Shown: positions 1 to 64,000 of the stretch, in pieces
Layout: each line of letters opens with the position of its first letter
How positions within the stretch are numbered: position 1 is the stretch's first letter
IMG/VR virus record: IMGVR_UViG_3300032214_000715
Location: 124,001 to 188,000 of that record
Length of the DNA stretch: 64,000 bases
Strand: one strand, 5' to 3'
Program-made: the position numbers and the translations under genes
Notes under the pieces: generated by a model
What the model saw: only the letters and a program-made list of their open reading frames with translations
Told to the model about the DNA's origin: nothing
The model's database searches: none

Positions 1-60
1 ACGATCTTGCCTTTTATAACACTCAAAAGAATTTGAGTCAAACCACGATTCATCAATCAT
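1..60 (-). CDS. 5' part of a hypothetical protein running off the window (MIDESWFDSNSFECYKRQDR...)
   Basis: ATG at 58-60 (minus strand), preceded by AAGGAG at the end of the upstream gene; frame stays open to the window edge. Confidence 0.6.
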   Translation of the reverse strand, partial: MIDESWFDSNSFECYKRQDR

Positions 61-66
61 TTTACT

Positions 67-432
67 TTACTCCTTAACAAATAATTTAAGATTGGGTGGA
101 GTCCAACCTTCGGGCTTTAATACTTTGCCGTCATCACGCTTACGAACTTTTCCGGTGACGCTATCAATCTTGGCAAAGTTTGTACGCATTACTTCATTCC
201 ACGCACCATCTCCGTCTGCTCCAAGACTGTGAATAGCACCAGCAGTTACCACCATGATATCAATCAGTGCGTCTAAACACTCAACGCGATCACCGGCAGA
301 ATTTGCTTCCCACAATTCATCTACTTCTTCAGCAATCAACTTTGTATAAAGATTGAATTGACTCTCATTAAACGTGCCCACTGATTGGTCACACGCCGAC
401 ATAAATTTTTCTTGGTCTTTAAATACACTCAT
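67..432 (-). CDS. MazG-like / PRA-PH family all-alpha NTP pyrophosphohydrolase
   Basis: EEVDEL...DALIDIMVV acidic motif, EVMRTN, and C-terminal RxDGKVLKPEGW typical of this family. Confidence 0.8.
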   Translation of the reverse strand: MSVFKDQEKFMSACDQSVGTFNESQFNLYTKLIAEEVDELWEANSAGDRVECLDALIDIMVVTAGAIHSLGADGDGAWNEVMRTNFAKIDSVTGKVRKRDDGKVLKPEGWTPPNLKLFVKE

Positions 433-466
433 TTGGGTTCTTTCTTTGACTTAGTGTAGTACACTA

Positions 467-1648
467 TTAATTCGCTCGCAAGATGATTAGGTCATCATTG
501 GTCCGACCCTTAACTTGTGCCTGCACTGCGTTGATTTCCTTGAACAGCTTACGAGCAGCCGGCTTACCTACACCAAGCAACTTCTTAAGTTGGTCCCCAG
601 GCTTCCGAAGTGTCTTCATTCCACTTTGAGTAGAATCAAAGCCCACAATCGTAGTGCCCTTAACAGACAGAGTTCCAACATGCGAGTCGGCAATGTAGTA
701 GTGAAGCTTACGCTTGGCACTATCGTATGCCCACACTTCAGTGGCACCAACAATCTTGCTAGGATGAATGCTAACCAAATCAATCTTGGCAGCGTCATCC
801 TTAAATTGGCGCATGTACTTGATTTTGGAAACTTGCTTCTCAACGGGGACAGGCTTACGCTTGCGAACCGTTTTGGTTTGCTTCTTTACGCTTACATAGG
901 ATCCAACTGCGGCCAACACCGAATCGCAAAACTTAATCATATTGCGAATGGCAATTTTTCCGTACTGAGCATGGCCTTCCTTAAGATCGGCGTCACTGCC
1001 CTGTTGTACTTCTTCCAGTTCAGCGCGACGACGCTTCCACACTTCAACAATAATGCTGGTGTGTTGAGGAAGAATGTTGCGCTCGGAAAGAATACCAACC
1101 ACGTTTACATCGGCGGGTTGAGGTTCGCCATTCAACAGATATGAGTCAAAAAGACCCTCAATGTCGCCAGCAGCTTCACGTGCCTTGTCGCGCATAATCT
1201 CCTGAACGTTTGGGCGAGTAGAAATCTTTTCTACTTCAGGCTCAACTTCTTCTTGCTTAGCGGTTTTAGTCAACAGAGCCTTGAGATGATCGCCGATGCG
1301 AGCCAATTCTTGTTCGGTTAGAACAAGACCGCGCATTCCCATACGAGCAATCCATCCAAGAGAAATGTTATATTCACGCTCGTGTACACCGCGCAGACGC
1401 TTGATATCAGCAGCAGTGACTCCGCGATGAGCAGCAAATTCCAGAATCAATTCTTTGCTCATCTTACGATCAAAAAAGCGAGAGTACCAGTTCAGTGATT
1501 GAACCAGAATTCCCTTGCGAGACTCAGTGTCAGGCTGCTCAAAAAATACTGGTTCGGAACCAGCAAACTTTGTATCAGCGTCACGAGGATTCAATTCGGG
1601 TGCGATAACAACGTCACCGACCACTGTATTGCGAGATTTGCGAGCCAT
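467..1648 (-). CDS. Hypothetical early protein resembling a conserved T4-superfamily protein of unknown function
   Basis: 393-aa ORF directly downstream of a sigma70-consensus promoter; C-terminal LVSIHPSKIVGATEVWAYD segment. Confidence 0.7.
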   Translation of the reverse strand: MARKSRNTVVGDVVIAPELNPRDADTKFAGSEPVFFEQPDTESRKGILVQSLNWYSRFFDRKMSKELILEFAAHRGVTAADIKRLRGVHEREYNISLGWIARMGMRGLVLTEQELARIGDHLKALLTKTAKQEEVEPEVEKISTRPNVQEIMRDKAREAAGDIEGLFDSYLLNGEPQPADVNVVGILSERNILPQHTSIIVEVWKRRRAELEEVQQGSDADLKEGHAQYGKIAIRNMIKFCDSVLAAVGSYVSVKKQTKTVRKRKPVPVEKQVSKIKYMRQFKDDAAKIDLVSIHPSKIVGATEVWAYDSAKRKLHYYIADSHVGTLSVKGTTIVGFDSTQSGMKTLRKPGDQLKKLLGVGKPAARKLFKEINAVQAQVKGRTNDDLIILRAN

Positions 1649-1673
1649 GTGTATTTCCTACTGAACAGACTAT

Positions 1674-1702
1674 AGTATAGCACTGTATTGATTTATTGTC
1701 AA
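1674..1702 (-). promoter_or_regulatory. Early sigma70-type promoter
   Basis: TTGACA-ATAAATCAATACAGTGC (17 nt)-TATACT, with TGn extended -10. Confidence 0.85.
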
Positions 1703-1733
1703 ATTTTTGGTTAATCAAAAATATCGTTTATTG

Positions 1734-1762
1734 GTGCTAACACAGACTCTATTTATTGTCAA
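1734..1762 (-). promoter_or_regulatory. Second, tandem early promoter with a weaker -10
   Basis: TTGACAATAAAT repeated exactly 60 bp upstream of the first copy; 17-nt spacer then TAGCAC. Confidence 0.5.
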
Positions 1763-1770
1763 GTTTTTTG

Positions 1771-1777
1771 ATAAATA
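1771..1777 (+). promoter_or_regulatory. T4-like late promoter (ATAAATA)
   Basis: gATAAATAcaatATG immediately before the neck gene; the same motif precedes most structural genes in the window. Confidence 0.7.
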
Positions 1778-1781
1778 CAAT

Positions 1782-3641
1782 ATGCCACGTTTATCGCTAT
1801 ATCGCTCGGAAAAATCCAAAGACTATAAATTCTTTGACAGAATAATCAGTCAAATGTTTACTGCTGGGGCAACTGATTTGTATATTCACAAGTATATTGG
1901 AGTTAACAATAGCTCGACAAGTAAGGACTTAACTCAACCTCATTATGATAAGACAGACGTAACTAATATACAAGATTTGGTGTTTATGGAAAATCGGGAT
2001 CGTAAGTATGATAAGAATATTTACAGATTACGTGGACACTACAACGTTCAAAATCTTGATTTTGATTTAAGTCAATTTGGTTTATTTTTGACAAACGACA
2101 TTATATTCATTACTGTTCATTACAATGACATGATAGATGTAATTGGTCGTAAATTAATGGTCGGTGATGTATTTGAATTGCCACATCTTACTGATTATCA
2201 TCCACTAGATGAAACTATTCCTATCGGTCTACGTAGATATTATCAAATAACCGATGCTAATTTTGCTAGTGAAGGATTTAGTCAGACTTGGTGGCCGCAT
2301 TTGTGGAGAATTAAATGTGAGCCACTTGTTGACAGTCAGGAATTTTCAGACATACTTAGTCAACCAATTAACAAAGACAATTATATGGGCGACTATGATC
2401 CAGCAAAATCCTATCAGCCTGGATACACAGTTACGTATGATGGTAAGATTTATACTCCAAAACAAAATGCTCCCGCCGGAACTGATCCTTCAAATGAAGC
2501 ATACTGGGAGCTTGTAAATAATTCCAGTTTAGCGGATGTAATTAGCTCTTACAAGAAAAATATTGAGATAAACGACGCATTGATAGAAGAGGCCAGTAGG
2601 TTAGTTCCAAAAACAGGATATGATCGTAGTCAATTATATGTTGTGCCTACATTCACTAACGGTGAGCCTGGGCCTCCAGTGAATGTGACTATAGACGTAA
2701 CACAAGCCATTTCGGTTGGAAACATAGAAGTGCTTAGTACTGCTAATTACCCAGTTCCTAGTCCAGTACTGCGAATAAACAGACGATACTTAAACACGAC
2801 TGGAATAACGCCTGGATATAGTATAGTGTTGGGTACTGCCATGACCGTTCCAGAATTAACTGATACTAATAGTGGACCTATGGAAGGAACCGCAGTAGTC
2901 ACTGGATGTAATATAGGATATAGAGTTGGTCCATATGGAACCACCGACTCTTCTGATAGTAGAGCAGATCAGTATGTATCTTCGCTGATAACAACCAATA
3001 CTACAAAGATGAATGTATTGACCATAAACTGTGTTGATATCCCACCGGATGTAATACCCGGATTAAAAATAAGCGCCAGTATAATTAATCAAACTCAGCA
3101 ACAGATACAGGTGTTTTCAAGTGACACAGTAATTACTTCTGTAAATTACAATACAAAACAAATAGTAGTTAGTAATAAAACACTAATCTCTATGCCGGCT
3201 GGAACTAAGATATTAACCGCTAGCGATTTTGACGCAGTAGTGACTGAGCAAATGAATTTTCGCGCTGACTGTGATCCTAGATTTAGATTTATTAGAAGAG
3301 TGACTCCGCAATCATTTGGTTATATTACCGGCTATAATAGCGGAGACGGTACCGCTCCCAACGGAGAACCGGTGCGCTCTGGAATAGCGTTTCCTTCTAA
3401 TTCGGCGGTCGGAGATTATTATCTACGAATAGACTATTTGCCGCAAAAACTATACAGATACAGCGGAAATAGTTGGGTGGAAATTTCTCGTAATGTTAGA
3501 ACTGCGGTTGGATTCACGGTTGATGATGAGAGTCAATTAAGTAGCTTTATTAATAACAGCGCCGTTATCACTACCGCCAGTGGATTGACTATACCAAGTC
3601 GTCAAAGTCTAAGTCAGGCACTAAAGATAAAACCCGATTGA
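1782..3641 (+). CDS. Neck / head-closure protein (T4 gp14-like) with a C-terminal extension including a CBM5/12-like motif
   Basis: Start at MPRLSLY (ATG 1782) rather than 1707; DLVFMENRDRKY...FDLSQFGLFL...VGDVFELP...WxxxCEP resembles gp14; YDPAKSYQPGYTVTYDGKIY...YW resembles CBM5/12; adjacent to a gp15-like gene. Confidence 0.65.
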   Translation: MPRLSLYRSEKSKDYKFFDRIISQMFTAGATDLYIHKYIGVNNSSTSKDLTQPHYDKTDVTNIQDLVFMENRDRKYDKNIYRLRGHYNVQNLDFDLSQFGLFLTNDIIFITVHYNDMIDVIGRKLMVGDVFELPHLTDYHPLDETIPIGLRRYYQITDANFASEGFSQTWWPHLWRIKCEPLVDSQEFSDILSQPINKDNYMGDYDPAKSYQPGYTVTYDGKIYTPKQNAPAGTDPSNEAYWELVNNSSLADVISSYKKNIEINDALIEEASRLVPKTGYDRSQLYVVPTFTNGEPGPPVNVTIDVTQAISVGNIEVLSTANYPVPSPVLRINRRYLNTTGITPGYSIVLGTAMTVPELTDTNSGPMEGTAVVTGCNIGYRVGPYGTTDSSDSRADQYVSSLITTNTTKMNVLTINCVDIPPDVIPGLKISASIINQTQQQIQVFSSDTVITSVNYNTKQIVVSNKTLISMPAGTKILTASDFDAVVTEQMNFRADCDPRFRFIRRVTPQSFGYITGYNSGDGTAPNGEPVRSGIAFPSNSAVGDYYLRIDYLPQKLYRYSGNSWVEISRNVRTAVGFTVDDESQLSSFINNSAVITTASGLTIPSRQSLSQALKIKPD

Positions 3642-3652
3642 TATCGTAATCA

Positions 3653-3659
3653 ATAAATA
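3653..3659 (+). promoter_or_regulatory. T4-like late promoter
   Basis: ATAAATA in the intergenic gap, upstream of a GGAG RBS. Confidence 0.6.
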
Positions 3660-3685
3660 ATCTAAGATAATGATTTGGAGTAACA

Positions 3686-5074
3686 ATGGCTGAATATTTT
3701 TCGGACAATCAAATAAAACGCTTTCTAATTCAATTTGCCCGCATCTTCAGCAATTGGAATGTCTCTGCTGGAACTGATTCCAACGGGAATCCTATTTTAC
3801 ACCGAGTTCCAATTATGTACGGCGATAGTAGCAGACAAGCTGCCACCATTATTGCCAATAATAGCTCTAATAATTTGCCCAGCTCTCCGTTGTTGACTTA
3901 TTATATAAGTGGACTTGAGTACGATCAACGACGAACACAGGATCCATATTTTATAGATAAAGTACACGTTAGACAGCGAACCTTCAACGAAGATTCTAAT
4001 GAATGGGAGACTACTCAAGGTAATGCTTTTACAGTAGAAAGAGTTATGCCGGTTCCATACACACTTAGAATAACGCTTGACTTTTGGTCTACTAATTACA
4101 ATCAAAAGCTAGAAATAATTGAACAGTTGGGCGTGTTGTTTAATCCTAGTATGGAACTACAAAGCACCGATAATTTTATTGATTGGACTAGCTTAAGCGT
4201 AGTGTATCAGGACGGTATAAATTTCACTAGTAGGTCCATACCAATGGGAACTGGAAATCCAGTAGACGTACTTTCCTGGAAATTCTATATGCCAATTTGG
4301 ATTAGCGGTCCGATTAAGGTTAAGAAGTTAAATGTAATACACAAGATTATTGCTAGTATTTTTACTCGTAATTATAGAGACGATATCAAAGAAGATGATT
4401 TGCTGTTAGGCACTAGGCAAAAAATAACTCCGTATGGATATAAAGTATTGTTACTAGAAGACAAACTACAAATTGTAGGATCAAATCAACCGTTTAACCC
4501 TTCAAATTCTTCTATAGAGTCAGTTGTTAGTCCACATTCTTGTTTATCGTGGCGAGCAGTGTTAAATGCTTACGGAGTGATTCGTCCTGGTATAAGTATG
4601 ATAGCTCTTGAAAACCCATATTTAGAAACTGAAATTTTAGGAACTATATCATACTTGGATGATGACGATAATGTGTTAGTGTACAACATTGATTTAGACA
4701 CACTTCCACAAAATACTCTGGAACCAGTTAACAGTGTTATTGATCCCACTAAAAAGAGTCCTGATAATGGATTATCCTCTCCGGAAACAGGGCAAAGATA
4801 TTTAATAGTAGAAGACATACCATCACAAATACAATACACCACTCCCACAGTGGTTATTCCTGCTTGGCCTGGATTAACCAATGGAGCAGCAGCAAACGAC
4901 ATAATTGAATTTGACGGAGTAAATTGGTTTATTAGCTTTGATAGCACTGTTGCTCAAGACACACAGTTTGTAACCAATATCACTAGTGGAGTTCAGTATA
5001 GATTTTTTGAAAATTCTTGGGTAAAATCGTGGGAAGGATGGTACGGACAGGGAGACTGGAGAATCATTATATAA
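3686..5074 (+). CDS. Tail terminator / sheath stabiliser (T4 gp15-like) with C-terminal extension
   Basis: YF..QIKRF..QF..IFS, VPIMYG, YDxxR and PVPYxL...QxLEIIEQL..LFNP motifs; GGAG RBS. Confidence 0.75.
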   Translation: MAEYFSDNQIKRFLIQFARIFSNWNVSAGTDSNGNPILHRVPIMYGDSSRQAATIIANNSSNNLPSSPLLTYYISGLEYDQRRTQDPYFIDKVHVRQRTFNEDSNEWETTQGNAFTVERVMPVPYTLRITLDFWSTNYNQKLEIIEQLGVLFNPSMELQSTDNFIDWTSLSVVYQDGINFTSRSIPMGTGNPVDVLSWKFYMPIWISGPIKVKKLNVIHKIIASIFTRNYRDDIKEDDLLLGTRQKITPYGYKVLLLEDKLQIVGSNQPFNPSNSSIESVVSPHSCLSWRAVLNAYGVIRPGISMIALENPYLETEILGTISYLDDDDNVLVYNIDLDTLPQNTLEPVNSVIDPTKKSPDNGLSSPETGQRYLIVEDIPSQIQYTTPTVVIPAWPGLTNGAAANDIIEFDGVNWFISFDSTVAQDTQFVTNITSGVQYRFFENSWVKSWEGWYGQGDWRIII

Positions 5075-5499
5075 TGTCCAGAATGTGTAATTCAGTGGGA
5101 GTAATTTTCTACTCTCAGTCAACAGCTAGACACTTGTTTTTATTAAGAAACTCTAAGAGATATCCAGTGTGGGGTCTGCCGGGAGGTAAAATAGAACGTG
5201 GAGAAACACTGCTACAAGCACTAAAAAGAGAATGTGTAGAAGAGTTGGGATTTTTTCCAGAAGATTCAAAGCTATTTCCAATAGAAAAATTTACATCGGA
5301 TGACGGTAAATTTATCTATCACACGTTTTATTGTTTTGTGAATCAAGAATTCACTCCAATATTAAATAACGAGCATATTGGATATACGTGGTGCGCTGAA
5401 TATTACTATCCTCAGCCACTACACAGTGGACTATTTAACACTCTTAATTACGACATAATCAAGCAAAAGATAAGCATAATACAGCAGTCACTAAAGTAA
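5074..5499 (+). CDS. Nudix hydrolase
   Basis: Nudix box GGKIERGETLLQALKRECVEELG; TAATG stop/start overlap with the upstream gene. Confidence 0.9.
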   Translation: MSRMCNSVGVIFYSQSTARHLFLLRNSKRYPVWGLPGGKIERGETLLQALKRECVEELGFFPEDSKLFPIEKFTSDDGKFIYHTFYCFVNQEFTPILNNEHIGYTWCAEYYYPQPLHSGLFNTLNYDIIKQKISIIQQSLK

Positions 5500-5520
5500 A
5501 AAGGCCCATAAGGGCCTTTT
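5498..5520. terminator. Bidirectional intrinsic terminator
   Basis: AAAAAGGCCC-ATAA-GGGCCTTTT between convergent genes. Confidence 0.9.
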
Positions 5521-5539
5521 GTATTAGCGTAACTATTGC

Positions 5540-5965
5540 TTATAGCTTAGCAACTGATACTACTGTCATTGATGATCCAGCTGGCGCGGCGCCGGCGGAT
5601 CCGAATGTAAGTATGTATGAGTTTCCAGCAAAGTCTACACCAAACTTATTAGACAGATGAGCTAATCTAACAGTGGTGGTGTCTGCTTTTGTTACTGTGA
5701 TGGTCATTGTATCGTCAGCTAATGCGGTATCTGCGCTATCTGCCAATACACAAACTCCAGTGTTTGTACCGTCAGAAACTAGAAACTTTCTTGCTCCTTT
5801 TTGACGAACTATGTATCCAGCAGCTTCTGCGTTTGCTCCGATTTTAACTCTACAAAGAATTTGATCGCCAGAAATGCCAGTGTCTCCACCAACTACTCCG
5901 TATCCAGCTGGATTATCAAATCCTAAATCAACTCCAGTGTGTGATATTTTTAATGGACGTCCCAT
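5540..5965 (-). CDS. Putative virion structural protein (MGRPLK...)
   Basis: Late promoter, strong AAGGAG RBS, beta-rich Ala/Gly/Thr composition. Confidence 0.6.
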   Translation of the reverse strand: MGRPLKISHTGVDLGFDNPAGYGVVGGDTGISGDQILCRVKIGANAEAAGYIVRQKGARKFLVSDGTNTGVCVLADSADTALADDTMTITVTKADTTTVRLAHLSNKFGVDFAGNSYILTFGSAGAAPAGSSMTVVSVAKL

Positions 5966-5989
5966 TTTTTTCTCCTTTGATTACGTTGA

Positions 5990-6036
5990 CGTTCTAGGTC
6001 TACGCTGCGGGATTACAGCGTAAGTCGTTGAGAACG
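5990..6036 (-). promoter_or_regulatory. Structured 5' leader RNA (putative cis-regulatory element)
   Basis: Nested pairings CGUUCU/AGAACG and UACGCUG/CAGCGUA between the late promoter (6044-6050) and the RBS. Confidence 0.55.
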
Positions 6037-6043
6037 AACTAAG

Positions 6044-6050
6044 TATTTAT
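6044..6050 (-). promoter_or_regulatory. T4-like late promoter
   Basis: ATAAATA on the minus strand just after the stop of the upstream gene. Confidence 0.65.
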
Positions 6051-6052
6051 CG

Positions 6053-6433
6053 TTAGGAGTAAATTTCTACGTGCTGCTTACCGTACTCTCGCAGTAATCT
6101 ACCAGCCATAGCATTAGCAACATCTTCAATATTTTGTCGAGTTTCCTCGTCCATATCATTACTGGCCAAGTCTGTTTCAAATTGACGATGATGAACTAGT
6201 TCATGACAAAGTGTTCGCATAATGTCGGCTAGATTTCTTTCTCCAACATATACCCATATGTATCCATCACTGTATGTGCTGCCGAACGTTCTTTTTTCTT
6301 CAACCTCGTCTAAGTCATATCCGTAGCGAATTTCTGGCACTTTATTAATGCCCATTTTTTTACAAGACCACTTAACAAATTGTTGTAGTTGATTCTTTTT
6401 TTCTACCGATTCAAATATTTCTTTTGAGAACAT
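6053..6433 (-). CDS. Small HExxH zinc-metallopeptidase-like protein
   Basis: RTLCHELVHHRQ followed by a downstream E..AN motif; late promoter at 6438-6444. Confidence 0.65.
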   Translation of the reverse strand: MFSKEIFESVEKKNQLQQFVKWSCKKMGINKVPEIRYGYDLDEVEEKRTFGSTYSDGYIWVYVGERNLADIMRTLCHELVHHRQFETDLASNDMDEETRQNIEDVANAMAGRLLREYGKQHVEIYS

Positions 6434-6445
6434 ACAGTATTTATG

Positions 6446-6718
6446 CTACTTACACGATTGTAAGGCAGTCAATAGCTGTTCTTCGTATCCAAGATGTAGA
6501 TTTCTGTCTGATAGCAGAGATTTGACTTTTTCAAATAAATCACTATCTTCTTGTAGCTTAGGAAAAGAAAAATCTGGCTTATCTGGAGTGGGAGTCTGGC
6601 ACTTTACTGGTATAGGAACTTTAACTTCCTGTGTGACATATCGTATAGTTTCTTGCGGTTGAGTAGTGGCACACCCACCTATAAACATAGTAAGAATTAA
6701 AAATTTACTTCCGCGCAT
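6446..6718 (-). CDS. Outer-membrane spanin (Rz1-like lipoprotein)
   Basis: Signal peptide with lipobox (IGG-C), Pro-rich VKVPIPVKC, C-terminal Cys; overlaps the 3' end of the i-spanin gene. Confidence 0.75.
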   Translation of the reverse strand: MRGSKFLILTMFIGGCATTQPQETIRYVTQEVKVPIPVKCQTPTPDKPDFSFPKLQEDSDLFEKVKSLLSDRNLHLGYEEQLLTALQSCK

Positions 6719-7103
6719 TTTTTAACTCCTCATTAATTAAACGATTGGCATTATCACACGAGCTAACATTAGGCTGTGGTTTCCGATTTAACAAATCTTG
6801 CGCTTGAATTTTGTACTTATTAGCCACAGCAGCAGAACGTGATAATTCTGTTTTATGTTTTTCTAAGTTTTCTTGTGCCGTCAATTCTAGTTTAGTTATT
6901 GCTTCATTCTGTATATCAAAAGAAATTTTCATTTCCTTTAAGCTAATCTGTGATACTTCTAAATGCTTGTTGGCTAGTTCTAAATCGCCAGTTAATTTTA
7001 TAATCTTGGTATTTAACACAACTATTCTACCGTACAAACCAAGAATAACAAGCACTAGCAGCGCTGTCGCTATTGCTTTCCAGTAACGCAGAATCATAAA
7101 CAT
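6705..7103 (-). CDS. Inner-membrane spanin (Rz-like)
   Basis: N-terminal transmembrane helix, long coiled coil, Cys near the C-terminus; paired with the lipoprotein gene. Confidence 0.75.
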   Translation of the reverse strand: MFMILRYWKAIATALLVLVILGLYGRIVVLNTKIIKLTGDLELANKHLEVSQISLKEMKISFDIQNEAITKLELTAQENLEKHKTELSRSAAVANKYKIQAQDLLNRKPQPNVSSCDNANRLINEELKNARK

Positions 7104-7104
7104 A

Positions 7105-7401
7105 CTATGCCCATTTTAAGTTAAAGTAAATTAAATCACTTTCTTTTATTTTGGCAGTGATTATAAAGTGTCTAAGACACAACTCATAGTCTATATGTGA
7201 ATGACATTCTGGAACTTCGCAACAGTGACTAATTATCCACCTACCCTTTTCACTGTCTTTCCATTCTAAAAACGGTTTCCAATCAAATATATTTGCTGGA
7301 ATATTGTCGTACTCCATAGCGTCAATATTAAATGAATGTACGATTAGATTATGAATGACAATCGGAATGCCATCAATCATTTTTACAAAATGCTGACTCA
7401 T
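7105..7401 (-). CDS. Hypothetical protein
   Basis: 98-aa ORF, ATGA-coupled to the endonuclease gene. Confidence 0.65.
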   Translation of the reverse strand: MSQHFVKMIDGIPIVIHNLIVHSFNIDAMEYDNIPANIFDWKPFLEWKDSEKGRWIISHCCEVPECHSHIDYELCLRHFIITAKIKESDLIYFNLKWA

Positions 7402-8225
7402 ACTGCCATTTTCTTTATGTGATGTTGATAAAATATACTTCTCTTAGCGGGCATTGATTGTCTAGACATTCTTTCGATTGTCAATGACACATTCGCTATA
7501 GATGTCTTAAACTCATCCGCAATAGCTTTTAGACCATACACCGTTTTTGTGGAGGCATCTGGATAGATAATCTTATATTGTTTTGTATATGATTGGTCTT
7601 CTGGTTTTGCTCCTTTATTCCAAGGTGTTCTACCTCTGAGTTTGACGAGTGTTTCTTCAGAATGTGTTTTGCCGTAGAAGTAGTTTTTAGCCCCACTTCG
7701 ATCATAAGTTTGACAACTCATACATGTTTTTGCGCCTGCTGCAATTTTCACCGACTGACATAATGGACACATTTTTCTGGATATACCACCAAGCCATCTA
7801 CCATTTGATGATCCCTTAGAGTGCTCAAATCTTTTACATCTCTCTTCTTTCGTCAACATTGCCAATTTCTTCAACATGGTCTCAGTTCTTCTCTTTATAA
7901 TGAATTCTTTATATGGGTGATTAGATAAGTTATCTCCGCCACCCACAGAACCAATGTTGTATCCATCAATGTTGTTATCTATATACGTTTGTTCCAACGC
8001 ATACAATTCTTTTTTTGTTTGAAAGTTAGTTTCCTCGACAATGTAGAACTTGAATTTATCCAATCCATACTTGTTCACCGCTCGTTGTAGATAGATACAA
8101 TGATGACGATTATGTTTCAGTCCACGTTTATGAGTGGTGAATCTCTTCACGATGTTCATGGAACTACCGTAGTATTTTTTACCACTTTCTATGTGTTCAA
8201 TACAATAGATTCCTTGTTTTTTCAT
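7398..8225 (-). CDS. Free-standing GIY-YIG homing endonuclease (Zn finger plus NUMOD3-like segment)
   Basis: GIYCI...YYGSS..R...H, GYN, CPLC...CMSC, NYFYGKTHSEET; ATGA overlap with the thyA stop. Confidence 0.9.
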   Translation of the reverse strand: MKKQGIYCIEHIESGKKYYGSSMNIVKRFTTHKRGLKHNRHHCIYLQRAVNKYGLDKFKFYIVEETNFQTKKELYALEQTYIDNNIDGYNIGSVGGGDNLSNHPYKEFIIKRRTETMLKKLAMLTKEERCKRFEHSKGSSNGRWLGGISRKMCPLCQSVKIAAGAKTCMSCQTYDRSGAKNYFYGKTHSEETLVKLRGRTPWNKGAKPEDQSYTKQYKIIYPDASTKTVYGLKAIADEFKTSIANVSLTIERMSRQSMPAKRSIFYQHHIKKMAV

Positions 8226-9121
8226 ACAGACATCTTCATTTTTATTGGTGGATGAAATTGATAGTCGATCAACTTGATGTCATTCATCGTGAACTTGTCG
8301 ATGTCTTTGACCTTCGGGTTCAACCATAACTTTGGAAGTGGGTATGGTTCACGTGTAAGTTGCTCTTTCAACGAGTCTATGTGATCGTTATATATGTGAG
8401 TGTCACCCATAGAAATGATTAACTCACCAACATCAAGATCACATACTTGTGCTATCATGTGAGTCAGCAGAGAGTATGATGCTATATTGAAGGAAATTCC
8501 GAGTCCTACATCTACCGAACGTTGATACATATGACAACTTAATTCACGATTTTTACTAACGTAGAATTGACTCATCACATGACATGGTGGTAGTGCCATA
8601 TCATCTAATTCTGATACATTCCAAGCACTGATAATATGTCTGCGATCCCAGGGCTTATTTTTAATTCCTTCAATCAAATTTTTTACTTGATCTATCTCTG
8701 TGCGATTACTAGCGATGCGAACACCCTCTGGATGCCCTGGACCAAAGTCAATCAACTCAGAGTGCTTACGCCAGTTGCGCCACTGTACACCATACACGCG
8801 TCCAAGATCACCTTCAAACTTAGCCTTGGGTTTCCAATAGGGAGCAGTAGCGTTAGGAGACCAAATAGTAACTACACCATCACGTGTGCCGTGAGTAATT
8901 TCTGCTAATCGTCTTTCATCAGATGATCCTTCCAAAAACCAAAGTAGTTCACCAGTTACTGCCTTCCATGCTAATTTTTTGGTAGTAATCGCTGGAAATC
9001 CTTGTCTAAGATCAAACCTTAATTGTCGTCCAAATACGCTAATGGTTCCTATACCAGTACGATCATCTCGTACCTCGCCATTCTCTAAAATGTCTTTTAA
9101 TAAATTGTGATATTGTTCCAT
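8222..9121 (-). CDS. thyA: Thymidylate synthase
   Basis: DRTGIGT, ELLWFL, YGVQWR, MALPPCH, YQRSVD, FNIASY, GDTHIY; no intron. Confidence 0.97.
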   Translation of the reverse strand: MEQYHNLLKDILENGEVRDDRTGIGTISVFGRQLRFDLRQGFPAITTKKLAWKAVTGELLWFLEGSSDERRLAEITHGTRDGVVTIWSPNATAPYWKPKAKFEGDLGRVYGVQWRNWRKHSELIDFGPGHPEGVRIASNRTEIDQVKNLIEGIKNKPWDRRHIISAWNVSELDDMALPPCHVMSQFYVSKNRELSCHMYQRSVDVGLGISFNIASYSLLTHMIAQVCDLDVGELIISMGDTHIYNDHIDSLKEQLTREPYPLPKLWLNPKVKDIDKFTMNDIKLIDYQFHPPIKMKMSV

Positions 9122-9130
9122 AGGAATATA

Positions 9131-9595
9131 TTACACTAATCTTTCCCAGATTTCAAATCTGTGTTTAGCCGAAAGTTCTCCGCTAATTAACTCAAAATCT
9201 TTCAAGTACTGTTTTACATCTAATGTAACATCGCATTGTTCTACGCTATTAAATTTGGTCAAATACACTCTATTGATGTAGGGTAGCATAGTACATAACA
9301 GTTTTGCTCCGCCAATAACAAAAACTGATTCCTTTTCCGAAACATTCATCATCATATCTTCAACACTAGCATATACATCGCATCTTGAATCAATCAATGA
9401 TTTACTTATGACTATGTTACGACGATTGGGCAATGGTTTTGGCATATCACTAAGCCACGTACCACTGCCCATAACAACAGTGTGTCCAGTAGTAATAGTT
9501 TTGAATCGTTTAAGATCAACCGGTGATTTTGGCCACGGCAAAGAATTATTATGACCAAACCCACCAATGCTGTTTACGGCAAAAATAGCATTCAT
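9131..9595 (-). CDS. folA: Dihydrofolate reductase
   Basis: LPW...DLKRFK..T.GH.VVMG..TW...PLPNRRNIVIS...VIGGA; adjacent to thyA. Confidence 0.93.
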   Translation of the reverse strand: MNAIFAVNSIGGFGHNNSLPWPKSPVDLKRFKTITTGHTVVMGSGTWLSDMPKPLPNRRNIVISKSLIDSRCDVYASVEDMMMNVSEKESVFVIGGAKLLCTMLPYINRVYLTKFNSVEQCDVTLDVKQYLKDFELISGELSAKHRFEIWERLV

Positions 9596-9888
9596 AGATT
9601 TTTTAATAAATTATCAGTTTCTGGCTGTACCGTTTCGGCTATGCCTTCAATGTCCAGAATAAATTCTATGCCGATCATTTCGGAATCATACTCTTCTAAT
9701 TTTCTAGAAATTGCTTCCTCTATTTCTTCGCTATCAAATCCTTGATTCAACATAGACCTGATATTGATTGTTCTTTGTTTTCGCTTTTCTAGTTTTAGAA
9801 TAAGTTTTTTTATAAACTCAACGGGAATCTTAGTCTTGTCTACATCTTCAATGATGTTTTCCCAGCGTTGAAAAATTTCTGGAGACAC
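9592..9888 (-). CDS. Hypothetical protein
   Basis: 98-aa acidic ORF with GTG start, coupled to DHFR. Confidence 0.7.
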   Translation of the reverse strand: MSPEIFQRWENIIEDVDKTKIPVEFIKKLILKLEKRKQRTINIRSMLNQGFDSEEIEEAISRKLEEYDSEMIGIEFILDIEGIAETVQPETDNLLKNL

Positions 9889-9892
9889 TGTA

Positions 9893-10615
9893 TTATCCTG
9901 CTACTGCTGCCTTTTTAGGGCGGCCGGCCCTCTTTGTTACCGTGCCTGCTTCAGCAACTACAGATTCAACTACTGCTACTTTTTTTGTTCTAGTTTTCTT
10001 TTCAAGAACTTCAACCACTGCTGGTTTCTCTAGAGATTGTGCTTCGTTTAATAGACGCTCAGATTCAGCCAACAATCCACGTGCTTCTGCTGCCATTTTT
10101 TCTGCTTGTGCTCTTAGATTGTTTGCTATTAAAGAGTCATCTAGTGCTCCAGCTGCTGCCGCGGGCTGCGACTTTTCTCTCATTCTACGAGCTACGTCCT
10201 TTGGATCTTGTAATCCACGGCTTGAGTCTATCTCTTGTAGCTTCTTTACTGCTTCTTCTCCGCGACTCATCTCGTCTAGAATTTTATTTAATTCGTCCAA
10301 TTTAATTTGTTGCGATGGAGCAGGAGTCATTGTGACTAATGACGTTTGTACTTTCTTTAACATTCCCTCGCGGTGTAATACCTGAAGAATGATTTGTCCA
10401 TCTTTTGTATAGTTACGATTAAGAGCATCAGCCAAATTATCACTGCTTTGCCCAACATCACTTTCTATACACTTAATAAGCGGGTCGTGTACGTTTTGAT
10501 TAAGAATTTCAGTGTATACCACCAAGCACATATGTTCTTCACTTGGAATTTGCCTGAATATCACTGCTACTTTACGATCACCATGTTTGCCCACGTGTTT
10601 AATAAATTTTGCCAT
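9893..10615 (-). CDS. Hypothetical protein with coiled coil and basic AT-hook-like C-terminus
   Basis: AAGGAG RBS; late-type CTAAATA at 10640-10646; C-terminal KRAGRPKK. Confidence 0.75.
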   Translation of the reverse strand: MAKFIKHVGKHGDRKVAVIFRQIPSEEHMCLVVYTEILNQNVHDPLIKCIESDVGQSSDNLADALNRNYTKDGQIILQVLHREGMLKKVQTSLVTMTPAPSQQIKLDELNKILDEMSRGEEAVKKLQEIDSSRGLQDPKDVARRMREKSQPAAAAGALDDSLIANNLRAQAEKMAAEARGLLAESERLLNEAQSLEKPAVVEVLEKKTRTKKVAVVESVVAEAGTVTKRAGRPKKAAVAG

Positions 10616-10670
10616 TATGTTCTCCTTTAATGCTTCAAGTATTTAGATACTATTTGATAGATAGAAAAAT

Positions 10671-11012
10671 TTATGTGATCAGTGGAGTTTTAGTTTGCCT
10701 GTCGCTGTAAATTTTATTACCAATTTCACGAATAGTATTGGCTGCTACTTGTGGGCTACTACTGAATATTTCCACAATTTCTTTATAAGTCATGCTACTA
10801 GTGAACGAATAAATTTCATAACATCGTTGACTGTTAAACCTAGCACGAAGAATCATATACTGTAGAGGATTTCTCCAATTCACTGGTTCTCCTTTCAGCG
10901 TTTGAATAATAGCCTCTCGTTCTCCTTCTGATACGTTGATCAGTGATTCAAGTCCATGCATATCCCACATGACAATATAGGTATCAATTGTTGTGTTTTC
11001 TGATGAGTTCAT
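10671..11012 (-). CDS. Hypothetical protein
   Basis: 113-aa ORF in the operon orientation. Confidence 0.65.
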   Translation of the reverse strand: MNSSENTTIDTYIVMWDMHGLESLINVSEGEREAIIQTLKGEPVNWRNPLQYMILRARFNSQRCYEIYSFTSSMTYKEIVEIFSSSPQVAANTIREIGNKIYSDRQTKTPLIT

Positions 11013-11214
11013 ATATTACTTCCACTTGTTGTATAGCAGTTTCTAATGATTCATTGTTTTCTGCCGTGGATAAAATGTCTTTCCACTTCATCCATCGTTT
11101 CAAACTGGTTTGATTATTTGCTTCAATAAAGTCATTGTTATTTGCTCTCAAATATACAGACTTAGATCCGCTGTCAGTGGTATAGATTATTAATTCTTCA
11201 ATCTGTTGAATCAT
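10984..11214 (-). CDS. Hypothetical protein
   Basis: 76-aa ORF overlapping the downstream gene. Confidence 0.55.
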   Translation of the reverse strand: MIQQIEELIIYTTDSGSKSVYLRANNNDFIEANNQTSLKRWMKWKDILSTAENNESLETAIQQVEVIYELIRKHNN

Positions 11215-11219
11215 AATAG

Positions 11220-11243
11220 AAAAAGACCCGCCAATGCGGGTCT
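11220..11243 (-). terminator. Intrinsic terminator
   Basis: AGACCCGC-ATTG-GCGGGTCT followed by a T-run on the minus strand. Confidence 0.8.
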
Positions 11244-11260
11244 ATATTTCATCGAAACAC

Positions 11261-12547
11261 TTACTCTTTGAAGTAAGCCCAAGTGCCAAACGGGGGCTTA
11301 ATAGTATCGTTACCGTGAATGATCCAAGTAACATCGGTGAAATTCTCATCGCCCCATGAACCGAACGGATATCCGTCAGTAAACACGATCAGCCGCTTGG
11401 TGTCCTTGTCGCGAGTCTTTAGATGATCAAAGATAGCGTCAAAGTCAGTGCCGCCACCCCCAGTTGGCTCGTATGAATCAATGGAATCCAGATTGTCACT
11501 GTTGAAGTCTTGAGCGTTGTAAACCGCAGTATCAAAGCAAAATACATGTACACGATAGCTATCAAAAGACTCCATGATTCCACGAACCTCACCAAGAAAT
11601 TGTGCTGCCTGCTTATTGCTAATTGACCCACTCATGTCAATAGCGACGGCAATATCAATTTCTTCACCAGGAGTCATTCCAGGCATAATAGCGTCCATAT
11701 GCCAACCACGACGACTCGGGCGAATAAAAGAATAATCGCTGCGAATAGCACTGGTCAGATTAGTTTGAATCAGTTCTCGCCAAGGCATTTTTGGCTCAGT
11801 AATTTCCTGAATCATTCGCTGAACTCCAGCTGGAACGTTTCCTGCCCCGTCACAAGAACGAGCGGCAGCAATAATGTTTTGCTTGATTTCCTGACGCAAT
11901 TGCTCACGCTCAGACTCAGACATAGGAGTGGGACGCTTTCCGCGCTTGCCGTCCTTGTCACCATTGCCATCACCTTCACCGTCTTCGTCTCCGTCAATGT
12001 GATCGTCAAGCATTTGATCAATTAGATCGTCAATATTGATCTTCTTGGCGTTCTTCATCAAATCGTCATAAATTTCTTCGGCTGGCTTGCCGTCATACTT
12101 TGCTTCATACAAGCAAGGAACAGTCTTGATAAATTCGCCAACCTTATGACGCTTCAAGTCTGCGTTAACAGCATAGTCATCGGCAATGTTCCAAATTTGA
12201 GGATCACGAGATTCGCGACGGCCCATGTGATCGTAGCAAACGTGAAGTACTTCGTGACCGAACAAGAATTCTACTTCGCCGCGAGTCAGCATCATAATGA
12301 AGCGACTATTGTAGTAAAAATTACGACCGTCGGTGGCAGCAGTGGACAGCCACTCATCAGCGTTAACCAACTTCAATCGTGTAGCCAGATTGCCAAAGAA
12401 TGAATTCTTAAACAACAGTGACACTCGCGCGCCAATAAGACGCTCACGTGCCTGATTGTCAATACTAGACTCTGTTGGGCCAATGAGCTTATCCAGCTTA
12501 GTGTTGCGAGACTTCTTGCTCTTCGTGGGATTCAGTACTTCTGACAT
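11261..12547 (-). CDS. vWA-domain metallopeptidase (DUF2201-like)
   Basis: TAATDG, HEVLH, NIAxDxxVN in the N-terminal part; MIDAS DMSGS, GGGGTDF and FTDG in the C-terminal part. Confidence 0.88.
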   Translation of the reverse strand: MSEVLNPTKSKKSRNTKLDKLIGPTESSIDNQARERLIGARVSLLFKNSFFGNLATRLKLVNADEWLSTAATDGRNFYYNSRFIMMLTRGEVEFLFGHEVLHVCYDHMGRRESRDPQIWNIADDYAVNADLKRHKVGEFIKTVPCLYEAKYDGKPAEEIYDDLMKNAKKINIDDLIDQMLDDHIDGDEDGEGDGNGDKDGKRGKRPTPMSESEREQLRQEIKQNIIAAARSCDGAGNVPAGVQRMIQEITEPKMPWRELIQTNLTSAIRSDYSFIRPSRRGWHMDAIMPGMTPGEEIDIAVAIDMSGSISNKQAAQFLGEVRGIMESFDSYRVHVFCFDTAVYNAQDFNSDNLDSIDSYEPTGGGGTDFDAIFDHLKTRDKDTKRLIVFTDGYPFGSWGDENFTDVTWIIHGNDTIKPPFGTWAYFKE

Positions 12548-12569
12548 ATATATCTCCTATTGATGTTAT

Positions 12570-12598
12570 ATTCTAGCAGTATATGTATTTTCTGTCAA
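12570..12598 (-). promoter_or_regulatory. Early sigma70-type promoter
   Basis: TTGACA-N17-TAGAAT with TGn. Confidence 0.8.
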
Positions 12599-12601
12599 AT
12601 A

Positions 12602-12629
12602 AAAAATGGCGTCCGTAGACGCCATTTTT
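12602..12629. terminator. Intrinsic terminator with a cUACGg tetraloop (minus strand)
   Basis: AAAAATGGCGTC-CGTA-GACGCCATTTTT. Confidence 0.88.
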
Positions 12630-12640
12630 AATGGCTTTTA

Positions 12641-13744
12641 TCAGCTACGAGCAGCATCAAGAATGTACCTGCCGTACTTCTTGTGAAACTCATCAAAGCA
12701 GGCCAGCTTTGACGGCTCCAGAGGAACACCGTATTGCTTGATGGCGATACGAGAACCAAGAATAACCAACTCAGTCTCAAAATTGTTCATCATGAACATG
12801 ATAAAGTTGTTAGTCATCTCGGCCAACTTTTCACGCTTGAGTTCCTTCTTGTCCATCAATGCCTTGAGTTCGTAGCAAAGAGAAACAGTCAGAGAGTACA
12901 TAGCCGATACTTCCTTGACCTTGAGTTCCTTGACCTTACCAGTCAGAACGTCAATCGCCTCGGGCAGTTGAGAACTGAACTTGCGGTGAGCTTGAAACTT
13001 AGCAGCAAGACCCTCGCCGACAGCACCAGCCACCAGAGTGAACAGTGTTTCACCGTCCATGTCCTCGTCCTTCAGCAGTTCGCTAACGAATGTCCAAGAC
13101 CGCGGAGTAGCGAAAGCACGACTGGCAGACTTTGAATCAAAATCATACATATCTTGCTTGGCGAAACTCAGATAGCCAACCACATCACTGTGAATACCCT
13201 TGGCAGTGGCCCACTGCTGCCAGCTAGGGAAGTCAGGGCGCATTTCCACGTGAATGAAACGATTGGCAAGCGGCATAGGCATGCGGAAAGTCACACCCTT
13301 GTCAGTCTCGCGATTACCCGCAGCCACAATCACCACGTTCTTAGGCAACACATACTTGCCAACACGACGATTCAGAATCAGTTGATAACCAGCAGCCTGA
13401 ACAGCAGGAGCGGCAGAATTCATCTCGTCCAGAAACAGAACCACGATGGGATACTGGCTGGCAAATTCTTCGTCAGGAAGATCCACTGGAGGTGCCCAGT
13501 CCATCTTGCCGATTTCCTTGTTGAAGAATGGGATGCCACGAATATCAGTGGGCTCCATCTGCGCCATACGCAGGTCAATCATGAACCCACCCAGTTCCTG
13601 AGTAATTTCACTGACGACATCGGACTTGCCAATTCCAGGAGGGCCCCACAAAAACACGGGACGTTGAACTTGAAACGCCTTCAGCAGAGCCTTGCGGGCC
13701 TGAATAGAGGTTACGGTATAAGAATCAGAGACTTGAACTGCCAT
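12641..13744 (-). CDS. MoxR-like AAA+ ATPase
   Basis: Walker A GPPGIGKS, Walker B LFLDE, AAGN, LANRF; probable start MAVQVS (ATG 13744) with GGAG RBS and promoter. Confidence 0.88.
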   Translation of the reverse strand: MAVQVSDSYTVTSIQARKALLKAFQVQRPVFLWGPPGIGKSDVVSEITQELGGFMIDLRMAQMEPTDIRGIPFFNKEIGKMDWAPPVDLPDEEFASQYPIVVLFLDEMNSAAPAVQAAGYQLILNRRVGKYVLPKNVVIVAAGNRETDKGVTFRMPMPLANRFIHVEMRPDFPSWQQWATAKGIHSDVVGYLSFAKQDMYDFDSKSASRAFATPRSWTFVSELLKDEDMDGETLFTLVAGAVGEGLAAKFQAHRKFSSQLPEAIDVLTGKVKELKVKEVSAMYSLTVSLCYELKALMDKKELKREKLAEMTNNFIMFMMNNFETELVILGSRIAIKQYGVPLEPSKLACFDEFHKKYGRYILDAARS

Positions 13745-13772
13745 TTTTGGCTCCTTTTTTGATGATGAAAGA

Positions 13773-13801
13773 ATTATAAAAGAAAGACGATTTATTGTCA
13801 A
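13773..13801 (-). promoter_or_regulatory. Early promoter, perfect sigma70 consensus
   Basis: TTGACA-N17-TATAAT. Confidence 0.9.
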
Positions 13802-13806
13802 ACAAA

Positions 13807-14151
13807 TTAAACTGCGCCGGTCCAAGTGACGCGAGAGAAATCCCCAGTCAGAACATTTCCACGAGAAAAATTCTTGGCGGGGGCGGCCCAAGATGCGGCC
13901 TTCAAAATGTCGCCCACTTTGAACTTGGCATCAGCCTTGGCAACAATGAACGAATGTACTCCGCCATTGCTGACAATCTTGAGATACTTGCTACCACGCT
14001 CGGTGCTCAGATTGGCGTTGAATCGCTCAACCATTTCCTTGCGAACTTGAGCCTTGATGGGATCGGACATATCAGTCTTGCCCCACGCGAGATAATCAGC
14101 ACGAATGTGATTCAGATATTCAGCGATCTTTGCGTCAAATTCAGCGGTCAT
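13807..14151 (-). CDS. Small early phage protein (GDILKAASWxAPA.N.RGN motif)
   Basis: GGAG RBS, own promoter, C-ending codon usage. Confidence 0.8.
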   Translation of the reverse strand: MTAEFDAKIAEYLNHIRADYLAWGKTDMSDPIKAQVRKEMVERFNANLSTERGSKYLKIVSNGGVHSFIVAKADAKFKVGDILKAASWAAPAKNFSRGNVLTGDFSRVTWTGAV

Positions 14152-14165
14152 TTTTTGCTCCGTTG

Positions 14166-14211
14166 TCTAACTCAGTGAATACAGTATATCAAGAAACCGA
14201 TTTATTGTCAA
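14166..14211 (-). repeat. Promoter/leader repeat, copy 1 (TTGACA-N17-TATACT)
   Basis: 26 bp (14166-14191) identical to 14424-14449, plus shared GATTTATTGTCAA. Confidence 0.9.
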
Positions 14212-14405
14212 ATTTTGCGTTCAGTCATAGCGACATATTCATCGTAAGACAGATACATATCGGTGAGAGGATTCCAGTACTGACCAGCACGCGGGTCATA
14301 GTACAGTGCAATATTGCCATCGTAGAAAAACGGACCTTCCAAGCCATCACGCTCAGTGAATGAGGCACGAAATTCAGGGTCAATGTTCAGAACACGATAT
14401 CCCAT
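14208..14405 (-). CDS. Small early hypothetical protein
   Basis: AGGAG RBS, own promoter; LEGPF...LYYDPRAGQYW; its TGA stop lies inside the next TTGACA. Confidence 0.75.
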   Translation of the reverse strand: MGYRVLNIDPEFRASFTERDGLEGPFFYDGNIALYYDPRAGQYWNPLTDMYLSYDEYVAMTERKI

Positions 14406-14423
14406 TACCGACTCCTGTTGCTT

Positions 14424-14469
14424 TCTAACTCAGTGAATACAGTATATCAGGGAATGGATTTATTGTCAA
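14424..14469 (-). repeat. Promoter/leader repeat, copy 2 (TTGACA-N17-TATACT)
   Basis: Direct repeat of 14166-14211. Confidence 0.9.
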
Positions 14470-14717
14470 GAAATGAGAGAGCCATAGATTATCCATTTTT
14501 CAAGATGATCAATAGCTTCGTTGACTGTTTTTAATTCATTTAAATTTTGAGAATCTTTCCCACGAGAGCGATTTTTGACTTCGGCACCACTTAAAATAGT
14601 CACCATTCCGTCGATATTTGACAACATTTTATGTAAGTCGCGGTTGTAGGGCAAACTACGAATTTTTGATTGTAGCTCGTCTCTTCGAGTTGACCATTCT
14701 AAGCTTGAATTAATCAT
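14466..14717 (-). CDS. Small early hypothetical protein, probably leaderless
   Basis: 83-aa ORF; -10 box ends 7 nt before the ATG; its TGA stop lies inside the next TTGACA. Confidence 0.7.
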   Translation of the reverse strand: MINSSLEWSTRRDELQSKIRSLPYNRDLHKMLSNIDGMVTILSGAEVKNRSRGKDSQNLNELKTVNEAIDHLEKWIIYGSLIS

Positions 14718-14723
14718 ATGCGT

Positions 14724-14752
14724 AGTGTAAATGCTACACTATTTATTGTCAA
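14724..14752 (-). promoter_or_regulatory. Early promoter with an internal inverted repeat
   Basis: TTGACA-N17-TACACT; TAGTGTA-N5-TACACTA inverted repeat at 14723-14741. Confidence 0.75.
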
Positions 14753-16483
14753 TCAATAGTTCTGTCCTGCTACGAATCCTGACCAACTTGTCCCGCCATC
14801 ATATGTCATTATGGTAATGATATCGTATTTGTTAGCAGTTGCGGTTATTACTGGGGCCACTCCACTTGGCCATTTGATAGACGATGGCCACGCTAGTGAT
14901 CTTTCGCCAATAGCATCTTGTCTAATAATTAGTGCCAAGTAGAAAAGTCTACCACTGACTGGTACATTACTGAAAGTTAGACTGGTAATGTTTGAACTCA
15001 TTGTAATGACAAAATTATTTGACAGTGAACAATCAATATTGGTTGTTGCTGACGCTGTTACATTACTAGTAGACTCAGTATAAGCAGTTCCAAATGCTAA
15101 TGACGATGACAGGGTTACAGCGCTTGAAAATATTGTAGCGTTCGGTACTGTGCCGCCGGCAAAACCACCGCCTGCTACAACATCATCAACATATTTTTTT
15201 GTTGCTGCGTCTGTTTCTTGTGTAGGTGTAGCAAGACTTGTAATACGCTTACTAGAAACATCAACTGTTCCGGTTCCAATTGGCACTAAATTAACATTAG
15301 CATTAGATCCACCAGCAGTAAATGTTAGAGCTTCTGTTCCAGTAATACTACCGGTAGTAGTTCCAGTTCCACCATTTGCTACTACAAGAGTGCCCTCTAG
15401 TGTTATAGTTCCACTACTAGTTATTGGACTGTCTTTTACTGTTAATCCTGTAGTACCACCACTTAGTGCTACACTAGTAACGGTTCCAGTGGCAGCCGAT
15501 ATAGTTGTCCAAGTTGGTGCTCCACCGTTTCCGTTGCTGGTTAATACTTGACCCGTTGTGCCATAATTAGCGCCACTTAGACCCCACGCACCAGAGCTAA
15601 CTATACGCAGTCTCTCTGTTTGTGAACTGCCAGTCGTTACGATTACTGAACCAACTCCATCTGGTCCAACACCGCTCTGTAAATATACATTGCCACCAGT
15701 TCCGCTACCACCTGCTGCCCCCGGTCCCCCTCGTAGATATACATGACCTGGAAGACCTCCAATAATTGGAACTCCGCACGCTCCACCAATAATTAGTATA
15801 CTAGCTCCAGTAGCGGAGCCAGTCGCGGCGGCCGCAGCAGCAATAGTAAAAGTACTATCGGATGCTCCGACGCTAATAGTATTACTGCCATTATAGCTAA
15901 TTTGTGAGGTGGCAGAATACGCATTAGAACTCTTAAATATTAATTGTCCGTTACTTCCAGGAACTGCGGTTAATCCAGTACCACCATTAGCTATAGCTAA
16001 TGTCCCACCCAGAGTCAATGTTCCGGATGATGTTATTGGTCCTCCAGTAAGAGTTAATCCAGTAGTGCCTCCGCTACTGCTAATACTTGTTACTGTTCCA
16101 ACTGCTCCCGGAGCCCACGTTAATCCACTAGTGGAAGCTGAATCTGCCATCAACACTTGTCCATCAATGCCAACAGCTAATCTTATGTTGCTGGTACCAT
16201 TGTTGGCAATAATGTCTCCTTTAGTTGTGGCGGGAGATAACTCATTGAACGCAGCGGTTTTATTATTTTGACTGGTTCCCCCTTGAGCTACTGATAGTGG
16301 AGTTGTTAATCCGCTCAAGCTAGTAATGTCGCTATTAGCTCCGCTTTTCGCCGCTTCTAAATTACTACGAGAAATGCCAATGTCACTGTTCCCAGTGCCA
16401 CCTTGAGCAGTGGAAAGTATTCCTGTTATTTGTGCTGCTTGTATAGATTGTATTTGTGTTGACTGTATTTTATTTTGTGGCAT
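14753..16483 (-). CDS. Fibre protein (GGTG shaft repeats; C-terminal domain ending GFVAGQNY)
   Basis: Gly/Ser/Thr-rich, xxGGTG repeats, DAATKKYVD; C-terminal domain paralogous to that of 43363..46047. Confidence 0.8.
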   Translation of the reverse strand: MPQNKIQSTQIQSIQAAQITGILSTAQGGTGNSDIGISRSNLEAAKSGANSDITSLSGLTTPLSVAQGGTSQNNKTAAFNELSPATTKGDIIANNGTSNIRLAVGIDGQVLMADSASTSGLTWAPGAVGTVTSISSSGGTTGLTLTGGPITSSGTLTLGGTLAIANGGTGLTAVPGSNGQLIFKSSNAYSATSQISYNGSNTISVGASDSTFTIAAAAAATGSATGASILIIGGACGVPIIGGLPGHVYLRGGPGAAGGSGTGGNVYLQSGVGPDGVGSVIVTTGSSQTERLRIVSSGAWGLSGANYGTTGQVLTSNGNGGAPTWTTISAATGTVTSVALSGGTTGLTVKDSPITSSGTITLEGTLVVANGGTGTTTGSITGTEALTFTAGGSNANVNLVPIGTGTVDVSSKRITSLATPTQETDAATKKYVDDVVAGGGFAGGTVPNATIFSSAVTLSSSLAFGTAYTESTSNVTASATTNIDCSLSNNFVITMSSNITSLTFSNVPVSGRLFYLALIIRQDAIGERSLAWPSSIKWPSGVAPVITATANKYDIITIMTYDGGTSWSGFVAGQNY

Positions 16484-16491
16484 GTTCTTCC

Positions 16492-19400
16492 TTATACAAA
16501 GCTATATATTGTAATTTCGTCACTCGCTTGTAGTTCTTGATTAAAGGTTATTTCTTTTGTTCCAGTAACCATATAGGACTTAGTAGCTCCCTCTCGTTGT
16601 AATACACCATTTATGAAAACTTGAATATACACAGTGTCGTCGGTTTTTGCTACTGTTTTTACCGTAGTTGTTATCACTATTTGTCCAGCAGTAGCAGTTA
16701 TTTCTTGATATTTAGGCCCTGCTGATTTCCACTGTGGTGCTGCTCCTGTACCACTTGAAGTTAATACTTGACCAGCAGTACCTGATTGACCCTGAATATC
16801 CCACTGTCCACTGGAGTGTATTTTTAATTGACTATCAAAACCAGGAATATTGTCGTTAGTAAACGTTACTTCCTCGTCTTTTTGATAGTTTACTGTTTGC
16901 AAGTCTATTGATTTGCTTTTTATTACTAGATCAGTAGCATTATTACTTTCTATTGAATTTTCAATATCATCAAAAACTTTTTGATAACGAATACTTGAAA
17001 TGATAGTAGCTTCTTTAGTGGGCTGAATTTGTACGGAATACTCGTTATTCATTAGAATTTCGTTACCGTTATCATCGGGCTCTAGTCTGGTGTGTATTAC
17101 TTCTAAAGACGCTCTTGGATTTGAGTTATTACCAATCCAACCCTGATTTCCGGCTATTCTAAGTCCACCGTGAGGAAGAAAGTTATATTGATTTAAAAAT
17201 CGCAGTTCTTCTACATTTAATCTTTCAAGTTTACCAACCTGTTGAAGAGAACTGTGAGTTATCGTGCTTGGCAATGTAGATCCTACAAGCCCTCCAAGAT
17301 TTACACTTGGGAATTTCCAAAGAGCCGGCGTGTCAGCGCCACCGCTAGTAAGAACCATTCCTTCGGTCCCATATTCGCCGTTTATTCCTATTTTTCCGGA
17401 ATTATCTATTTCAACTATTTCTATTAGAGGGCTTGCTGGATCCTTTGCTGTTCTAAATATAATATTTCCGCCAGATCCAAGAGCTGAAGTGCCACCGTCA
17501 ATATAAACATTCCCACCAGTAGATTCTTCTCCCGACGCAGAACCTGCTTTTAAGAATATATCTGCTCCAAATCTATTTGAAAGATTACTCGCGCCTGATT
17601 GTAGTACTAAACTTACTGGCCCCGGTACATTGACTGATGTTTGCGTGATGGAAGTTCCATCAACGTTTGATGCTCCAAAAATAGTAAAGAAGTTGTTGTC
17701 GTCTTCATCACTCCAGGCACTACCTAATCTTAGAGCAGACTGAGCTACGTAGTTAATATCAGTGATTCCATCTATTACCCCATCTTTATTAAATAATAGA
17801 TTTTTATTTACACCCCGTGATATAACGGTAGTTGGATATATCCATTCTGCTGTTGAGCCGTCACTGACTAGGGATTTACCAGCAGTGCTACTGTCTTGAG
17901 TTGGTAGAAGTTTCTTAATTCCCGCTTCTGCCGTCGTCGCTCCTGTGCCACCGTGTTCTATTTTTAGAGTTCCCCCAAGCGTAAACGTTCCTCTATCAGT
18001 TATTGGTCCACCGAGCGTTGTAAGTCCTGTTGTCCCTCCACTCATCTCAACTGAGTTTACTGTTCCAACTACTCCGCCGGTAATTACACTAATAACCCCG
18101 TTATCGTCAGTTCTAGTAGTTATTCCGTCTGGCTTTACAAGTCCCAATCTACCTTCAGTAGCAGTTGGAACTAAACTATCACCTGATAGACTGGCCCAAA
18201 AAGCATTTGTTCCGTTACTTGCTAAAACATAGTTTTCTGCTAGCTCTTGATCTGGTAATAGATTAGTTAAAGCATCTACTTTGTTGGTTGCCGCTGTACC
18301 ACCGTACTCTATAGATAGAGTACCCCAATATGGAGTTGTATCCCCTCCGGCAGATAATAGAGGCTGTCCTGGCAATCCTATTTTTGGATCGCCTCCACCC
18401 TCTGAGTCCTGACCCATTTCTCCCAACTGCCACGCGCCAGTATTCCAGATGGTAAAGACTCTCTTAGCGTCTTCATATTTAGCGGTTTTAAATATTATCT
18501 GTCCGCCCTCTTGTTTATATGGGTTATTATTAGGGTCAAGTTCAGAACTTATATATCCCTCCCCGGCCTCAATATAAATATCTGCGCCTGGGCTCGATGG
18601 AGAAAAACCACCAGGAGATGGGGCGCCTGCGACCCCATCTCCCGCTTTTATAAATATGCTTCCAATCCCGATATCTTCAGGCTCCCACGTAGGTCTTTCA
18701 CGCCCACTGGCGTGACCTCCAACAATTGATATTGTTCCGGTGTGGTATCCATATCCCGGTCGTGAGCCTGAGTTAGATGTGTATATTCTAAGATTAGTCC
18801 ATGACTCGCTCGTAATTCCGAACTCATGCGTTACAGAATCGGTATTTCTAAAACGATCACCGAGTACTAAAGCACTATTGGGCACATATATGCGCGGGTC
18901 CAGTGATGGTTCATAACCGTTGTGTATATATTTAACTGTTCTAGCGTACTGTGTTTTTCGTGCGCCCCCGTCGGCATATATAAAAGAATTATAATCCTCT
19001 TGCTCTAGAGTATCAAGACTCAATGCTCTGGCACTAATTTGATCAGTGGCCGGGTCAATATACATAGAGTTAGAGTTCAAAGCAACTATACCCGGCTGAA
19101 TATAGTTAGCTATCGGTACAGGAGCACTTTCCCAAAAAAGATCGTATCCATTCCACAGCTCAGGTGTCGTCTCTTCATATGGTACATATCGATACTGTAG
19201 ATAATATGAATTACCGTCATTCGGGTGAGGTGGGAGCAAATTCCTTATATCAGTGCTTAATGTGCCATCATGTGCTACTTGTATTGTTGTTCCATCTGGT
19301 TTTACTACCCCAAGTCTATTAGTAGTGGCTATTTCTAACCCAGATGCCTGCACTGGCGCCCAACCAAGTTGTATTTTGCCGGAGTTATAATTGTATGTTA

Positions 19401-22400
19401 GATATTCACCGTGGCCTGACGTGGTGTTGCCCACCGGAAAAATTCCACCAATATCTACTTTTATTATTCCTTCTGTTTCAGTAATAATGGTTTCGCCGTC
19501 TAATCTAACTCCACCCAATTTACCTTCGGATCCAACTCCCGCTCTTGGAATGAATGCTTCCATCTCTGCCCAAAAAAGACTACCACCAGTGGTGCTTAAG
19601 ACTTTACCTTGATTTCCTTCTTGATTTGGAAAAAATTCATTGTAAAATAAATCACCGAAAAATTCATTGTTAAAGCCTAATTGCCCGTGAATATCCAGTA
19701 GTAGATGCTCTTGATTTATTTTAATGACACCAGGTCGTGAGGCCGCTCCGTATGTAGCTAGTGGAAGTTCTTCCCATCTAAGTGTTCCGGATTTTGTACC
19801 TTCTTCGGTAGAAACGCCGAATCCGTCAGTAGTTAAAAAGTGAAAATTTTTTCCTGATTGATCGGGAATTATTTGATTTCCAACATTTATAGTGTTTACC
19901 TTAATCATTCCACGACCCTCAGGGTCACGAAGAGTGTCATGATCAATCTCTGCTACTTTTGCCCTTAATGAAATACCCAATCCTGCCGGATGCCCGACCA
20001 GTTGTAGACCTCCGTATTGAACATCTCCTACCGGTGGGTGAATCAAAACCATTCCGCGTTTGCTATAACTAGCTATCATAGAATCCCACTTTGGAGATTG
20101 ACTTGTTCCTCTAGATATTAGTATATGATTTTGTTCACCAGTGTCAGTTTCTATCTTGTTAAAAGCCCAAGACCCCGACGAGTTTATTCTAAAAACTTCT
20201 TCCGACGGTTCCCCAGTACTAAAACTTATAAAGCCAGAATCTGCTAGTCCAAATCCACGACCTCCAGTTAAGTACAGATTCCCTGCCGGGGGAATAGTTA
20301 AACCCTCAATAGCGAATGAATCGCCGCCTTTTATTTCTACTGATGATCCTCCGTTAGTAATAGATTTTGCTTCTTGTCCTACTATTAAAAATAATTCGGA
20401 TAAGCCACTTCCGACTGTTAATTCTCCTCGACCGTCATATGATATGCGACTGGTACCACCTAAAAATCCTTCGTTATTGTACTGAAGCTGTCCGTTTAAT
20501 CCAACGGCGCCGGGCTTTGCTGTATCCCATCGTATGTTAGTGCCGTTTGTAGTAAGAACGAAATCTTTTTTGCCAGCTTGAGGAGGTAGAAATGAGTTTA
20601 TGGCAGCAGATGGGTCCGATGTTCCAGTTCCACCCTGTTCTATGCTTAATGGAGTTGTTAAACCACTAAGACTTGTGATATCACTATTTGCTCCGCTCTT
20701 TGCCGCCACCAAATTTATTCTGGCACTATCTGCTGTTGTCCCACCGGTGCCCCCAGCAAGAACAGGCAACACATCAGCCATTAATGTAAGCGCACTAGTA
20801 CTAAACAGTGCTCTATTTGGACCAATCAGAGTTGATAATCCAGTGCCGCCTTGATTTACACTAAGCGGTGTCGTCAGTCCACTCAAGCTAGTGATGTCGC
20901 TGTTATCACCACTTTTTGCTACTTCTAAATTAGCGCGAGCGCCCTCTGGTGTTTTACTACCAGTACCACCCTGATTTACACTAAGCGGAGTTGTTAGACC
21001 ACTTAAGCTAGTGATGTCACTGTTATCTCCGCTTTTTGCTGCGCCTAAGTTTGCCCTTGCGCCTGTCGGCGTTTTACTACCAGTGCCGCCTTGATCAACG
21101 CTAAGCGGTGTCGTCAGTCCACTCAAGCTAGTGATGTCACTGTTATCTCCGCTTTTTGCTGCTCCTAAGTTTGTTCTTGCGACAGAGGGCGTAGAAGCGT
21201 TGGTTCCTCCCTGCGCGATAGTAAGAGGAGTAGTCAGTGCTGATAATCTTGTAATATCATTGTTTACTCCACTCTTAGCCACTTCTAATTCTATTCTAGC
21301 TAGTGCTGGAGTTGACGCATTAGTTCCGCCCTGCGCCACACTAAGTGGAGTTGTTAATCCACTTAAGCTAGTAATGTCACTGTTATCACCACTTTTTGCT
21401 GCTTTCAAGGACTCTCTGGCTTCAGCCGCGTTTGTTGATCCAGTGCCGCCATTATTAACAGATAATACTCCGCCAAGAGTTATGATCCCGATTCCACCAT
21501 TTGCTCCCGTTACTGGTCCGCCAGTGGTAGTTAACCCAGTTGTGCCACCGTTAACATTTACGCTTTTTACAGAGGTCGCTAGTGGCTCTACCCAAGATAA
21601 TATTCCCCCGCCATCGGTAGTAAGAACTTTATTTTCGTTGCCAGTTTGATCGGGCAACATAGCAGTAATAGTTGAACTTAGATTATCGTAACCAGTGCCG
21701 CCAAATTGCGGTGATAGCACTTGAGTCAATCCAGAACTTTTTCCAGAAATGTCACCCGTTATACTTGCTCCACTTATAGCTGCTATAGTTGATAGTGCGT
21801 TCCCGTCGGATACAACAAATCCAGAGTCAAAACTGGTTCTTCCAGTTCCGCCCTTTGATATCGGCACAGTATTTAAACTAAGAGTAATAGTTCCTGATCT
21901 TGTTATTGGGTTAGTGCCTCCTACAGTTAAATCAGTAGAGGTTATGGTGACTGAATTTACTGAACCATACTGTGGAATATTAAGAACGTTATTATCAAAC
22001 GTAGCAGCACCACTGGTGCCAACAGTCTGTAGCGTGACTACACCCTGATACACGGGAATATTTAATACATTGTTCGTGAATGTAGCTGATCCTGTTACAT
22101 CATTCGTGGTTAAACTTACAGGCAGTTGATAATCAATATTGGGTTCCGCAGTTTGTAGACCGCCATTAACTCCCTTAGTTATTCCATTGATGTATGTGCC
22201 AATTGTTATGCTAGGGTAAGTACTTGCGGAAGACACTTCTCCAGTAAATCCATTGGATGAGTTAACCGAAACTGATTTAACTGTGCCTACTATACCGTCG
22301 GTAGTAACACTTATTCGTCCGGTTTGATTGACTACTATAGTACTATTGTCAACAGTGACTGAACCCAGTACCGACATAGTTGCTACTCTAGAGCTTACTG

Positions 22401-23211
22401 TTACTGCTCCAGTAGATGATGATAAACTAATGCCGGGACCAGCACTTAGCGACATTACCCAATTATTTTTAGTACTCAGTATTCCACTATCGTCTATATT
22501 TAACCCGTCTCCAATGATGACTCCACCCAAGCGACTGGTTGTTGAAGTTGGAAGTGTATAGGATATTACACCATCAACGCTTATTGCTATAGTAGTACCA
22601 TCAACTTTAACTCCACCCAGTGTATTTGATCCAGCTATTGGTAACACATAAGGTATAGCAGATAGTTTCCCTTCAGAATCAATAACAAGTCCTGCGCCTG
22701 TTTTGACTCCTCCCAACTCATTATTGTTTGCTATTGGCAATGTATATTGCTGAGCACTAATTATGCCGTCTTCAGTTATTGTTATTGTGCTGTTATCAAT
22801 CTTTACTCCACCAACGCTGCCACCACTAGCAATTGGTAGAGAATATGATCCAGCGCTTAGCACTCCATCACTGTCTATTGTTAGATTGTCTCCGATCTTG
22901 ACTCCACCTAGTGTATTGGCAGAGGCTGGACGAAGTATATAAGCGTCTCCAGTAGTGCTTGAAATTTCTCCAGTTATCGGATCTACTACTATAGTAGTGC
23001 CATCAACTTTAACTCCGCCCAACGTGCTAGCACTTGCTACAGGCAACTGATAGGGAGTGCCAGTGCCGACAAATATGCCGCCGACTGTTTTTCCATCGCC
23101 GACTCTAATAGAGTTAGTTATCGGGTCGTACCATAAGCGACCCTCTTGCCCTATTTTTTCTTCTGCCGACTGTGAATTTCTACTGGTAAAAAAATCCTGA
23201 GTGTAAGACAC
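16492..23211 (-). CDS. Very long mosaic fibre protein (2239 aa)
   Basis: GTG start, late promoter at 23235-23241; N-terminal GRLWY...IRVGDG, LPxAxxxxLGGVK repeats, 40-aa repeats, C-terminal VFINGVLQ domain. Confidence 0.8.
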   Translation of the reverse strand: MSYTQDFFTSRNSQSAEEKIGQEGRLWYDPITNSIRVGDGKTVGGIFVGTGTPYQLPVASASTLGGVKVDGTTIVVDPITGEISSTTGDAYILRPASANTLGGVKIGDNLTIDSDGVLSAGSYSLPIASGGSVGGVKIDNSTITITEDGIISAQQYTLPIANNNELGGVKTGAGLVIDSEGKLSAIPYVLPIAGSNTLGGVKVDGTTIAISVDGVISYTLPTSTTSRLGGVIIGDGLNIDDSGILSTKNNWVMSLSAGPGISLSSSTGAVTVSSRVATMSVLGSVTVDNSTIVVNQTGRISVTTDGIVGTVKSVSVNSSNGFTGEVSSASTYPSITIGTYINGITKGVNGGLQTAEPNIDYQLPVSLTTNDVTGSATFTNNVLNIPVYQGVVTLQTVGTSGAATFDNNVLNIPQYGSVNSVTITSTDLTVGGTNPITRSGTITLSLNTVPISKGGTGRTSFDSGFVVSDGNALSTIAAISGASITGDISGKSSGLTQVLSPQFGGTGYDNLSSTITAMLPDQTGNENKVLTTDGGGILSWVEPLATSVKSVNVNGGTTGLTTTGGPVTGANGGIGIITLGGVLSVNNGGTGSTNAAEARESLKAAKSGDNSDITSLSGLTTPLSVAQGGTNASTPALARIELEVAKSGVNNDITRLSALTTPLTIAQGGTNASTPSVARTNLGAAKSGDNSDITSLSGLTTPLSVDQGGTGSKTPTGARANLGAAKSGDNSDITSLSGLTTPLSVNQGGTGSKTPEGARANLEVAKSGDNSDITSLSGLTTPLSVNQGGTGLSTLIGPNRALFSTSALTLMADVLPVLAGGTGGTTADSARINLVAAKSGANSDITSLSGLTTPLSIEQGGTGTSDPSAAINSFLPPQAGKKDFVLTTNGTNIRWDTAKPGAVGLNGQLQYNNEGFLGGTSRISYDGRGELTVGSGLSELFLIVGQEAKSITNGGSSVEIKGGDSFAIEGLTIPPAGNLYLTGGRGFGLADSGFISFSTGEPSEEVFRINSSGSWAFNKIETDTGEQNHILISRGTSQSPKWDSMIASYSKRGMVLIHPPVGDVQYGGLQLVGHPAGLGISLRAKVAEIDHDTLRDPEGRGMIKVNTINVGNQIIPDQSGKNFHFLTTDGFGVSTEEGTKSGTLRWEELPLATYGAASRPGVIKINQEHLLLDIHGQLGFNNEFFGDLFYNEFFPNQEGNQGKVLSTTGGSLFWAEMEAFIPRAGVGSEGKLGGVRLDGETIITETEGIIKVDIGGIFPVGNTTSGHGEYLTYNYNSGKIQLGWAPVQASGLEIATTNRLGVVKPDGTTIQVAHDGTLSTDIRNLLPPHPNDGNSYYLQYRYVPYEETTPELWNGYDLFWESAPVPIANYIQPGIVALNSNSMYIDPATDQISARALSLDTLEQEDYNSFIYADGGARKTQYARTVKYIHNGYEPSLDPRIYVPNSALVLGDRFRNTDSVTHEFGITSESWTNLRIYTSNSGSRPGYGYHTGTISIVGGHASGRERPTWEPEDIGIGSIFIKAGDGVAGAPSPGGFSPSSPGADIYIEAGEGYISSELDPNNNPYKQEGGQIIFKTAKYEDAKRVFTIWNTGAWQLGEMGQDSEGGGDPKIGLPGQPLLSAGGDTTPYWGTLSIEYGGTAATNKVDALTNLLPDQELAENYVLASNGTNAFWASLSGDSLVPTATEGRLGLVKPDGITTRTDDNGVISVITGGVVGTVNSVEMSGGTTGLTTLGGPITDRGTFTLGGTLKIEHGGTGATTAEAGIKKLLPTQDSSTAGKSLVSDGSTAEWIYPTTVISRGVNKNLLFNKDGVIDGITDINYVAQSALRLGSAWSDEDDNNFFTIFGASNVDGTSITQTSVNVPGPVSLVLQSGASNLSNRFGADIFLKAGSASGEESTGGNVYIDGGTSALGSGGNIIFRTAKDPASPLIEIVEIDNSGKIGINGEYGTEGMVLTSGGADTPALWKFPSVNLGGLVGSTLPSTITHSSLQQVGKLERLNVEELRFLNQYNFLPHGGLRIAGNQGWIGNNSNPRASLEVIHTRLEPDDNGNEILMNNEYSVQIQPTKEATIISSIRYQKVFDDIENSIESNNATDLVIKSKSIDLQTVNYQKDEEVTFTNDNIPGFDSQLKIHSSGQWDIQGQSGTAGQVLTSSGTGAAPQWKSAGPKYQEITATAGQIVITTTVKTVAKTDDTVYIQVFINGVLQREGATKSYMVTGTKEITFNQELQASDEITIYSFV
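20840..21450 (-). repeat. Five tandem 120-bp (40-aa) in-frame repeats, AKSGDNSDITSLSGLTTPLSVxQGGT
   Basis: Sequence lines at 20881, 21001, 21121, 21241 and 21361 align with a 120-bp period; a sixth copy at about 20625-20710. Confidence 0.9.
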
Positions 23212-23263
23212 TTGATATCCTTAATGTTTAGTAGTATTTATTCTTACTGTGTCAGTAAAGATA

Positions 23264-26200
23264 TCAATTGCTGCTTTGTATTGATGGGCCGCTCGCGTCA
23301 GGGAAAGAACGTCCAGATCCAGAAATAACTCTAACTGCTCCCCAAGCACCTCCGCCCCCAGCATTATAATTTTTAATTCCGTTTCCAACTACTATTGGTA
23401 TTATTTGCCCGGGTGTAACCACAATGTTATTTTTCCACCCCAGACCACCACCGCCACCGCCTGCTGCTGGAGTACTGGCAAAATACCCTCCTGCGCCACC
23501 GCCAAACAGTCCGCCAAAACTATTTGTCCAGTACTGAGTTCCAAAGCTTCCTCCCCAGCTTCCGTACCCATTTTGAGTAAATGGTGAGCTACCGCCACCA
23601 CCTCCACCGCCCCCATCAGCGACAGCATTTCCGCTAGTAGAACCTATTCCGTATATGCCAACTCCCAATCCACCTAAAGGCGTCGTGATAATCGGATTTA
23701 AGCCTACACCTCCGTTCCCGCGATATCCGGCCGCACCACCACCGCTGCCGCCTCTCAAAACCGTTAAAACAGTATAAGTATCTCCTCCGTTTCCTCCATT
23801 GGCGCCGCCAGTTCCAACATAAGAACCTCCAACTGTTCCGTTTGCTCCGTATCCAATCACCTCAGTAGTTCCAAAAGTGCTATCGCCTGCTTTAACAGCC
23901 AGCCCTCTGCCTGATCCTGCGCCAACGCAAACAACACTAACATTGTATACACCATCTGGTACTACATAGTAATACGTACCTGGTTTATCAAATACTGTAT
24001 CTGTAATCTTACTCTTGTATCTGATAATTACTGTGCCCGATCCACCTAGTCCCCCGCCTCCTCCACCACCGCCTCCAGTGTTAGCTTGCCCATTGGTGGC
24101 CGCAACTGCTGGAACAGTATTTCTGTGTCCATTACCACCGCCTCCTATTCCGCCGAGTCCATTAAGTCCCACGGTGGCACTATAGCCATTGTCTGACGAC
24201 ACTCCACCTCCTCCGCCACCTCCATAGTACTTATTGGTAAATGAAACTAACCGTCCTAATCCACCGTCTCCAGCAGAACAGCTTAGTGTGTTGCCACCCA
24301 CAGCTCCAGCTCCACCGCCGCCGGCTCCTCTATGAACATAGCACGCGCTCCAGGGAGTAGCTGTGCCTCCACTATTTCCCTGCGTGGAGAACCCCGCTCC
24401 AGGACTAGTAGCACCATATCCTATACCAGTTGGCATATAGTATCCAACTGCTCCTCCTCCAGACGCGCCGCTCAGACCCGAGGTAGCACTGTTATAAGCT
24501 AGCCAATTTCCACCACTTCCTCCGCCATAAGCTTCAAATGTTGGGCTAGTCAGCACTTTTGATACTGGTCCCACTGTAGTTATAGTAGCGTTTGTGATAC
24601 TTCCATCTAAGAATGGATCCGGAGTGGCTGAACCAAATGGTCCTACTGTGACCACTGTTGGGTTGCTTACTTTAGTGATAGTTAAGTTATTATTGCTACC
24701 GTCAACTATCTGTTCTGCGTTGGCAGTTAGTAGCGTTGTATTTGCTATAGCAGTCAATGAACTAGTAGGGGCTATACTATCAATGTATAGTGCTCTTCCC
24801 TTGACTACTCTAAAATTACTTATATAACCTTTTAGTAAGTATGAAGTGCTATAGTACCCACCGATGGCAACACCTGTACAGCTATAATTTGTAGTATCAA
24901 TTCTACTTGCGGCCGGAACGCCATTTATATAAACTGTGGTTCTACCACTTCTGCGAATCAGAGCAAAATGTGTCCAAACGTTAATCACTGCTGTTGCTCC
25001 AGTGTTGGCGGCCGTACCCGCCCAGTACACGCTATACGGAGCCCCAGCCACGTTGTCTACGTACAATCCAATAGTATTACTAGCAGAAGCATTTAATCCA
25101 ATTGAATTTCCACTTAGTTGAAATATTCCGCGATTCTCAGTAGTAGTTAAGTATACCCATCCTTCAACAGTAAAATCTCCGGTGCCAAAGTTGAACGCAG
25201 TTGAATTACTAGTGCTCAGATAATCTCCGGTGCCATCAAAGAACACACTACGAGATTGAGTAGTAACAGCAGTTGATGTAAATGGACTAGAAAGAATTGG
25301 TCTAACATCAGCACGAGCGGTAAAACTGAGATTATTTGTACTGTTATCAACAAACAAAGCGCCCTGACAAGTTAATAGCGTAGTATTAACTGTAGCAGAC
25401 AGTGGAGTGGTGCTTGGCGTAAAGTTAGCGGTATAAACAGCGGTACTCTTTACTACGCGAAGATTAGAAAGATATCCACGAAATAAGTACGAGGTACTAT
25501 AATACCCGCCAATAGCTATATTTGTAGCAGTAATATCTTCGGCGGCCACTCTACTATCAACTGATGTCCCGTTTATATAAAGAGTAGCAGTACCGGAAAC
25601 ACGAGCAATCGCTACGTGATTCCAAGTATTAGCGGTCATGACCGCGATGGTGGGGCCCACCCAAGTGCCAGCAACATTAACTATTAACGACCCAGTAAGA
25701 TTACTTAACGTTCTGCTCAAGCCCTGTATTACAGTAATTCCAGTTCCATAGGAGGTCATTAATCCGCCGTTCGTAGTAGAAGTTTGTAGTATGCCTCGTT
25801 GCGTGGCTGAGCTAACATCAGCGCTATTTACCCAAAATTCTACAGTAAAATCTCCTGTACCGAAATTAAAAGCAGTATTACTTCCAGTACTCATATAGTC
25901 GCCGGCACCGTCAAAGTAAGTGCTCCAACGTTGAGTTTCGGTTCCATATGGAGTATTAACATCAACCGTGGCACTTCCATTTACTGTTAATGCTAGATTA
26001 TTTGTGCTACTATCAATTATAGATGTACCAGAACACGTTAACAGCGTAGTGTTTTCTATTGTGGTCAGTGCGCTTATGGGTGGAATGAAATTGGCGGAGT
26101 TAGCGCTATATAGTGCGGTTCCTTTTACTATTCTTATATTAGACATATATCCGTTGAATAGCCACACAAGAGTATCGGGATTAAGTCCTATAACTAGATG

Positions 26201-29200
26201 GCCCTGTGAAGTTATCGTTGATAGTTGATTACAAGTAACTTCCCCTAATATTCCATTTAAGAACATTCTAATTGTTGATCCGTCGCCCACTACAGCAAAG
26301 TGATTCCACGTATTAGGTAATATAGTAGTGTTTGAGTATGCTTGTCCTCCTCCAGTTTGATAGTAAGATATATATCCTGAGCTTAGTACTACACGCCAAC
26401 CTCCTCCGGCAACAGATTGAAAATTTCCTAAAATTCCCTGAACCGTACTTACATTAGGAGCATTTATCCAGCCCTCTACTGTGAATGGAGTGCTTCCGAA
26501 TTCGTGCGCTGGACCCTTTGGTATACTTAAATAACTTGAACCGTTAAAAAGAATACTGTAGTTTACTGGCTGCGGTATCGCAGTTAATTCCTGTGCGGTT
26601 AACAACACCGTGTTGTTTATTGTTGATAATCTCCCACCCGACGGTACAAAGTTTGCTGTATATAGAGCAGTTCCTTTTATTATTCTTAGACTTGAAATTA
26701 GTCCACTAAATGAAGTAGTACTTCCATTTATACCCTGTCCTATTAATACCGGCTTAGTAGTTCCCAGATCGCTAGCACTAGTGTGTGTGCCAGTTGCTTC
26801 AATTCCATTTAGAAATATTCTCCATACTCCTGATTGGCGAGTTAATGCCACGTGATTCCATACATTTGTCGTAAAGGCAGTTGAGCCATACACTAAATTA
26901 GCTGGACCGTTATAGTACTGTAGTGCTCCTCCGGTTGATAAAAATATAGCAGTTGATTCTGCCCCTACTGCTGCTCTTAAGTCTATGAACGTTCCGCCAT
27001 TCACAGCAGAAGTCGGCAATTTACCGTCCCATTTCGCCCAAAATTCAATAGTAAAGTCACCAGTTCCGAATCCAAAAGCACTATTAGTCGGAACACTTAA
27101 GTAACTATTGGATCCAACAAAAGATGCCCCGTAATATGGAGATAAATGTATGATTGAAGCTTTACCGTTTTCTCCAACTAGACCTCCGGCGCCTACATTA
27201 ATTATTTTTGTACCCGGAGTAACAGTTGTGGATCCAGTTATCACGCCTCCACCTCCACCTCCACCGCCAGCAACTCCAGATCCACCTCCACCTCCTCCTC
27301 CAACTATTACATAGTCAACATCTACCGTGGATGTAGTCTCAACATTAAAAGGAGAGAATTGAACTGGCAGTGGATTAGAATTAATTGTTATAGAAAACTT
27401 ATTAGAGCTAACATCTACTGGATACCCATTTTGACAAGTCAATAATGCTGTATTTGTTATAGCAGTTAATGGTGAGCTTGATGGTGTGAAATTACTTGTA
27501 TATACAGCAGTACCTTTTACTATTCTGAGATTACTTATATATCCATTTAAGAAAAAAGAAACGCCTCCGTTGGCAATAAATCTTCCAACATGTAGCGATG
27601 TAGAATTTACAGCAGTATAATTTGTATTATTTGATTGTGTTGTGCCTATCTGTGTACCATTAACAAATGCTCTTAAACTTGTTCCGCCGCGTGTCAAGCA
27701 AACATGATACCACTGATTGAGAGATGGATTCCATGAAAATGTTAGTCCAGCATAAGTCGGCGTGTATCTAGCAAAAACCAGTTGATTAGCACCGCCGTCA
27801 AAATAAAGAGACCATGCACAAAGTCGTTGAGTTGGTGTAGCATCCACGCCATCACCTAACATTGCAAACACAGGATAGCCAGTTTTTGTATTTAAATATA
27901 CCCAACACTCAATAGTAAAATCACCTGTATCAAAACTAAACGCAGCATTAGTTGGTATGGTTAAATAATCTCCATTACCATTAAAGTAAGTACTCCAATT
28001 TCTATAAAACGCAGCACTTGAAGTGGGAGAAAATACATCTGAACGAACAGTGTTATATGCCTGAACTATTGCGTTAGTAACGCTATTATCTACGGGTCTC
28101 CAAGGAGTTTGAAGAGTAAGTAATATCGTATTATTAATGGGTTGTAATCTAGTAGTGGGCGGAGTAAAGTTACTCACATATAAAGCAGTTCCCTTTAGTA
28201 TACGAACATCACTTATATACCCTACAAAATTACCAACTCCACTACTAGCCCATAATTTTTGTCCTATTCTTAATATTGAACCGGGTACTGTAAAAGTAGT
28301 GGTACCTGTAATGCCAGTGGTGTTATTAGAGCTAACTCCATTTACGTAAATTCTAATTTCATTGCCCGATCTAACTGCCGCTATGTGATTCCAGCAACTT
28401 AGATTAATTCGTTCGCTACTGGTTAATATAGTAGCGCCCCAACGATTTAAAGTAATTGTTCTATTAGAATTAGTATTTAATACATATCCGTTTGAGTTAC
28501 CAGTACGAGTATCAATTAAAATCATGCCCGACGATGGACTAGCATCAGTGTACATCCACAATTCAATAGTAAAATCGTTGGCTTCTAAATTAAACGTATA
28601 ATTTGAAACTGAGCCGGAAACTACGTCAACATACCCACTACTAAAAAAATAACTACTGCCATTATTAGTAGTGGTATTAATAAATGGACTAAGAACTGTA
28701 GCAGTTACTCCGCTGCTAGATTTATTAATAGTTAAATTATTTCCACTATTATCAATAAATGTTTGCTCTCCAGCAGAACCCTGACAAGTTAATATAGAAG
28801 TAATCGGATTCTCGGAACGTTCTCCAGTATGTGGGTATATAATATAGGGAGCATAAGTCAGTGACTGTCCCATAGGCGTAAAAGACGATGCCGTCGGTAA
28901 CACATTACCGTTTTTTACTACTCTTAAATTTGATATATGTCCGTCAAAAAATCCAGTAGCAGTAGAGTTTCCTCCAATAACAAATTTTGTACTATTAGTA
29001 GTACTAATAGCAGTATTACTAGACGCTATTAATTGTCCGCCCATATATAATCTAGTCGTGGGAGCGGTATATGTTAATGCCACGTGAACCCAAATATCAG
29101 CCGATAATTTTACTGTTGAGGTAATAGTAGTGTAATTACCATTTCCGGTATGTAATTTAGCGGTTAATAATCCGTTTAATAAGTATAGTGAGTATTGAGT

Positions 29201-29488
29201 TCTTCCGTCGCTACCGCCTAGATATGAGCATATTATTTTTTCATTTACACTGGAAATTCCCGTGCTACTGGGTCTTATCCAGCATTCAATTGTATAACTT
29301 ACTCCGCTAAGATTTAAATTAGTATCAGCAGTGTTTACCCATAATTCGCCGCCGGCGTCAAATTTCACGCTATTAAAATTTTGCGGTATTACTAATTCTG
29401 TAGTGCCAACAGTGTTAATTACATCGCCGACGAAAAACTCAGTTTCGGATACGTAATTTCCACTGGATGCCATTAATATTCCACTCAT
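23264..29488 (-). CDS. Giant adhesin with 7 LamG/concanavalin-like domains and Gly-rich domains
   Basis: Repeated FxGxxxYL...DFTIExW...WxH.A..R...GYISNLR..KG.A.Y..NFTP units; polyglycine tracts. Confidence 0.85.
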   Translation of the reverse strand: MSGILMASSGNYVSETEFFVGDVINTVGTTELVIPQNFNSVKFDAGGELWVNTADTNLNLSGVSYTIECWIRPSSTGISSVNEKIICSYLGGSDGRTQYSLYLLNGLLTAKLHTGNGNYTTITSTVKLSADIWVHVALTYTAPTTRLYMGGQLIASSNTAISTTNSTKFVIGGNSTATGFFDGHISNLRVVKNGNVLPTASSFTPMGQSLTYAPYIIYPHTGERSENPITSILTCQGSAGEQTFIDNSGNNLTINKSSSGVTATVLSPFINTTTNNGSSYFFSSGYVDVVSGSVSNYTFNLEANDFTIELWMYTDASPSSGMILIDTRTGNSNGYVLNTNSNRTITLNRWGATILTSSERINLSCWNHIAAVRSGNEIRIYVNGVSSNNTTGITGTTTFTVPGSILRIGQKLWASSGVGNFVGYISDVRILKGTALYVSNFTPPTTRLQPINNTILLTLQTPWRPVDNSVTNAIVQAYNTVRSDVFSPTSSAAFYRNWSTYFNGNGDYLTIPTNAAFSFDTGDFTIECWVYLNTKTGYPVFAMLGDGVDATPTQRLCAWSLYFDGGANQLVFARYTPTYAGLTFSWNPSLNQWYHVCLTRGGTSLRAFVNGTQIGTTQSNNTNYTAVNSTSLHVGRFIANGGVSFFLNGYISNLRIVKGTAVYTSNFTPSSSPLTAITNTALLTCQNGYPVDVSSNKFSITINSNPLPVQFSPFNVETTSTVDVDYVIVGGGGGGGSGVAGGGGGGGGVITGSTTVTPGTKIINVGAGGLVGENGKASIIHLSPYYGASFVGSNSYLSVPTNSAFGFGTGDFTIEFWAKWDGKLPTSAVNGGTFIDLRAAVGAESTAIFLSTGGALQYYNGPANLVYGSTAFTTNVWNHVALTRQSGVWRIFLNGIEATGTHTSASDLGTTKPVLIGQGINGSTTSFSGLISSLRIIKGTALYTANFVPSGGRLSTINNTVLLTAQELTAIPQPVNYSILFNGSSYLSIPKGPAHEFGSTPFTVEGWINAPNVSTVQGILGNFQSVAGGGWRVVLSSGYISYYQTGGGQAYSNTTILPNTWNHFAVVGDGSTIRMFLNGILGEVTCNQLSTITSQGHLVIGLNPDTLVWLFNGYMSNIRIVKGTALYSANSANFIPPISALTTIENTTLLTCSGTSIIDSSTNNLALTVNGSATVDVNTPYGTETQRWSTYFDGAGDYMSTGSNTAFNFGTGDFTVEFWVNSADVSSATQRGILQTSTTNGGLMTSYGTGITVIQGLSRTLSNLTGSLIVNVAGTWVGPTIAVMTANTWNHVAIARVSGTATLYINGTSVDSRVAAEDITATNIAIGGYYSTSYLFRGYLSNLRVVKSTAVYTANFTPSTTPLSATVNTTLLTCQGALFVDNSTNNLSFTARADVRPILSSPFTSTAVTTQSRSVFFDGTGDYLSTSNSTAFNFGTGDFTVEGWVYLTTTENRGIFQLSGNSIGLNASASNTIGLYVDNVAGAPYSVYWAGTAANTGATAVINVWTHFALIRRSGRTTVYINGVPAASRIDTTNYSCTGVAIGGYYSTSYLLKGYISNFRVVKGRALYIDSIAPTSSLTAIANTTLLTANAEQIVDGSNNNLTITKVSNPTVVTVGPFGSATPDPFLDGSITNATITTVGPVSKVLTSPTFEAYGGGSGGNWLAYNSATSGLSGASGGGAVGYYMPTGIGYGATSPGAGFSTQGNSGGTATPWSACYVHRGAGGGGAGAVGGNTLSCSAGDGGLGRLVSFTNKYYGGGGGGGVSSDNGYSATVGLNGLGGIGGGGNGHRNTVPAVAATNGQANTGGGGGGGGGLGGSGTVIIRYKSKITDTVFDKPGTYYYVVPDGVYNVSVVCVGAGSGRGLAVKAGDSTFGTTEVIGYGANGTVGGSYVGTGGANGGNGGDTYTVLTVLRGGSGGGAAGYRGNGGVGLNPIITTPLGGLGVGIYGIGSTSGNAVADGGGGGGGGSSPFTQNGYGSWGGSFGTQYWTNSFGGLFGGGAGGYFASTPAAGGGGGGLGWKNNIVVTPGQIIPIVVGNGIKNYNAGGGGAWGAVRVISGSGRSFPDASGPSIQSSN

Positions 29489-29497
29489 AATTTATTC

Positions 29498-31978
29498 CTA
29501 TATTTCTTTATTTCCAGAAGTAATTCGTACAAATCCACTCTTATTATTTGACGCTCCGACTACTATATTTAATTGTTGTCCTGGTTTAACCGTCATATTA
29601 TGCTTAGTAATTATTTCATCAGTTCTTGCGTAAACATAATCCTCAACACTAGTTGCTCCATTGGATAATACAAATCTATCTGGAGCACCCCTACATTCAA
29701 TATCTATAAAAAATACTCCATCGGGTACAACATACTTAAAATTTCCAGATTGATTGTAAATAGACTCGGTGATATTACTAATATATTTAACTGCTATCAC
29801 GTGATTATCATCTGATGATGCTAAGCACTTTATTGAATTTTTTGTTGCGTCGGCAATAGCGTCAGAGCCTACTGCTATATTATATGTGCCAGCTAAAAGC
29901 TTTAAATTTTTAGCTAATAACGAATTTTGATAGGTAGTGCTGTTTTGTAAAGCTACACTGTAATTATAATTACTAGTATTTTCTAATCTTAATATGTCAA
30001 CAGCGGTAGTTATTGAAAATGGAGATTTGTCGCTGTTCTGAGCGTTAACAATTTGTAAATTAGCGTTTTTAGAACTATTATTTTCAGTCACTGAATATTG
30101 AGCTATTAATAAACTAGTATTTAAAATTGGAGTCAAATGAGTGATTGGGCATTTAAAAACTGTGATGTTCCTTGCTACTCCGCGAGTAATTCTAACATCC
30201 TGTAAATACCCATTCCAATTTTTACCTATAATCAGTGATTCGCAATTACTGTAATTGGTATTATCTACACAGTATCTTGCCCATTTATTATTTCCAAATT
30301 GTCTTATTGATTGTTGTACTCCATTAATATAGCAAGTGAGTATTTTATTGCGTCTTTGAATGCTTATAAAATTCCAAGATTTGAACCAAGATTCAGAACG
30401 AACTAAATCAGTTAAATACACACTGGTATTTGAACCGTCGTTAATTACTATTCCGAATTGATTCCCGAATTCAGAATTATTAAGTCTTATCTCCAACGTT
30501 TTATTGTTTTGATAATGTGCGGTAAAAACACTGCGAGTTTTCAAGTCATTAATCGCTAAATATGCCCAGCACTCAATAGTATAATCTTCTGTACCAAAAT
30601 CAAATATAGATGAATTGAATGGATAAGTTATTGACGCAGATGTAATATTTCTAGTTATCTTGTTTTTTAAATCACTATTATCAACAAACAAATTAGGATG
30701 CTGAGCGGTTAATAATACAGTGTTAATAGTTTTTGGTAAAGGTTTGTCTAATGGAGTAAAATTTGAAGTGTATATAGCACTGTCTTTTATAACTCTTACA
30801 TTTGATACTTTTCCATTGAGTGCGTATAATATATTGCCCGCGGAATCTGAACCCAATTTACCAATGTGTTTTATGTAATTAATATCGTTATTAACAATTG
30901 ACCCATTAATTACGCCGTCAACAAATATGCGAATTGTGCCCGATGATCTAGTAACCGCTAAATGATACCATCTATCACTAACTATAACAGTGTTGCTAGA
31001 TAAACTAAGTCCATTACTGTAGTAGTGTAGCTCTCCTCCGACTATTGATATTAGTTGTTGATTAATGTTGTTGTGTAAATACCCTATAACACAGCAATTT
31101 GAATTTACATTTGATATATTTACCCAACACTCTACAGTGTAATCATTACTTAATTCAATTAAATCAAAGTCAATAGACGTATTTCCAAAGAAATTAGCAC
31201 TAGTGTTCTTTTTATTGTCAATTATTTTTAATTCAGAATTGTCGTTAAAGCTGGCACTACTATCGAAGAATTTATATTCAGCGCTGTATGAGCCGGTATT
31301 AGTATTCAGTACAGTATTAGCATATGGACTGATATCTACAAAATTAGCATCGTGCTCAGTTAAACTTAAATGTAACACAGTGTTATCATAATATGAATCT
31401 GATTCATTTGAAAACAAATTCTGTGGTATATCGTAATTGGGCGTGTAATATACGGCTGAATCAGTGATCAATCTTAAGTTACTTATATACCCACTAAAAC
31501 TGACGGGTTTATTACCGCTCACACGAATATTACACTGTGCTAGCTTAATAGTTTCTAAATAAACTAAATTCCCGACATCTACACCATCTACATATAGAGT
31601 TAATATATTATCGCAACGCTCTACTACAATGTGATGCCAGCTATTATTAGTAAATGACTCGTTCTGCTGAATTATCTCTTTAGTATTACTATCTTGTAAT
31701 CTTACTGCTAGTTTATTAAAATCTTTTACTTTATAAATTGTGAATTCGTTATTCGCAGAACTGATTATTTCATAACTGTCGACAGTTGATACGGTTGAAT
31801 ATACCCAGAATTCAAAAGTAAAATCGTTAGTTAGATTTTTTTCTAGTTCAGAAACTTCAATATATGAGTACTCATTCAAATATACACTATTTGTTCGTGA
31901 GGGTACAGTAAACTTATATAAAGTTGGAGTAGAGTATACTATACCGTCAAATTGATTATCAGTGATATTTGATTCCAT
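29498..31978 (-). CDS. Divergent LamG-domain protein (3 domains), AT- and Asn-rich paralogue of the neighbouring adhesin
   Basis: FTFEFW / YTVECW / YTIECW, WHH, GYISNLR motifs; late promoter at 31986-31992. Confidence 0.75.
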   Translation of the reverse strand: MESNITDNQFDGIVYSTPTLYKFTVPSRTNSVYLNEYSYIEVSELEKNLTNDFTFEFWVYSTVSTVDSYEIISSANNEFTIYKVKDFNKLAVRLQDSNTKEIIQQNESFTNNSWHHIVVERCDNILTLYVDGVDVGNLVYLETIKLAQCNIRVSGNKPVSFSGYISNLRLITDSAVYYTPNYDIPQNLFSNESDSYYDNTVLHLSLTEHDANFVDISPYANTVLNTNTGSYSAEYKFFDSSASFNDNSELKIIDNKKNTSANFFGNTSIDFDLIELSNDYTVECWVNISNVNSNCCVIGYLHNNINQQLISIVGGELHYYSNGLSLSSNTVIVSDRWYHLAVTRSSGTIRIFVDGVINGSIVNNDINYIKHIGKLGSDSAGNILYALNGKVSNVRVIKDSAIYTSNFTPLDKPLPKTINTVLLTAQHPNLFVDNSDLKNKITRNITSASITYPFNSSIFDFGTEDYTIECWAYLAINDLKTRSVFTAHYQNNKTLEIRLNNSEFGNQFGIVINDGSNTSVYLTDLVRSESWFKSWNFISIQRRNKILTCYINGVQQSIRQFGNNKWARYCVDNTNYSNCESLIIGKNWNGYLQDVRITRGVARNITVFKCPITHLTPILNTSLLIAQYSVTENNSSKNANLQIVNAQNSDKSPFSITTAVDILRLENTSNYNYSVALQNSTTYQNSLLAKNLKLLAGTYNIAVGSDAIADATKNSIKCLASSDDNHVIAVKYISNITESIYNQSGNFKYVVPDGVFFIDIECRGAPDRFVLSNGATSVEDYVYARTDEIITKHNMTVKPGQQLNIVVGASNNKSGFVRITSGNKEI

Positions 31979-31993
31979 ATAATAGTATTTATG

Positions 31994-32020
31994 AAAAATG
32001 GCGACTCAAGTCGCCATTTT
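31994..32020. terminator. Intrinsic terminator
   Basis: AAAAATGGCGACT-CA-AGTCGCCATTTT. Confidence 0.85.
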
Positions 32021-32038
32021 AATAAGTGTATTAAACTA

Positions 32039-35000
32039 TCAAGTAATACTACCAGTTAATATAGCCTCTGTTGCGCTATTAAACCACAAGAATGCGGTGC
32101 CACGTGCGGCCAATGTAAAGTTTCCAGTGTTAGCGGTGCCGTCTTTTCTTAAAGTCATACCAGAACCCTGCGTAAATGTAATCGCGACCGCGCTGTCGTT
32201 GTAGAAACTGAATGCGTCACCGGCAGCATATGTGTTGGATGGTATAGTTACGCCCGCTGTAACTGCTATGCGTTTTCCTTTAGCGTTGGCGTCAAACGTG
32301 GTGACTCTAGGAAGACCTAGATAGCCAATTTCTAAAGCCGATGCTCCGGACCCAATTCTTGGAATTTTACCAAAAGAAACTACGCCCGCTGTTGATCCAG
32401 TACTTAAATCAATAGTTAAATCATTGCTTCCGGTAAAGGTACTCGCGTTGGATCTAACTTGTACTACGCCAACGTTGGTAACCAGAGTTGGGCCGCCAGG
32501 TGTTGTAGTTGACGCTGGTCCCCATGCGGGAGCTCCGGAGATCACTGTTAATACTTGATCAGTTGATCCTATTCCAAGTTTTGTTAGCGTGTTGCTTGCG
32601 CCACCTATTAACAAATCACCCGTGGCATAAGTTCCGTGCCCAGTTCCGCCTTTGGTAGCAGTAATTGTACCAGATATATTACTGGCAGCAACTGATAGAG
32701 CAGACCACACAGCATCTGTGCCATTAGACGTTAAATAATTATTTTCTTTTCCAGATTGAGATGGTAATATATTACGAGCGGCTGCTGCTTGAGTGGTGGC
32801 GTTTGTGCCGCCCTTCTCAATAGATACAGTGCCGACTAATCCGCTAGCGCTAAGCGCCGGTGTCCCCCAACTAGCATTTGTACCGTCAGAAGTTAAAAAT
32901 AGACCGTTCGCCGCAGACTGCGGAGGTAATATATTACGAGCTGCGGCTGCTTGAGTGGTAGCATCGGTTCCCCCTCTAGTTATCGGTAATGTGCCAGTAG
33001 TGTCAGTTAGTGGAATTGACGCAACCGCCGTCATGGCATTTGACCCATTACCTTTTATATACCCAGATAGTGAGTTAGCTCCTGTTCCTCCATGTGGTAC
33101 GTTTAATACACCCGCAATAGTTACATCGGAGTTATTTACTAAATCGACACTTGAAGCATTGCCTACTGTTAGACCAGTTGTTCCTGTTTTAAGAGTAATC
33201 TTAGAAACTGCTGTGCCCCAGCTAGCATTTGTACCGTCGGTTGTAAGAAATCTATTCTCCTTGTTTGCCTGTGGAGGTAATATAGCTCTAGCTGCGCCTG
33301 CCTGATCATTAGCACCGGTTCCGCCATTAGCAAGCGATAATATATTTGAAACATCAGTATTTAATTGTATCTTAGACAGAGTTACGTTGCTTCCATTTGA
33401 ACGAAGAACTGTATTTGCCAACGTTGAAGAGTTTTGAGTCAACGCGTTTATGGCTGCTTGCTCGGTAGCTTGTCCTGTACCGCCTTTGGATATCTCAATT
33501 GTACCATCTATAAAACTAGAGTTAATTGCGGGCGTTCCCCAACTTACAGTCGTGCCATTTGTAGTTAAAAACTTTCCATCATTATCAGTTTGAGTTGGAA
33601 GAACATCGCTGGACGTAATGGTCTTCCATAATGGAGCGCTGCTTCCTCCAGCGCTGGTTAGAACTTGCCCACTAGTACCATAATTAGTTCCGCTTAGTCC
33701 CCAAGCACCGCTTTTGTTAATTCTAAATCTTTCTGTATTGGCATTATGTCTTACTATAAAATTACTGCCTGTTGATGGAGCCGATGATGATACTTGAAGT
33801 ATGATATTTTGACCAGTTCCGTTGGTTCCAGAACCGTCAAGTCCTGATTGTAATGTAATACTTCCGCCCGCATAGCCACTATAACTAGCGGATCCGTCGC
33901 CTGCTTTAATAAGTATACTTTGTCCGTCATTAGTACTATTAGGCAAAGAAATTTGAGTTAAGGCAGTCATACTGGTTATATCACCGTTTGTCCCACTTTT
34001 TGCCGCACCTAAATTAGTTCTAGCATTTTGTGCGTCCGTGGCGCCAGTTCCGCCATGTTCTACTTTTAATACTCCCCCTAACGTTACAACGTCGTTAATA
34101 ACGCTAGTAGATAACCCAGTATTTCCTCCGGAAATAGAAGCAGTAGGCACATTCTGCCAAATCGGAGGCAAATTAGGGCCTTTAGAAGTAAGTACTTGTC
34201 CTGATGTCCCGCTTGATGGATTAACGTCGCCTAATTGCCACGCCCCGTTGTTACTGATAGTTAAGCGATTAGTTATTGTATTATCGCTTGCTGTTTTAAA
34301 TGATACAGATGACCCTACTAAAGTTATTGACGAGAAACTGCCATCATTTCCATTAATAGCAGCAATACTTGATGAGTCACTTTCCGGAATAAATTGAAGT
34401 TCATTACCACTAATTACATCGGCAACTACTAATGGAGCCTGAGGAGTAGTTGTTCCTATACCAACGTATCCATCTACATTTAAAGACGTTAAAGTTCCAA
34501 CGGTAGTTAATGATGAGGTTGTTAGCGTTTCTGGCAAAGTGGTGCCTATAATATTTTCAGCACTAGCCGGCATTGCGCTCCAAATTGGAGAAGAATTATT
34601 GCCTTGTGATACTAGTACCTGTCCACTTACTCCTGTTTGACCGTCCACACTCCACGCTCCGCGATCAAGTATGGCCAATCTGTTTACTAATGCCGTGCCA
34701 GCGCCCCCGGTGGTTCTTATTATTACTGACCCGCCAATAGATTCACTAGCACTGCCGCCATCTATATACACTGCTCCTCCAGGCACTCCGGCCCCGGTGG
34801 CGGCGCCGCCTCGCAATAATATGTTTCCTGGCTGTCCGTTATTAATAGGCTGAACTCCGGGTCTAAGCATAATACTCAATGGGGCTTTAGAACTGCCCCC
34901 GTTAGCTACTCCTTGCGGAGTAGATAATTCAAATATATCAGAGCTTAATCCGGCTGATATATCACCTATGTTTATTTTACTAATACCATTAAATGTTAAT

Positions 35001-37966
35001 CTAGGTGATCCAGCAATTACTCCGTTGTTATTAAACAGTATTTCTCCGGGCTGTCCTGGTATAGGAATATCATCTAAGTCACTCCAAGAGGCGACTGCTC
35101 CGTCTGTGTGTAGAAATTTCCCATTCTTTCCTACTTGAGAAGGAAGCAACGCGTTGAGGGCACTAGCGGGATCGGAAGCTCCAGTTCCACCCTTGTTTAT
35201 GGCTAATACCCCATCAAAATTAATAGTTACCGCTCCAGTGGCTGATGTTACATTGATATTATTACCACCAATTAAAGAAGTTACTCCACTGTTAGTAATT
35301 GTGTTAGAAGTAATCGTAATTCCAGTTCCGCCAATTAAGGAACCTGGTCCGCCAAATTGAGTGAATACTATTGAACTAGTGCCAACATTAAGCGTTCCTG
35401 GAGTATTCATAATCCACTGAGTACCAGTCAATGTTCCTTCTCCAACAAAGAAGGCATCTCCAGCCTGAATACTAGCGCTGGTATTAAAATCAAAGGTTCT
35501 TGTTAAGATATAGGGATTAGCAGTAGCGGTCACCTCATACATTCCATTATGAGCAGTATTTGACTGATTTTTAACTAATACACGATCCCCAATAGCTAAA
35601 GTCACTCCGCCTATAATAGGAAGAGAGGTGGTTCCTACTAGGGTGGCGCCCTCTCCCTGAGTTCCATTTTGATAATTTGCTACTAGCGCTGTAGTAGTGG
35701 CGGTTCTGGCGGCAGTTTTAATAGTTAGCCCAGATGCTAAATTATCAACGTACTGCTTTGTGGCAGCGTGTAAAGACAGTGTAGGATCGGCATTAAGAAA
35801 CAGCGCTCCAGTCATAGTGTCTCCGCTCTTAGACACTCCACCTAAAGCAGTTAGTGCTTCACTCGGCTCTGTACTACCAGTTCCCCCATTAGCTATCGCT
35901 AGTGTGCCACCCAGAACAAATTCGCCAGCTCCAGTTATAGTTTTTGATGTAGCTTGAGGCAAACCTACTGTTAATCCAGTTGAGCCAGTATTAAATCCAA
36001 CACTGGTAACTGTTCCTTGTAAACTGGCGGCAACCCTAATTACTCCATTACCGTCTATTGTTATTGTATTGCCGTCTACTATAACTCCACCCAATCCTAG
36101 AGTTGACGCTGTTGGCAGAGAATAGGCGGGTGCGTTTACTACTCCATAATCATCAATGATAAGACTCTCGCCGATTCGCACACCGCCAAGAGTATTAATA
36201 GTCGCAATTGGAAGTTCATAATTATACTGAGGAATATTTAGAGTTCCATCTACGATGCTAGCTGACCCATAAGACCCTTCTGTGGTTAGCGTTAACTTTC
36301 TCTGATACTGCGGAATATTTAGAGTGGTGCCGTTTAAGACGGCGGCACCAGAGTCTCCTGCTGTAGTAAGCGAAATAGGAGATAGATAACTTATTACTGA
36401 TTTTAATTGTCCATTTTCGTTAAGAGCTATGGTAGTACCGTCAAATTTAACTAATCCAAGTTCAGTGTCTGACGCAACTTTTACGCTGATTTCTCCGTTA
36501 GAAACATCTATATTTTCTCCTACACTTACTACGCCAAGAATAGTGTTGGTGGCTTTATTAACACTAATGACTCCAGTATTGCTATCTAATGTTACATTAT
36601 CCCCGACTCTGACGCCACCTAGCGTGCCACTGCTCGTGCCGGCAACCGGCAAATTATAAGGTGGCGGAATCTCGGCCCACACTAATGTTTGCCCATTTGT
36701 TTTTAGATATAGGTCTTCATTTCCGTCTTGATTCGGAAGCAACTCGTTTACATCAGCTCTAATAGTACCATCGTTAGATATTTTTATTGTGGAATCATCT
36801 ACTTTAATTAATCCTAGAACTTCGTCAGTTGCTGGAGGAATAGTAGATTCTACCCAACTAACGGAGACTCCGTTAGTCATTAGAAATTTATTTTCGTTGT
36901 TAGTCTGATCCGGAAACGGAGTATCCCATCTTGTATAGAACCCGTTAGTAGTTAAAAACTTGTTAGTATTCCCGGCTTGCGGTGGTAAAATCTGTTCTGG
37001 TGTAGGATATGTCCAACTAAAATTGCCGGCGGTATCAACGTATAAAAACTTAGTTTTGTCTTCGTATTCAATCGGTAATAAATCGTATATACTAGTACTT
37101 AGTGTTCTATTATTTAGTTTAATAGATGTGCCATCAACTCCAGTGATGATAGAAAATAATTCTCCACTTTGTGAATTAATCTCTAGACCTGAATTATTTT
37201 GTATTTTTACCGCACCCAGTACAGTGTCCGAAGCGATAGGAAGTGCGCTCCATTGTGGAGATAACTGTGCTCCACGAGACATTAAAAAGTTTCCGCTAGC
37301 ACCAGAACTCAACCCATCATTTCCAATACTCCAAGATCCGGTACCAGTAATTCTAAAAACTTCGTCCTGTATTTTACCTATCTTAAATATTATGTTTCCC
37401 GGAGCTCCTTCTCCAAATCCTCCACCGCCCATAATAACTACATTTCCAGCTTGAGGGACAAAACTTGAATCAGTATTAGGAAAAGAATCTCCTCCTTTAA
37501 TTACTACGGTGCTTCCAGAATACGTCATATCAAACGCTTGTTCTCCGGAAATTTTAAATGTATCGGACTTGCCGTCTCCAACTGTTAATACGTCCAGTGT
37601 GTTATAAGATATCTTATTAGTGGCAGCTAGAATATTTTCGTAATTAAATTGTAGTTGCCCGGTTATTCCTGCTGGCTGTATTTTACTATAATCTAGTAAG
37701 TCCCATAATAAATTGGTTCCGTCCGTAGATAAAAAATATCCTGCTCCAGTTAAAGGAAATTCAGGTAAACTTGTTCCGCCTCCGGTATTGGTAGTCCAAG
37801 ATACGTTCGTTCCATCAGTGACTAGTATTTTGTTTTCATTTCCAGATTGATCTGGCAGCAAAGCATTAATAGCAGTTTCTCTGGTTGTCTTTCCAGTACC
37901 ACCTTGTGCTATAGGTACAACACCATTGGTTTCTATTGATCCGTTACCAGAAAATATTATAGACAT
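32039..37966 (-). CDS. Long mosaic fibre protein (1975 aa)
   Basis: LPxQxxxxxKFLxTxGxxxSW, LGGV, GGTG and HAATKQYVD...GDRVLVKNQ modules; late promoter at 37991-37997. Confidence 0.8.
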   Translation of the reverse strand: MSIIFSGNGSIETNGVVPIAQGGTGKTTRETAINALLPDQSGNENKILVTDGTNVSWTTNTGGGTSLPEFPLTGAGYFLSTDGTNLLWDLLDYSKIQPAGITGQLQFNYENILAATNKISYNTLDVLTVGDGKSDTFKISGEQAFDMTYSGSTVVIKGGDSFPNTDSSFVPQAGNVVIMGGGGFGEGAPGNIIFKIGKIQDEVFRITGTGSWSIGNDGLSSGASGNFLMSRGAQLSPQWSALPIASDTVLGAVKIQNNSGLEINSQSGELFSIITGVDGTSIKLNNRTLSTSIYDLLPIEYEDKTKFLYVDTAGNFSWTYPTPEQILPPQAGNTNKFLTTNGFYTRWDTPFPDQTNNENKFLMTNGVSVSWVESTIPPATDEVLGLIKVDDSTIKISNDGTIRADVNELLPNQDGNEDLYLKTNGQTLVWAEIPPPYNLPVAGTSSGTLGGVRVGDNVTLDSNTGVISVNKATNTILGVVSVGENIDVSNGEISVKVASDTELGLVKFDGTTIALNENGQLKSVISYLSPISLTTAGDSGAAVLNGTTLNIPQYQRKLTLTTEGSYGSASIVDGTLNIPQYNYELPIATINTLGGVRIGESLIIDDYGVVNAPAYSLPTASTLGLGGVIVDGNTITIDGNGVIRVAASLQGTVTSVGFNTGSTGLTVGLPQATSKTITGAGEFVLGGTLAIANGGTGSTEPSEALTALGGVSKSGDTMTGALFLNADPTLSLHAATKQYVDNLASGLTIKTAARTATTTALVANYQNGTQGEGATLVGTTSLPIIGGVTLAIGDRVLVKNQSNTAHNGMYEVTATANPYILTRTFDFNTSASIQAGDAFFVGEGTLTGTQWIMNTPGTLNVGTSSIVFTQFGGPGSLIGGTGITITSNTITNSGVTSLIGGNNINVTSATGAVTINFDGVLAINKGGTGASDPASALNALLPSQVGKNGKFLHTDGAVASWSDLDDIPIPGQPGEILFNNNGVIAGSPRLTFNGISKINIGDISAGLSSDIFELSTPQGVANGGSSKAPLSIMLRPGVQPINNGQPGNILLRGGAATGAGVPGGAVYIDGGSASESIGGSVIIRTTGGAGTALVNRLAILDRGAWSVDGQTGVSGQVLVSQGNNSSPIWSAMPASAENIIGTTLPETLTTSSLTTVGTLTSLNVDGYVGIGTTTPQAPLVVADVISGNELQFIPESDSSSIAAINGNDGSFSSITLVGSSVSFKTASDNTITNRLTISNNGAWQLGDVNPSSGTSGQVLTSKGPNLPPIWQNVPTASISGGNTGLSTSVINDVVTLGGVLKVEHGGTGATDAQNARTNLGAAKSGTNGDITSMTALTQISLPNSTNDGQSILIKAGDGSASYSGYAGGSITLQSGLDGSGTNGTGQNIILQVSSSAPSTGSNFIVRHNANTERFRINKSGAWGLSGTNYGTSGQVLTSAGGSSAPLWKTITSSDVLPTQTDNDGKFLTTNGTTVSWGTPAINSSFIDGTIEISKGGTGQATEQAAINALTQNSSTLANTVLRSNGSNVTLSKIQLNTDVSNILSLANGGTGANDQAGAARAILPPQANKENRFLTTDGTNASWGTAVSKITLKTGTTGLTVGNASSVDLVNNSDVTIAGVLNVPHGGTGANSLSGYIKGNGSNAMTAVASIPLTDTTGTLPITRGGTDATTQAAAARNILPPQSAANGLFLTSDGTNASWGTPALSASGLVGTVSIEKGGTNATTQAAAARNILPSQSGKENNYLTSNGTDAVWSALSVAASNISGTITATKGGTGHGTYATGDLLIGGASNTLTKLGIGSTDQVLTVISGAPAWGPASTTTPGGPTLVTNVGVVQVRSNASTFTGSNDLTIDLSTGSTAGVVSFGKIPRIGSGASALEIGYLGLPRVTTFDANAKGKRIAVTAGVTIPSNTYAAGDAFSFYNDSAVAITFTQGSGMTLRKDGTANTGNFTLAARGTAFLWFNSATEAILTGSIT

Positions 37967-38031
37967 TCAAAAACTCCAAAGTAATACTAGTATTTATGCT
38001 AGATACATAAACAATTAAGTATCTAGCAATA

Positions 38032-41000
38032 CTATGTTGGAGTAAAGTTAGCTGTGTACTTTGCGTAGCTATTAATTTGTAAATTGTCTAAATATCCACT
38101 GTACAAGTATGCCGAGCTATAGTAACCACCTATTGCTATGTTGGTAGCAGTTATACTTCCACTAGCGACTCTACTATCAACTGATGTTCCATTGATGTAC
38201 AGCGTGGCAGTACCGGAAACACGAGCAATCGCTACGTGAGTCCAAGTATTGGTTGTTACTACTGCTGAATTGGACCCAACGTTCACTCCCGCTACAATTA
38301 CAATTAATCCCCCGGTTAGTGCCCCGAAAGCACGATTAGAACCTTGAAGTATTGTTACTCCAGTTGTGTATCCAGTAGACAGTCCACCAGCGGTTGTAGA
38401 AGTTTGTAGCTGCCCGCGCTGCGACGCTCCGCTTACATCAGCGCTGTAAATCCAGAACTCAACAGTAAAGTCACCAGTACCCCAAGCAAGATTTGGATTC
38501 ACTGCTGTTAAGTAGTCTCCAGTGCCATCAAAGTACATAGAAGAGTTACCATTCTTTTTCTGTACGGTACTTAATGCTGAGTCACCGATAGTTTCAAAAA
38601 TATTATCACCGATACCATCATATATACCAGCATTTCTAAAGTTCAGCGTTAATGCTGAGCTTGCCAGTGTAGTAGTTGGCGTGGTTGGAGGAGCGAAGCT
38701 GTTACTGTACAATCCAGCGCCGCGAAGAATGCGAAGATTTGAGATATATCCATTAAGTGGATTAACTCCTCCGGGTCCTGCTCCGACAAGCATCGGATAC
38801 AGCACACTTCTGTACATTCCAGCAGTGCTACTTGCGATAGTGGTGGTAAGAACTCCGTTAGAGAACAATCTCAAACTACCAGCTCTTCTGGATATAGCAA
38901 TATGATACCAAACGTTTGGTTTTACGTTGGAAGCTATGATAGCGGCATTGGCAATATCCCACGCAGCATTGGCAGAAGATGCGTAAAGTACTAATCTGCT
39001 GTTAGTATTATCAAAATATACAACAAAAGCACCATATGTTATAGTTCCCCATCCAGAAGAAAGAACTGCCATGACAGAAGCAATAGAGGTTGGTCTCCAC
39101 CAGAAATCAATAGTAAAGTCTTCGTTTGCTACTGGTATAAAAGCATCGTTAGCCGGAACACTCAAGAAGTCACCAGTTCCATCAAAATAAGCAGTTCCAC
39201 CCAACAATGCTCCAGCAGTTGTTGTATTGGTAACACTTACTGTATTACTGAATGGAGTAAATGGATCAACTCTAGTGTCGCCGAATCTAGTAATATTCAG
39301 AGAATTACCACTAATATCATCCATAGTATTACTTTGGGCTACTAATAATCCAGTATTAGGTGTAGTTATTAATGGAGCGGTGCTGGGAGTAAAAGCGCTG
39401 TTATATAGTGACACACCCTTTAGTATTCTAGCATTTGATATCCATCCTTTGTACAACACAGTTGATGTAGCGGGAACTGCTCCCGCGCTTGTGAAATATG
39501 TGCCAAATGTAGTGTTTATTGACAAATAAGCCTTGGTAGTTGAAGAGGTTGCTGTAGCCACAGATACACCGTTTAACCACATTGTTAGCGCACTACCATT
39601 TCTAGTTACAGCAACATGATTCCAAGTGCCCATGTTCACGGCACTTGATGATGTTAATGTCGCAGTAAGACCGGGCGTTGCTCCTGCATGGAAAAATGTT
39701 ACTGTATTGTTAGATTCTAATCTTAGAATCCAACCTTCGCTGCCACTGGCCTGATTCCATTGAGCCATTAATGGTCTTATGCCAGAGGCAACTTCACTGT
39801 TAAACCAGCATTCTACAGTAAAGTTTCCACTCAATATATTAATAGCACTACTATGATTAACTGCTACATAGTCTCCGGTGCCATCAAAGTACCAAGAATA
39901 TAACCCATCAAATGGATCAAAGGAGTTGTTTATTGCTGGAGAACCAGATGTAGTTATAGCATATGCGTTACTACTATTGTCAATAAATCTGTTTGATTGA
40001 CATGTCAACAATGTTGTTCCTGAGATGGCAGTCAATGGTGATGTTGGCGGTGTAAAACTTGATCTATATACAGCGGTTCCTGTTACTATTCGTAAATTTG
40101 AAATATAACCATTAAAGTAACTTTGAAATCCGGTATACTGGGAAGAACCTATATTTGTTGTTCTTGCTGTTACGGTCTTAGTTATTGAAGTGACTGCTCC
40201 AGGAATACCATTGGTGTATATTATTACATTACCCGAATTACGAACCACCGCAACGTGAGTCCATGAATTTAGATTAACTGTACTTAACGTATTTGCGAAT
40301 GCCTGACTTGCGGTGTCACGTATTTGTACTTCTATTGTTCTATCAGTTTGTAAAGACACTGCCCAGTAATTATTGTCAGTATTGCCGGTGGCAGTAGATG
40401 CTATCATTTGAGTCGCCGCTACTGTTGTAGGATAAATCCAGCATTCAATAGTAAAATCACCAGTTCCAAATGTTGAGGCACCTGAAGGAGCAACCAAGTA
40501 AGCATTACTACTTAAAAACACACTATAATTACTAGCGTATGGACTTAATGGTAGTCCATTGTTGTTAGTGTGTATTGACGCATTGCTATTAGTCACAACT
40601 AAATTATTGCTACTGCTATCATTGAAATTATTTTCTCCTAAAATTAATAAACCAGTGTTAGAAATGTTAGTTAAATCAGTAGTTGGTGGTGTAAAATTGC
40701 TTGTGTATACAGCAGTACCTTTTACCACACGCACATTTAAAATATGCCCAATGAAAGGATAAAGTGAACCAGAATCTCTACCAACTCTGAAAATACTTGA
40801 TGGGTAATTTGCAGATGATGTTAATGTACTTCCAACTTGAGTTCCATTTACGAAAAATCTAATACTAGTTCCTGAACGAGTGACCGCCAAATGGTACCAT
40901 TGATTGATGGTAATAGTGTTTGAATTTATAAAATTGCCAGCAGTGCCCGTATACCAAAATTGAAAATTAGTTCCATATTGATACAATCTAAACGGTTGTT

Positions 41001-43308
41001 CAGCAGCATAATTATCTATACCAAATATCATTCTGTAAGATACAGTAGCACTTGTTGGATATGCCCAGCACTCGTATGTAAAATCACCTGTTAATGGGGC
41101 TAGAGAATCAGATGCTGGTACAGATAAAAACGAATTAGTGCCATTAAAACTCATGCTACCAGTCGTTAAGAACGGGCCAAACATGGTTGTCTTGGCATCT
41201 GCGGATACAGTTATTGAAGCATTATTAATACTATTGTCAATAAATCTAGAACTCTGACATGTCAATAAAGATGTTCCTGATATTGCGGTTAACGCGGATG
41301 TTGGAGGTGTGAAATTACTGGTGTACACTGCTGTACCTTTTACCACGCGAAGATTAGAAATATAACCATTAGTATAGGCACTAGTTGAGAAGTTTTGCCC
41401 GCCAATATACACGGTTGCTGATGGATTTAAAGCTACAGTAAGTACGGCACTGTAACCTTGAACACCATTTACAAATATTTTCAGCGTACCAGAGATTCTA
41501 ACAACTGCAATATGATTCCACTGATTATTCGTAATTGCAATTGACGATGCGTAAATTGTTCCATCGTAAAAATAAGGAAAGTTGCTCGCGTCAACATAAA
41601 ATGCATAAGGGGATGCTGAAGCAGCCCCTCTTGCATCTATTATAGGATTATTTCCGGCTGCTGGTTTATTTATCCAGCATTCAATAGTGAAATCTCCAGT
41701 ACCAAACTGAAATGCAGCATTTGTCGGCGTTGTTAAATAATCCCCATTACCGTCAAAGTATCCGCTCCAACTTTGTGTTACTGGTGTGATAGTTGTGGTT
41801 GTAGAAGTTAAACTGAAGGGACTATTTGCGGTGACTCTAGCATCACCAACTGTAGTTATTGTAAATGCGTTTGTACTGCTATCTGTCATCGCTGCGCCCT
41901 GACAGGTCAACAAACTAGTGTTTGAAATAGCAGTTAATTCAGATGTTGATGGCGTAAATGCTGAAGTATAAACGGCAGTTCCTTTTACTAAACGGAGATT
42001 ACTGATATATCCAGTATATGTCGCACCCCCATCATCAGCACCTATTCTAACCGCCGCTTGAGCAAAACTATAACTATTAGTTGCGGTGGCTACTTGTACT
42101 CCATTATAAAATAATCTCAGTGAATTTCCACTTCTTACTGCTGCTATATGAGTCCAAACATTTAACGTAGGCAACACATTGTATGCGATTTGATTATCAA
42201 CTCCATAAGCACGAATAACAAAGTCCGAATTTACTTTACCAACAAATAATCCTCCAGTGGCAGTGGTGGCATATACCGCGTGTACATTGTTACTCCAACT
42301 TGTTGGATATATCCAAGCCTCCCATGTGAAGTCGCCGGTTCCCATAGAAAATGCCGCATTACTTGACAAAGATAGATAATCTCCGTTGCCGTCAAAGAAC
42401 ACACTACGTGCTGGTAATTTAGTTATTTCAGTTGTTGTCGGAACGTCAAATGGTCCATAATGTCTAGATTGAGCGTCACCGTTAATTGTTAGCGCGAAAC
42501 TATTAGGACTGTTATCTACGAGATATGTATTCTGACAAGTCAATAATGACGTTCCTGATATTGCGGTTAGTACGGATGTAGATGGAGTGAAGTTACTGGT
42601 GTATAATGCGGTACCTTTTACCATTCTTAGATTAGAAAGATACGCATTTAATTTAGAATATGTGGCCGTTTGATTGGCTCCAGACGAAAAGTTACCAATA
42701 CATGTTTGAATATTAGCACCTGCCCAGGGAGCATTTGCTGAAGAGGCTACCGCATTTCCGTTTAAGTATAAAGTAACAGTAGTAGTTGCTGAATTATAAA
42801 CTACTGCCAAATGAGACCACGTGTTTAACTGTAAAAGCGCAGAGCTTGTAAGTACTATCGCATTTGCTCTGTTTGAAGTAGTAAAGTAAACAAAATTTGG
42901 AGCCCCAGTTGAAGAAATTCTAAGCGCAAAGTTCTGGGAATTACTTCCACCATCGTCTTGAACTAAAATATAGTTATAACTGTTGACATCAAATGATACT
43001 GGATTTATCCAAGTTTCTATGGTAAAACTTCCACCAAATACATTTAATACTGTATTGGCAGGGATTGTTAAATAATCACCAGTACCGTCAAAAAACCAAC
43101 TACAATTAGTTGAATAGGGATTCAATGTTCCTTGTGTGACGTTTCCATTAGCAGTTATAGGGCCAAAGTAGTTGTTAGACTCATCAAGAAATACGTTGTT
43201 TTTTTCTCGGTTATATCCTTCGCCGGATAATTTCATTATGAGATACTTTGACAATGTACTAATTGCCGCTGATACCTTTGACGCTGACATGCTAAAAAAT
43301 CCGAACAT
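38032..43308 (-). CDS. Adhesin with 8 tandem LamG/concanavalin-like domains
   Basis: Eight units of FDGxGDYL...FTxExW...GYISNLR type; late promoter at 43330-43336. Confidence 0.85.
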   Translation of the reverse strand: MFGFFSMSASKVSAAISTLSKYLIMKLSGEGYNREKNNVFLDESNNYFGPITANGNVTQGTLNPYSTNCSWFFDGTGDYLTIPANTVLNVFGGSFTIETWINPVSFDVNSYNYILVQDDGGSNSQNFALRISSTGAPNFVYFTTSNRANAIVLTSSALLQLNTWSHLAVVYNSATTTVTLYLNGNAVASSANAPWAGANIQTCIGNFSSGANQTATYSKLNAYLSNLRMVKGTALYTSNFTPSTSVLTAISGTSLLTCQNTYLVDNSPNSFALTINGDAQSRHYGPFDVPTTTEITKLPARSVFFDGNGDYLSLSSNAAFSMGTGDFTWEAWIYPTSWSNNVHAVYATTATGGLFVGKVNSDFVIRAYGVDNQIAYNVLPTLNVWTHIAAVRSGNSLRLFYNGVQVATATNSYSFAQAAVRIGADDGGATYTGYISNLRLVKGTAVYTSAFTPSTSELTAISNTSLLTCQGAAMTDSSTNAFTITTVGDARVTANSPFSLTSTTTTITPVTQSWSGYFDGNGDYLTTPTNAAFQFGTGDFTIECWINKPAAGNNPIIDARGAASASPYAFYVDASNFPYFYDGTIYASSIAITNNQWNHIAVVRISGTLKIFVNGVQGYSAVLTVALNPSATVYIGGQNFSTSAYTNGYISNLRVVKGTAVYTSNFTPPTSALTAISGTSLLTCQSSRFIDNSINNASITVSADAKTTMFGPFLTTGSMSFNGTNSFLSVPASDSLAPLTGDFTYECWAYPTSATVSYRMIFGIDNYAAEQPFRLYQYGTNFQFWYTGTAGNFINSNTITINQWYHLAVTRSGTSIRFFVNGTQVGSTLTSSANYPSSIFRVGRDSGSLYPFIGHILNVRVVKGTAVYTSNFTPPTTDLTNISNTGLLILGENNFNDSSSNNLVVTNSNASIHTNNNGLPLSPYASNYSVFLSSNAYLVAPSGASTFGTGDFTIECWIYPTTVAATQMIASTATGNTDNNYWAVSLQTDRTIEVQIRDTASQAFANTLSTVNLNSWTHVAVVRNSGNVIIYTNGIPGAVTSITKTVTARTTNIGSSQYTGFQSYFNGYISNLRIVTGTAVYRSSFTPPTSPLTAISGTTLLTCQSNRFIDNSSNAYAITTSGSPAINNSFDPFDGLYSWYFDGTGDYVAVNHSSAINILSGNFTVECWFNSEVASGIRPLMAQWNQASGSEGWILRLESNNTVTFFHAGATPGLTATLTSSSAVNMGTWNHVAVTRNGSALTMWLNGVSVATATSSTTKAYLSINTTFGTYFTSAGAVPATSTVLYKGWISNARILKGVSLYNSAFTPSTAPLITTPNTGLLVAQSNTMDDISGNSLNITRFGDTRVDPFTPFSNTVSVTNTTTAGALLGGTAYFDGTGDFLSVPANDAFIPVANEDFTIDFWWRPTSIASVMAVLSSGWGTITYGAFVVYFDNTNSRLVLYASSANAAWDIANAAIIASNVKPNVWYHIAISRRAGSLRLFSNGVLTTTIASSTAGMYRSVLYPMLVGAGPGGVNPLNGYISNLRILRGAGLYSNSFAPPTTPTTTLASSALTLNFRNAGIYDGIGDNIFETIGDSALSTVQKKNGNSSMYFDGTGDYLTAVNPNLAWGTGDFTVEFWIYSADVSGASQRGQLQTSTTAGGLSTGYTTGVTILQGSNRAFGALTGGLIVIVAGVNVGSNSAVVTTNTWTHVAIARVSGTATLYINGTSVDSRVASGSITATNIAIGGYYSSAYLYSGYLDNLQINSYAKYTANFTPT

Positions 43309-43362
43309 AATAATTCCTATCCTTTGTAATATTTATCAGGGCTTATTCAGCCCCGATATGTA

Positions 43363-46047
43363 TTAATAATTTTGCCCAGCGACAAATCCGTACCAGGTAG
43401 TTCCGCCATCGTGAGTTACTAAGTTAAGAATATCAGTTTTACTGCCTGTAGTTGTTAATGTAGGAGCAGTTCCACTAGGCCATTTAACTGCTGCTGGCCA
43501 AGTAATTGTTCTACTACCAGTAGCATCCTGATTTAAGAATAATGTCATGTTATACGCACGACCAGCTACTGGTACATTACTGAATGCTAGAGTAGTAATA
43601 CTAGCATTCATAGTAACGTTAAATATGTTGCCTGCTGAGCAATCTATTGTTGTACTTGACGCTGATGTTACATTGGTACGAGTTTCAGTGTAGTTAGTTC
43701 CGAATGTCGTTGAACCACTAACTGTTAGACTACTTAATGTACCTACGCTTGTTAGTGAACTACTGACAACATTACTTGCTAGAGTTGTTCCAGTTAGTGT
43801 TCCGGCGTCACTAGAACCACCGCCAGAGACTGCTGCCCAAGTAGGAACTCCACCAACAACTGTTAGCACTTGATTGGTAGTACCAATAGCTAATTTGCTT
43901 AGTGTATTTGAGTCACTAGCATATAGTAAGTCACCAGTAGTCCAAGTAGATTGTGCGGTACCACCGTTAGTAGCAGCAAGAGTTCCGGATAGAGTAATTG
44001 TACCGCTACTTGTTATTGGGCCATCACTAGTAGTTAAACCAGTTGTTCCGCCACTGACAGCGACGGATGTAACTCTGGACATTGTTTGCCAGGTAGGAGC
44101 AGCATTTCCGTTACTTGTCAATACTTGTCCGCTAGTACCAACGTCAGAACCAGTTGATCCTACGCTCCAAGCTCCACTGGAGGTAATTCTTAATCTTTCT
44201 ACTAGTGAGGTAGAGTTAGAATATGTCTGTATAGCAACATATCCAGGGAAACTGCCGGCGCTGCCGCCGTTTAGAATAACATTACCGCCTGTTGTAACAC
44301 CGCCGCCACTTGATGTGCCACCCTGTAACGTTACATCTCCGGCAGTTGAGTTTGTTAGACTTTGTGTTCCGCCCACAATAACAATATTTCCGGGGAAAGG
44401 AGTAGGAGTGGATACAGATGAATTTCCAGTAATTGTGGTGGTAGCTGCCGCATAGGTAGCTCCAACGGCTCCAATACTTATACTAGTTACTCCGCTTAGT
44501 AAGCTGTTTATTGCGACACTAGCGGTTGTACCTCCAGTACCACCAGCAGCGATGGGTAGAGTTCCAGCAGTAATAGCACTAGCACTGGTTGAATATAATG
44601 CTCTGTTAGCTGCTCCAAAAGTAGATAATCCTGTGCCACCAACTGATGTTGGAACGGCACTGATGATATCAGTTCCAGCGACTTCGCCCTGCATGTTAAA
44701 AGTCGTTACTGAAGCTCCGATTCCAGAGTTAGTTCCAGGAATATAGTAATTTCCGCCACGAACATATACCGCTCCAGCAGATCCATTTACTGCCTTTCCA
44801 GTTCCAGCGACTACATTATAGGTAACGGCAGTAGCTATTACTGTGGCGCCGGCGGCGATATTAATACCGTTTCCATTGGCTTTAGTGGTAGTGACGGCAC
44901 TGTAACCTAAGCTAACGGTTCCGGTGGCAACATTTATTACATTGGTGGCACTAGTGGTTGCTATTTGAACTAAACTTAGTGTAATAGTACCAGATAGATT
45001 CACTGCGTTAGTTGTGCTACCTGAGCTTAGTGTCATATAACTAATAATACAGTTAGTTGTATTAGTGACATTTAACGTCACTGCTGTTCCAACTGTTGTA
45101 ATATCTGTGTTATACAAACGAATTCTGTTTCCACCGCTAGCGGTGCTAGTAGTTGTAAATCCAGCGCCGGAATCGCTGTACAGATAGCAATTATTCACAT
45201 CTAAACTACATTGTACTGTTCCAGCTAGAGTTAGTGCAGATGAAGCTCCTCCTGTAATAAACAGATTATTTAAACTGATATTAGTCTGAAAAATGCCCTG
45301 ATATGACTGTGTAGGTTCAACCGTTACAGAGCCATTTAAGAATGTACTTTTTAATTTGCCCTCAGCGCCAAACAAATGCGTGGTTGCTCGGTTTATAGTA
45401 ATGTTTTCTGCGTAGTTTCCTGGACCTATGAATATAGCTATGTGCGTGGCACTGCTGACAGTTACTGGGTATTGAGTATTTGCGTAACTTAGTGCTGCCC
45501 CGATGGTCAAGAATGGTTTCGAAATAGAGCCATCAGCGTTGCTATCATTACCGCCCTTAGTTACATACAAGCGATTAGCGATGTCTACTGTACTCCAGCT
45601 AGCACTGGTTCCATTGGTAACTAACACTTTACCATTATTATTAGCTTGACTTGGTAAAGAATCTAGAGTAGCCCAACTAGTATCTGTGCCGTCAGTAGTT
45701 AAAAATTTTCCAGTATTTCCGGTTTGACTTGGAGCAAGTGCGTTGAACGCAGAGTTTGCGGTGGTCTGTCCGGTTCCGCCGTTTGTAACCGCTAGTGTGC
45801 CAGCAAGTGTAATTGTACCGCTATCAGTGACTGGCCCACCCGTCGCTGATAATCCCGTTGTACCTCCACTAATATCTACACTAGTTACAGTGCCAGAATT
45901 TTGTCCTCCTATTACTATTCCACCGGCAGTGCTGCCGTCTCCAACATATAGTCGTTGAGTGTCTGTAGTAAATATTAATTCTCCCGCTGCTGGAGTTATA
46001 TTTGTTCTATTTGCTGCTAAGCCTCTTCTTAATTGTAATGATGGCAT
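43363..46047 (-). CDS. Fibre/spike protein: Mtd_N-like N-terminus, beta-helix-like middle, C-terminus ending GFVAGQNY
   Basis: LQLRRG...PAAGEL...LYVGDG; YVTKGGNDSNADGSISKPFLTIGAA...IFIGPGNYAE resembles a beta-helix cap. Confidence 0.8.
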   Translation of the reverse strand: MPSLQLRRGLAANRTNITPAAGELIFTTDTQRLYVGDGSTAGGIVIGGQNSGTVTSVDISGGTTGLSATGGPVTDSGTITLAGTLAVTNGGTGQTTANSAFNALAPSQTGNTGKFLTTDGTDTSWATLDSLPSQANNNGKVLVTNGTSASWSTVDIANRLYVTKGGNDSNADGSISKPFLTIGAALSYANTQYPVTVSSATHIAIFIGPGNYAENITINRATTHLFGAEGKLKSTFLNGSVTVEPTQSYQGIFQTNISLNNLFITGGASSALTLAGTVQCSLDVNNCYLYSDSGAGFTTTSTASGGNRIRLYNTDITTVGTAVTLNVTNTTNCIISYMTLSSGSTTNAVNLSGTITLSLVQIATTSATNVINVATGTVSLGYSAVTTTKANGNGINIAAGATVIATAVTYNVVAGTGKAVNGSAGAVYVRGGNYYIPGTNSGIGASVTTFNMQGEVAGTDIISAVPTSVGGTGLSTFGAANRALYSTSASAITAGTLPIAAGGTGGTTASVAINSLLSGVTSISIGAVGATYAAATTTITGNSSVSTPTPFPGNIVIVGGTQSLTNSTAGDVTLQGGTSSGGGVTTGGNVILNGGSAGSFPGYVAIQTYSNSTSLVERLRITSSGAWSVGSTGSDVGTSGQVLTSNGNAAPTWQTMSRVTSVAVSGGTTGLTTSDGPITSSGTITLSGTLAATNGGTAQSTWTTGDLLYASDSNTLSKLAIGTTNQVLTVVGGVPTWAAVSGGGSSDAGTLTGTTLASNVVSSSLTSVGTLSSLTVSGSTTFGTNYTETRTNVTSASSTTIDCSAGNIFNVTMNASITTLAFSNVPVAGRAYNMTLFLNQDATGSRTITWPAAVKWPSGTAPTLTTTGSKTDILNLVTHDGGTTWYGFVAGQNY

Positions 46048-46060
46048 TGTGTTCTCCTAA

Positions 46061-47293
46061 TTAAAATGTTCCCATATCTAAATAAAAACCAGCGGGCTGT
46101 TCAAAAGTACCAAAATCAAGACCTCCGGCAGTAGCAATTGCGGCCCAAGTCAATACTCCTGCTCCGTCGGTCGTTAAATATTTTCCATTATTACCAGTTT
46201 GCGATGGTAATAAATTAGCGGCTGCTTCTGCTGCGCTTGTAGCTCCAGTACCACCATTTGCTACAGCTACTGTTCCTGTTACATTTGCTGCGCTACCTGA
46301 TATGTTTCCACTTATATCTTCACCACTAACTGTAGCGCTACTACTTAACTCTGTGCCGTCACTCTTAAGATACCCGGAGCTAAAGCTTGTCTTACCAGTA
46401 CCGCCGTTAGCTACTGCTAATGTTCCGTCAAGTGTTATTGTTCCGCTATCAGTAATTGGTCCACCAGTAGTAGTAAGTCCTGTAGTACCGCCGCTAATAT
46501 CAATACTAGTGACAGTTCCATTTGTAGTAGTGATTGTAGTCCAAGTAGGAGAACTACCATTTCCATTACTAGTCAATACTTGACCGCTTGTTCCATAATT
46601 TGCTCCACTTAATCCCCAAGCGCCAGATGAAGTGAATCTAACTCTCTCTGTTTGTGAACTGCCAGTTGTTATTATTACTGATCCAACTCCATCCGGGCCG
46701 ACACCACTCTGTAAATATACATTACCACCAGTACCATTGTTAATTCCACCTGGTCCGCCTCTTAGATATACATGCCCTGGGCTACCCCCTGAAATTGGAT
46801 TACCAGAGATACCTCCAACGATAACTATACTAGCCCCAGAATTAGCACTACTTGCGGCGCCGGCACCAGAGATAGTAAATGTAGTATCACTTGATCCTAT
46901 AGTTAAAGTAGATCCGCTATAACTAATACTACTGGTGGCAGAGTAAGCGCCGCTACTATTAAATAGTATTTGCCCATTGCTACCAGGAACACTGGTTAAT
47001 CCAGTTCCACCCTGCGCTACGCTCAATGCGGTTGTTAATCCGCTAAGACTTGTTATGTCACTGTTGGACCCGCTTTTTGCTGCTCCGATGTTGACTAGAA
47101 TATCTTCAATAGTGGTTGATCCAGTACCGCCATATTCTATAGCAAGAACGCCTTTTGTAATGTTGCTAGCATTTTCACTAAAGTTTTTAGTAGCAGCATC
47201 TTGAAGATTTACTGGCTCACCAACATTAATAATCGGAGCATCCGATAGGCTAATGCCAGTTGTTGTAACGAATGGAATTTGAACACTACTCAT
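46061..47293 (-). CDS. Fibre protein ending LDFGTF...LDMGTF
   Basis: GGTG repeats; closely similar to part of 14753..16483; late promoter at 47316-47322. Confidence 0.8.
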   Translation of the reverse strand: MSSVQIPFVTTTGISLSDAPIINVGEPVNLQDAATKNFSENASNITKGVLAIEYGGTGSTTIEDILVNIGAAKSGSNSDITSLSGLTTALSVAQGGTGLTSVPGSNGQILFNSSGAYSATSSISYSGSTLTIGSSDTTFTISGAGAASSANSGASIVIVGGISGNPISGGSPGHVYLRGGPGGINNGTGGNVYLQSGVGPDGVGSVIITTGSSQTERVRFTSSGAWGLSGANYGTSGQVLTSNGNGSSPTWTTITTTNGTVTSIDISGGTTGLTTTGGPITDSGTITLDGTLAVANGGTGKTSFSSGYLKSDGTELSSSATVSGEDISGNISGSAANVTGTVAVANGGTGATSAAEAAANLLPSQTGNNGKYLTTDGAGVLTWAAIATAGGLDFGTFEQPAGFYLDMGTF

Positions 47294-47326
47294 ATATTTT
47301 CCTTGTCCATACTAGTATTTATGTTA

Positions 47327-48316
47327 TTACACAACAATACAAGTGCGGATAGCACGAATAGTAGTTACTGAGTTAGTGGGTGTTACTCTTAGTTGAAGAT
47401 TTCCAGACACATAATTGGCATCAAACGATGCTATTGTTGAGCCTGTTGCTATCATAGCAAACTCTGTATAGTAAGCGGTGGATCCATCGTGCGTGACTAA
47501 CAACTCACTGGTTTGATATGAGCTTCCGCTAGTTACTTGAATTACATATTTCACTGTTCTATAAACAGAGCCGTCAACGCTATCAACTATTTGATCGCTG
47601 TTCGTGTTGGTCGTAATTAAGGTAACAGTTGAAATAGTACCTTGATTGATGTTTAATGTTCCGACAGATAAATTATCTGTGCCAGGATTATATTTTAGTC
47701 CACTAGCAGTGTTTATTGCCTGTGCGGTACTAGTATTGCTAGAAACAAACGGAATATAGTAATTGCTGTTAGTAGTGACAGAGCCGGTATTGGCCAATGT
47801 AGATGCTGCCCCTACAGATCCAGTAATATCTGCTGCATCTATAGTTCCGGTACTGCTTAGTGCTGTACCATTGCTCTTTAAATATCCACTAGTGAATGAT
47901 GTTACTCCAGTACCGCCCTGCGCGACACTCAGTGCTGTAGTTAATCCGCTTAAGCTAGTAATGTCGCTATTAGCACCGCTCTTAGCGGCGCTTAAATTAG
48001 TTCTTGCTTCGGTAGCATCAGTCGCTCCAGTGCCGCCCTTAGCTACAGAAACTGTATTAAGACTCAGTGATATTGTTCCGCTTTGAGTAATCGGACTGTC
48101 TGTTACAGACAACGCTCCGTCAGTAGAAGAAATGGCTACACTGGTTACGGTACCGCTAGTGTTATTTCCTGTTAATTCGCCTACAGTGTTATCACTTTTT
48201 TTGTAGAATAATTTTCCGTCTGTATAGTTTATGGCTAGTTCGCCATAGTCTAAATCTTGCGCCTGTGGCATTTTTCCAGACACAGACGATCTTTTTAATT
48301 TAATGTTGCTGCTCAT
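47327..48316 (-). CDS. Short fibre protein with Mtd_N-like N-terminus
   Basis: IKLKRSS...LDYGELAINYTDGKLFY; one AKSGANSDITSL unit; late promoter at 48369-48375. Confidence 0.8.
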   Translation of the reverse strand: MSSNIKLKRSSVSGKMPQAQDLDYGELAINYTDGKLFYKKSDNTVGELTGNNTSGTVTSVAISSTDGALSVTDSPITQSGTISLSLNTVSVAKGGTGATDATEARTNLSAAKSGANSDITSLSGLTTALSVAQGGTGVTSFTSGYLKSNGTALSSTGTIDAADITGSVGAASTLANTGSVTTNSNYYIPFVSSNTSTAQAINTASGLKYNPGTDNLSVGTLNINQGTISTVTLITTNTNSDQIVDSVDGSVYRTVKYVIQVTSGSSYQTSELLVTHDGSTAYYTEFAMIATGSTIASFDANYVSGNLQLRVTPTNSVTTIRAIRTCIVV

Positions 48317-48411
48317 TTTTGTCCTAATAAGGTAAGAGGTGTTGAAGAATAAAAATTCTTCATAACATTATTTATCTATGAAAAACAAAACACAATAATA
48401 ATTTATATACA

Positions 48412-48439
48412 AAAAAAGCGCGACTAGTCGCGCTTTTTT
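48412..48439. terminator. Intrinsic terminator (perfect 28-bp palindrome)
   Basis: AAAAAAGCGCGACTAGTCGCGCTTTTTT. Confidence 0.85.
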
Positions 48440-48458
48440 GATCAATATCTCACTACAA

Positions 48459-49958
48459 TCAAGTAGTAATAGGAGAGAATGATGATATTGATGCGTTTCC
48501 GTAAGTGGTAATAGCAAAATTATTATCACTGCGATCAATAAATGTCCCATCACGGAAAGTCAACAATGATGTGTTTGATACCACAGCCAGTGCTGATGTG
48601 GACGGGGTAAAGTTACTCGTATAGAGAGCTGTTCCCTTTACTATACGAAGATTGGAAATGTATCCGTTCATCCAGTAACTGGCTCCGCCGCCAGCTATAA
48701 ATCTACCAACTGTTAGTGGTGTAGAGTTTACAGCGGTGTAGTTAACCCCATTAGAAAGTGTAGTTCCTAGTTGAGTGCCGTTAACGAATGCTCTGAGACT
48801 TGTTCCACTTCTAGATATGACAATGTGATACCATTGATTGGCCGTTGGAGTCCAAGCCCACGTTGCTCCTGAAAACCCAGGAGTATATCTATTAAGATTG
48901 AGACCTCCGTCACCCAAGTACATAGCCCAAGAACACAAGCGTTGAACAGGAACGGCGTCTATACCATCTCCTAACATAGCTAGCATTTGATAGCCGCCAG
49001 TACTTCTGAAGTACGCCCAGCACTCAATAGTAAAGTCTCCTGTACCAAAGGCAAACGCAGAATTAGAGGGTACAGTTAAATAGTCTCCATTTCCATCAAA
49101 GAAAGCACTGTGTGAGCCACTTGGGCTGACAGTTATCATATTTGTTTTTACTTCAGTGTCAGATCCTCCAGAATTGGTTGCTATTAGCTTAACGCTATAT
49201 GTTCCTGAAGTATTATATGTCGTGGTTGGATTCTGTGCTGTACTGTCAGTAGTTCCGTCATCGTTGAAATCCCACGCCCAGCTAGAAGGACTATTTGTTG
49301 ATGTATCAGTAAAAGTAACAGTTAGCGGAGCAGTGCCGGACGTTAAATTCGCAGAAAAGTCGGCTACTGGAGCTGACTGTGCGACTGTTATCAAATTTAG
49401 CTTAATTACTTGACCTGATCCACCTGAATTTGTTGCTGTCAATTTGGCACTGTATGTTCCAGGAGTGCTATAAGAGTATGATGGACTTTGAACAGTGCTG
49501 TCAGTAGTTCCGTCATTATTGAAGTCCCATGCCCAGGATGTCGGTGAATTGGTTGAAGTGTCAGTAAAGTTTACTGTTAGTGGGGCCGGCCCGGATACAG
49601 TATCGGTGGAGAAGTCAGCGACCGGAACTGGTTGAGTGACAGTTATGACGCTGGTTTTTACTACTTCGCCAGAGCCACTTGAGTTTGTTGCTACTAGCTT
49701 AACAGTATATGTACCAGGTGTATTGTATGTGGTACTTGGATTTTGAACGGTGCTGTCAACAAACCCATTATTGTTGAAGTCCCACGCCCACTCAGTGGGT
49801 GAGTTGGTGGATGTATCAGTAAAGTTTACTGTTAGTGGAGCAGTTCCAGATACTACGTTAGTAGAGAAATCAGCCACTGGCGGCACAATGGTGGCCGCCG
49901 CTCTACTTCCACTAGTTCTGCCGCTGATGAAAACGTTTCTAAAAGATAGTTGTCCCAT
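48459..49958 (-). CDS. Adhesin with 3 PKD domains and 1 LamG domain
   Basis: Three PVADFS...GxAPLTVxFTDTS..P..WAWDF...PGTY.VKL units, then a LamG-like domain; late promoter at 49999-50005. Confidence 0.88.
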   Translation of the reverse strand: MGQLSFRNVFISGRTSGSRAAATIVPPVADFSTNVVSGTAPLTVNFTDTSTNSPTEWAWDFNNNGFVDSTVQNPSTTYNTPGTYTVKLVATNSSGSGEVVKTSVITVTQPVPVADFSTDTVSGPAPLTVNFTDTSTNSPTSWAWDFNNDGTTDSTVQSPSYSYSTPGTYSAKLTATNSGGSGQVIKLNLITVAQSAPVADFSANLTSGTAPLTVTFTDTSTNSPSSWAWDFNDDGTTDSTAQNPTTTYNTSGTYSVKLIATNSGGSDTEVKTNMITVSPSGSHSAFFDGNGDYLTVPSNSAFAFGTGDFTIECWAYFRSTGGYQMLAMLGDGIDAVPVQRLCSWAMYLGDGGLNLNRYTPGFSGATWAWTPTANQWYHIVISRSGTSLRAFVNGTQLGTTLSNGVNYTAVNSTPLTVGRFIAGGGASYWMNGYISNLRIVKGTALYTSNFTPSTSALAVVSNTSLLTFRDGTFIDRSDNNFAITTYGNASISSFSPITT

Positions 49959-50009
49959 AATATTATTTTCCTAACTTGTGTTTAAAAGATGTTGATGATA
50001 TTTATGAAA

Positions 50010-50042
50010 AAAATAGAGAAATTTATTAAATTTCTCTATTTT
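50010..50042. terminator. AT-rich hairpin / terminator
   Basis: AAAATAGAGAAATTT-ATT-AAATTTCTCTATTTT. Confidence 0.7.
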
Positions 50043-50074
50043 GTACAGTACATTACTACATTGTAAGCACTGAA

Positions 50075-51841
50075 TTAATAAACACCTCCATCCAAGTCGG
50101 CATTTTGTACCCAGTTTGCTGTTACTAAATCATTATCAGCAAGATTGGTAGAGTACTGAGCCGGTGTTGGACCGCTTATTGAAACCTTAGATGTTGTTCC
50201 AGCAGGTAGAACCATACTAATACCGTTAGTAGTAGATTCTAGAATCAACCCGGCATCACCGCGAATAGTCATAGTATCGCCGGCTGCTGACTCAACTATG
50301 CCGTCACCGTCAGAATCAAAAATGATGCTGTTGGTAGAAAGAGTTACTGAACCAGTACCATTTGGAGCGATGACAATATCAGCGTTCGCTGTTGAAGTAC
50401 TGAGTGTAACTGTTCCATCATTACCAGTGGCTAGTGTTGCTCCGCCTACGGTTAGAGTCTCAGTTCCAGAATTCCAACTTAGACCAGAATCAGTAGTAAC
50501 TGGATCTGTTCCAGAACCAATTAGTAGATTTCCAGCAGTAAATGTAGTTGCTCCAGTACCACCATTGCTGACTGGTAGTGTACCTGTAACTGTATCAGTG
50601 TCTAGCTCAACTGATCCAGCTGCCATCTTGACAGCGGTTACAGCACCATCAGCAATCTTACTGGTTGTAACGGCACTGTTTGTTAGTGTTACTGCTAAGT
50701 CAACATTTCCAGAACCATTGAATGAAACAGCGCTAGCAGTAGTAACATCACCAGATACACTGAAGTCACGAGCAGTTTCAAGTGTAGTAGCAGTGTCAGC
50801 ATTACCAGTTAGATCACCAGTTATGTTAGCTTCAACTTGCTTGTTGAATGCCCACTTGTCTCCCGAAGAAACATAAGTTAGTGTAGCACCAGCACCAGCA
50901 ACTGTTAGACCGGCTCCATTTGCCTGAGCAGCAGTAGTTGCGTCCTTAGCTAGAGTTAGATTGATGTCACTGATAGCAACAGCGGTTGAATTTACAGTTG
51001 TTGTGGTGCCTTGTACTGTTAAATCACCAGTAATTACGGCGTTACCAGTTACAGTAACACTAGCAGCAGTAATATCGTCTGAACTTAGTGTTCCATTTAC
51101 GGTTACATTGTTGAATGTTACGTTGTCGGTTGTGCCGACTGACTGACCGATAGCTACTACGCCGTCAGTGATTGATACGCCTGTACCACCACTGAAGTGA
51201 GCACGAACTTCACTAGCGCTTGGGCCAGTGTAGGTGAATACGCCAGTAGCAGAGTCGTATGAGAATGAACCATCACCGCCAGCATCTGTAGCGCTGAATA
51301 GACTTCTTACAGAAGATGTATCAGTTGTAGCAGCGATTGTTAATGTACCAGCTACATCATCGTATGTCTTGGTGATGTTTGAACCAGCTACGATTAAATC
51401 AGCAACACGGTCGTCTACACGCTCGTTTGTGAAATATAGATTTGTTGTGCCTTCAGAAACACTGTCTGTACCGAAACTAATATTTGAAGTTCCGTCAAAG
51501 CTTTCGCCGTTGATTGTACGAGCGGTTTCTAGAGCGGTTGCTGTACTAGCATTGCCGGTCAAAGCACCGACAAAACTTGAAGCTGATACTGTGCCTAAAC
51601 CAGATATTCCATTGCTGGAATCCAGAATAACTGCCTTACTAGCAGTAGCTGTGCCTGCTGTAACTTTTAGTAGGTCAGCGTAATATGCTCCGCCGACTTC
51701 AGAAATGGTAACAGCAGTTCCGTCCGTGCTACTACCGAAATATAATTTACCAGAGCCAGATGAATATGCTAACTCACCGAACGCTAGATTGGTTGGGACG
51801 GCACTCCCAGTAGAACGTTTGATTTTAATTGTTGATGCCAC
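50075..51841 (-). CDS. Fibre protein (Mtd_N-like N-terminus, ends LDGGVY); paralogue of 51970..53796
   Basis: GTG start with AAGGAG; TIKIKRSTG...FGELAY; EGxxNLYFT; late promoter at 51899-51905. Confidence 0.85.
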   Translation of the reverse strand: MASTIKIKRSTGSAVPTNLAFGELAYSSGSGKLYFGSSTDGTAVTISEVGGAYYADLLKVTAGTATASKAVILDSSNGISGLGTVSASSFVGALTGNASTATALETARTINGESFDGTSNISFGTDSVSEGTTNLYFTNERVDDRVADLIVAGSNITKTYDDVAGTLTIAATTDTSSVRSLFSATDAGGDGSFSYDSATGVFTYTGPSASEVRAHFSGGTGVSITDGVVAIGQSVGTTDNVTFNNVTVNGTLSSDDITAASVTVTGNAVITGDLTVQGTTTTVNSTAVAISDINLTLAKDATTAAQANGAGLTVAGAGATLTYVSSGDKWAFNKQVEANITGDLTGNADTATTLETARDFSVSGDVTTASAVSFNGSGNVDLAVTLTNSAVTTSKIADGAVTAVKMAAGSVELDTDTVTGTLPVSNGGTGATTFTAGNLLIGSGTDPVTTDSGLSWNSGTETLTVGGATLATGNDGTVTLSTSTANADIVIAPNGTGSVTLSTNSIIFDSDGDGIVESAAGDTMTIRGDAGLILESTTNGISMVLPAGTTSKVSISGPTPAQYSTNLADNDLVTANWVQNADLDGGVY

Positions 51842-51914
51842 GAATAATCTCCTTAATTTAGTCTAGCAAAGTTGCTAGATAGTCTATAGTCCTAGATATA
51901 TTTATCCAATCAAG

Positions 51915-51947
51915 AAAAAAGAGAGAATTAATTTCTTAATTCTCTCT
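51915..51947 (-). terminator. AT-rich hairpin / terminator
   Basis: AGAGAGAATTAA-TTTC-TTAATTCTCTCT next to an A-run (T-run on the minus strand). Confidence 0.7.
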
Positions 51948-51969
51948 CGTTCTATTCACTCACGAGTGA

Positions 51970-53796
51970 TTAGTATGTACCGCCATCTAGTAGATCAGGA
52001 TCGATAGATACTACGCCGTCAACTACGTCAAAGTGATTTGCGTTGTAGCTGGCAACACCCTTTGTACCTGTGTCGGTTGCTACGGCAACACTTACGGTTA
52101 CTTCGTTAGCAGTAACGGCAGTGCTGATAGCGCCTGTTCCGGAAATCGCTAGAGACTCGCCTAGAGCAACAGCGTCAGAACCAGAACCACCAGTTAGAGT
52201 GATTGAACTGTTAGCTAGCTTAGCGTTGGTAACAGCACCGTCAGCGATCTTGGCAGTTGTAACTGCGTCAGCAGCGATCTTGGCTTCTGTTACAGCGGCA
52301 GCAGCTAGTTCAGCAGTGTCAACTCCAGCAGCCTTGATGGCTACGGCGCCAGCGGTTACAGCGAAATTGCCAGAAGCGAAGCTAGCAACACCCTGAACGG
52401 TGTCAGAAGCTACATCAACACTTACGGTTACTGTGTTAGCAGTAACGGCAGCACTGATAGCGCCAGAACCAGCGAATGTTAGAGTTTCAGTAGCTAAGTC
52501 TACTGTGTCTGTGCCACTGTCACCAGCGATATCTAGTGAGGTGGTGATAGAAGCGGTTGTAACTGATGTTACACGACCCTTAGCGTCAACTGTTACTACT
52601 GGAATTTCTGAAGAAGAACCGTAGGCACCAGCTGTTACGCCAGAGTTTGCTAGTGTTAGAACTAGGTCAACGTTACCTGTGCCATCAAATGATACGGCAG
52701 AAGCAGTAGCATCGCCGCTAGCACTGAAGTCACGAGCTGTTTCTAGAGCAGTTGCTGTGTCAGCGTTACCAGTTAGATCACCAGTTACGTTAGCTTCTAC
52801 TTGCTTGTTGAATACCCACTTGTCGCCAGCTGAAGCGTATGTCAATGTGGCTGAAGCACCAGCTACTGTTAGACCAGCGCCGTTAGCTTGAGCAGCAGTG
52901 GTAGCGTCTTTAGCTAGAGTGAGGTTGATGTCACTGATAGCAACAGCAGTTGAGTTAACTGTTGTGGTTGTACCCTGTACAGTTAGGTCGCCTGTGATTA
53001 CAGCGTTACCAGTTACGGTTACGTTGGTAGCGGTGATGTCGTCAGAACTTAGTGTTCCGTCAACTGTTACGTTGTTGAATGTAACGTTGTCGGTTGTACC
53101 AACAGCCTGACCGATGGAAACTTGACCGTCGGTGATTGATACGCCTGTACCAGCACTGAAGTGAGCGCGAACTTCACTAGCGCTTGGGCCGGTGTAAGTT
53201 AGAACGCCAGTTACGTTGTCGTAAGATAGTGAGCCGTCACCGCCAGCGTCTGTTACGCTGATTGAATCACGAGCGCGAGTTTCTGTGAAGTATAGATTGG
53301 TAGAGCCTTCAGCGATGTCGTCTGTGGTTAGATCAGCAGCGATGTCGCCTGTGTCTAAAGAGAAAACGCCAGTAGCGCTGTCGTATGTTAGAGCACCTGA
53401 TGGATCGCTAGCACTTACTGAACCACGAGCACGAGCTTGTGTGAAGTATTGATTGGTTGCGCCTTCTGCTAGAGCATCGGTGTCATGATTGCTGATGTCA
53501 CTAACTTGACCAGTTAGATCGCCAACGAACTCGGTAGCAGTAACAGTGGCTAGATTGCCAATATTACGACTAGCGTCAACGACAAGAGACTTGCTGGCAG
53601 CAGCAGTACCTGGGGTAGCTGTTAGTAGATCAGCATAGTAAGCGCCACCGACTTCGGTGATGTTTACGGTAGTACCGTTTGTGCTACTACCAAAATATAG
53701 CTTGCCTGAGCCAGATGAATATGCTAACTCACCAAAAGCTAGATTGGTTGGGGCTGCTGAGCCCGTTGAACGTTTGATTTTGATTGTATTTGCCAC
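51970..53796 (-). CDS. Putative major (abundant) fibre subunit (Mtd_N-like N-terminus, ends LDGGTY)
   Basis: GTG start with AGGAG; perfect TATAAATA at 53866-53873; strong GAC/AAC/ATC/TTC/GCT/GGT codon preference. Confidence 0.85.
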   Translation of the reverse strand: MANTIKIKRSTGSAAPTNLAFGELAYSSGSGKLYFGSSTNGTTVNITEVGGAYYADLLTATPGTAAASKSLVVDASRNIGNLATVTATEFVGDLTGQVSDISNHDTDALAEGATNQYFTQARARGSVSASDPSGALTYDSATGVFSLDTGDIAADLTTDDIAEGSTNLYFTETRARDSISVTDAGGDGSLSYDNVTGVLTYTGPSASEVRAHFSAGTGVSITDGQVSIGQAVGTTDNVTFNNVTVDGTLSSDDITATNVTVTGNAVITGDLTVQGTTTTVNSTAVAISDINLTLAKDATTAAQANGAGLTVAGASATLTYASAGDKWVFNKQVEANVTGDLTGNADTATALETARDFSASGDATASAVSFDGTGNVDLVLTLANSGVTAGAYGSSSEIPVVTVDAKGRVTSVTTASITTSLDIAGDSGTDTVDLATETLTFAGSGAISAAVTANTVTVSVDVASDTVQGVASFASGNFAVTAGAVAIKAAGVDTAELAAAAVTEAKIAADAVTTAKIADGAVTNAKLANSSITLTGGSGSDAVALGESLAISGTGAISTAVTANEVTVSVAVATDTGTKGVASYNANHFDVVDGVVSIDPDLLDGGTY

Positions 53797-53865
53797 TTTG
53801 TTTTTCTCCTAGGTTAAAGTGTATTATGTATCTTAGTATGGGTACTACGAAAGTACTCATACATA

Positions 53866-53873
53866 TATTTATA
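53866..53873 (-). promoter_or_regulatory. T4-type late promoter, full consensus TATAAATA
   Basis: Exact T4 gp55-dependent consensus, followed by a 5' leader hairpin (53836-53862). Confidence 0.8.
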
Positions 53874-53910
53874 CAAGACGTTTATTTTTTGAATAAAAAC
53901 TTGTATTTCC

Positions 53911-54372
53911 TTAAAATGCGCCGCCGTCTAACTCAGAAGACGCATCCCATTTTCCAGTAACACTATTGTACTTCAATAGTGCGTCCTGAGCAATTGGGTC
54001 GGCGGCATTTACATCTCCTATGTCTGATAATTTATCAATCTTTGCGCTGACGGTAAATTTAGTCCAATTTTCTTCCGCATTTGGCATTTCACCCGTGATG
54101 GAATCACGACTTTGCCCTGAAAGAAGAGAGTATTTATAGTATGAATCACCAGTTCTGGTGAACCCGCCCGCAGTGTATTCAGTTTTTACATAGACCAACA
54201 TACCCTCAGTTAATCGTTGACCTGTGATATTGGTTAATCTATTTCCAAATGATCCAGTGACGCTTTGTAACGAGCCACGAATTTCCGTATCCAGTACGAT
54301 TGGATGATTGCCAGTAGGGCTCCAAGTACCAGTCCAAGTGTTTCTTGTTAAACCATCGTAATTTGTGCTCAT
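53911..54372 (-). CDS. Small fibre adaptor protein ending LDGGAF
   Basis: ATGA-coupled to the upstream gene; RLTEGMLVYV and LSDIGDV...LKY...W motifs. Confidence 0.75.
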   Translation of the reverse strand: MSTNYDGLTRNTWTGTWSPTGNHPIVLDTEIRGSLQSVTGSFGNRLTNITGQRLTEGMLVYVKTEYTAGGFTRTGDSYYKYSLLSGQSRDSITGEMPNAEENWTKFTVSAKIDKLSDIGDVNAADPIAQDALLKYNSVTGKWDASSELDGGAF

Positions 54373-57300
54373 GATATACTCACATATGTTGTTCCAGGCT
54401 GTAAGGTTATTCCATACAGCGTGTATCCTTCAGCAACATATCCTGCTGGCGGCGTAGTTGGTTGTAAACTAACAGTGTTTCCAGTTGTCACGCTTACATC
54501 AGATAACAACGACGATGTTGGACCAGTTTTGAATGATGTTGGCTGACTAGCACTAGTGCGAACGGCGAACCAAAATGCTCTTGGAGTGCTTTCAGTATTG
54601 TTTACATTCCCGGCAAATACTTTAACTTGACTTCCAAGCGCGGTGACTCCCGCGGCAAAAGCAGTTTCGTTTACTATGTTAGAAGCTGTTGGTGGAACAC
54701 TTGTAGCTGTAGTAAATAGCCAGAAACTAGGGTATGTAAATGTAGCACTGGCGCTAGCGGTAGTAGCACTTAGATTTGCCGTGTACGAAGTTCCAGTGAC
54801 GCTTGCTGGTCGTGTAAATGTGGTAGAAACACTTACAGTTCTTGTTGTCGCCGTGTTATTTTTGTGTATAGGATCAGTAAATGTAAATGTTCCACTTGCT
54901 GTAGCACTACTTGTAGTACCACCCACTGCTGTAACACTATTAGCATAATTTGAAGTACTTGACATTCCAGTTACAGTAACTGTATATGCCACTGAATTGT
55001 AACTCTGTAAGAATGTGTTGCCAGTTAAACTGGAAAGTGCTACTCCAAGAGTAGGTGTCGCCCAGTTTACTGATATACTAGCCGTAGAGGTCATGTACTC
55101 AGCGGTACTAGTTCCATTATAGAAATTGAATGCTATTGTCCCAGCGGCATTTCCACCTGCTATTGTAGTACTTGTTGGTCTGATAAATGAATCGGCGTCT
55201 GTAGTAAACGTCTGAGTCCAATCTACAGTTCCTGCTGGAGTGGCAGATTGTACTCCAGCACTAAATGTATTCAATGCGCTTATTGAACCGCTTGTAGCAG
55301 TTATACTTCTAACGGCGGAAATATATTGATCAGTAATGTCATCTGGATTTACAACACTTACAGCAAATGATGTAATTGGTTGATCCCAGCTTGGAGATGC
55401 GGGAGATATAGTAGCACTGATTGTTGGTGTAAATGTGGCCAGTGTTAAACGAAGCTTGTTTCCAAAGAATTCAGCCACGCGAACTGGTGATGTGGACCCA
55501 TTCTCTTGGTATCCAGTAAGAGTTCTATAAGAGCCACTAGTAGTAAATACCAGCGGGCCAGATTGCTCAGATATACTAGTCCAACTAACATTTCCAGCAC
55601 CGTCTGTACTCAATACTTGTCCACTGGTTCCTCCACCAATGCTTATATTGTCTGTGCTTTCAAATGCTACTTTATCGGCAGTGGCAGTTACACCAGAAAC
55701 GCCGGCAAAAGACCCATTGTTGTTATATTGTAGCTGCCCGTCAGTTCCACCAGGAATTCCAGCCGCGTCATCAACTGGAATCCACTTATCCATTACTGAG
55801 TTATAACCCAGTAACTGTCCATCGGTTGGTGGAACTGTAGTCAAGTCAACATTAACTAAATCATCAAGACTTCCAGTTGTAGCTACTGTGGCAAAATCTG
55901 GCTTGTCGGTGATGTTATTCCACGTTAGTGAAGTTGTTGTAATGTATCCAGCGGCGTTCCCAAAGATACCAACATCTGGAACGGTGCCGTTAAGATTTTC
56001 CCAAGTGAAGTTTGATTGAGTTACATACTGCGCGTCGTTCGTGAATTCACTTACGTTTGTTGGGCGATTAATTACGTTTTCCCACGTTATATCAGTTTTT
56101 AACGCATAATTTATATCGTTTTGAAAGTAACTAAGACCAGTTGGAGTACCGCTAATAGAACTCCATGCTAATTCTGAAAATTTTACAAATCCAACATCAT
56201 TTGTAAAGTCACTTACTTTAGTTGGAGCATTAGTCAAGTCTGTGTAGTTTCCACCGAATGGAGCTGCTACACTTATAGTTCCATCCTCGGCGACTGTAAC
56301 GTTATCACCTATCTTAACTCCACCCAAAATAGTGCTAGTTGCTACCGCTATTGGGGTAGTATTTGACCAAGATACGTCACTACCGTCAGTAATTAAAACT
56401 TTGTTTGCGTTTCCGTTCTGACTTGGTAATAGCGCTGCTCGTGCTGCCGCTGGGGTTTCTGCTCCTGTGCCGCCGCTCTCTACTGGTAGTACGCCGCTAA
56501 ATCCAACTGTTATGTTTCCAGTTGATCCAGTAATTGATATGTTTTGTCCAGCAGTAGCAGATAAAACTCCGGTATTGCTGATAGTATTTTCTACTATACT
56601 GATTCCGTTGCCAGCAATGTAGTTACCTACGGATCCAAACTGAGACCACTCTATAGCACTTGTTCCCAGAGATATAGTTCCGGGAGTAATCATAATCCAT
56701 TGAGTGCCAGCTAATGTAGTTCCATTCTGTATAAATGTGAAATCACCAGCAGACACTTCACCAGCAAAGCTGTTATCAAAATCAGTGGCTCGCATCAGTA
56801 CCCAATTTGGGTTATTAGCTGATAGCACATATATGCCGTTTTGTTTCTTGTCGGTTTGATTCTTAAGTAAGATTCTATCGCCAACTATTAATGTGTGACC
56901 ATCTAGTTGTGTAAGTTGTCCTACGCCAGTTAGGGTTGCTCCTATACCGTTTGATCCATTGTTATAAGTTCCGTTTAGATTAGCGGTAGAAGCAACCGCA
57001 CAAGCAAGGTGTACGTTAAGACCACTAGCTAAATTATCTACGTATTGTTTTGTGGCAGCATCTAACGCACTTACTGGGTCCGCGTGTAGCGTTAGTGTGC
57101 CCTGCATAGTGTCGCCGGCTCGATTTACAGGAGTATATCCAAGACCACTGATTACATCAGACCCGCTGAACGCTTTCCAAACTATATTAGTTCCATCAGT
57201 TGATAGTACTCGACCAGAAAATGATGCCTGCGACGGCAATAAATTATTAATAGCATCAGTTGGATTACTTGCCCCAGTACCGCCGTTAAATACTCCTAAA

Positions 57301-57569
57301 GTTCCGCCTACTGTAAATGTGCCAGAAGTCGTTATTGGGTTTCCGTCTCCAGTAGTAAAGGTTAGTCCGGTACCACCCGGATCAATATTTACAGACTTTA
57401 CCGAACCAAAATCAGGGTTAGCGTTAAAATATTTAATAGTAGAGGTGCCGTCTTTATAAAACAGACGACCGTCAGCATAGTTAATCGCAATTTCACCAAA
57501 CGATAAGTCAGATATTAATGGACTTGTTCCAGTCGTACCCGAATTTTTAATAATAATCGTTGTTGCCAT
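54369..57569 (-). CDS. Fibre protein (1066 aa) with Mtd_N-like N-terminus
   Basis: TIIIKNS...FGEIAINYADGRLFY; DAATKQYVD...GDRILLKNQ; repeated W..I...P..VS.F.ND units. Confidence 0.8.
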   Translation of the reverse strand: MATTIIIKNSGTTGTSPLISDLSFGEIAINYADGRLFYKDGTSTIKYFNANPDFGSVKSVNIDPGGTGLTFTTGDGNPITTSGTFTVGGTLGVFNGGTGASNPTDAINNLLPSQASFSGRVLSTDGTNIVWKAFSGSDVISGLGYTPVNRAGDTMQGTLTLHADPVSALDAATKQYVDNLASGLNVHLACAVASTANLNGTYNNGSNGIGATLTGVGQLTQLDGHTLIVGDRILLKNQTDKKQNGIYVLSANNPNWVLMRATDFDNSFAGEVSAGDFTFIQNGTTLAGTQWIMITPGTISLGTSAIEWSQFGSVGNYIAGNGISIVENTISNTGVLSATAGQNISITGSTGNITVGFSGVLPVESGGTGAETPAAARAALLPSQNGNANKVLITDGSDVSWSNTTPIAVATSTILGGVKIGDNVTVAEDGTISVAAPFGGNYTDLTNAPTKVSDFTNDVGFVKFSELAWSSISGTPTGLSYFQNDINYALKTDITWENVINRPTNVSEFTNDAQYVTQSNFTWENLNGTVPDVGIFGNAAGYITTTSLTWNNITDKPDFATVATTGSLDDLVNVDLTTVPPTDGQLLGYNSVMDKWIPVDDAAGIPGGTDGQLQYNNNGSFAGVSGVTATADKVAFESTDNISIGGGTSGQVLSTDGAGNVSWTSISEQSGPLVFTTSGSYRTLTGYQENGSTSPVRVAEFFGNKLRLTLATFTPTISATISPASPSWDQPITSFAVSVVNPDDITDQYISAVRSITATSGSISALNTFSAGVQSATPAGTVDWTQTFTTDADSFIRPTSTTIAGGNAAGTIAFNFYNGTSTAEYMTSTASISVNWATPTLGVALSSLTGNTFLQSYNSVAYTVTVTGMSSTSNYANSVTAVGGTTSSATASGTFTFTDPIHKNNTATTRTVSVSTTFTRPASVTGTSYTANLSATTASASATFTYPSFWLFTTATSVPPTASNIVNETAFAAGVTALGSQVKVFAGNVNNTESTPRAFWFAVRTSASQPTSFKTGPTSSLLSDVSVTTGNTVSLQPTTPPAGYVAEGYTLYGITLQPGTTYVSIS

Positions 57570-57583
57570 TTATTTTTCCTTGT

Positions 57584-58552
57584 TTAACCGAAACTTCCGC
57601 CGTTTATTATGCCTACTAAATTGTCAACGTAATACTTGTTAACTAGATCGTTATCAGCTAGACCTTGTGAGTACAGTTGAGCAGTGGGGCCTTGTACTGT
57701 AACTTTATTAGCATTATTGTTGGGTAGTATCATTGTAGTGTCTCCTGACTGAGACTCCAAAAATAAATTAGATGTTCTGGCGCGCAGTGTTAGAGTTTCA
57801 CCTGAATTAGTCTGTATTACTGAATTTCCAGTTCCAGTTACAACTACACTTCCACTTCCATTTGGTAACAACACTAGATCAGAATTAGTTGCCGTGGCAG
57901 AAATACTTGAGTTGGCACCGTTTATTACAACTGGATAAGCTGATCCAACGCTCAGTGTGCTTTGTGTGTTATCAAAACTAAGTTTATCCGATTGAGCTAC
58001 TGCGTCTGTGCCGTTTCCGTACAGTATTTGATTTGGCATTAACTCAGTGAGTCCAGTACCGCCGCTACTTACTGGTACTGTATCAAGTGATATAGTAAGC
58101 GTGTCGCCGTTTAACTCAACCGTAATCGGGCTATCGCCAGTAGTAGTTACTGTTTTTCCAACAACCTTCCAGGCAGCTCCGTCATAGTATTCCGCTACAG
58201 GGCTGGATCCGCTAGTGTTAATTCTCAACATTCCAACTGTCGGGGACTCTGGTCGTTCTTCAGTAGTACCAACTGGTATACTTACGGCTGAGGTTCCATC
58301 AAATTTAACGACACCCTGTTGTTGTAAACTAACTGTAGTTCCAGCAAAGCTTAATTTCCCAGTGTCGGAAGATATATTTACGTCGGTGTCTAATGCGGTA
58401 ATAGACGAAGCCACCATTGGAATATGGGTGGATTCGTTTGTTGCTCTTACGCTAAAGGAATTAGTAATTACATCGTAATAAACTACGCCGCCATTTTTCC
58501 CGTACTGTACCGAGTTTGATGTTCCTGCTAATCCGTAATTTTTTGTAACCAT
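57584..58552 (-). CDS. Fibre/connector protein ending INGGSFG
   Basis: IPVGTTEERP...GMLRIN...EYYDG.W; C-terminal region paralogous to the end of 50075..51841; TATAAATA at 58572-58579. Confidence 0.75.
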   Translation of the reverse strand: MVTKNYGLAGTSNSVQYGKNGGVVYYDVITNSFSVRATNESTHIPMVASSITALDTDVNISSDTGKLSFAGTTVSLQQQGVVKFDGTSAVSIPVGTTEERPESPTVGMLRINTSGSSPVAEYYDGAAWKVVGKTVTTTGDSPITVELNGDTLTISLDTVPVSSGGTGLTELMPNQILYGNGTDAVAQSDKLSFDNTQSTLSVGSAYPVVINGANSSISATATNSDLVLLPNGSGSVVVTGTGNSVIQTNSGETLTLRARTSNLFLESQSGDTTMILPNNNANKVTVQGPTAQLYSQGLADNDLVNKYYVDNLVGIINGGSFG

Positions 58553-58591
58553 ATTTAATTCCTAACTTAAATATTTATATCACGATCATCA

Positions 58592-60634
58592 TCAAACATA
58601 TGTGATGATTATAGTGGCCGCACCTTGAGTTGATCCACCATCATTAAAAGTACCAGTTACTGTTACATCTCCATCAACATTAACTCCTGGTGTGCCACCA
58701 ACTCCAAATTTAAGCCCAGTATCAGCGGTGTATATACCAACGGCATTTAAGTTGTTTAGATTTATCGCCATTAGTCCATTGATGGAAGTCACTGGAGTTT
58801 CTGAATTATTGATTAAGTAACCAAGCGCAAGTGTGGCCAATCCGTTAAATGGAACAGACACATTTACTGCTACCGATGCTATTCTGCGACCAGTTGTTAG
58901 TGTTCCAATATTAAATTCAAGCGGAGAATTATTGGTTAATGTGTAGGATAGTGTCTTGCTGTCTACACTTGCTGAACTTTGTCTAGCAATTAAGACCCAA
59001 TCAGATCCGTCCCACAACCAATTACTCCATTGATTTACATAATTATTATTTCCATCATTGCTGTCAATTACATAGGCTTGATCTCCTATTAATGGAGTAA
59101 GTGAGTCTCTGAAGGCCAAGTCAGTTACTACCATTGCGCCTGCTTGACGCACTCCGCCCTGTATATAAAGACCAGCGGCCTTTGTTCCATTTTCAACACT
59201 TACTAAACCAAAGTCTAGAGTGACACTTCCCTGTACATCTAAGAAATTAATTGCTCTGGCATCAATGGCAGTAAATTTGACAATATTCTGTGTAGATGCT
59301 GAAGTACTTAACGAGATACCAGATCCTGAGTTTGGTCCAGCAAAGGGAACACCATTGGTATCACTGTTAACATTACTAATAGTAATTATTCCGCCGCTGT
59401 CATTAATAATTTTCAATCCTGTTCCAGAGTTTATTACCTCGGCAGATATATTGGGTATGTTCGCATTGTTAATATCCTTTGCCATTTGCGTTGGTAGTGA
59501 GTAATCTTCGTATCCAGGAACAGATGATCTGCTAGAAAACGTCACCAATACTCCATTTATGCTGGCGCTGACCGGATTAGAGGCGGCGAATAGCGCAGGC
59601 TCACCATAGATTGTTGATATATTAGATGATATCGTTTGCGCCGATGATGGACTTAAACTTAGCTCCGCATTTACTCCAGTGTCTTCAGTCGCCGAGTTAA
59701 TAGCAGATACTAAATCCTCTGCGGACCCAGTTCCACCAACAGTGATATTTACTGAATTCAGAGAAATTATACTTCCAGAAGTTGTCGGGCCAGTAGAAGT
59801 CCCAGACACCTTAGATACGGTCTGATTTCTTAATTTAATGTAGATAGGAGACCCGGCTGAATCCAACGATAGTTCCCCTGGAACATCAGTTGAACTGTAT
59901 ATTTGATCGCCTACGTCACCTGGAAGAGAGTCTAGAAAATCAACTATCTTGTTGATGGGATTTATAGTAAACCATCCAGGGATAGCATCAGACACAGACG
60001 TTACTCGTCCAATTACAATTTTATAAAATTCATCGGCTAATACATATCTATGTGTTTCGTTATCTACGGCTATGACATCATTGATAGCAAACGTATTGTC
60101 TGCTTGATATAGTGCGTAATCGTACTGTAGATTATTGTACGTAAATCTACTAATTAAATTTTGAGTGAAGTTAGAAGAAATTCCTGATGGGGGAACTGGG
60201 TCTATTTGCGGTATTCCGTCTCCACTTAGATTAAAAATGACATATACACCGAGACTTAGACCACCATTTCCAACTTGAGAGGTATCTCTAAAGGTATTGT
60301 ATCTATAAATATCCTGAACAGTGGCAACTACGCTATTTGCTGATTTGGACTCTATGGATATTATTTGCCACGCTTGCCCAGTAGTGGCGTTGGCAATCCA
60401 CTGCCCTATAGTTACATCATATCCATTATACAATCCGGGATTTCTAGTCAGATAAGAGCTTTGATTTTGAGATGCCACTGACATCTCAATTTTCCAGCGA
60501 TATGCTTTTGCCGACGGCGCTGGAGAGCCCGTAGATGGGAAATTTAAAGGATTGTACCAGGGTAAAAACTCTGTGCCCAATACGCTAGTAACGTTAGCCT
60601 CTAATGTTTTTACGGGTTTATTTAAAAATGACAT
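58592..60634 (-). CDS. Virion structural protein (680 aa), possible fibre anchor
   Basis: Non-repetitive beta-rich ORF inside the late fibre cluster; GAGG RBS. Confidence 0.7.
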   Translation of the reverse strand: MSFLNKPVKTLEANVTSVLGTEFLPWYNPLNFPSTGSPAPSAKAYRWKIEMSVASQNQSSYLTRNPGLYNGYDVTIGQWIANATTGQAWQIISIESKSANSVVATVQDIYRYNTFRDTSQVGNGGLSLGVYVIFNLSGDGIPQIDPVPPSGISSNFTQNLISRFTYNNLQYDYALYQADNTFAINDVIAVDNETHRYVLADEFYKIVIGRVTSVSDAIPGWFTINPINKIVDFLDSLPGDVGDQIYSSTDVPGELSLDSAGSPIYIKLRNQTVSKVSGTSTGPTTSGSIISLNSVNITVGGTGSAEDLVSAINSATEDTGVNAELSLSPSSAQTISSNISTIYGEPALFAASNPVSASINGVLVTFSSRSSVPGYEDYSLPTQMAKDINNANIPNISAEVINSGTGLKIINDSGGIITISNVNSDTNGVPFAGPNSGSGISLSTSASTQNIVKFTAIDARAINFLDVQGSVTLDFGLVSVENGTKAAGLYIQGGVRQAGAMVVTDLAFRDSLTPLIGDQAYVIDSNDGNNNYVNQWSNWLWDGSDWVLIARQSSASVDSKTLSYTLTNNSPLEFNIGTLTTGRRIASVAVNVSVPFNGLATLALGYLINNSETPVTSINGLMAINLNNLNAVGIYTADTGLKFGVGGTPGVNVDGDVTVTGTFNDGGSTQGAATIIITYV

Positions 60635-60653
60635 TTATCTGCCCTCGGATGCG

Positions 60654-63600
60654 TTAGAATCCAAATACAACGACCAAATGCGCTCGTTGTCCTAAACCTG
60701 CGGATGCTCCAGCATCACTCATTCTAGTTTGTAGAGTTATTGTGCTATTAAATACACTAGAGGCAATATTAGAGACGAACGCCGGATTTGCTAAGTCAGT
60801 TCCTCCGTCCAAGCTGGCTTGACCTAAACTAGTAATATCTCTTACGGCAAATCTCTGTGCGCTACCGTTAGCGGCACAAATTTGTCCGTACACAGTTATT
60901 GACTTTGGAGGATTAGTTTTTCCTGTAAATGCGTAATTTACGATTGCGTTTGCTCCATCCGAAATAGTAGCTGATACTCCAGATGTTTGAGATACCTTTG
61001 AATCGGAGCCAGATAAATTTCCACCGCTTCCAGTGGTGTATTTAAATACTACTATTTCTGGAGAACTAGTTCCGCCACCTCCGCCACCTGAACTAGCAAT
61101 AGTAATAGTATTAGCGTCAGTTCTAGTAATCGTAACATTAGATCCAGCAGCTAAAGTAACATTATCGGTAGAAGAATCGCTACCTGTAAGTCTTAAATTA
61201 GCACCGCCTGTTACTGTTTCTGCACTAATACTATAGGTTGTTCCTGCGCCACCGCCACCTGAATATTGTGGAATGTTCAATGTGCCATTTGTAAACGTAG
61301 CAGCCCCGCTAGTTCCAGTTGTTGTTAGAGTAATTGGTGCTTGATAATCTGTTCCAGCGGAAGCAGCTACAAACCCACTTCCGTTTCCTTTTAATAGACC
61401 GTTTAGTGTAGTAGTTACCGCTAGTGTTCCAGATGCTGTTACTGGACTTCCGGTTACCGTAAATCCAGTTGGCATTGTCAGTCCTACACTTGTTACTGTT
61501 CCAGAACCACCTCCACTTCCACCAGAAGCAGCAATAGTAATTTCGTTAGCTGCGGATCCCGTACCTTTAGTTAAAGTAACATTAGTTCCAGCTACTAGCG
61601 TAACAGATGTAGTTCCAGTTCCACTTCCTCCGGCAGTTAATGTAATATTTTTCTTTGTAGCTTGTCCAGATACATCTGCTGCGCTTATGCTGTATGTAGT
61701 ATCTGTGTTTGCTACTACATCAGTAAGCTTTGCTATGGCATTCCAAGCTCCGCCCTGAGCAAAGTAGGGTCTTGTATCAGCATTACTAACTGCTAGAGCG
61801 CCTTGATAAGTAGTGGCATTAGGAAAAGCAGCTTGATTTGTAAAATAGAAAGGAATAACACTGCCCACCGCCGGAGCTGTAATTAGTCCAGTGTCGGAAA
61901 TTGTTACTAAGCTGTTTTGAATTAGCTTGCCTGTGTTGGAGTCAAATCTAGCAATAGCGTTGTCAGTAGCGGACGCTGGTCCAACTACATCTCCGCTTCC
62001 TCCTCCGCTAGAAACAGTTGCCCATTCTAGACCGCTAGCTGCGGAATTCACACGCAATACTTGAAGAGCAGTTCCTATACTTGTTAAACCTGTGCCGCCG
62101 GCGGTTGTTGGAACAGTAGACTGTGTAAATCCAAGTGTTACAGCACCATTAGTTGTGGAAGCAGTAACTCCACCGCCACCAGTTACACTTAGTACTCCAG
62201 TATTAGCAATAGCATTGTTAGTTATTGATATACCAGTGCCGGCGGTCAATGAATTGGGTCCACCAAACTGCGTGAATACAATGTTTGTAGTCCCGAGAGT
62301 TATTGTGCCCGAGGTAGTCATTACCCACTGAGTGGTGGCAAGTGTTCCTTCACCAACGAAAAATGCGTCTCCGGAATTAATATTTGATGAACTATTAAAA
62401 TCACTTACTCTAGTCAACACAAACGGATTTAACGTAGTAAGCTCATACATACCATTTTGCGTTTGTGTTGTCTGATTTTTAACTAATATACGATCACCTA
62501 GCGATAAAGTTACTCCATTTATTGACCCTAATGATCCAGATCCAGTTAACGTAGCTCCAGTTCCTGCTGTACCATTGTTGTATGTAGCAGTGATATTAGA
62601 TGCAGTAGCGGTACGAGCTGACTCTTTTACTACTAATCCAGACGCTAAATTGTCCACGTATTGTTTAGTTGCGGCGTGAAGAGCAGTTGTGGGATTGCCA
62701 CTAAGAGACAGCGCTCCAGTCATAGTACCGCCAGCAAGAGGAACAAATCCGACAGCACTGATAACGTCATTGTCAATAGTAATAGTTGTGCCGTCTACTT
62801 TTACTCCACCGCGGACCGTAGTAGACGCTGCTGGTAAAGTGTAACTACTACCCCCAGTAGAATCGGTGCCGTTTACCCAATTAGTACCATTATACTTTAG
62901 CACTTCTCCAGTGGTTGGAGTGGTAATAACTACGTCCGTTAGATCATCTAAATTAGTGGCGCCACCACCGCCACCACCACTCACAGCGCTTATTATTCCG
63001 TCTTCTATGGTAATTGTTGTTCCGTCTATCTTTACTAAACCCAAGACATTTACTGAAGCAGTGGGTATAGCTGCGTATTCTAGTGCGGTTCCAAGAGAGT
63101 TTACTTTTAGATAGCTGTTTGCTTCACCCTTAGAACTTAAACCAGTTCCGCCGTTATCGATGTCTAATGTTCCCGCTAGAGTAAATGTACCAGAGCTGGT
63201 TATAGGATTTTCAGAGGAAGAACTAACGGTTAGTCCAGTATTGCCAGTAGAAAAACCAATACTAGTTACAGTTCCAGTACCAGATGTGTTACCCCAGCTT
63301 AACTTGCCAGACCCGTCTGTAATCAACACTTGTCCAGTAGATCCGCCGCCTATGCTAAGTTTGTTTACATCGGTAAATGTGGCGCCCTGAGCTACTTCTA
63401 TGGAATCAACTGATAGTATCTTGGTATTGGGATTGAAGGAAAATGAGCTTACTCCGTCCAAATCACCGCCGTTGTTAAACTGAACTTGATAGTTAGAACC
63501 ACCGGGCTCATCGACATACACAAATTGCTGTACAGTGCTTTGATCTATTCCGGTAACGTATATATCTTTGTCCGTGTTTATAACACTAACGGCATCTGCG

Positions 63601-63830
63601 CCGGCAAACAATAGCGTATTGTTGGTGGCGTTGTTAAATGTTATTCTGCCATCAGTTAAAGAAGGTTGACGAGAAACTGATGTAATAGAACTTGAAGTAG
63701 TATTTCCAATAGCATCTACTTGTGTTATATTTGTTGCTATCGGTGGACCACTTAGGGCTGTTGATACAGTCTGCGCTACTACAGGATCGTCTCCTGAAAT
63801 TATCGTTGCTGAGGGTGTTTTGATTGCCAT
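60654..63830 (-). CDS. Mosaic fibre protein (1058 aa)
   Basis: LDDLTDV...LKYNG..W, HAATKQYVD...GDRILVKNQ, GTVTS and poly-Gly linkers; CTAAATA at 63877-63883. Confidence 0.8.
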   Translation of the reverse strand: MAIKTPSATIISGDDPVVAQTVSTALSGPPIATNITQVDAIGNTTSSSITSVSRQPSLTDGRITFNNATNNTLLFAGADAVSVINTDKDIYVTGIDQSTVQQFVYVDEPGGSNYQVQFNNGGDLDGVSSFSFNPNTKILSVDSIEVAQGATFTDVNKLSIGGGSTGQVLITDGSGKLSWGNTSGTGTVTSIGFSTGNTGLTVSSSSENPITSSGTFTLAGTLDIDNGGTGLSSKGEANSYLKVNSLGTALEYAAIPTASVNVLGLVKIDGTTITIEDGIISAVSGGGGGGATNLDDLTDVVITTPTTGEVLKYNGTNWVNGTDSTGGSSYTLPAASTTVRGGVKVDGTTITIDNDVISAVGFVPLAGGTMTGALSLSGNPTTALHAATKQYVDNLASGLVVKESARTATASNITATYNNGTAGTGATLTGSGSLGSINGVTLSLGDRILVKNQTTQTQNGMYELTTLNPFVLTRVSDFNSSSNINSGDAFFVGEGTLATTQWVMTTSGTITLGTTNIVFTQFGGPNSLTAGTGISITNNAIANTGVLSVTGGGGVTASTTNGAVTLGFTQSTVPTTAGGTGLTSIGTALQVLRVNSAASGLEWATVSSGGGSGDVVGPASATDNAIARFDSNTGKLIQNSLVTISDTGLITAPAVGSVIPFYFTNQAAFPNATTYQGALAVSNADTRPYFAQGGAWNAIAKLTDVVANTDTTYSISAADVSGQATKKNITLTAGGSGTGTTSVTLVAGTNVTLTKGTGSAANEITIAASGGSGGGSGTVTSVGLTMPTGFTVTGSPVTASGTLAVTTTLNGLLKGNGSGFVAASAGTDYQAPITLTTTGTSGAATFTNGTLNIPQYSGGGGAGTTYSISAETVTGGANLRLTGSDSSTDNVTLAAGSNVTITRTDANTITIASSGGGGGGTSSPEIVVFKYTTGSGGNLSGSDSKVSQTSGVSATISDGANAIVNYAFTGKTNPPKSITVYGQICAANGSAQRFAVRDITSLGQASLDGGTDLANPAFVSNIASSVFNSTITLQTRMSDAGASAGLGQRAHLVVVFGF

Positions 63831-63926
63831 TATAATTTCCTTTTAACCGCCTTTGTGCGAATTAATCTTTATAATGTATTTAGCACACCGTGTGTTTTTA
63901 ATTCTATGAATATTGTAAAAGAAATA

Positions 63927-63952
63927 AAAAAGACCGCACGTGCGGTCTTTTT
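63927..63952. terminator. Intrinsic terminator (perfect 26-bp palindrome)
   Basis: AAAAAGACCGCACGTGCGGTCTTTTT. Confidence 0.85.
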
Positions 63953-64000
63953 AGAGCGAGTCTATAGCTCAATCAAGCACTGGCGGTCTCAATCAATTGA

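What the first reader, a model, noticed from the sequence alone, without database searches (positions are those of the whole stretch)
13773..14755. Array of single-gene cassettes delimited by a repeated early promoter, with stop codons built into the next -35 box
Seen in sequence: four TTGACAATAAAT-containing promoters within 1 kb (13773-13801, 14183-14211, 14441-14469, 14724-14752), each driving exactly one gene. Each upstream gene ends 0-5 nt from the next TTGACA, and in two cases (14208, 14466) the TGA stop is the TGA of TTGACA. Two copies share 26 identical bp over the -10 and leader. Established: repeated early-promoter elements (PeSLs) in T4-like phages were proposed to shuffle small genes by recombination. 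Inference: an accessory cassette array in which recombination at the conserved promoter adds or removes genes and supplies their stop codon.
Basis: partly seen in the sequence, partly recalled or inferred. Interest (0 to 1): 0.62.

Follow-up and report, generated by a model that had tools for sequence, protein, structure and literature searches.

The report
Promoter-bounded gene cassettes in a jumbo phage
A large uncultured phage carries small genes that each sit behind a copy of the same strong promoter, and comparison with related phages shows these genes being gained, lost, reordered and moved, with the breakpoints inside the promoter copies, much as already described for T4-type phages.

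Summary
Four copies of TTGACAATAAAT-type sigma-70 promoters lie on the minus strand at exactly the stated coordinates. Upstream genes end 0-5 nt before the -35 box, or inside it at 14208 and 14466. Two copies share a 46-nt repeat.

The motif is genome-wide: 25 exact and about 38 PWM copies, all on the coding strand, in six clusters.

Relatives support the interpretation:
- Across 69 related loci, the slot between a conserved 83-aa gene and a MoxR-like ATPase holds 0-5 small genes of many families.
- The relative L003 has two extra single-gene cassettes. One indel junction lies inside a 30-bp stretch that is identical in the two flanking promoters.
- That same 77-aa cassette sits about 70 kb away in the window's own genome. 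Homology starts at one promoter and ends in the next.
- p65 and p114 are about 95% identical between phages whose core genes are 57-80% identical.

Corrections:
- Only p65 and p114 are accessory. p83 and the ATPase are core genes.
- No terminator separates the units, so "one promoter, one gene" is not shown.
- The repeats have no stem-loop, so they are PeSL-like, not PeSLs.
- The phage is a distant PA5oct relative, not shown to be T4-like.

No read or RNA test was possible.

The parts
14753..16483 (-). 576-aa tail-fibre-like gene; upstream border of the slot. Its TGA stop abuts the first -35 box.
   Evidence: ORF. PHROG tail fibre families match its C-terminus. Family F22 in L001-L003.
14724..14752 (-). 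Promoter of p83 (TTGACA-17-TACACT). The ATG begins 6 nt after the -10 box and there is no Shine-Dalgarno sequence, so the mRNA would be leaderless.
   Evidence: The same -10 plus 6 nt plus ATG geometry occurs in 24 of 33 distinct p83-family contexts.
14466..14717 (-). p83: conserved 83-aa three-helix protein of unknown function. It is a core anchor of the slot, and its stop is the TGA of the next TTGACA.
   Evidence: Present in 50 of 69 related loci. AlphaFold pLDDT 86.5 with three helices. No informative match.
14406..14469 (-). Promoter-leader repeat heading p65: -35 box, TG-extended -10 TATACT, conserved leader, GGAG ribosome-binding site. The repeat core is 14424-14469.
   Evidence: Identity to L003 jumps from about 60% to 97% at 14431-14419.
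14208..14405 (-). p65: accessory cassette gene, a viral OCRE-like small protein. Its stop is the TGA of the next TTGACA.
   Evidence: Pfam OCRE just below cut-off. Atlas clusters are viral and OCRE-like. In this slot in only 5 of 80 loci. 60-78% aa homologues occur in about 40 other viral contigs with no ATPase nearby, most behind their own sigma-70 promoter.
14152..14211 (-). Promoter-leader repeat heading p114. The repeat core is 14166-14211. The inferred crossover interval is 14159-14188.
   Evidence: The window copy equals L003's left promoter through the spacer and L003's right promoter from the leader onward.
13807..14151 (-). p114: accessory cassette gene (DUF7717). It has its own TAA stop 5 nt before the next -35 box.
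   Evidence: Pfam PF24835 at 29.1 bits, cut-off 27. In this slot in 4 of 80 loci. 94.5% nt identity to L003 against 79.7% for the ATPase. Orthologues in L002 and L169 end in the TGA of TTGACA instead.
13745..13801 (-). Promoter (TTGACA-17-TATAAT, 12 of 12) and leader of the core ATPase; downstream border of the slot.
   Evidence: Homology blocks in L011/L027 start exactly at this promoter.
12641..13744 (-). MoxR-like AAA+ ATPase, a core gene.
   Evidence: Pfam AAA, AAA_5, bpMoxR. phrog_1297. 49% aa identity to the PA5oct ATPase.
12602..12629 (-). GC-rich hairpin followed by a T-run. This is the likely terminator where transcripts from the array end.
12570..12598 (-). Promoter (TTGACA-17-TAGAAT, TG-extended) directly after the hairpin, heading the DUF2201/VWA gene. 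This hairpin-plus-promoter pair is the only composite here with PeSL-type architecture.
1691..1762 (-). Two further exact copies of the -35 motif, 60 nt apart, upstream of a 393-aa gene.

Best explanation
The region is a hyperplastic slot in a jumbo phage whose full genome is probably about 350 kb. The slot lies between the tail-fibre genes plus a conserved 83-aa gene on one side and a conserved MoxR-ATPase/VWA unit on the other.

Small accessory genes, here p65 and p114, sit in the slot as single-gene cassettes. Each is headed by a copy of a 46-60 bp promoter-leader repeat. The repeat contains the -35 motif TTGACAATAAAT, a 17-nt spacer, a TG-extended -10 TATACT, a conserved leader and a GGAG ribosome-binding site.

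The repeat most likely has two roles.
1. It is a host-sigma-70 promoter and translation-start unit. This is inferred from sequence.
2. It is a portable patch of homology. Homologous recombination at these patches, probably by the phage's own RecA/UvsX-like enzyme, deletes, inserts, reorders and exchanges cassettes. This happens within a genome, between promoter arrays, and between co-infecting relatives. The breakpoint pattern is shown; the mechanism is inferred.

Genes are packed so tightly that the upstream reading frame often ends in the TGA of the next TTGACA. A cassette joined to any promoter copy in that frame is therefore terminated.

Because no terminator separates the units, transcripts probably run through the array and end at the hairpin at 12602-12629.
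For: Promoter family.
- 25 exact and about 38 PWM copies, all on the coding strand, mostly 25-35 nt upstream of a start codon with a ribosome-binding site.

Variable content.
- The slot holds 0-5 genes from many families in 69 related loci. p83 and the ATPase are kept.

Exact junction.
- L003 carries an extra 77-aa cassette. The window's promoter at 14211 equals L003's left promoter through the spacer and L003's right promoter from the leader onward. The switch lies inside 30 bases that are identical in both L003 copies.

Same cassette elsewhere.
- That cassette is 90.7% identical to the window's own genome at 68258-67906. Homology starts at TTGACA and ends in the next promoter's -10 box and leader. 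The flanks are unrelated.

Mosaic identity to L003.
- p83 57%, p65 96.5%, p114 94.5%, ATPase 79.7%, with a sharp step at the p65 leader.
- In L169 the reverse holds: ATPase 84% aa, but p65 46% and p114 58%.

Permutation.
- L011 and L027 carry the blocks [F23 F27] and [F32 F4] in opposite order. Every block edge is at a promoter.

Second array.
- The counterpart of genome 218-224 kb in L166 has swapped, missing and new cassettes. Two of its cassettes lie in other arrays of the window's genome, one of them at 97% aa identity.

Statistics.
- 95 of 550 homology-block ends fall in promoter elements, against 25 +/- 4.5 at random.
- 75 of 139 intergenic ends fall in promoter elements, which make up 25% of intergenic bases.

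Stop codons.
- 12 of 25 upstream ORFs end in the TGA of TTGACA. Of the 13 ORFs that overlap a promoter, 12 do so in that frame (p = 1.7e-5 against 1/3).

Other support.
- The genome encodes a RecA-family protein over the Pfam cut-off.
- The nearest cultured relative, PA5oct, uses host RNA polymerase with TTGAC/TATAATA promoters at mapped transcript starts (PMC7318152).
Against: - Promoter activity, timing and ongoing recombination are therefore inferred.
- In this array nearly all intergenic DNA is promoter. Breakpoints that leave genes intact would land in promoters whatever the mechanism.
- Only one indel shows a clean hybrid-promoter signature. The 54-aa indel does not: the window's spacer matches neither L003 copy.
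- The relatives are metagenome assemblies, and most arrangements rest on one contig.
- The loci are related to each other, so the counts are not independent events.
- There are no paralogous cassettes within the genome, so no evidence of intragenomic duplication.
Confidence: 0.7

Rival explanations
1. The repeats are only regulatory. Each small gene needs a strong promoter and a standard leader. Cassettes turn over by illegitimate or other recombination, and selection simply removes events that break genes. Surviving breakpoints then lie in the only intergenic DNA available, which is the promoters.
For: Intergenic space in the array consists almost entirely of promoter-leader sequence. The 54-aa indel has no clean hybrid promoter. 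Many homology-block ends (455 of 550) lie inside genes, where similarity simply decays.
Against: The 77-aa indel junction lies inside 30 identical bases shared by the two flanking repeats, which is the signature of homologous exchange. Intergenic ends are enriched in promoter elements about two-fold over their share of intergenic bases. Moved cassettes carry the promoter parts on both sides.
Confidence: 0.18
2. The apparent shuffling is an assembly artefact. Metagenome assemblers mis-join contigs at the repeated promoters.
For: All relatives are metagenome contigs. The repeats occur many times per genome.
Against: Identical stretches are only 26-46 nt, shorter than usual reads and final k-mers. 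The same architectures recur in contigs from different samples, such as L042/L043/L045/L060 and L047-L049/L052-L054, and L002 and L167. Moved cassettes differ by about 9% from the window's copies, so they are not reads of this phage.
Confidence: 0.05
3. A dedicated site-specific system, integron-like or a PeSL-binding recombinase, recognises the repeat and moves the cassettes.
For: The first 12 bases are identical in 25 copies and the leader is conserved. The PeSL papers left site-specific recombination open (PMC4122927).
Against: There is no inverted repeat or attC-like structure. The conserved bases are those of a consensus promoter and a ribosome-binding site. Crossover points vary in position within the repeat. 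No integrase was looked for.
Confidence: 0.05

Closest known systems
PeSLs (promoter-early stem-loops) of T4-type phages phi1/RB49, PST/T4 and nt-1/KVP40 (Arbiol et al. 2010, PMC2839356; Comeau et al. 2014, PMC4122927)
   Same: Repeated sigma-70-consensus promoters clustered in hyperplastic regions next to small genes of unknown function. Indels, replacements and moves between relatives have their breakpoints in the repeats. A phage with its own recombination enzyme.
   Different: There is no stem-loop or terminator in the repeats. The repeat instead extends into a conserved leader and ribosome-binding site. Upstream stop codons often lie inside the -35 box rather than in an AT-rich tract before it. 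The host genome is a distant PA5oct relative and T4-type kinship was not shown. Mini-circles were not tested.
Promoters of Pseudomonas jumbo phage PA5oct (PMC7318152)
   Same: Nearest cultured relative by the ATPase, at 49% aa identity. It depends on host RNA polymerase and has TTGAC and TATAATA motifs at transcript starts.
   Different: In the passages read, that paper makes no claim of cassette shuffling or of a conserved promoter-leader repeat. The kinship is distant.
Morons of lambdoid phages (from established knowledge)
   Same: Single accessory genes that carry their own promoter and are inserted between core genes.
   Different: Morons usually carry their own terminator and are not flanked by a genome-wide repeat family. 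Here there is no terminator between units.
Integron gene cassettes (from established knowledge)
   Same: Arrays of single-gene units that are added, removed and reordered at a repeated junction.
   Different: Integron cassettes have no promoter of their own and carry folded attC sites cut by an integrase. Here every unit has its own promoter and no attC-like inverted repeat.

Membership tests
PeSL (promoter-early stem-loop) elements | Repeated motif matching the sigma-70 promoter consensus | tested here: met
   10-12 of 12 hexamer matches with a 17-nt spacer; two of the four are TG-extended. 25 exact and about 38 PWM copies, all on the coding strand.
PeSL (promoter-early stem-loop) elements | Adjacent stable stem-loop acting as terminator or attenuator | tested here: not met
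   Folding energies of the three cassette-type repeats equal those of shuffles (z = 0.0 to 0.6). No terminator-like site between the units. No inverted repeats. Only the p83 promoter has a weak 6-bp palindrome (z = -2.5), and it is not conserved in L002 or L003.
PeSL (promoter-early stem-loop) elements | AT-rich tract upstream of the -35 box holding the upstream stop codon | tested here: inconclusive
   Upstream stops lie 0-14 nt before the -35 box in most cases, but in 12 of 25 they lie inside it. The upstream bases are mostly coding sequence.
PeSL (promoter-early stem-loop) elements | Concentrated in hyperplastic regions beside small genes of unknown function | tested here: met
   Six clusters in the genome. 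Slot content varies among 69 loci. The genes have no known function.
PeSL (promoter-early stem-loop) elements | Indel, replacement and shuffling breakpoints between relatives lie in the motif | tested here: met
PeSL (promoter-early stem-loop) elements | Recombination between neighbouring copies yields mini-circles | not testable with these tools
PeSL (promoter-early stem-loop) elements | Host genome is a T4-type myovirus | tested here: inconclusive
   The gp23 family search found nothing, but its controls also found nothing. The record is about 68% complete. The ATPase is closest to PA5oct-like jumbo phages.
Integron cassette array | Cassettes without promoters, bounded by attC sites with imperfect inverted repeats | tested here: not met
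   Every unit has its own promoter. No inverted repeats or stable folds.
Moron | Own promoter plus own terminator around a single accessory gene | tested here: not met
   A promoter is present, but there is no terminator between units.

The most novel reading that the evidence does not exclude
The promoter-leader repeat is a selected, self-contained plug-and-play junction. Its first bases terminate whatever reading frame is joined upstream. Its remainder supplies the transcription and translation start for whatever is joined downstream. Homologous recombination alone, with no dedicated recombinase, could then run an integron-like cassette economy across a whole clade of about 350-kb phages.

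The frame bias of stop codons in the -35 box fits this (12 of 13 overlapping ORFs). The stricter version, stops kept in all three frames, was not significant: 19 of 28 elements against 14.5 +/- 2.6 in shuffles.
Probability: 0.15. Interest if true: 0.6.

Novelty: new variant of a known kind. Interest (0 to 1): 0.45.

Why it matters
The finding extends promoter-mediated modular shuffling beyond T4-type phages, where it was described, to a widespread clade of uncultured jumbo phages. It shows that the stem-loop is not needed: a promoter plus a shared leader is enough to mark the exchange points.

It gives a concrete, testable picture of how accessory genes circulate among large phages. Cassettes about 95-97% identical sit in genomes whose core genes are 57-80% identical.

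It also marks p65, p114 and their neighbours as mobile, probably early-expressed genes worth testing for host take-over or anti-defence roles. The repeat may serve as a handle for finding such genes in metagenomes.

Tried and rejected
- My first collection scan used the wrong spacer length (N9 instead of N8) and found nothing. That blank is meaningless. A corrected 23-base leader pattern found 12 stretches.
- Stem-loop or RNA element in the repeats: none found. Folds equal shuffles and there is no Rfam match.
- Stops in all three frames as a designed feature: 19 of 28 against 14.5 +/- 2.6 in shuffles, p about 0.06, not significant.
- Paralogous cassettes within the genome: none among 28 promoter-headed genes.
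- Comparison of the 64-71 kb array with close relatives: the only close hit (L148) is an identical piece of the same phage, and the others are about 50% aa identical, too distant for breakpoints.
- Function of p83: no result from Pfam, PHROGs, NCBIfam, a PDB profile search, Foldseek against PDB and BFVD, or the Atlas. Only uncharacterised phage proteins matched.
- T4 major capsid family search: uninformative, because the controls found nothing.
- AAA_24/Sak4 search: only sub-threshold hits.
- MITE-like mobile element: rejected. There are no inverted repeats.
Full report
**What is there**

The window is bases 124001-188000 of a 239,163-bp linear IMG/VR virus record. It has 39.8% G+C and an estimated completeness of 68%. 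Related contigs reach 348,724 and 349,716 bp, so the full genome is probably about 350 kb.

Most long ORFs are on the minus strand: 147, against 65 on the plus strand. The genes of this finding are also on the minus strand. In order of transcription they are:

| Unit | Coordinates | Notes |
|---|---|---|
| Tail-fibre protein, 2239 aa | 16492-23211 | |
| Tail-fibre-like protein, 576 aa | 14753-16483 | |
| p83 | 14466-14717 | |
| p65 | 14208-14405 | |
| p114 | 13807-14151 | |
| MoxR-like AAA+ ATPase | 12641-13744 | |
| Hairpin with T-run | 12602-12629 | likely terminator |
| DUF2201/VWA protein | 11261-12547 | has its own promoter |

The ATPase is 49% identical to that of Pseudomonas jumbo phage PA5oct, and more distant from Rak2/121Q-like phages. 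A search for the T4 capsid family was uninformative because its controls also found nothing.

**Check of the observation**

- The four promoters lie at 13801-13773, 14211-14183, 14469-14441 and 14752-14724. They match the two consensus hexamers at 12, 11, 11 and 10 of 12 positions, always with a 17-nt spacer. Two have a TG extension.
- The 12-base motif with up to one mismatch occurs 10 times in the window against 0.77 expected. No shuffle reached 10.
- The 576-aa gene stops directly before the first -35 box. p83 and p65 stop in the TGA of TTGACA. p114 stops 5 nt before the last -35 box.
- Positions 14166-14211 and 14424-14469 are a 46-nt direct repeat at 91% identity.

One thing the sequence does not show is that each promoter drives exactly one gene. 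No terminator-like site lies between the units.

**The repeat family**

- The genome holds 25 exact copies of the 12-base motif, all on the minus strand.
- A weight matrix finds about 38 sites, again all on the minus strand. They cluster at 43-48, 64-71, 82-87, 125.7, 137.8-138.8 (this finding) and 221-224 kb.
- The consensus runs from the -35 box through a TG-extended TATACT into a conserved leader with a GGAG ribosome-binding site. The start codon follows 25-35 nt after the -10 box.
- About 17 copies share this cassette-type leader. It comes in two forms that differ by three bases.
- The repeats do not fold better than shuffles (z = 0.0 to 0.6). They contain no inverted repeats and match no Rfam family.

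**Comparison with relatives: the decisive test**

The ATPase recovered 80 loci from IMG/VR and 80 from metagenomes.

*Slot content.* In 69 loci with enough upstream sequence, the p83 family is present in 50. The ATPase is present in all, by construction. The space between them holds from zero to five small genes drawn from many families. p65 is found there in 5 loci and p114 in 4. Gene content is therefore not fixed. p83 and the ATPase are core genes. p65 and p114 are accessory.

*Nearest informative relative.* L003 (ATPase 86% aa identical) has five units: p83, a 54-aa gene, p65, a 77-aa gene and p114. Each has its own promoter.

- For the 77-aa indel, the window's promoter at 14211 is identical to L003's left promoter through the spacer, and to L003's right promoter from the leader to the p114 start.
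- The switch lies inside 30 bases (window 14159-14188) that are identical in both L003 copies. This is what an exchange between two repeat copies would leave.
- The 54-aa indel is also bounded by promoters but shows no such clean hybrid.

*The same cassette elsewhere.* The 77-aa cassette exists in the window's own genome about 70 kb away, at 68258-67906, with 90.7% nucleotide and 97% protein identity. Homology begins at the TTGACA of its promoter and ends in the -10 box and leader of the next promoter. The flanks are unrelated.

*Mosaic identity.* Nucleotide identity between the window and L003 is:

| Segment | Identity to L003 |
|---|---|
| End of the tail-fibre gene | 57% |
| p83 | 57% |
| p65 | 96.5% |
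| p114 | 94.5% |
| ATPase | 79.7% |

A sharp step occurs at 14431-14419, inside the p65 leader. Other relatives show the opposite pattern:

- L169: ATPase 84% aa, but p65 46% and p114 58%.
- L002/L167: ATPase 91%, p114 57%, and a different small ORF in place of p65.

Cassette history is thus uncoupled from core history.

*Further cases.*

- L011 and L027 carry two two-gene blocks in opposite order. Every block edge is at a promoter.
- L166 comes from the same sample as L003 and corresponds to the window genome's 218-224 kb array. Compared with that array, two genes are swapped, two are missing and two are new. Two more are genes that in the window's genome sit in the 47-kb and 68-kb arrays. 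One of these is 97% identical in protein. Its shared block runs from the -10 box of its own promoter to the leader of the next.
- p65 homologues at 60-78% identity occur in about 40 other viral contigs with no ATPase nearby, most behind their own sigma-70-type promoter.

*Statistics.* Across 51 non-redundant loci, 95 of 550 homology-block ends fall within promoter elements, against 25 +/- 4.5 for random positions (maximum 41 in 1000 trials). Of 139 ends in intergenic DNA, 75 fall in promoter elements, which make up 25% of intergenic bases. These counts are not independent events, because the loci are related.

**Stop codons in the -35 box**

- Of 25 promoters in the genome with an upstream ORF of at least 50 aa ending nearby, 12 ORFs end in the TGA of TTGACA. 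One ends in the TGA of the extended -10 box. Twelve end 0-34 nt upstream.
- Of the 13 ORFs that overlap a promoter, 12 are in the one frame that stops at once (p = 1.7e-5 against one third). In relatives the figure is 26 of 36.
- Orthologues switch state. p114 has its own TAA in the window and in L003, but uses the promoter's TGA in L002 and L169.

The pattern is real and recurrent. It fits extreme packing, with the -35 box as a ready stop. That recombination "supplies" the stop is a reasonable inference, not a demonstrated fact. A stricter idea, that the repeat keeps stops in all three frames, is not significant: 19 of 28 elements against 14.5 +/- 2.6 in shuffles.

**How it most likely works**

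*Shown:*
- a genome-wide, strand-specific family of consensus promoter-leader repeats;
- variable cassette content in the slot;
- breakpoints, moves and identity steps located in the repeats;
- a RecA-family gene in the genome.

*Inferred:*
- The repeats are active host-sigma-70 promoters, probably early. This is by analogy with PA5oct, which depends on host RNA polymerase and has TTGAC/TATAATA motifs at transcript starts (PMC7318152).
- Exchange is by homologous recombination between repeat copies.
- Transcripts read through the array and end at the hairpin at 12602-12629.

*Main rival:* the repeats are only regulatory, and breakpoints lie in them because nothing else is intergenic. The hybrid junction and the two-fold enrichment within intergenic DNA argue against this but do not exclude it. 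Assembly artefact and a dedicated recombinase are less likely, for the reasons given with each rival explanation.

**Comparison with what is known**

The closest described system is the PeSL of T4-type phages (PMC2839356, PMC4122927). PeSLs are repeated sigma-70 promoters with an adjacent stem-loop terminator. They cluster in hyperplastic regions, indels break within them, and they form mini-circles.

Here the promoter, the location and the breakpoint features are met. The stem-loop feature was tested and not met. Circles could not be tested. T4-type kinship was not shown. The element therefore works like a PeSL but should not be filed as one. It is a promoter-leader variant in another phage lineage. 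The only composite in this stretch with true PeSL-type architecture is the hairpin plus promoter at 12570-12629.

Morons and integron cassettes are looser analogies; the differences are listed in the membership test.

**Limits**

- There are no RNA data.
- All relatives are metagenome contigs.
- The functions of p83, p65 (viral OCRE-like) and p114 (DUF7717) remain unknown.

**Verdict**

It is a new variant of a known kind, of moderate interest.

Noticed in passing
window 14718-14752 (minus strand); also L002:1539-1576, L003:8488-8525, L042 and L047 upstream of the p83 family gene: The p83-family gene starts 6 nt after the -10 box of its promoter, with no ribosome-binding site. This holds in 24 of 33 distinct contexts across the clade, which suggests a conserved leaderless mRNA. 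In more distant relatives a terminator-like hairpin with a T-run precedes this promoter.
   Followed up: partly
window 12570-12629: A GC-rich hairpin with a T-run is followed within 4 nt by a TG-extended promoter for the DUF2201/VWA gene. This terminator-plus-promoter composite has the PeSL-type layout, unlike the cassette repeats.
   Followed up: partly
genome 82-87.5 kb (outside the window; L247:1-7501): Seven tRNA genes are interspersed with copies of the same promoter. One of them was called without an amino-acid assignment. Several promoters (genome 83793, 83930, 84126, 85101) are followed by no ORF, only by sequences with short hairpin-like leaders. These may be non-coding RNAs.
   Followed up: partly
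window 1691-1762: Two exact copies of the -35 motif lie 60 nt apart upstream of a 393-aa gene. The upstream copy has a poor -10 box (TAGCAC), so it may be a decayed or remnant promoter.
   Followed up: no
window 16492-23211 and 14753-16483; also about 43362-43706 and 46395-48049: The 2239-aa tail-fibre protein contains many copies of a motif of about 27 aa. Parts of both fibre genes have 66-76% nucleotide matches to other places in the window, so there are several fibre paralogues. The fibre genes are among the most divergent between relatives.
   Followed up: no
genome 225351-226106 (outside the window; L144): A RecA/UvsX-family gene with a 358-aa open frame lies next to the 221-224 kb promoter array.
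   Followed up: no
extended -10 box of the promoter copies, genome-wide: Where the -10 box is preceded by TGn, n is A in 21 of 28 copies. This gives a TGA in the frame that the -35 box leaves open. The copies are related by descent, so this may be inheritance rather than selection.
   Followed up: partly

What the first reader, a model, noticed from the sequence alone, without database searches (positions are those of the whole stretch)
14753..63830. ~49 kb uninterrupted cluster of 17 fibre/adhesin genes built from a shared module kit
Seen in sequence: three quarters of the window encodes only Gly/Ser/Thr-rich fibre-like and LamG/PKD proteins, with no chaperone or enzyme genes recognised in between. 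A few modules recur in different orders: GTVTSV..SGGTTGLT..GPIT.SGT.TL.GTL..NGGTG; LP.Q....K.L.T.G...SW; LP.A....LGGVK; RI...GAW.....GT.GQVLTS.G....P.W; and AATKQYVDNLASGL...GDR.L.KNQ (in 32039, 54369 and 60654). This far exceeds the T4 gp34-38 fibre set. Inference: an elaborate branched or hairy virion surface, possibly for host capture in dilute water, evolving by module shuffling.
Basis: partly seen in the sequence, partly recalled or inferred. Interest (0 to 1): 0.7.

Follow-up and report, generated by a model that had tools for sequence, protein, structure and literature searches.

The report
Giant modular fibre-gene island, jumbo phage
An uncultivated freshwater jumbo phage devotes 49 kb to 17 back-to-back genes for virion fibres and lectin-like adhesins assembled from reusable protein modules, an unusually large version of a locus whose products are proven virion proteins in a cultured relative.

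Summary

The window comes from a 239-kb IMG/VR contig (CheckV 68% complete) of a T4-like jumbo myovirus found in freshwater and river metagenomes.

- Eight genes share fibre modules in differing order and copy number.
- Four are LamG/PKD arrays.
- F11, F12 and F15 form their own family.
- F13 and F16 share nothing. F16 is a conserved core protein.

Modules match solved tail fibres (LME-1, E 7e-21; 7z47). F09 is predicted to be a full-length homotrimer (0.85 against control 0.00). F07 contains a tailspike-like beta-helix, so an enzyme-like domain is present.

The locus is syntenic with the Clp-protease to DNA-polymerase block of Pseudomonas phage PA5oct, where ten proteins, including the F16 homologue, were found in virions by mass spectrometry.

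Module turnover is seen directly. F07 relatives carry 0, 1 or 2 copies of module M4, and one natural strain has an in-frame 193-codon loss. Single LamG units pair across genes out of register.

A complete relative has its own, mostly unrelated, ~50-kb fibre island at another locus.

The hairy or branched virion remains an untested inference. This is a new variant of a known kind.

The parts
60654..63830 (-). F17, 1058 aa fibre protein. Modules M2-M1-M3-M3-M5...M1. The C-terminal ~135 aa are conserved next to F16 homologues in other phages. First gene of the cluster.
   Evidence: C-terminus 924-1058 is 55% identical to the protein upstream of the F16 homologue in L116.
58592..60634 (-). F16, 680 aa conserved core structural protein. 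It shares no modules with the rest. The middle domain is FliD/flagellin D2-D3-like and the C-terminal domain is a jelly roll.
   Evidence: Collinear family at 52-59% identity on many 180-390 kb contigs. 33% identical over its full length to PA5oct EST35_0303, annotated 'structural protein, ESI-MS/MS'. AF2 pLDDT 83. Fold matches.
57584..58552 (-). F15, 322 aa. Its N- and C-terminal parts are conserved downstream of F16 homologues. It shares 175 aa with F11.
54369..57569 (-). F14, 1066 aa fibre. Modules NT-M1-M2-M5-M2-M3...M2.
   Evidence: The M5 module (aa 157-380) matches the solved LME-1 tail fibre 9efk_AE at E 7e-21.
53911..54372 (-). F13, 153 aa. It overlaps the F14 stop by 4 nt. It belongs to a family of small phage proteins whose conserved N-terminal domain is fused to collagen repeats in some members. 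Probably a short fibre or adaptor, not a recognised chaperone.
51970..53796 (-). F12, 608 aa. Paralogue of F11 (65% identity over 446 aa).
50075..51841 (-). F11, 588 aa. Paralogue of F12. PHROG matches to structural and tail fibre families.
48459..49958 (-). F10, 499 aa. Three PKD domains plus one LamG. This LamG is the closest relative of the third LamG of F03.
   Evidence: support 100/99.
47327..48316 (-). F09, 329 aa short fibre. Modules NT-M1-R40 plus a C-terminal domain. Predicted to be a full-length homotrimer.
   Evidence: complex prediction score 0.85 against best control 0.00.
46061..47293 (-). F08, 410 aa fibre. Modules R40-M4-M1-M2. Its M4 is 75% identical to the M4 of F01.
43363..46047 (-). 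F07, 894 aa tailspike-like fibre. Modules NT(Mtd_N)-M1-M2-M2-beta-helix-M4-M1-CT. A natural strain variant lacks aa ~504-701 (M4 plus the second M1).
   Evidence: Pfam Mtd_N. AF2 beta-helix over aa 160-420 with pLDDT above 90. Foldseek matches to phage 7-7-1 tail fibres, pectin methylesterases and tailspikes. Strain deletion.
38032..43308 (-). F06, 1758 aa. Eight LamG_3 repeats.
   Evidence: Pfam E 8.6e-145..
32039..37966 (-). F05, 1975 aa giant fibre containing M2, M3, M4, M1 and M5 modules, with several copies of M2, M3 and M4.
29498..31978 (-). F04, 826 aa. Three LamG repeats plus a C-terminal domain shared with F03. A low-GC island (30-32%).
23264..29488 (-). F03, 2074 aa. Seven LamG repeats plus a glycine-rich C-terminal region (Gly_rich_2).
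   Evidence: Pfam E 1.1e-116..
16492..23211 (-). F02, 2239 aa giant fibre. Seven M3 (LGGVK) repeats, six R40 repeats (a 120-nt tandem array at about 20610-21423), three M4 modules, and M1 and M2 units.
   Evidence: The R40 region matches solved tail fibres 7z47_D (E 1e-11) and 8vbx_R.
14753..16483 (-). F01, 576 aa fibre. Modules R40-M1-M4-M1-CT. The C-terminal ~105 aa tip domain is of the phrog_9017 'tail fiber' type. Last gene of the cluster.
63927..63952 (-). Strong terminator-like hairpin followed by a T-run, just upstream of F17. It marks the upstream boundary of the cluster.

Best explanation
The region is a greatly expanded late-gene locus for virion surface proteins in an uncultivated freshwater T4-like jumbo myovirus. 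Its nearest cultured relatives are the PA5oct and Atu_ph07 group.

Its products fall into three classes:
- Long homotrimeric fibres strung together from short, reusable shaft modules. These are R40, M1, M2, M3 (LGGVK), M4 and M5, ending in different tips. One tip is a shared ~105-aa 'tail fiber' domain. One fibre has an embedded tailspike-type beta-helix.
- Bead-on-a-string arrays of LamG and PKD lectin-like domains, which probably bind carbohydrate.
- A conserved trio (the F17 C-terminus, F16 and F15) that is inherited vertically and probably anchors the variable proteins to the particle.

Together they would give the virion many receptor-binding appendages of different reach and specificity for adsorption.

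The locus diversifies by four routes: tandem amplification of modules, gain or loss of whole modules, exchange of single modules between paralogues, and occasional whole-gene duplication or horizontal acquisition.

Shown: gene layout, module homology, module turnover, fold assignments, synteny with a proteomically verified locus, and freshwater origin.

Inferred: virion incorporation here, where on the particle the proteins sit (tail or head), carbohydrate binding, and the adsorption function.
For: Phage context:
- gp15 tail-sheath stabiliser, td and frd lie in the window.
- Tail sheath, TerL, UvsX, gp32 and clamp loader lie nearby in the genome.
- The record is an IMG/VR virus record.

Fibre nature:
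- PHROG matches to tail fibre, baseplate wedge and virion structural families.
- tblastn hits to annotated tail fibres of roseophages, kuraviruses, Melnitz and others.
- M5 matches the solved LME-1 tail fibre at E 7e-21. That fibre forms six trimers on the tail (PMC12407071).
- The R40 region matches solved tail fibres 7z47_D and 8vbx_R.
- The F09 homotrimer scores 0.85 against a best control of 0.00. In calibration 21 of 30 true homo-pairs and 0 of 23 single chains reached the mark. Runs agree on at least 95% of contacts and pLDDT is 93.

Adhesin domains: LamG_3 at E 1e-116 and 1e-145, and PKD at E 2e-40.

Beta-helix: F07 model with pLDDT above 90 over aa 160-420. It matches phage 7-7-1 tail fibres, pectin methylesterases and tailspikes.

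Virion incorporation by homology and synteny:
- The PA5oct block from ClpA protease to DNA polymerase holds ten ESI-MS/MS-confirmed virion proteins.
- These include the F16 homologue (33% over full length), an F15/M5-like protein and a LamG 'putative adhesin', in the same order as here (PMC7318152).

Modular evolution: and the strain deletion.

Late expression hint: an ATAAATAC motif lies within 60 nt upstream of a same-strand ORF in 18 of its 30 genome occurrences, including F02, F04, F05 and F08.
Against: - There is no proteome, image or transcriptome for this phage. Virion incorporation is proven only for distant homologues (33% identity) in PA5oct.
- Baseplate genes are not adjacent, and the contig is only about 68% complete. 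Attachment sites are therefore unknown.
- Some evidence points to the head rather than the tail. The F16 C-terminal jelly roll resembles capsid cement proteins at Z about 10. M3 matches the phi29 head-fibre family. M5 matches families labelled 'head decoration' in PHROGs.
- The F07 beta-helix matches are modest (E 3e-5) and its catalytic residues were not examined.
- Monomer AF2 confidence for the shaft modules is low.
- The complex predictor was calibrated on dimers, not trimers.
Confidence: 0.75

Rival explanations
1. Head fibres or capsid decoration. Much of the cluster would encode capsid-anchored whiskers rather than tail fibres. F16 would act as a cement-like anchor on the capsid lattice, and the fibres would project from the head, as reported for Atu_ph07 and Tenacibaculum phages PTm1 and PTm5.
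For: - F16 C-terminal jelly roll (aa 556-680) matches cyanophage Pam1 capsid protein 7eel_H at Z 10.1, KHP40 cement protein at Z 10.0 and GP4 capsid 8h89_J at Z 8.8.
- M3 LGGVK repeats match the Pfam Phage_head_fibr family and PHROG head-fibre families.
- M5 matches phrog_2647 'head decoration' and the cyanophage PSS2 'capsid decoration protein'.
- Atu_ph07 whiskers are 'primarily capsid-associated' (PMC6102473). The jumbo-phage review cites PTm1/PTm5 head fibres.
Against: - Z of about 10 on a jelly roll is only slightly above the typical background best hit of 7-8. Carbohydrate-binding modules and other jelly rolls score 6-7 in the same list.
- The only solved structures matched by sequence are tail fibres.
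- The N-termini of F07, F09 and F14 match Mtd_N and T4 long-tail-fibre distal-subunit families.
- The tip domain of F01 and F07 is of a 'tail fiber' family.
- PHROG labels such as 'head decoration' are untested annotations.
Confidence: 0.25
2. A phiKp24/RaK2-type hyperbranched tree of depolymerase tailspikes. Each gene would be an alternative enzymatic receptor-binding protein for a different capsule type, giving a broad host range.
For: - The number of genes is similar to the 14 fibres of phiKp24 (PMC9700779).
- F07, and X18 outside the window, have a pectin-lyase-fold beta-helix.
- The group is related to RaK2-like phages through PA5oct (bioRxiv 10.1101/406421 abstract).
Against: - Only one of the 17 genes, plus one outside the window, has a beta-helix.
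- No Pfam or PHROG depolymerase, lyase or hydrolase family was hit by any of the 17 proteins.
- Most of the mass is shaft modules and LamG/PKD binding domains, not enzymes.
Confidence: 0.1
3. The proteins are not virion components. They could be secreted or cell-surface adhesins, or infection-time proteins that remodel the host surface. Alternatively, the cluster could be an assembly chimera created by repeats.
For: - No direct proteome exists for this phage.
- LamG, PKD and glycine-rich repeats also occur in bacterial surface proteins.
- The cluster is not next to baseplate genes.
Against: - The orthologous PA5oct locus is confirmed in virions by mass spectrometry.
- All modules have their best matches in phage fibre families.
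- Identical sequence is found on a 153-kb UViG, on a 341-kb contig and on a 40.9-kb run contig.
- Related strains occur in independent river and aquatic samples with the same gene order F07-F08-F09.
- Internal DNA repeats are at most 89% identical.
- A relative, G007, keeps the same F01-F02-F03 order.
Confidence: 0.05

Closest known systems
Pseudomonas phage PA5oct structural block EST35_0299-0310 (Arenbergviridae), between the ClpA-like protease and DNA polymerase
   Same: Same flanking protease gene. Same order of F17-like fibre, F16 homologue (33% identity over full length), F15/M5-like protein and a LamG 'putative adhesin'. In PA5oct these products are in the virion by ESI-MS/MS (PMC7318152).
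   Different: The PA5oct block is about 20 kb with about 12 genes. Here it is 49 kb with 17 genes. Apart from F16, homology is weak (E 1e-4 to 1e-11). PA5oct lacks the R40, M1, M4 and CT modules and the 7-8-repeat LamG giants. DNA polymerase is not the downstream neighbour here.
Klebsiella jumbo phage phiKp24 (14 hyperbranched tail fibres) and RaK2-like phages
   Same: A jumbo myovirus with a large clustered set of fibre genes. N-terminal structural parts are followed by variable distal parts (PMC9700779).
   Different: The phiKp24 fibres are nearly all beta-helical depolymerases. Here only F07 has a beta-helix, and the rest are shaft modules and lectin-like arrays. No sequence similarity to those fibres turned up. 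Branching is not shown here.
'Hairy' jumbo myoviruses: Atu_ph07 (capsid whiskers), CBB and Y3 (tail hairs), PTm1 and PTm5 (head fibres)
   Same: Atu_ph07 is the best cultured match for gp15 (35.6% identity). It also has structural homologues of F16 (E 1e-21). It shows many unannotated virion proteins and whisker-like appendages.
   Different: The genes for those hairs have not been assigned. No collinear fibre cluster was compared. The relationship is distant.
T4 long and short tail fibre genes (gp34-38, gp12, wac)
   Same: Late genes for trimeric fibres in a T4-like myovirus. The N-termini of F07, F09 and F14 hit PHROG families annotated as long tail fibre distal subunit.
   Different: About five times more coding capacity here. 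No gp38- or gp57-type chaperone was found. The architecture is modular and repeated, and LamG/PKD arrays are absent from T4 fibres (T4 details from general knowledge).
Solved podovirus fibres: Legionella phage LME-1 tail fibre (9efk) and 'putative tail fiber' 7z47_D
   Same: Direct sequence homology of module M5 (E 7e-21) and of the R40 repeats (E 1e-11) to parts of these solved trimeric fibres.
   Different: Only single modules are shared. The phages are unrelated small podoviruses with one fibre gene.

Membership tests
Phage trimeric tail-fibre proteins | Sequence homology to experimentally solved tail-fibre segments | tested here: met
   M5 of F14 against LME-1 tail fibre 9efk_AE, E 7e-21. 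R40 region of F02 against 7z47_D, E 1e-11, and 8vbx_R gp47, E 1e-8. The CT tip had no PDB hit.
Phage trimeric tail-fibre proteins | Homotrimeric, intertwined along the length | tested here: met
   F09 in three copies scored 0.85 against a best control of 0.00. Contacts run from residue 3 to 329, the runs agree on at least 95% of contacts, and pLDDT is 93. This is a prediction only and was tested for one of the 17 proteins.
Phage trimeric tail-fibre proteins | Present in the virion and attached to baseplate, tail or neck | not testable with these tools
   The phage is uncultivated. Support is indirect only, from the MS-verified PA5oct homologues and synteny.
Tailspike or depolymerase (pectin-lyase-fold beta-helix) | Right-handed parallel beta-helix domain | tested here: met
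   F07 aa 160-420 has pLDDT above 90. Foldseek hits are 9rkv tail fibres at E 3e-5, pectin methylesterases, pectate lyase, and the K2-2, HK620 and CBA120 tailspikes, at probability 0.99-1.0.
Tailspike or depolymerase (pectin-lyase-fold beta-helix) | Catalytic residues and polysaccharide-degrading activity | not tested
   No active-site comparison was made. No Pfam enzyme family was hit.
LamG / concanavalin-A-like lectin repeat proteins | Pfam Laminin_G_3 above the gathering threshold, in repeats | tested here: met
   F03 386 bits (7 stretches), F06 478 bits (8), F04 136 bits (3), F10 62 bits (1). The cut-off is 27.6 bits.
DGR-diversified Mtd-type receptor-binding protein | Reverse transcriptase and template/variable repeat pair; C-type-lectin variable region | tested here: not met
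   F07 has Mtd_N only. There is no RVT_1 match in the 239-kb record. No repeat pair in the cluster exceeds 89% identity. Caveat: the record is about 68% complete.
Tail-fibre assembly chaperones (gp38, Tfa, gp57 or intramolecular S74) | A recognisable chaperone gene or domain next to fibre genes | tested here: not met
   No such Pfam or PHROG hit for any of the 17 proteins. The only small gene, F13, belongs to a family whose members may carry collagen repeats. It resembles small Mtd_N-type fibre proteins in the atlas.
PA5oct-type virion structural locus | Synteny: Clp/Lon-like protease, small conserved ORF, fibre, F16 homologue, F15/M5-like protein, LamG adhesin | tested here: met
   The same core order is seen in the metagenomic contig L116.
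phiKp24/RaK2 hyperbranched depolymerase fibre system | Most fibres carry beta-helical depolymerase domains; hierarchical docking domains | tested here: not met
   The beta-helix HMM hits only F07 and X18. No depolymerase families were found. Docking was not tested.
Capsid cement or decoration proteins | Jelly-roll trimer bound to the capsid lattice | tested here: inconclusive
   F16 aa 556-680 against 7eel_H at Z 10.1 and 7dou_4 at Z 10.0. The fold is common and the score is only modestly above background.

The most novel reading that the evidence does not exclude
A large, uncultivated clade of freshwater jumbo phages has more than 585 IMG/VR relatives of its gp15. Each lineage in it may maintain a ~50-kb, one-strand 'fibre island' with largely lineage-specific content. 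The island would sit at different genomic loci in different lineages: next to the protease and MoxR genes here, and next to nrdAB in the complete 360-kb relative G002. It would be built from Lego-like trimeric shaft modules whose copy number tunes fibre length, as seen in the 0, 1 or 2 copies of M4 among orthologues. If these proteins all decorate one particle, the virion would carry a multi-tiered forest of appendages beyond anything imaged so far. That would be a distinct adsorption strategy for sparse hosts.
Probability: 0.3. Interest if true: 0.7.

Novelty: new variant of a known kind. Interest (0 to 1): 0.55.

Why it matters
Receptor-binding appendages decide which bacteria a phage can kill. 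Jumbo phages with many fibres (phiKp24, RaK2) are the known extreme, and those use enzyme-tipped spikes.

This locus shows a different, mostly non-enzymatic solution on an even larger scale. About 20% of the recovered contig is spent on modular fibres and lectin arrays. The same scale, though not the same genes, is seen in a complete relative.

Because module gain and loss can be seen between natural strains, the clade is a tractable natural system for studying how fibre length and tip specificity evolve.

The short, self-contained modules could also be useful parts for engineering fibres. M4, for example, is present in 0, 1 or 2 copies in otherwise orthologous fibres.

The finding also assigns a probable structural role to the conserved F16 family. 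That family is widespread in jumbo-phage metagenomes and is unannotated in every source checked.

Tried and rejected
- Megablast of the flank against GenBank phages found no match. There is no close cultured relative.
- A search with F05 in five large relatives found almost nothing. The fibre content is lineage-specific, so module-order comparison had to rely on G007, on metagenomic homologues and on strain contigs.
- DGR hypothesis, raised by the Mtd_N hit. No reverse transcriptase was found and there are no near-identical repeat pairs. Rejected, with the caveat that the contig is incomplete.
- T4 late promoter TATAAATA is not enriched in the window: 6 found against 6.95 expected. The variant ATAAATAC is positionally enriched instead.
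- Sigma-70 promoter scan gave no more hits than shuffled sequence.
- Moraphage lineage paper (PMC12619734). From its abstract, those phages lack much of the machinery of other large phages. This phage carries T4-type replication genes, so I did not treat it as the same group. I made no direct comparison.
- F13 as a tail-fibre chaperone. There are no chaperone family hits, and relatives are fused to collagen repeats. Rejected in favour of a short fibre or adaptor.
- F02 strain comparison. Contigs were fragmentary and 90-95% identical, with unaligned patches. A possible skip of 624 nt across the 120-nt repeat array is not a multiple of the repeat and could not be resolved, so I did not use it.
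- No tRNA genes in the window.
- The C-terminal tip domain of F01 had no PDB sequence match, so its fold remains unassigned.


Full report
**Origin.** The window is bases 124001-188000 of a single 239,163-bp IMG/VR virus record. The record is linear and CheckV estimates it to be 68% complete.
- An identical 153-kb UViG exists.
- Identical F07 and F16 proteins also lie on a 341,154-bp contig, so the true genome is probably at least 341 kb.
- The left quarter of the window encodes a T4-type tail-sheath stabiliser gp15, thymidylate synthase with an adjacent GIY-YIG homing endonuclease, DHFR, and a MoxR-AAA/VWA pair.
- Tail sheath, TerL, UvsX, gp32, clamp loader and primase-helicase lie elsewhere on the contig.
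- The best cultured matches of gp15 are jumbo phages Atu_ph07 (35.6%), Phosso, the PA5oct group and SCTP-2.
- More than 585 IMG/VR stretches encode gp15 relatives, and the 79 best after the identical copy are 62-79% identical. They include complete 349-367 kb genomes.
- Public runs holding near-identical DNA are labelled aquatic, riverine, freshwater, aquaculture and wastewater metagenomes.
- This is therefore an uncultivated freshwater jumbo myovirus.

**Checking the observation.**
- All 17 ORFs are at the stated coordinates on the minus strand.
- Intergenic gaps run from -4 to 142 nt, and 98% of the 49,078 nt are coding.
- Gly+Ser+Thr is 30-47% in all genes but F04, against about 12-23% in neighbouring genes.
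- Paralogous segments align with E-values down to 1e-166.
- DNA-level repeats are old, at 60-89% identity. This argues against assembly collapse and against very recent duplication. The exception is the 120-nt R40 array in F02, whose protein copies are up to 90% identical.

**Anatomy.** I built HMMs from seed copies and mapped non-overlapping modules.
- Fibre kit:
  - R40, a 40-aa repeat (...SGxNSDITSLSGLTTPLSVxQGGTG).
  - M1 (GTVTSV...NGGTG).
  - M2 (LPxQ...W).
  - M3, a roughly 33-aa LGGVK repeat.
  - M4, a roughly 160-aa glycine-rich unit ending in GQVLTS.
  - M5, a roughly 220-aa AATKxYVD unit.
  - An Mtd_N-like N-terminus (NT), a beta-helix (BH) and a roughly 105-aa tip domain (CT).
- Example architectures:
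  - F01: R40-M1-M4-M1-CT.
  - F07: NT-M1-M2-M2-BH-M4-M1-CT.
  - F08: R40-M4-M1-M2.
  - F09: NT-M1-R40 plus a C-terminal domain.
  - F14: NT-M1-M2-M5-M2-M3.
  - F02 and F05 are 2,000-aa concatenations of many units.
- LamG kit: F03 (7 LamG plus a glycine-rich C-terminus), F04 (3), F06 (8) and F10 (3 PKD plus 1 LamG).
- F11 and F12 are 65% identical paralogues, and F15 shares 175 aa with F11.
- F13 and F16 share nothing with the others.
- Three more kit-bearing genes lie outside the window (X18, X19 and X20).

**What the modules are.**
- PHROGs assigns the modules to tail fibre, tail protein, baseplate wedge, virion structural, head fibre and head decoration families.
- tblastn finds the modules singly in annotated tail fibres of roseophages, Microcystis and Limnohabitans phages, kuraviruses and Melnitz.
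- By sequence, M5 matches residues 232-434 of the solved LME-1 tail fibre at E 7e-21. That protein forms six trimers on the tail.
- The R40 region matches the solved 'putative tail fiber' 7z47_D and gp47 of 8vbx.
- Three copies of F09 are predicted to intertwine along the whole chain. The score is 0.85 against a best control of 0.00. In calibration 21 of 30 true pairs and 0 of 23 single chains reached the mark, although that calibration used dimers. Run agreement is at least 95% and pLDDT is 93.
- F07 modelled with 31 homologues gives a confident right-handed beta-helix over aa 160-420. Its best fold matches are the phage 7-7-1 tail fibres, pectin methylesterases, pectate lyase and several tailspikes.
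Its activity is untested.

**The conserved core and the virion link.**
- F16 belongs to a strictly collinear family of about 677 aa at 52-59% identity, present on many 180-390 kb contigs.
- In one such contig (L116) the locus reads: Clp/Lon-like protease, LamG protein, small fibres, a 538-aa protein whose C-terminus equals the F17 C-terminus (55%), the F16 homologue, a 1025-aa protein with F15-like ends and an M5 middle, then DNA polymerase. The fibre part is about 11 kb.
- In cultured phage PA5oct the same block lies between the ClpA-like protease and DNA polymerase. It contains the F16 homologue (33% over full length, E 1e-98), an F15/M5-like protein and a LamG 'putative adhesin'.
- Ten proteins of that block carry the GenBank note ESI-MS/MS, meaning they were detected in virions (PMC7318152 reports 93 virion-associated proteins).
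The proteins of the orthologous locus are in virions, although here that rests on homology and synteny.
- The F16 model (pLDDT 83) has a middle domain like FliD/flagellin D2-D3 (Z about 9). Its C-terminal jelly roll has best matches to capsid cement and decoration proteins (Z about 10).
- It also has structural homologues in Atu_ph07 (E 1e-21).
- That similarity, together with the head-fibre and head-decoration labels of M3 and M5, keeps a head-fibre reading alive. I rate it lower than a tail location or a mixed one, because the sequence matches to solved structures are all tail fibres.

**How it evolves.**
- Nearest-paralogue analysis shows mosaics. The R40 of F01 is closest to that of F09 (72%). 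Its M4 is closest to that of F08 (75%). Its second M1 and its CT are closest to those of F07 (64% and 54%).
- A maximum-likelihood tree of the 20 LamG units groups F03 unit 3 with the single unit of F10 (support 100/99). It groups F03 unit 6 with F06 unit 8 (99/95). Both pairings are out of register.
- Units 1 and 2 of F03 and F06 pair in register with weaker support.
- The history therefore combines whole-gene duplication with later single-module exchange.
- Orthologues differ by whole modules:
  - F07 has one M4.
  - A 65%-identical homologue has one M4 but only one M2.
  - A 60%-identical homologue has M4-M4.
  - A 99%-identical natural variant (700 aa) has no M4.
- That last variant is seen directly in two independent studies. 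Contigs are about 97% identical across F07(N)-F08-F09, with a 590-nt skip and 11 replacement nucleotides, a net loss of 579 nt or 193 codons in frame.
- Downstream of the skip, the F07 tip region is only about 84% identical.
- The closest syntenic relative (G007, gp15 72%) keeps the order F01-F02-F03. Its F01 reads R40-M1-M4-M4-CT, and its F03-like gene is rearranged.
- F04 sits in a sharp 30-32% GC trough between sequence of 41-48% GC. This suggests horizontal acquisition.

**Clade context.**
- In three complete relatives and one 74%-complete relative, the site next to MoxR/VWA holds only two or three small GST-rich ORFs.
- I reassembled the complete 359,563-bp relative G002 from fetched pieces. 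It has its own one-strand run of 16 GST-rich ORFs at 37,644-87,292, about 50 kb, beside nrdAB. That run shares only LamG and an M5-like stretch with this cluster and has no F16.
- Conversely, this phage has only two GST-rich ORFs (536 and 2,178 aa) beside nrdA.
- GST-rich ORFs of at least 250 aa total 21,183 aa here, in 239 kb, and 25,257 aa in G002, in 360 kb.
- Very large fibre islands are therefore a property of the clade. Their position and content are not conserved.

**Comparison and verdict.**
- The locus works like the multi-fibre adsorption apparatus of jumbo myoviruses, and it is orthologous in layout to the PA5oct structural block.
- It differs from the phiKp24/RaK2 model in being mostly non-enzymatic.
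- It differs from T4 in scale, in modularity and in lacking recognisable fibre chaperones.
- A DGR mechanism was tested and not found.
- The hairy or branched morphology is plausible by analogy (Atu_ph07 whiskers; review) but is not demonstrated.
- I classify it as a new variant of a known kind, of moderate to good interest. The interest comes mainly from its scale, from the directly observed module turnover, and from the clade-wide but non-homologous fibre islands.

Noticed in passing
window 43944-44535 (F07 aa ~504-701): Contigs from two independent studies (runs X2 and X3) carry a strain about 97% identical across F07(N)-F08-F09. It has this 590-nt segment replaced by 11 nt, an in-frame loss of 193 codons covering modules M4 and M1. 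The F07 tip (43365-43944) is only about 84% identical. The matching 700-aa protein P0002 exists in the protein database.
   Followed up: yes
window 29498-31978 (F04): A sharp low-GC island of 30-32%, against 41-48% in F05 next door. The boundary is abrupt at the F04/F05 intergenic region. F04 is also Asn-rich and not GST-rich. This suggests recent horizontal acquisition of a LamG gene.
   Followed up: partly
window 23241, 31992, 37997, 47322 and genome-wide: The motif ATAAATAC, often as CATAAATACTA, resembles the T4 late promoter TATAAATA. It lies within 60 nt upstream of a same-strand ORF start in 18 of its 30 genome occurrences, including F02, F04, F05 and F08. It is a candidate late promoter.
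   Followed up: partly
window 7398-9121: A GIY-YIG/NUMOD3 homing endonuclease gene (7398-8225) overlaps the end of the thymidylate synthase gene (8222-9121) by 4 nt. DHFR follows at 9131-9595.
   Followed up: no
L095 6817-10737 (genome 94817-98737): The ribonucleotide reductase large subunit is split into two ORFs of 317 aa (N-terminal part) and 611 aa (C-terminal part). A 371-aa ORF with no PHROG match lies between them. This could be an intron, an intein or a homing-element insertion.
   Followed up: no
L097 14485-19119 (genome 202485-207119, X19): A 1544-aa fibre-like gene outside the window has two arrays of M3 (LGGVK) repeats. Copies are 97-100% identical at protein level, so these are very recent tandem amplifications. 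PHROG matches are to head-fibre families.
   Followed up: partly
window 11261-13891: A MoxR-type AAA ATPase (12641-13891) and a VWA/DUF2201 metallopeptidase-like protein (11261-12547) lie immediately downstream of the fibre cluster. The pair is conserved (69-75% identity) in relatives. MoxR/VWA pairs are chaperone-like, so a role in assembling the fibres is conceivable but untested.
   Followed up: no
G002 37644-87292 (loci L101-L104): The complete 360-kb relative has its own ~50-kb one-strand run of 16 GST-rich ORFs beside nrdAB. It is almost unrelated in sequence to the window's cluster and includes several 288-466 aa proteins with 51-59% Gly+Ser+Thr.
   Followed up: partly
window 58592-60634 (F16): The F16 family has no name in any source checked, yet it is conserved at 52-59% identity across many jumbo-phage contigs. 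It has homologues in PA5oct (in the virion by mass spectrometry), SCTP-2, Atu_ph07 and Phosso. Its middle domain resembles flagellar cap and flagellin outer domains.
   Followed up: yes
window 63927-63952: An 11-bp-stem GC-rich hairpin followed by a T-run lies on the minus strand, directly upstream of the first cluster gene. It probably terminates the preceding conserved 297-aa gene.
   Followed up: no

What the first reader, a model, noticed from the sequence alone, without database searches (positions are those of the whole stretch)
14753..46047. Possible additional connector types linking fibre C-terminal domains to adhesin N-terminal peptides
Seen in sequence: fibres lacking the DGG plug end in compact globular domains, and the following genes start with short leaders that are not part of a repeat. 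43363 (...WYGFVAGQNY) is followed by the 8xLamG gene (MFGFFSMSAS...). 32039 (...GTAFLWFNSATEAILTGSIT) is followed two genes later by the 7xLamG gene (MSGILMASSG...). 16492 (...VFINGVLQ...ITF...DEITIYSFV) is followed by 14753 (MPQNKIQSTQI...). Gene 14753 ends in a second GFVAGQNY domain but has no adhesin gene after it, so it may share the adhesin in trans. Established analogue: the T2-type gp38 adhesin attaches to the gp37 tip through its N-terminal domain. The pairings here are inference.
Basis: inference. Interest (0 to 1): 0.6.

Follow-up and report, generated by a model that had tools for sequence, protein, structure and literature searches.

The report
Plug-and-socket joints between phage fibre proteins
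In this large phage's tail-fibre gene cluster, three kinds of small end-domain on the fibres are each matched, here and in hundreds of other phages, to a particular short starting peptide on another protein of the cluster. This looks like a set of plug-and-socket joints that clip interchangeable binding modules onto fibre tips, although physical binding has not been shown.

Summary

- **Socket-1** (GFVAGQNY, on P0001 and P0007): the domain is always C-terminal in 83 other loci. A same-strand gene almost always follows directly. 42 of 74 distinct start peptides carry an M-S-x-I-K-K-L-M-x-A-A-G-G-type peptide, spread over at least 14 unrelated protein bodies.
- **Socket-2** (end of P0003): the next gene starts MSGIQMALLG in 63 of 79 loci. 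Conversely, 69 of 70 sites encoding that peptide have socket-2 just upstream. P0005 starts MSGILMASSG and is the best match among the genome's 405 ORFs. In a relative, the P0003 homologue is followed directly by an MTGILMASG LamG gene, so low-GC P0004 looks like an insertion.
- **Socket-3** (end of P0006): the next gene starts M-[AS]-Q-[KQ]-K-I-x-x-x-Q-[IL]. P0007 (MPQNKIQSTQIQ) is the genome's top match.

Synonymous codon variation shows that selection acts on the peptide, not the DNA. Sockets 1 and 2 fold as T4 gp9 / CBA120 XD1-like beta-sandwiches.

The one complex prediction gave no answer, so docking is inferred rather than shown. The closest known systems are the Klebsiella-phage branching domain with its conserved docking peptide, and T2-type gp38 on gp37. 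I rate this a new variant of a known kind. Whether P0007's socket takes a partner in trans is unresolved.

The parts
43363..46047 (-). P0001, an 894-aa fibre with an Mtd_N-type N-terminus and a C-terminal socket-1 domain
   Evidence: Translation; Pfam Mtd_N at 5-40; PHROG tail-fibre families on residues 784-894
43366..43734 (-). Socket-1 domain of P0001 (residues 772-894, ...WPxxVKWP...DGGTTWYGFVAGQNY)
   Evidence: Beta-sandwich model, pLDDT 91.8. Nearest PDB neighbours: Pa223 spike Z 8.0, CpaA 7.0, CBA120 TSP4 XD1 6.2. Always C-terminal in 83 loci.
43243..43308 (-). Leader of P0002 (MFGFFSMSASKVSAAISTLSKY), the putative plug for socket-1. It precedes the first linker and LamG unit.
   Evidence: The gene starts 54 nt after P0001. 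The leader is conserved in relative G001 (MFGFWSVSARKISSGIS), again directly after a socket-1 fibre. It ranks 3rd of 405 genome ORFs with the gapped plug-1 HMM, E 0.41.
38032..43308 (-). P0002, 1758 aa, 8 LamG (Laminin_G_3) units: the putative distal adhesin array on P0001
   Evidence: Pfam E 8.6e-145 with 8 stretches; domain map
32039..37966 (-). P0003, a 1975-aa fibre with a C-terminal socket-2 domain
   Evidence: Translation; PHROG tail-fibre hits
32042..32341 (-). Socket-2 domain of P0003 (residues 1876-1975, ...AGDAFSFYNDS...TQG...TLR..GT..TGN...ATEAILTGSIT)
   Evidence: Model pLDDT 89.7. Same PDB neighbours as socket-1: Z 9.4, 9.3, 8.8, 8.0, 6.8; Foldseek also finds T4 gp9 and gp10. At least 480 relatives in viral contigs; C-terminal in all 79 analysed.
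29498..31978 (-). P0004, 826 aa, 3 LamG units plus a Gly-rich-type end and no plug motif. Probably an inserted gene that separates the partners P0003 and P0005.
   Evidence: GC 0.313 against 0.39-0.44 for neighbours. Absent from the same position in G001. Not among the top scorers of any plug model.
29459..29488 (-). Plug-2 of P0005 (MSGILMASSG)
   Evidence: Top scorer of 405 genome ORFs with the plug-2 model, 14.0 against 8.0 for the next. Consensus MSGIQMALLG in 63 of 79 loci. G001 has MTGILMASG directly after its P0003 homologue.
23264..29488 (-). P0005, 2074 aa, 7 LamG units plus a C-terminal Gly_rich_2 domain: the putative distal adhesin on P0003
   Evidence: Pfam; domain map
16492..23211 (-). 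P0006, a 2239-aa fibre with a C-terminal socket-3 domain
   Evidence: Translation; PHROG tail-fibre families
16495..16734 (-). Socket-3 domain of P0006 (residues 2160-2239, ...YIQVFINGVLQREG..K.Y.VTG...ITFN..L...DEITIYSFV)
   Evidence: 216 relatives, mostly at the extreme C-terminus, some in tandem arrays; alignment A5; weak DUF4183 hit
16421..16483 (-). Plug-3 of P0007 (MPQNKIQSTQIQSIQAAQITG)
   Evidence: The gene starts 8 nt after P0006. Top of 405 genome ORFs with the plug-3 model, 22.4 against 11.5. Related starts follow socket-3 in other loci: MPQTPIINEQIQ, MSQKKIQDSQIE, MAQKKITGxQ[IL]D.
14753..16483 (-). P0007, a 576-aa distal fibre segment with plug-3 at its start and a socket-1 domain at its end
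   Evidence: Translation. Homologues of 214, 685 and 795 aa with the same two ends follow socket-3 genes.
14756..15124 (-). Second socket-1 domain (P0007 residues 454-576), with no partner gene next to it
   Evidence: 54% identical to P0001's socket. Downstream genes are small and non-structural. In L200 and L188 the equivalent socket is followed by Gly-rich genes; the one in L200 has a plug-like start.

Best explanation
The cluster encodes three plug-and-socket connectors that assemble multi-protein fibres end to end. Each long fibre ends in a small globular 'socket' domain of about 75-125 residues. The protein that sits distal to it starts with a cognate 'plug' peptide of 10-20 residues, followed by whatever binding module the phage carries.

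Proposed assemblies in this window:
- P0001 (socket-1) carries P0002 (8 LamG).
- P0003 (socket-2) carries P0005 (7 LamG plus a glycine-rich domain), across the inserted gene P0004.
- P0006 (socket-3) carries P0007, which itself ends in a second socket-1.

Because plug and socket stay matched while the body behind the plug is swapped, the design lets phages exchange distal receptor-binding modules without rebuilding the fibre.

Shown here:
- the domains and peptides exist;
- socket type and plug type are reciprocally and specifically associated across hundreds of phage contigs;
- selection acts on the peptide at protein level;
- sockets 1 and 2 have a beta-sandwich fold.

Inferred: the plug physically binds the socket, possibly by adding a strand to the sandwich or by seating on the trimeric end face, and the distal proteins are virion-borne adhesins.
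For: **Socket-1.** It is C-terminal in 83 of 83 loci, with 0-8 residues after it, and a same-strand gene follows closely in nearly all. In leave-out scoring, 42 of 74 distinct downstream start peptides exceed the 99th percentile of 765 background ORF starts. The motif heads at least 14 BLAST-unrelated bodies, including DUF7483, lactonase and WD40 propellers, Gly_rich_2 and LamG.

**Socket-2.** 63 of 79 downstream genes start with the strict MSGIQMALLG-type motif, mostly with an ATGA overlap, across at least 9 unrelated bodies. In the reverse test, 69 of 70 sites encoding that peptide have socket-2 just upstream.

**Socket-3.** Downstream starts are M[AS]Q[KQ]KI...Q[IL].

**Specificity.** Socket type predicts plug class in 65/71, 49/55 and 12/12 cases.

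**This genome.** P0005 is the best of 405 ORFs for plug-2 and P0007 the best for plug-3. P0002 and P0005 rank 3rd and 5th with the gapped plug-1 HMM.

**Relative G001.** A socket-1 fibre is followed by a 10-LamG gene starting MFGFWSVSARKIS. A socket-2 fibre is followed directly by a LamG gene starting MTGILMASG.

**Three-part chain.** L200 encodes socket-3, then a protein with plug-3 and socket-1, then a Gly-rich gene.

**Codons.** In codons 2-10 of the plug-2 region, conservation at positions 1, 2 and 3 is 0.90, 0.99 and 0.65.

**Fold.** Both sockets give confident beta-sandwich models with the same phage-protein neighbours: Pa223 spike, KP1 baseplate protein, Solidus tailspike, CBA120 TSP4 XD1 and T4 gp9/gp10.

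**Precedent.** In KP32, K11 and KP34, a 29-residue N-terminal conserved peptide on RBP2 and a branching domain on RBP1 are both required for RBP2 to be incorporated (PMC13352976).
Against: - No direct evidence of binding. The one complex prediction (P0001 socket with P0002 residues 1-40, 1:1) gave no verdict.
- The fold match is to XD1/gp9-type sandwiches. XD1's role in CBA120 is unclear, and the same fold binds glycans in CpaA and StcE (PMC8825819). The sockets could therefore be receptor binders themselves.
- P0002's leader fits the plug-1 consensus poorly: it is not in the top 6 with the ungapped model, and E is 0.41 with the HMM.
- About a tenth to a fifth of socket-1 loci, and P0007 itself, have no plug-bearing gene next to them.
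- Socket-3 also occurs as internal tandem repeats in some proteins, so it is not solely a terminal joint.
- Many loci come from related phages, so the counts are not independent events.
Confidence: 0.7

Rival explanations
1. The C-terminal domains are the receptor-binding tips themselves. The downstream proteins are independent virion or accessory proteins whose conserved first residues serve another purpose, such as attachment elsewhere on the baseplate, or folding.
For: The XD1-like fold binds glycans in CpaA and StcE. P0007 and some other socket-1 proteins have no partner gene beside them. In rV5-like coliphages a 157-aa protein made of an N-terminal anchor plus this domain is annotated as a tail fibre.
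Against: This does not explain why each socket family is tied to its own peptide class on the next gene. It also does not explain why 69 of 70 MSGIQMALLG sites sit directly behind socket-2, or why bodies vary while the first 10-15 residues stay fixed.
Confidence: 0.13
2. The downstream proteins are fibre-assembly chaperones, like Tfa or gp38 of T4. They bind the fibre end only during folding and are not part of the virion.
For: Most socket-2 partners are small, 107-212 aa. Tail-fibre chaperone genes typically follow the fibre gene, as with Pam3 gp24/gp25 (PMC9608196).
Against: Tfa-type chaperones have a variable N-terminal and a conserved C-terminal domain, which is the opposite polarity to what is seen here. 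The partners carry typical binding modules (LamG, Gly_rich_2, propellers, PKD-like) and reach 1758 and 2074 aa in the window. P0007-type partners are plainly fibre segments.
Confidence: 0.1
3. The conserved junction is a nucleic-acid feature, such as translational coupling, a recoding site or a recombination hot spot, rather than a protein-protein joint.
For: Most socket-2 junctions have an ATGA stop/start overlap. Conserved junctions would favour module shuffling.
Against: Third codon positions vary freely while the amino acids stay fixed (0.65 against 0.90 and 0.99). P0005 keeps the plug although it lies 2.5 kb from P0003. Gaps range from -4 to +54 nt in the window and other loci.
Confidence: 0.05

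Closest known systems
Branching domain plus conserved N-terminal docking peptide of dual receptor-binding proteins in Klebsiella podophages KP32, K11 and KP34 (Latka et al. 2019, PMC6872550; 2026, PMC13352976)
   Same: A short conserved peptide at the very start of the second protein docks it on a small domain of the first. The body behind the peptide is freely exchangeable, and the partner gene lies directly downstream.
   Different: In that system the docking domain is a T4 gp10-like module near the N-terminus of RBP1, which produces a branch. Here the sockets are at the extreme C-terminus of long fibres, which produces serial extension. They belong to other sequence families, and sockets 1 and 2 resemble XD1/gp9 rather than the XD2/XD3 jellyrolls. 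Three orthogonal pairs sit in one genome, and binding here is untested.
T2/S16-type gp38 adhesin on the gp37 long-tail-fibre tip
   Same: A separate distal adhesin is encoded after the fibre gene and is attached through its N-terminal part. Partner proteins here often end in glycine-rich domains.
   Different: I found no sequence similarity to gp37 or gp38: PDB sequence searches were blank. The attachment element here is a 10-20-residue peptide rather than a folded domain. The partners are LamG arrays up to 2074 aa long.
CBA120 TSP2/TSP4, G7C gp66 and T4 gp9/gp10 XD domains
   Same: Small trimer-forming beta domains in phage attachment organelles. Sockets 1 and 2 match TSP4 residues 79-180 (XD1) at Z 6.2-6.8 and match T4 gp9 in Foldseek.
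   Different: The docking surfaces known in those proteins are XD2 and XD3. XD1's function is described as unclear. Sequence identity is only 9-17%.
T4 gp34-gp35-gp36-gp37 serial long tail fibre
   Same: Consecutive genes encode fibre segments joined end to end, like P0006 and P0007.
   Different: No homology was detected. The T4 joints are not known to use a portable peptide-and-domain pair shared across unrelated phages (from my own knowledge, not tested here).

Membership tests
Klebsiella-phage branching-domain / conserved-peptide docking system | The secondary protein begins with a short peptide conserved among phages, while the rest of the protein varies | tested here: met
   Plug-1 occurs over at least 14 body clusters and plug-2 over at least 9. 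Plug-3 precedes fibres, Gly-rich proteins and others.
Klebsiella-phage branching-domain / conserved-peptide docking system | The docking domain is homologous to T4 gp10 (XD2/XD3 jellyroll) and lies after the N-terminal anchor of RBP1 | tested here: not met
   The sockets are at the extreme C-terminus. The fold neighbours are XD1/gp9-type, with TSP4 residues 79-180 matched. There is no Pfam hit.
Klebsiella-phage branching-domain / conserved-peptide docking system | The peptide and the domain bind each other, and both are needed for incorporation into the virion | tested here: inconclusive
   Complex prediction gave no verdict. Bench tests were not possible.
T2/S16-type gp38 adhesin | Sequence or structural homology to gp38 (an N-terminal attachment domain plus a polyglycine sandwich) and to the gp37 tip | tested here: not met
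   No PDB sequence match for the socket profile or for the P0005 C-terminal region. Only Pfam Gly_rich_2 was found.
Tfa-type tail-fibre assembly chaperones (Mu, P2, Pam3 gp25) | A conserved C-terminal helical trimerisation domain and a variable N-terminal fibre-binding domain | tested here: not met
   The polarity is reversed: the N-terminal peptide is conserved and the remainder varies. Family description from PMC9608196.
XD1 / T4 gp9-like beta-sandwich fold | Fold-level similarity to TSP4 XD1, T4 gp9, the CpaA repeats and the StcE domain | tested here: met
   Socket-2: Z 9.4, 9.3, 8.8, 8.0 and 6.8, with a gap to 3.6 for the next hit; Foldseek finds gp9 at 8.5e-3. Socket-1: Z 8.0-5.3, with a gap to 3.7. 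These Z values are moderate, so homology is not proven.
Laminin_G_3 (ConA-like lectin) repeat proteins | Pfam PF13385 above the gathering score, in several copies | tested here: met
   P0002 has 8 stretches (477.6 bits), P0005 has 7 (386.4 bits) and P0004 has 3 (135.6 bits).
Pfam PF26209 Phage_phiTE_241_C (precomputed label on P0007-like proteins) | A match to the family model | not testable with these tools
   The label appears on the 685-aa and 214-aa P0007-like proteins, but the model is not in the local Pfam copy.

The most novel reading that the evidence does not exclude
Aquatic and soil phages share a toolkit of at least three mutually orthogonal plug-and-socket connectors: socket-1 (GFVAGQNY type), socket-2 with the near-invariant MSGIQMALLG plug, and socket-3 with the MAQKKI..Q plug. 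These work like donor-strand or end-face docking joints. They allow fibres of two, three or more proteins to be assembled combinatorially. In this phage, one adhesin species may serve two different fibres, docking on both the P0001 and the P0007 socket-1 domains. That would be a general, portable rule for reading fibre architecture, and for predicting module swaps, from sequence alone.
Probability: 0.35. Interest if true: 0.75.

Novelty: new variant of a known kind. Interest (0 to 1): 0.62.

Why it matters
Receptor-binding organelles decide phage host range, but for uncultured phages their architecture cannot be read from gene lists. A simple sequence rule would help: which end domain pairs with which start peptide. 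It would assign distal adhesins to their fibres even when genes are separated, as with P0003 and P0005. It would also explain how binding modules are swapped, and it would supply orthogonal connectors for engineering phage or tailocin fibres, as is already done with the Klebsiella-phage docking peptide. The socket and plug families found here are numerous (at least 480 and 591 viral contigs for sockets 2 and 1). They have no model in the Pfam or NCBIfam copies searched here, and I found no paper containing the plug-2 peptide.

Tried and rejected
- **Complex prediction** (P0001 socket with alignment A2, plus P0002 residues 1-40, 1:1): no verdict, score 0.01 against a mark of 0.32, with the partner's fold uncertain. 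This is evidence neither for nor against binding. A trimeric set-up could not be tried because the cap is one job.
- **Megablast of the region against cultured phages:** no match.
- **tblastn of the P0006 end against phages:** no match.
- **Single-sequence search for related loci for sockets 2 and 3:** found only the same phage or one relative. Alignments were needed.
- **The search for homologous proteins on the P0006 end, limited to long proteins:** found only the query itself.
- **Pfam and NCBIfam on the three sockets:** nothing meaningful apart from a sub-threshold DUF4183 hit.
- **PDB sequence searches:** blank.
- **PF26209:** could not be tested.
- **'LamG always follows socket-1':** rejected. 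Only 3 of 77 downstream proteins hit my LamG HMM. What is conserved is the plug, not the body.
- **P0004 as P0003's partner:** rejected. It has no plug, its GC is aberrant, and it is absent in the relative.
- **Plugs as signal peptides or lipoboxes:** considered unlikely. The hydrophobic run is about 5 residues and there is no Cys (read from the sequence, not tested with a tool).

Full report
**Setting**

The window is bases 124001-188000 of a 239,163-bp IMG/VR virus record. The record is linear, about 68% complete and 40% GC. The region 14.7-64 kb is one minus-strand block of fibre-like genes.

I named the seven genes of the finding P0001 to P0007, in order of transcription:

| Protein | Coordinates | Length |
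|---|---|---|
| P0001 | 43363-46047 | 894 aa |
| P0002 | 38032-43308 | 1758 aa |
| P0003 | 32039-37966 | 1975 aa |
| P0004 | 29498-31978 | 826 aa |
| P0005 | 23264-29488 | 2074 aa |
| P0006 | 16492-23211 | 2239 aa |
| P0007 | 14753-16483 | 576 aa |

Every quoted end and start is present. P0002 has 8 Laminin_G_3 units, P0005 has 7 plus a Gly_rich_2 domain, and P0004 has 3. The leaders lie ahead of the first LamG unit. P0001 and P0007 end in domains that are 54% identical over 123 residues, and these are the only two copies in the record. After P0007 come only small genes, a MoxR-like ATPase and a VWA protein.

**Socket-1 (GFVAGQNY domain)**

PHROG profiles label it 'tail fiber protein'. The Pfam and NCBIfam copies have no model for it.

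tblastn found it at the end of fibre proteins in cultured phages:
- Roseobacter phages CRP-4, CRP-9, CRP-13 and CRP-603
- Microcystis phage Mel-JY34
- Curtobacterium phages
- Limnohabitans phage DC31
- rV5-like coliphages

In each locus I inspected, a gene follows immediately.

A profile scan of IMG/VR found at least 591 relatives, and I took the best 80. In all 83 loci analysed the domain is C-terminal, with 0-8 residues after it. A same-strand gene starts within a few bases in nearly all.

The bodies of those downstream proteins are unrelated to one another: DUF7483, lactonase-type and WD40-type propellers, Gly_rich_2 and LamG. Yet many start alike, for example MSNIKKLMMASAGG, MATKKKLLQAAAG, MPINRKIMGVSRG and MLADRLRMAA.

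With leave-out scoring, 42 of 74 distinct starts exceed the 99th percentile of 765 other ORF starts from the same loci. Motif-positive proteins fall in at least 14 BLAST-unrelated body clusters.

P0002's leader (MFGFFSMSASKVSAAIS) is an outlier of this class. It ranks 3rd of 405 genome ORFs with a gapped HMM, but E is only 0.41, and it is not near the top with the ungapped matrix. Its support comes from three things:
- Position: it starts 54 nt after P0001.
- The general rule that a partner gene follows socket-1.
- A relative, G001 (a 141-kb record). There an 834-aa socket-1 fibre is followed by a 10-LamG gene starting MFGFWSVSARKISSGIS.

**Socket-2 (end of P0003)**

In cultured phages the same domain ends three proteins, each with a gene directly after it:

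| Phage | Socket-2 protein | Next gene |
|---|---|---|
| Sphaerotilus phage SnaP-R1 | tail fibre gp42 | glycine-rich, starts MSAIQMAVLL |
| Synechococcus phage S-CBS2 | gp052 | glycine-rich 'PE_PGRS', with the same ...GAVRI.WG.GRSFP ending as P0005 |
| Synechococcus phage S-B28 | a 217-aa protein | LamG protein, starts MSLQKMSVG |

A profile scan found at least 480 viral contigs. In 79 loci analysed the domain is always terminal, and the next gene usually overlaps it as ATGA. In 63 of the 79 that gene starts with the strict MSGIQMALLG-type motif. Most of the rest have variants such as MGMMNMMMAPSG, MSAIQMLMGG or MMLQALLGG. The bodies fall in at least 9 unrelated clusters.

The reverse test gave the same answer. 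Scanning IMG/VR for DNA that encodes MSGIQMALLG gave 73 sites. Of the 70 with enough upstream sequence, 69 have a socket-2 just before them.

P0005 begins MSGILMASSG. It is the top scorer of all 405 ORFs of the genome with the plug-2 matrix, 14.0 against 8.0 for the runner-up. In G001, the P0003 homologue (3518 aa, socket 83% identical) is followed after 32 nt by a LamG gene starting MTGILMASG.

P0004 sits between the partners in the window. It has 31.3% GC against 39-44% for its neighbours, and it has no plug. I read it as an insertion.

**Socket-3 (end of P0006)**

An exhaustive HMMER search found 216 relatives of the last 90 residues. In most the domain is at the very C-terminus of proteins of 100-3800 aa. 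In a few it forms tandem arrays.

Context look-ups and a profile scan gave about 15 usable loci. The next gene starts with M[AS]Q[KQ]KI...Q[IL]. Examples are MAQKKITGVQLD, MSQKKIQDSQIE, MAQQKIKDSQIA and MPQTPIINEQIQ. A second variant is MPI[HQ][IV]SG. P0007 (MPQNKIQSTQIQ) is the top scorer of the genome, 22.4 against 11.5.

Three downstream proteins (214, 685 and 795 aa) are P0007-like: plug-3 at the start and socket-1 at the end. In L200, a Gly-rich gene with a plug-1-like start (MFALRAIAAASGS) follows that socket-1. So a three-protein chain is encoded in gene order.

**Specificity and level of selection**

I classified each downstream start by the best of the three leave-out matrices. This recovered the upstream socket type in 65/71, 49/55 and 12/12 cases.

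In 46 distinct socket-2 junctions, codons 2-10 of the plug are conserved 0.90, 0.99 and 0.65 at codon positions 1, 2 and 3. The peptide is under selection, not the DNA.

**Fold**

Sockets 1 and 2 give confident models (pLDDT 91.8 and 89.7). Their nearest solved structures are the same set:
- the C-terminal domain of the Pa223 capsid spike
- a KP1 baseplate protein
- the Solidus gp83 tailspike
- the CpaA repeats
- CBA120 TSP4 residues 79-180
- StcE

Z scores are 8.0-5.3 for socket-1 and 9.4-6.1 for socket-2, and the next hits fall below 3.7. Foldseek adds T4 gp9 and gp10.

According to PMC8825819 this is the XD1 fold. It is present in T4 gp9, gp10 and TSP4. Its role there is unclear, and in CpaA and StcE it binds glycans. 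The fold is therefore at home in phage attachment organelles. It does not by itself tell docking from receptor binding.

**Mechanism proposed**

The sockets are docking platforms at the distal end of trimeric fibres, and the plugs anchor the next protein. This mirrors the experimentally established pair in Klebsiella podophages. There, a branching domain on RBP1 and a 29-residue conserved peptide on RBP2 are both required for RBP2 incorporation, and the peptide can carry foreign bodies (PMC13352976; PMC6872550).

The differences are these:
- The sockets here are C-terminal, so they extend the fibre serially instead of branching it.
- They belong to other families.
- They come in three orthogonal kinds within one genome.

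Tfa-type chaperones have the opposite polarity, with a variable N-terminus and a conserved C-terminus (PMC9608196). That argues against the chaperone rival, as do the sizes and lectin-like domains of the partners.

**What is not shown**

Physical binding is not shown: the only complex job gave no verdict. Many loci are related, so the counts overstate the number of independent events.

P0007's socket-1 has no adjacent partner. The same is true in L191 and in the contig of P0011. It may be a bare tip, which would fit the glycan-binding relatives of the fold. Or it may take a plug-1 protein such as P0002 in trans. I cannot decide between these.

No paper in the searchable library contains the plug-2 peptide, and I found no description of these pairs.

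**Verdict**

It is a new variant of the known 'docking peptide plus docking domain' principle.

Noticed in passing
window 29498-31978 (-): P0004 (3 LamG units plus a Gly-rich-type end) has 31.3% GC against 39-44% for the flanking genes. It has no plug motif and is missing from the same position in relative G001. It looks like a recent insertion into the fibre cluster, and how it would attach to the virion is unknown.
   Followed up: partly
window 37900-37966 (-); L186 11290-11363 (-); L188 4001-4075: P0003, the 3518-aa fibre of G001 and a 1652-aa fibre in L188 all start M[SA][IL]IFSGNG..NGV.PIAQGGTG. Several upstream fibres in the window end ...LDGG[ATV][FY].
   Followed up: no
L200 4001-8117: A three-part chain is encoded in gene order: a protein ending in socket-3, then a 795-aa protein with plug-3 and socket-1, then a Gly-rich protein starting MFALRAIAAASGS and ending ...GAVRIIWGTGRSFP, then another gene starting MPIQVSG.
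   Followed up: partly
window 27200-27400 (-), P0005 residues about 700-760: P0005 carries a short poly-glycine module (…VGGGGGGGSGVAGGGGGGGGV…) between its third and fourth LamG units, in addition to the C-terminal Gly_rich_2 domain.
   Followed up: no
window 11261-14717 (-): The genes after P0007 are 83-, 65- and 114-aa ORFs, a MoxR-like AAA ATPase (12641-13891) and a VWA-domain protein (11261-12547). The small ORFs and the ATPase recur in the same order after the P0007 homologue in L191 and in the contig of P0011.
   Followed up: partly
L008, L009, L091, L093, L173 (IMGVR_UViG_3300034198_009894): A second IMG/VR record of 153,585 bp matches the window at 100% identity in every stretch compared (both socket-1 domains, socket-2 and socket-3). 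It is probably the same phage assembled as a shorter contig.
   Followed up: no
L005 3815-7164 (Escherichia phage 92CQ): In rV5-like coliphages, socket-1 forms the end of a 157-aa 'tail fiber protein' in the baseplate module. A 958-aa 'tail protein' starting MSRIKHRI follows directly. This is a cultured, tractable case of the same adjacency.
   Followed up: partly
contigs of P0011 and P0023: Precomputed annotation labels P0007-like proteins with Pfam PF26209 (Phage_phiTE_241_C), which may be a recent model of socket-1. It is not in the local Pfam copy, so I could not check it.
   Followed up: partly
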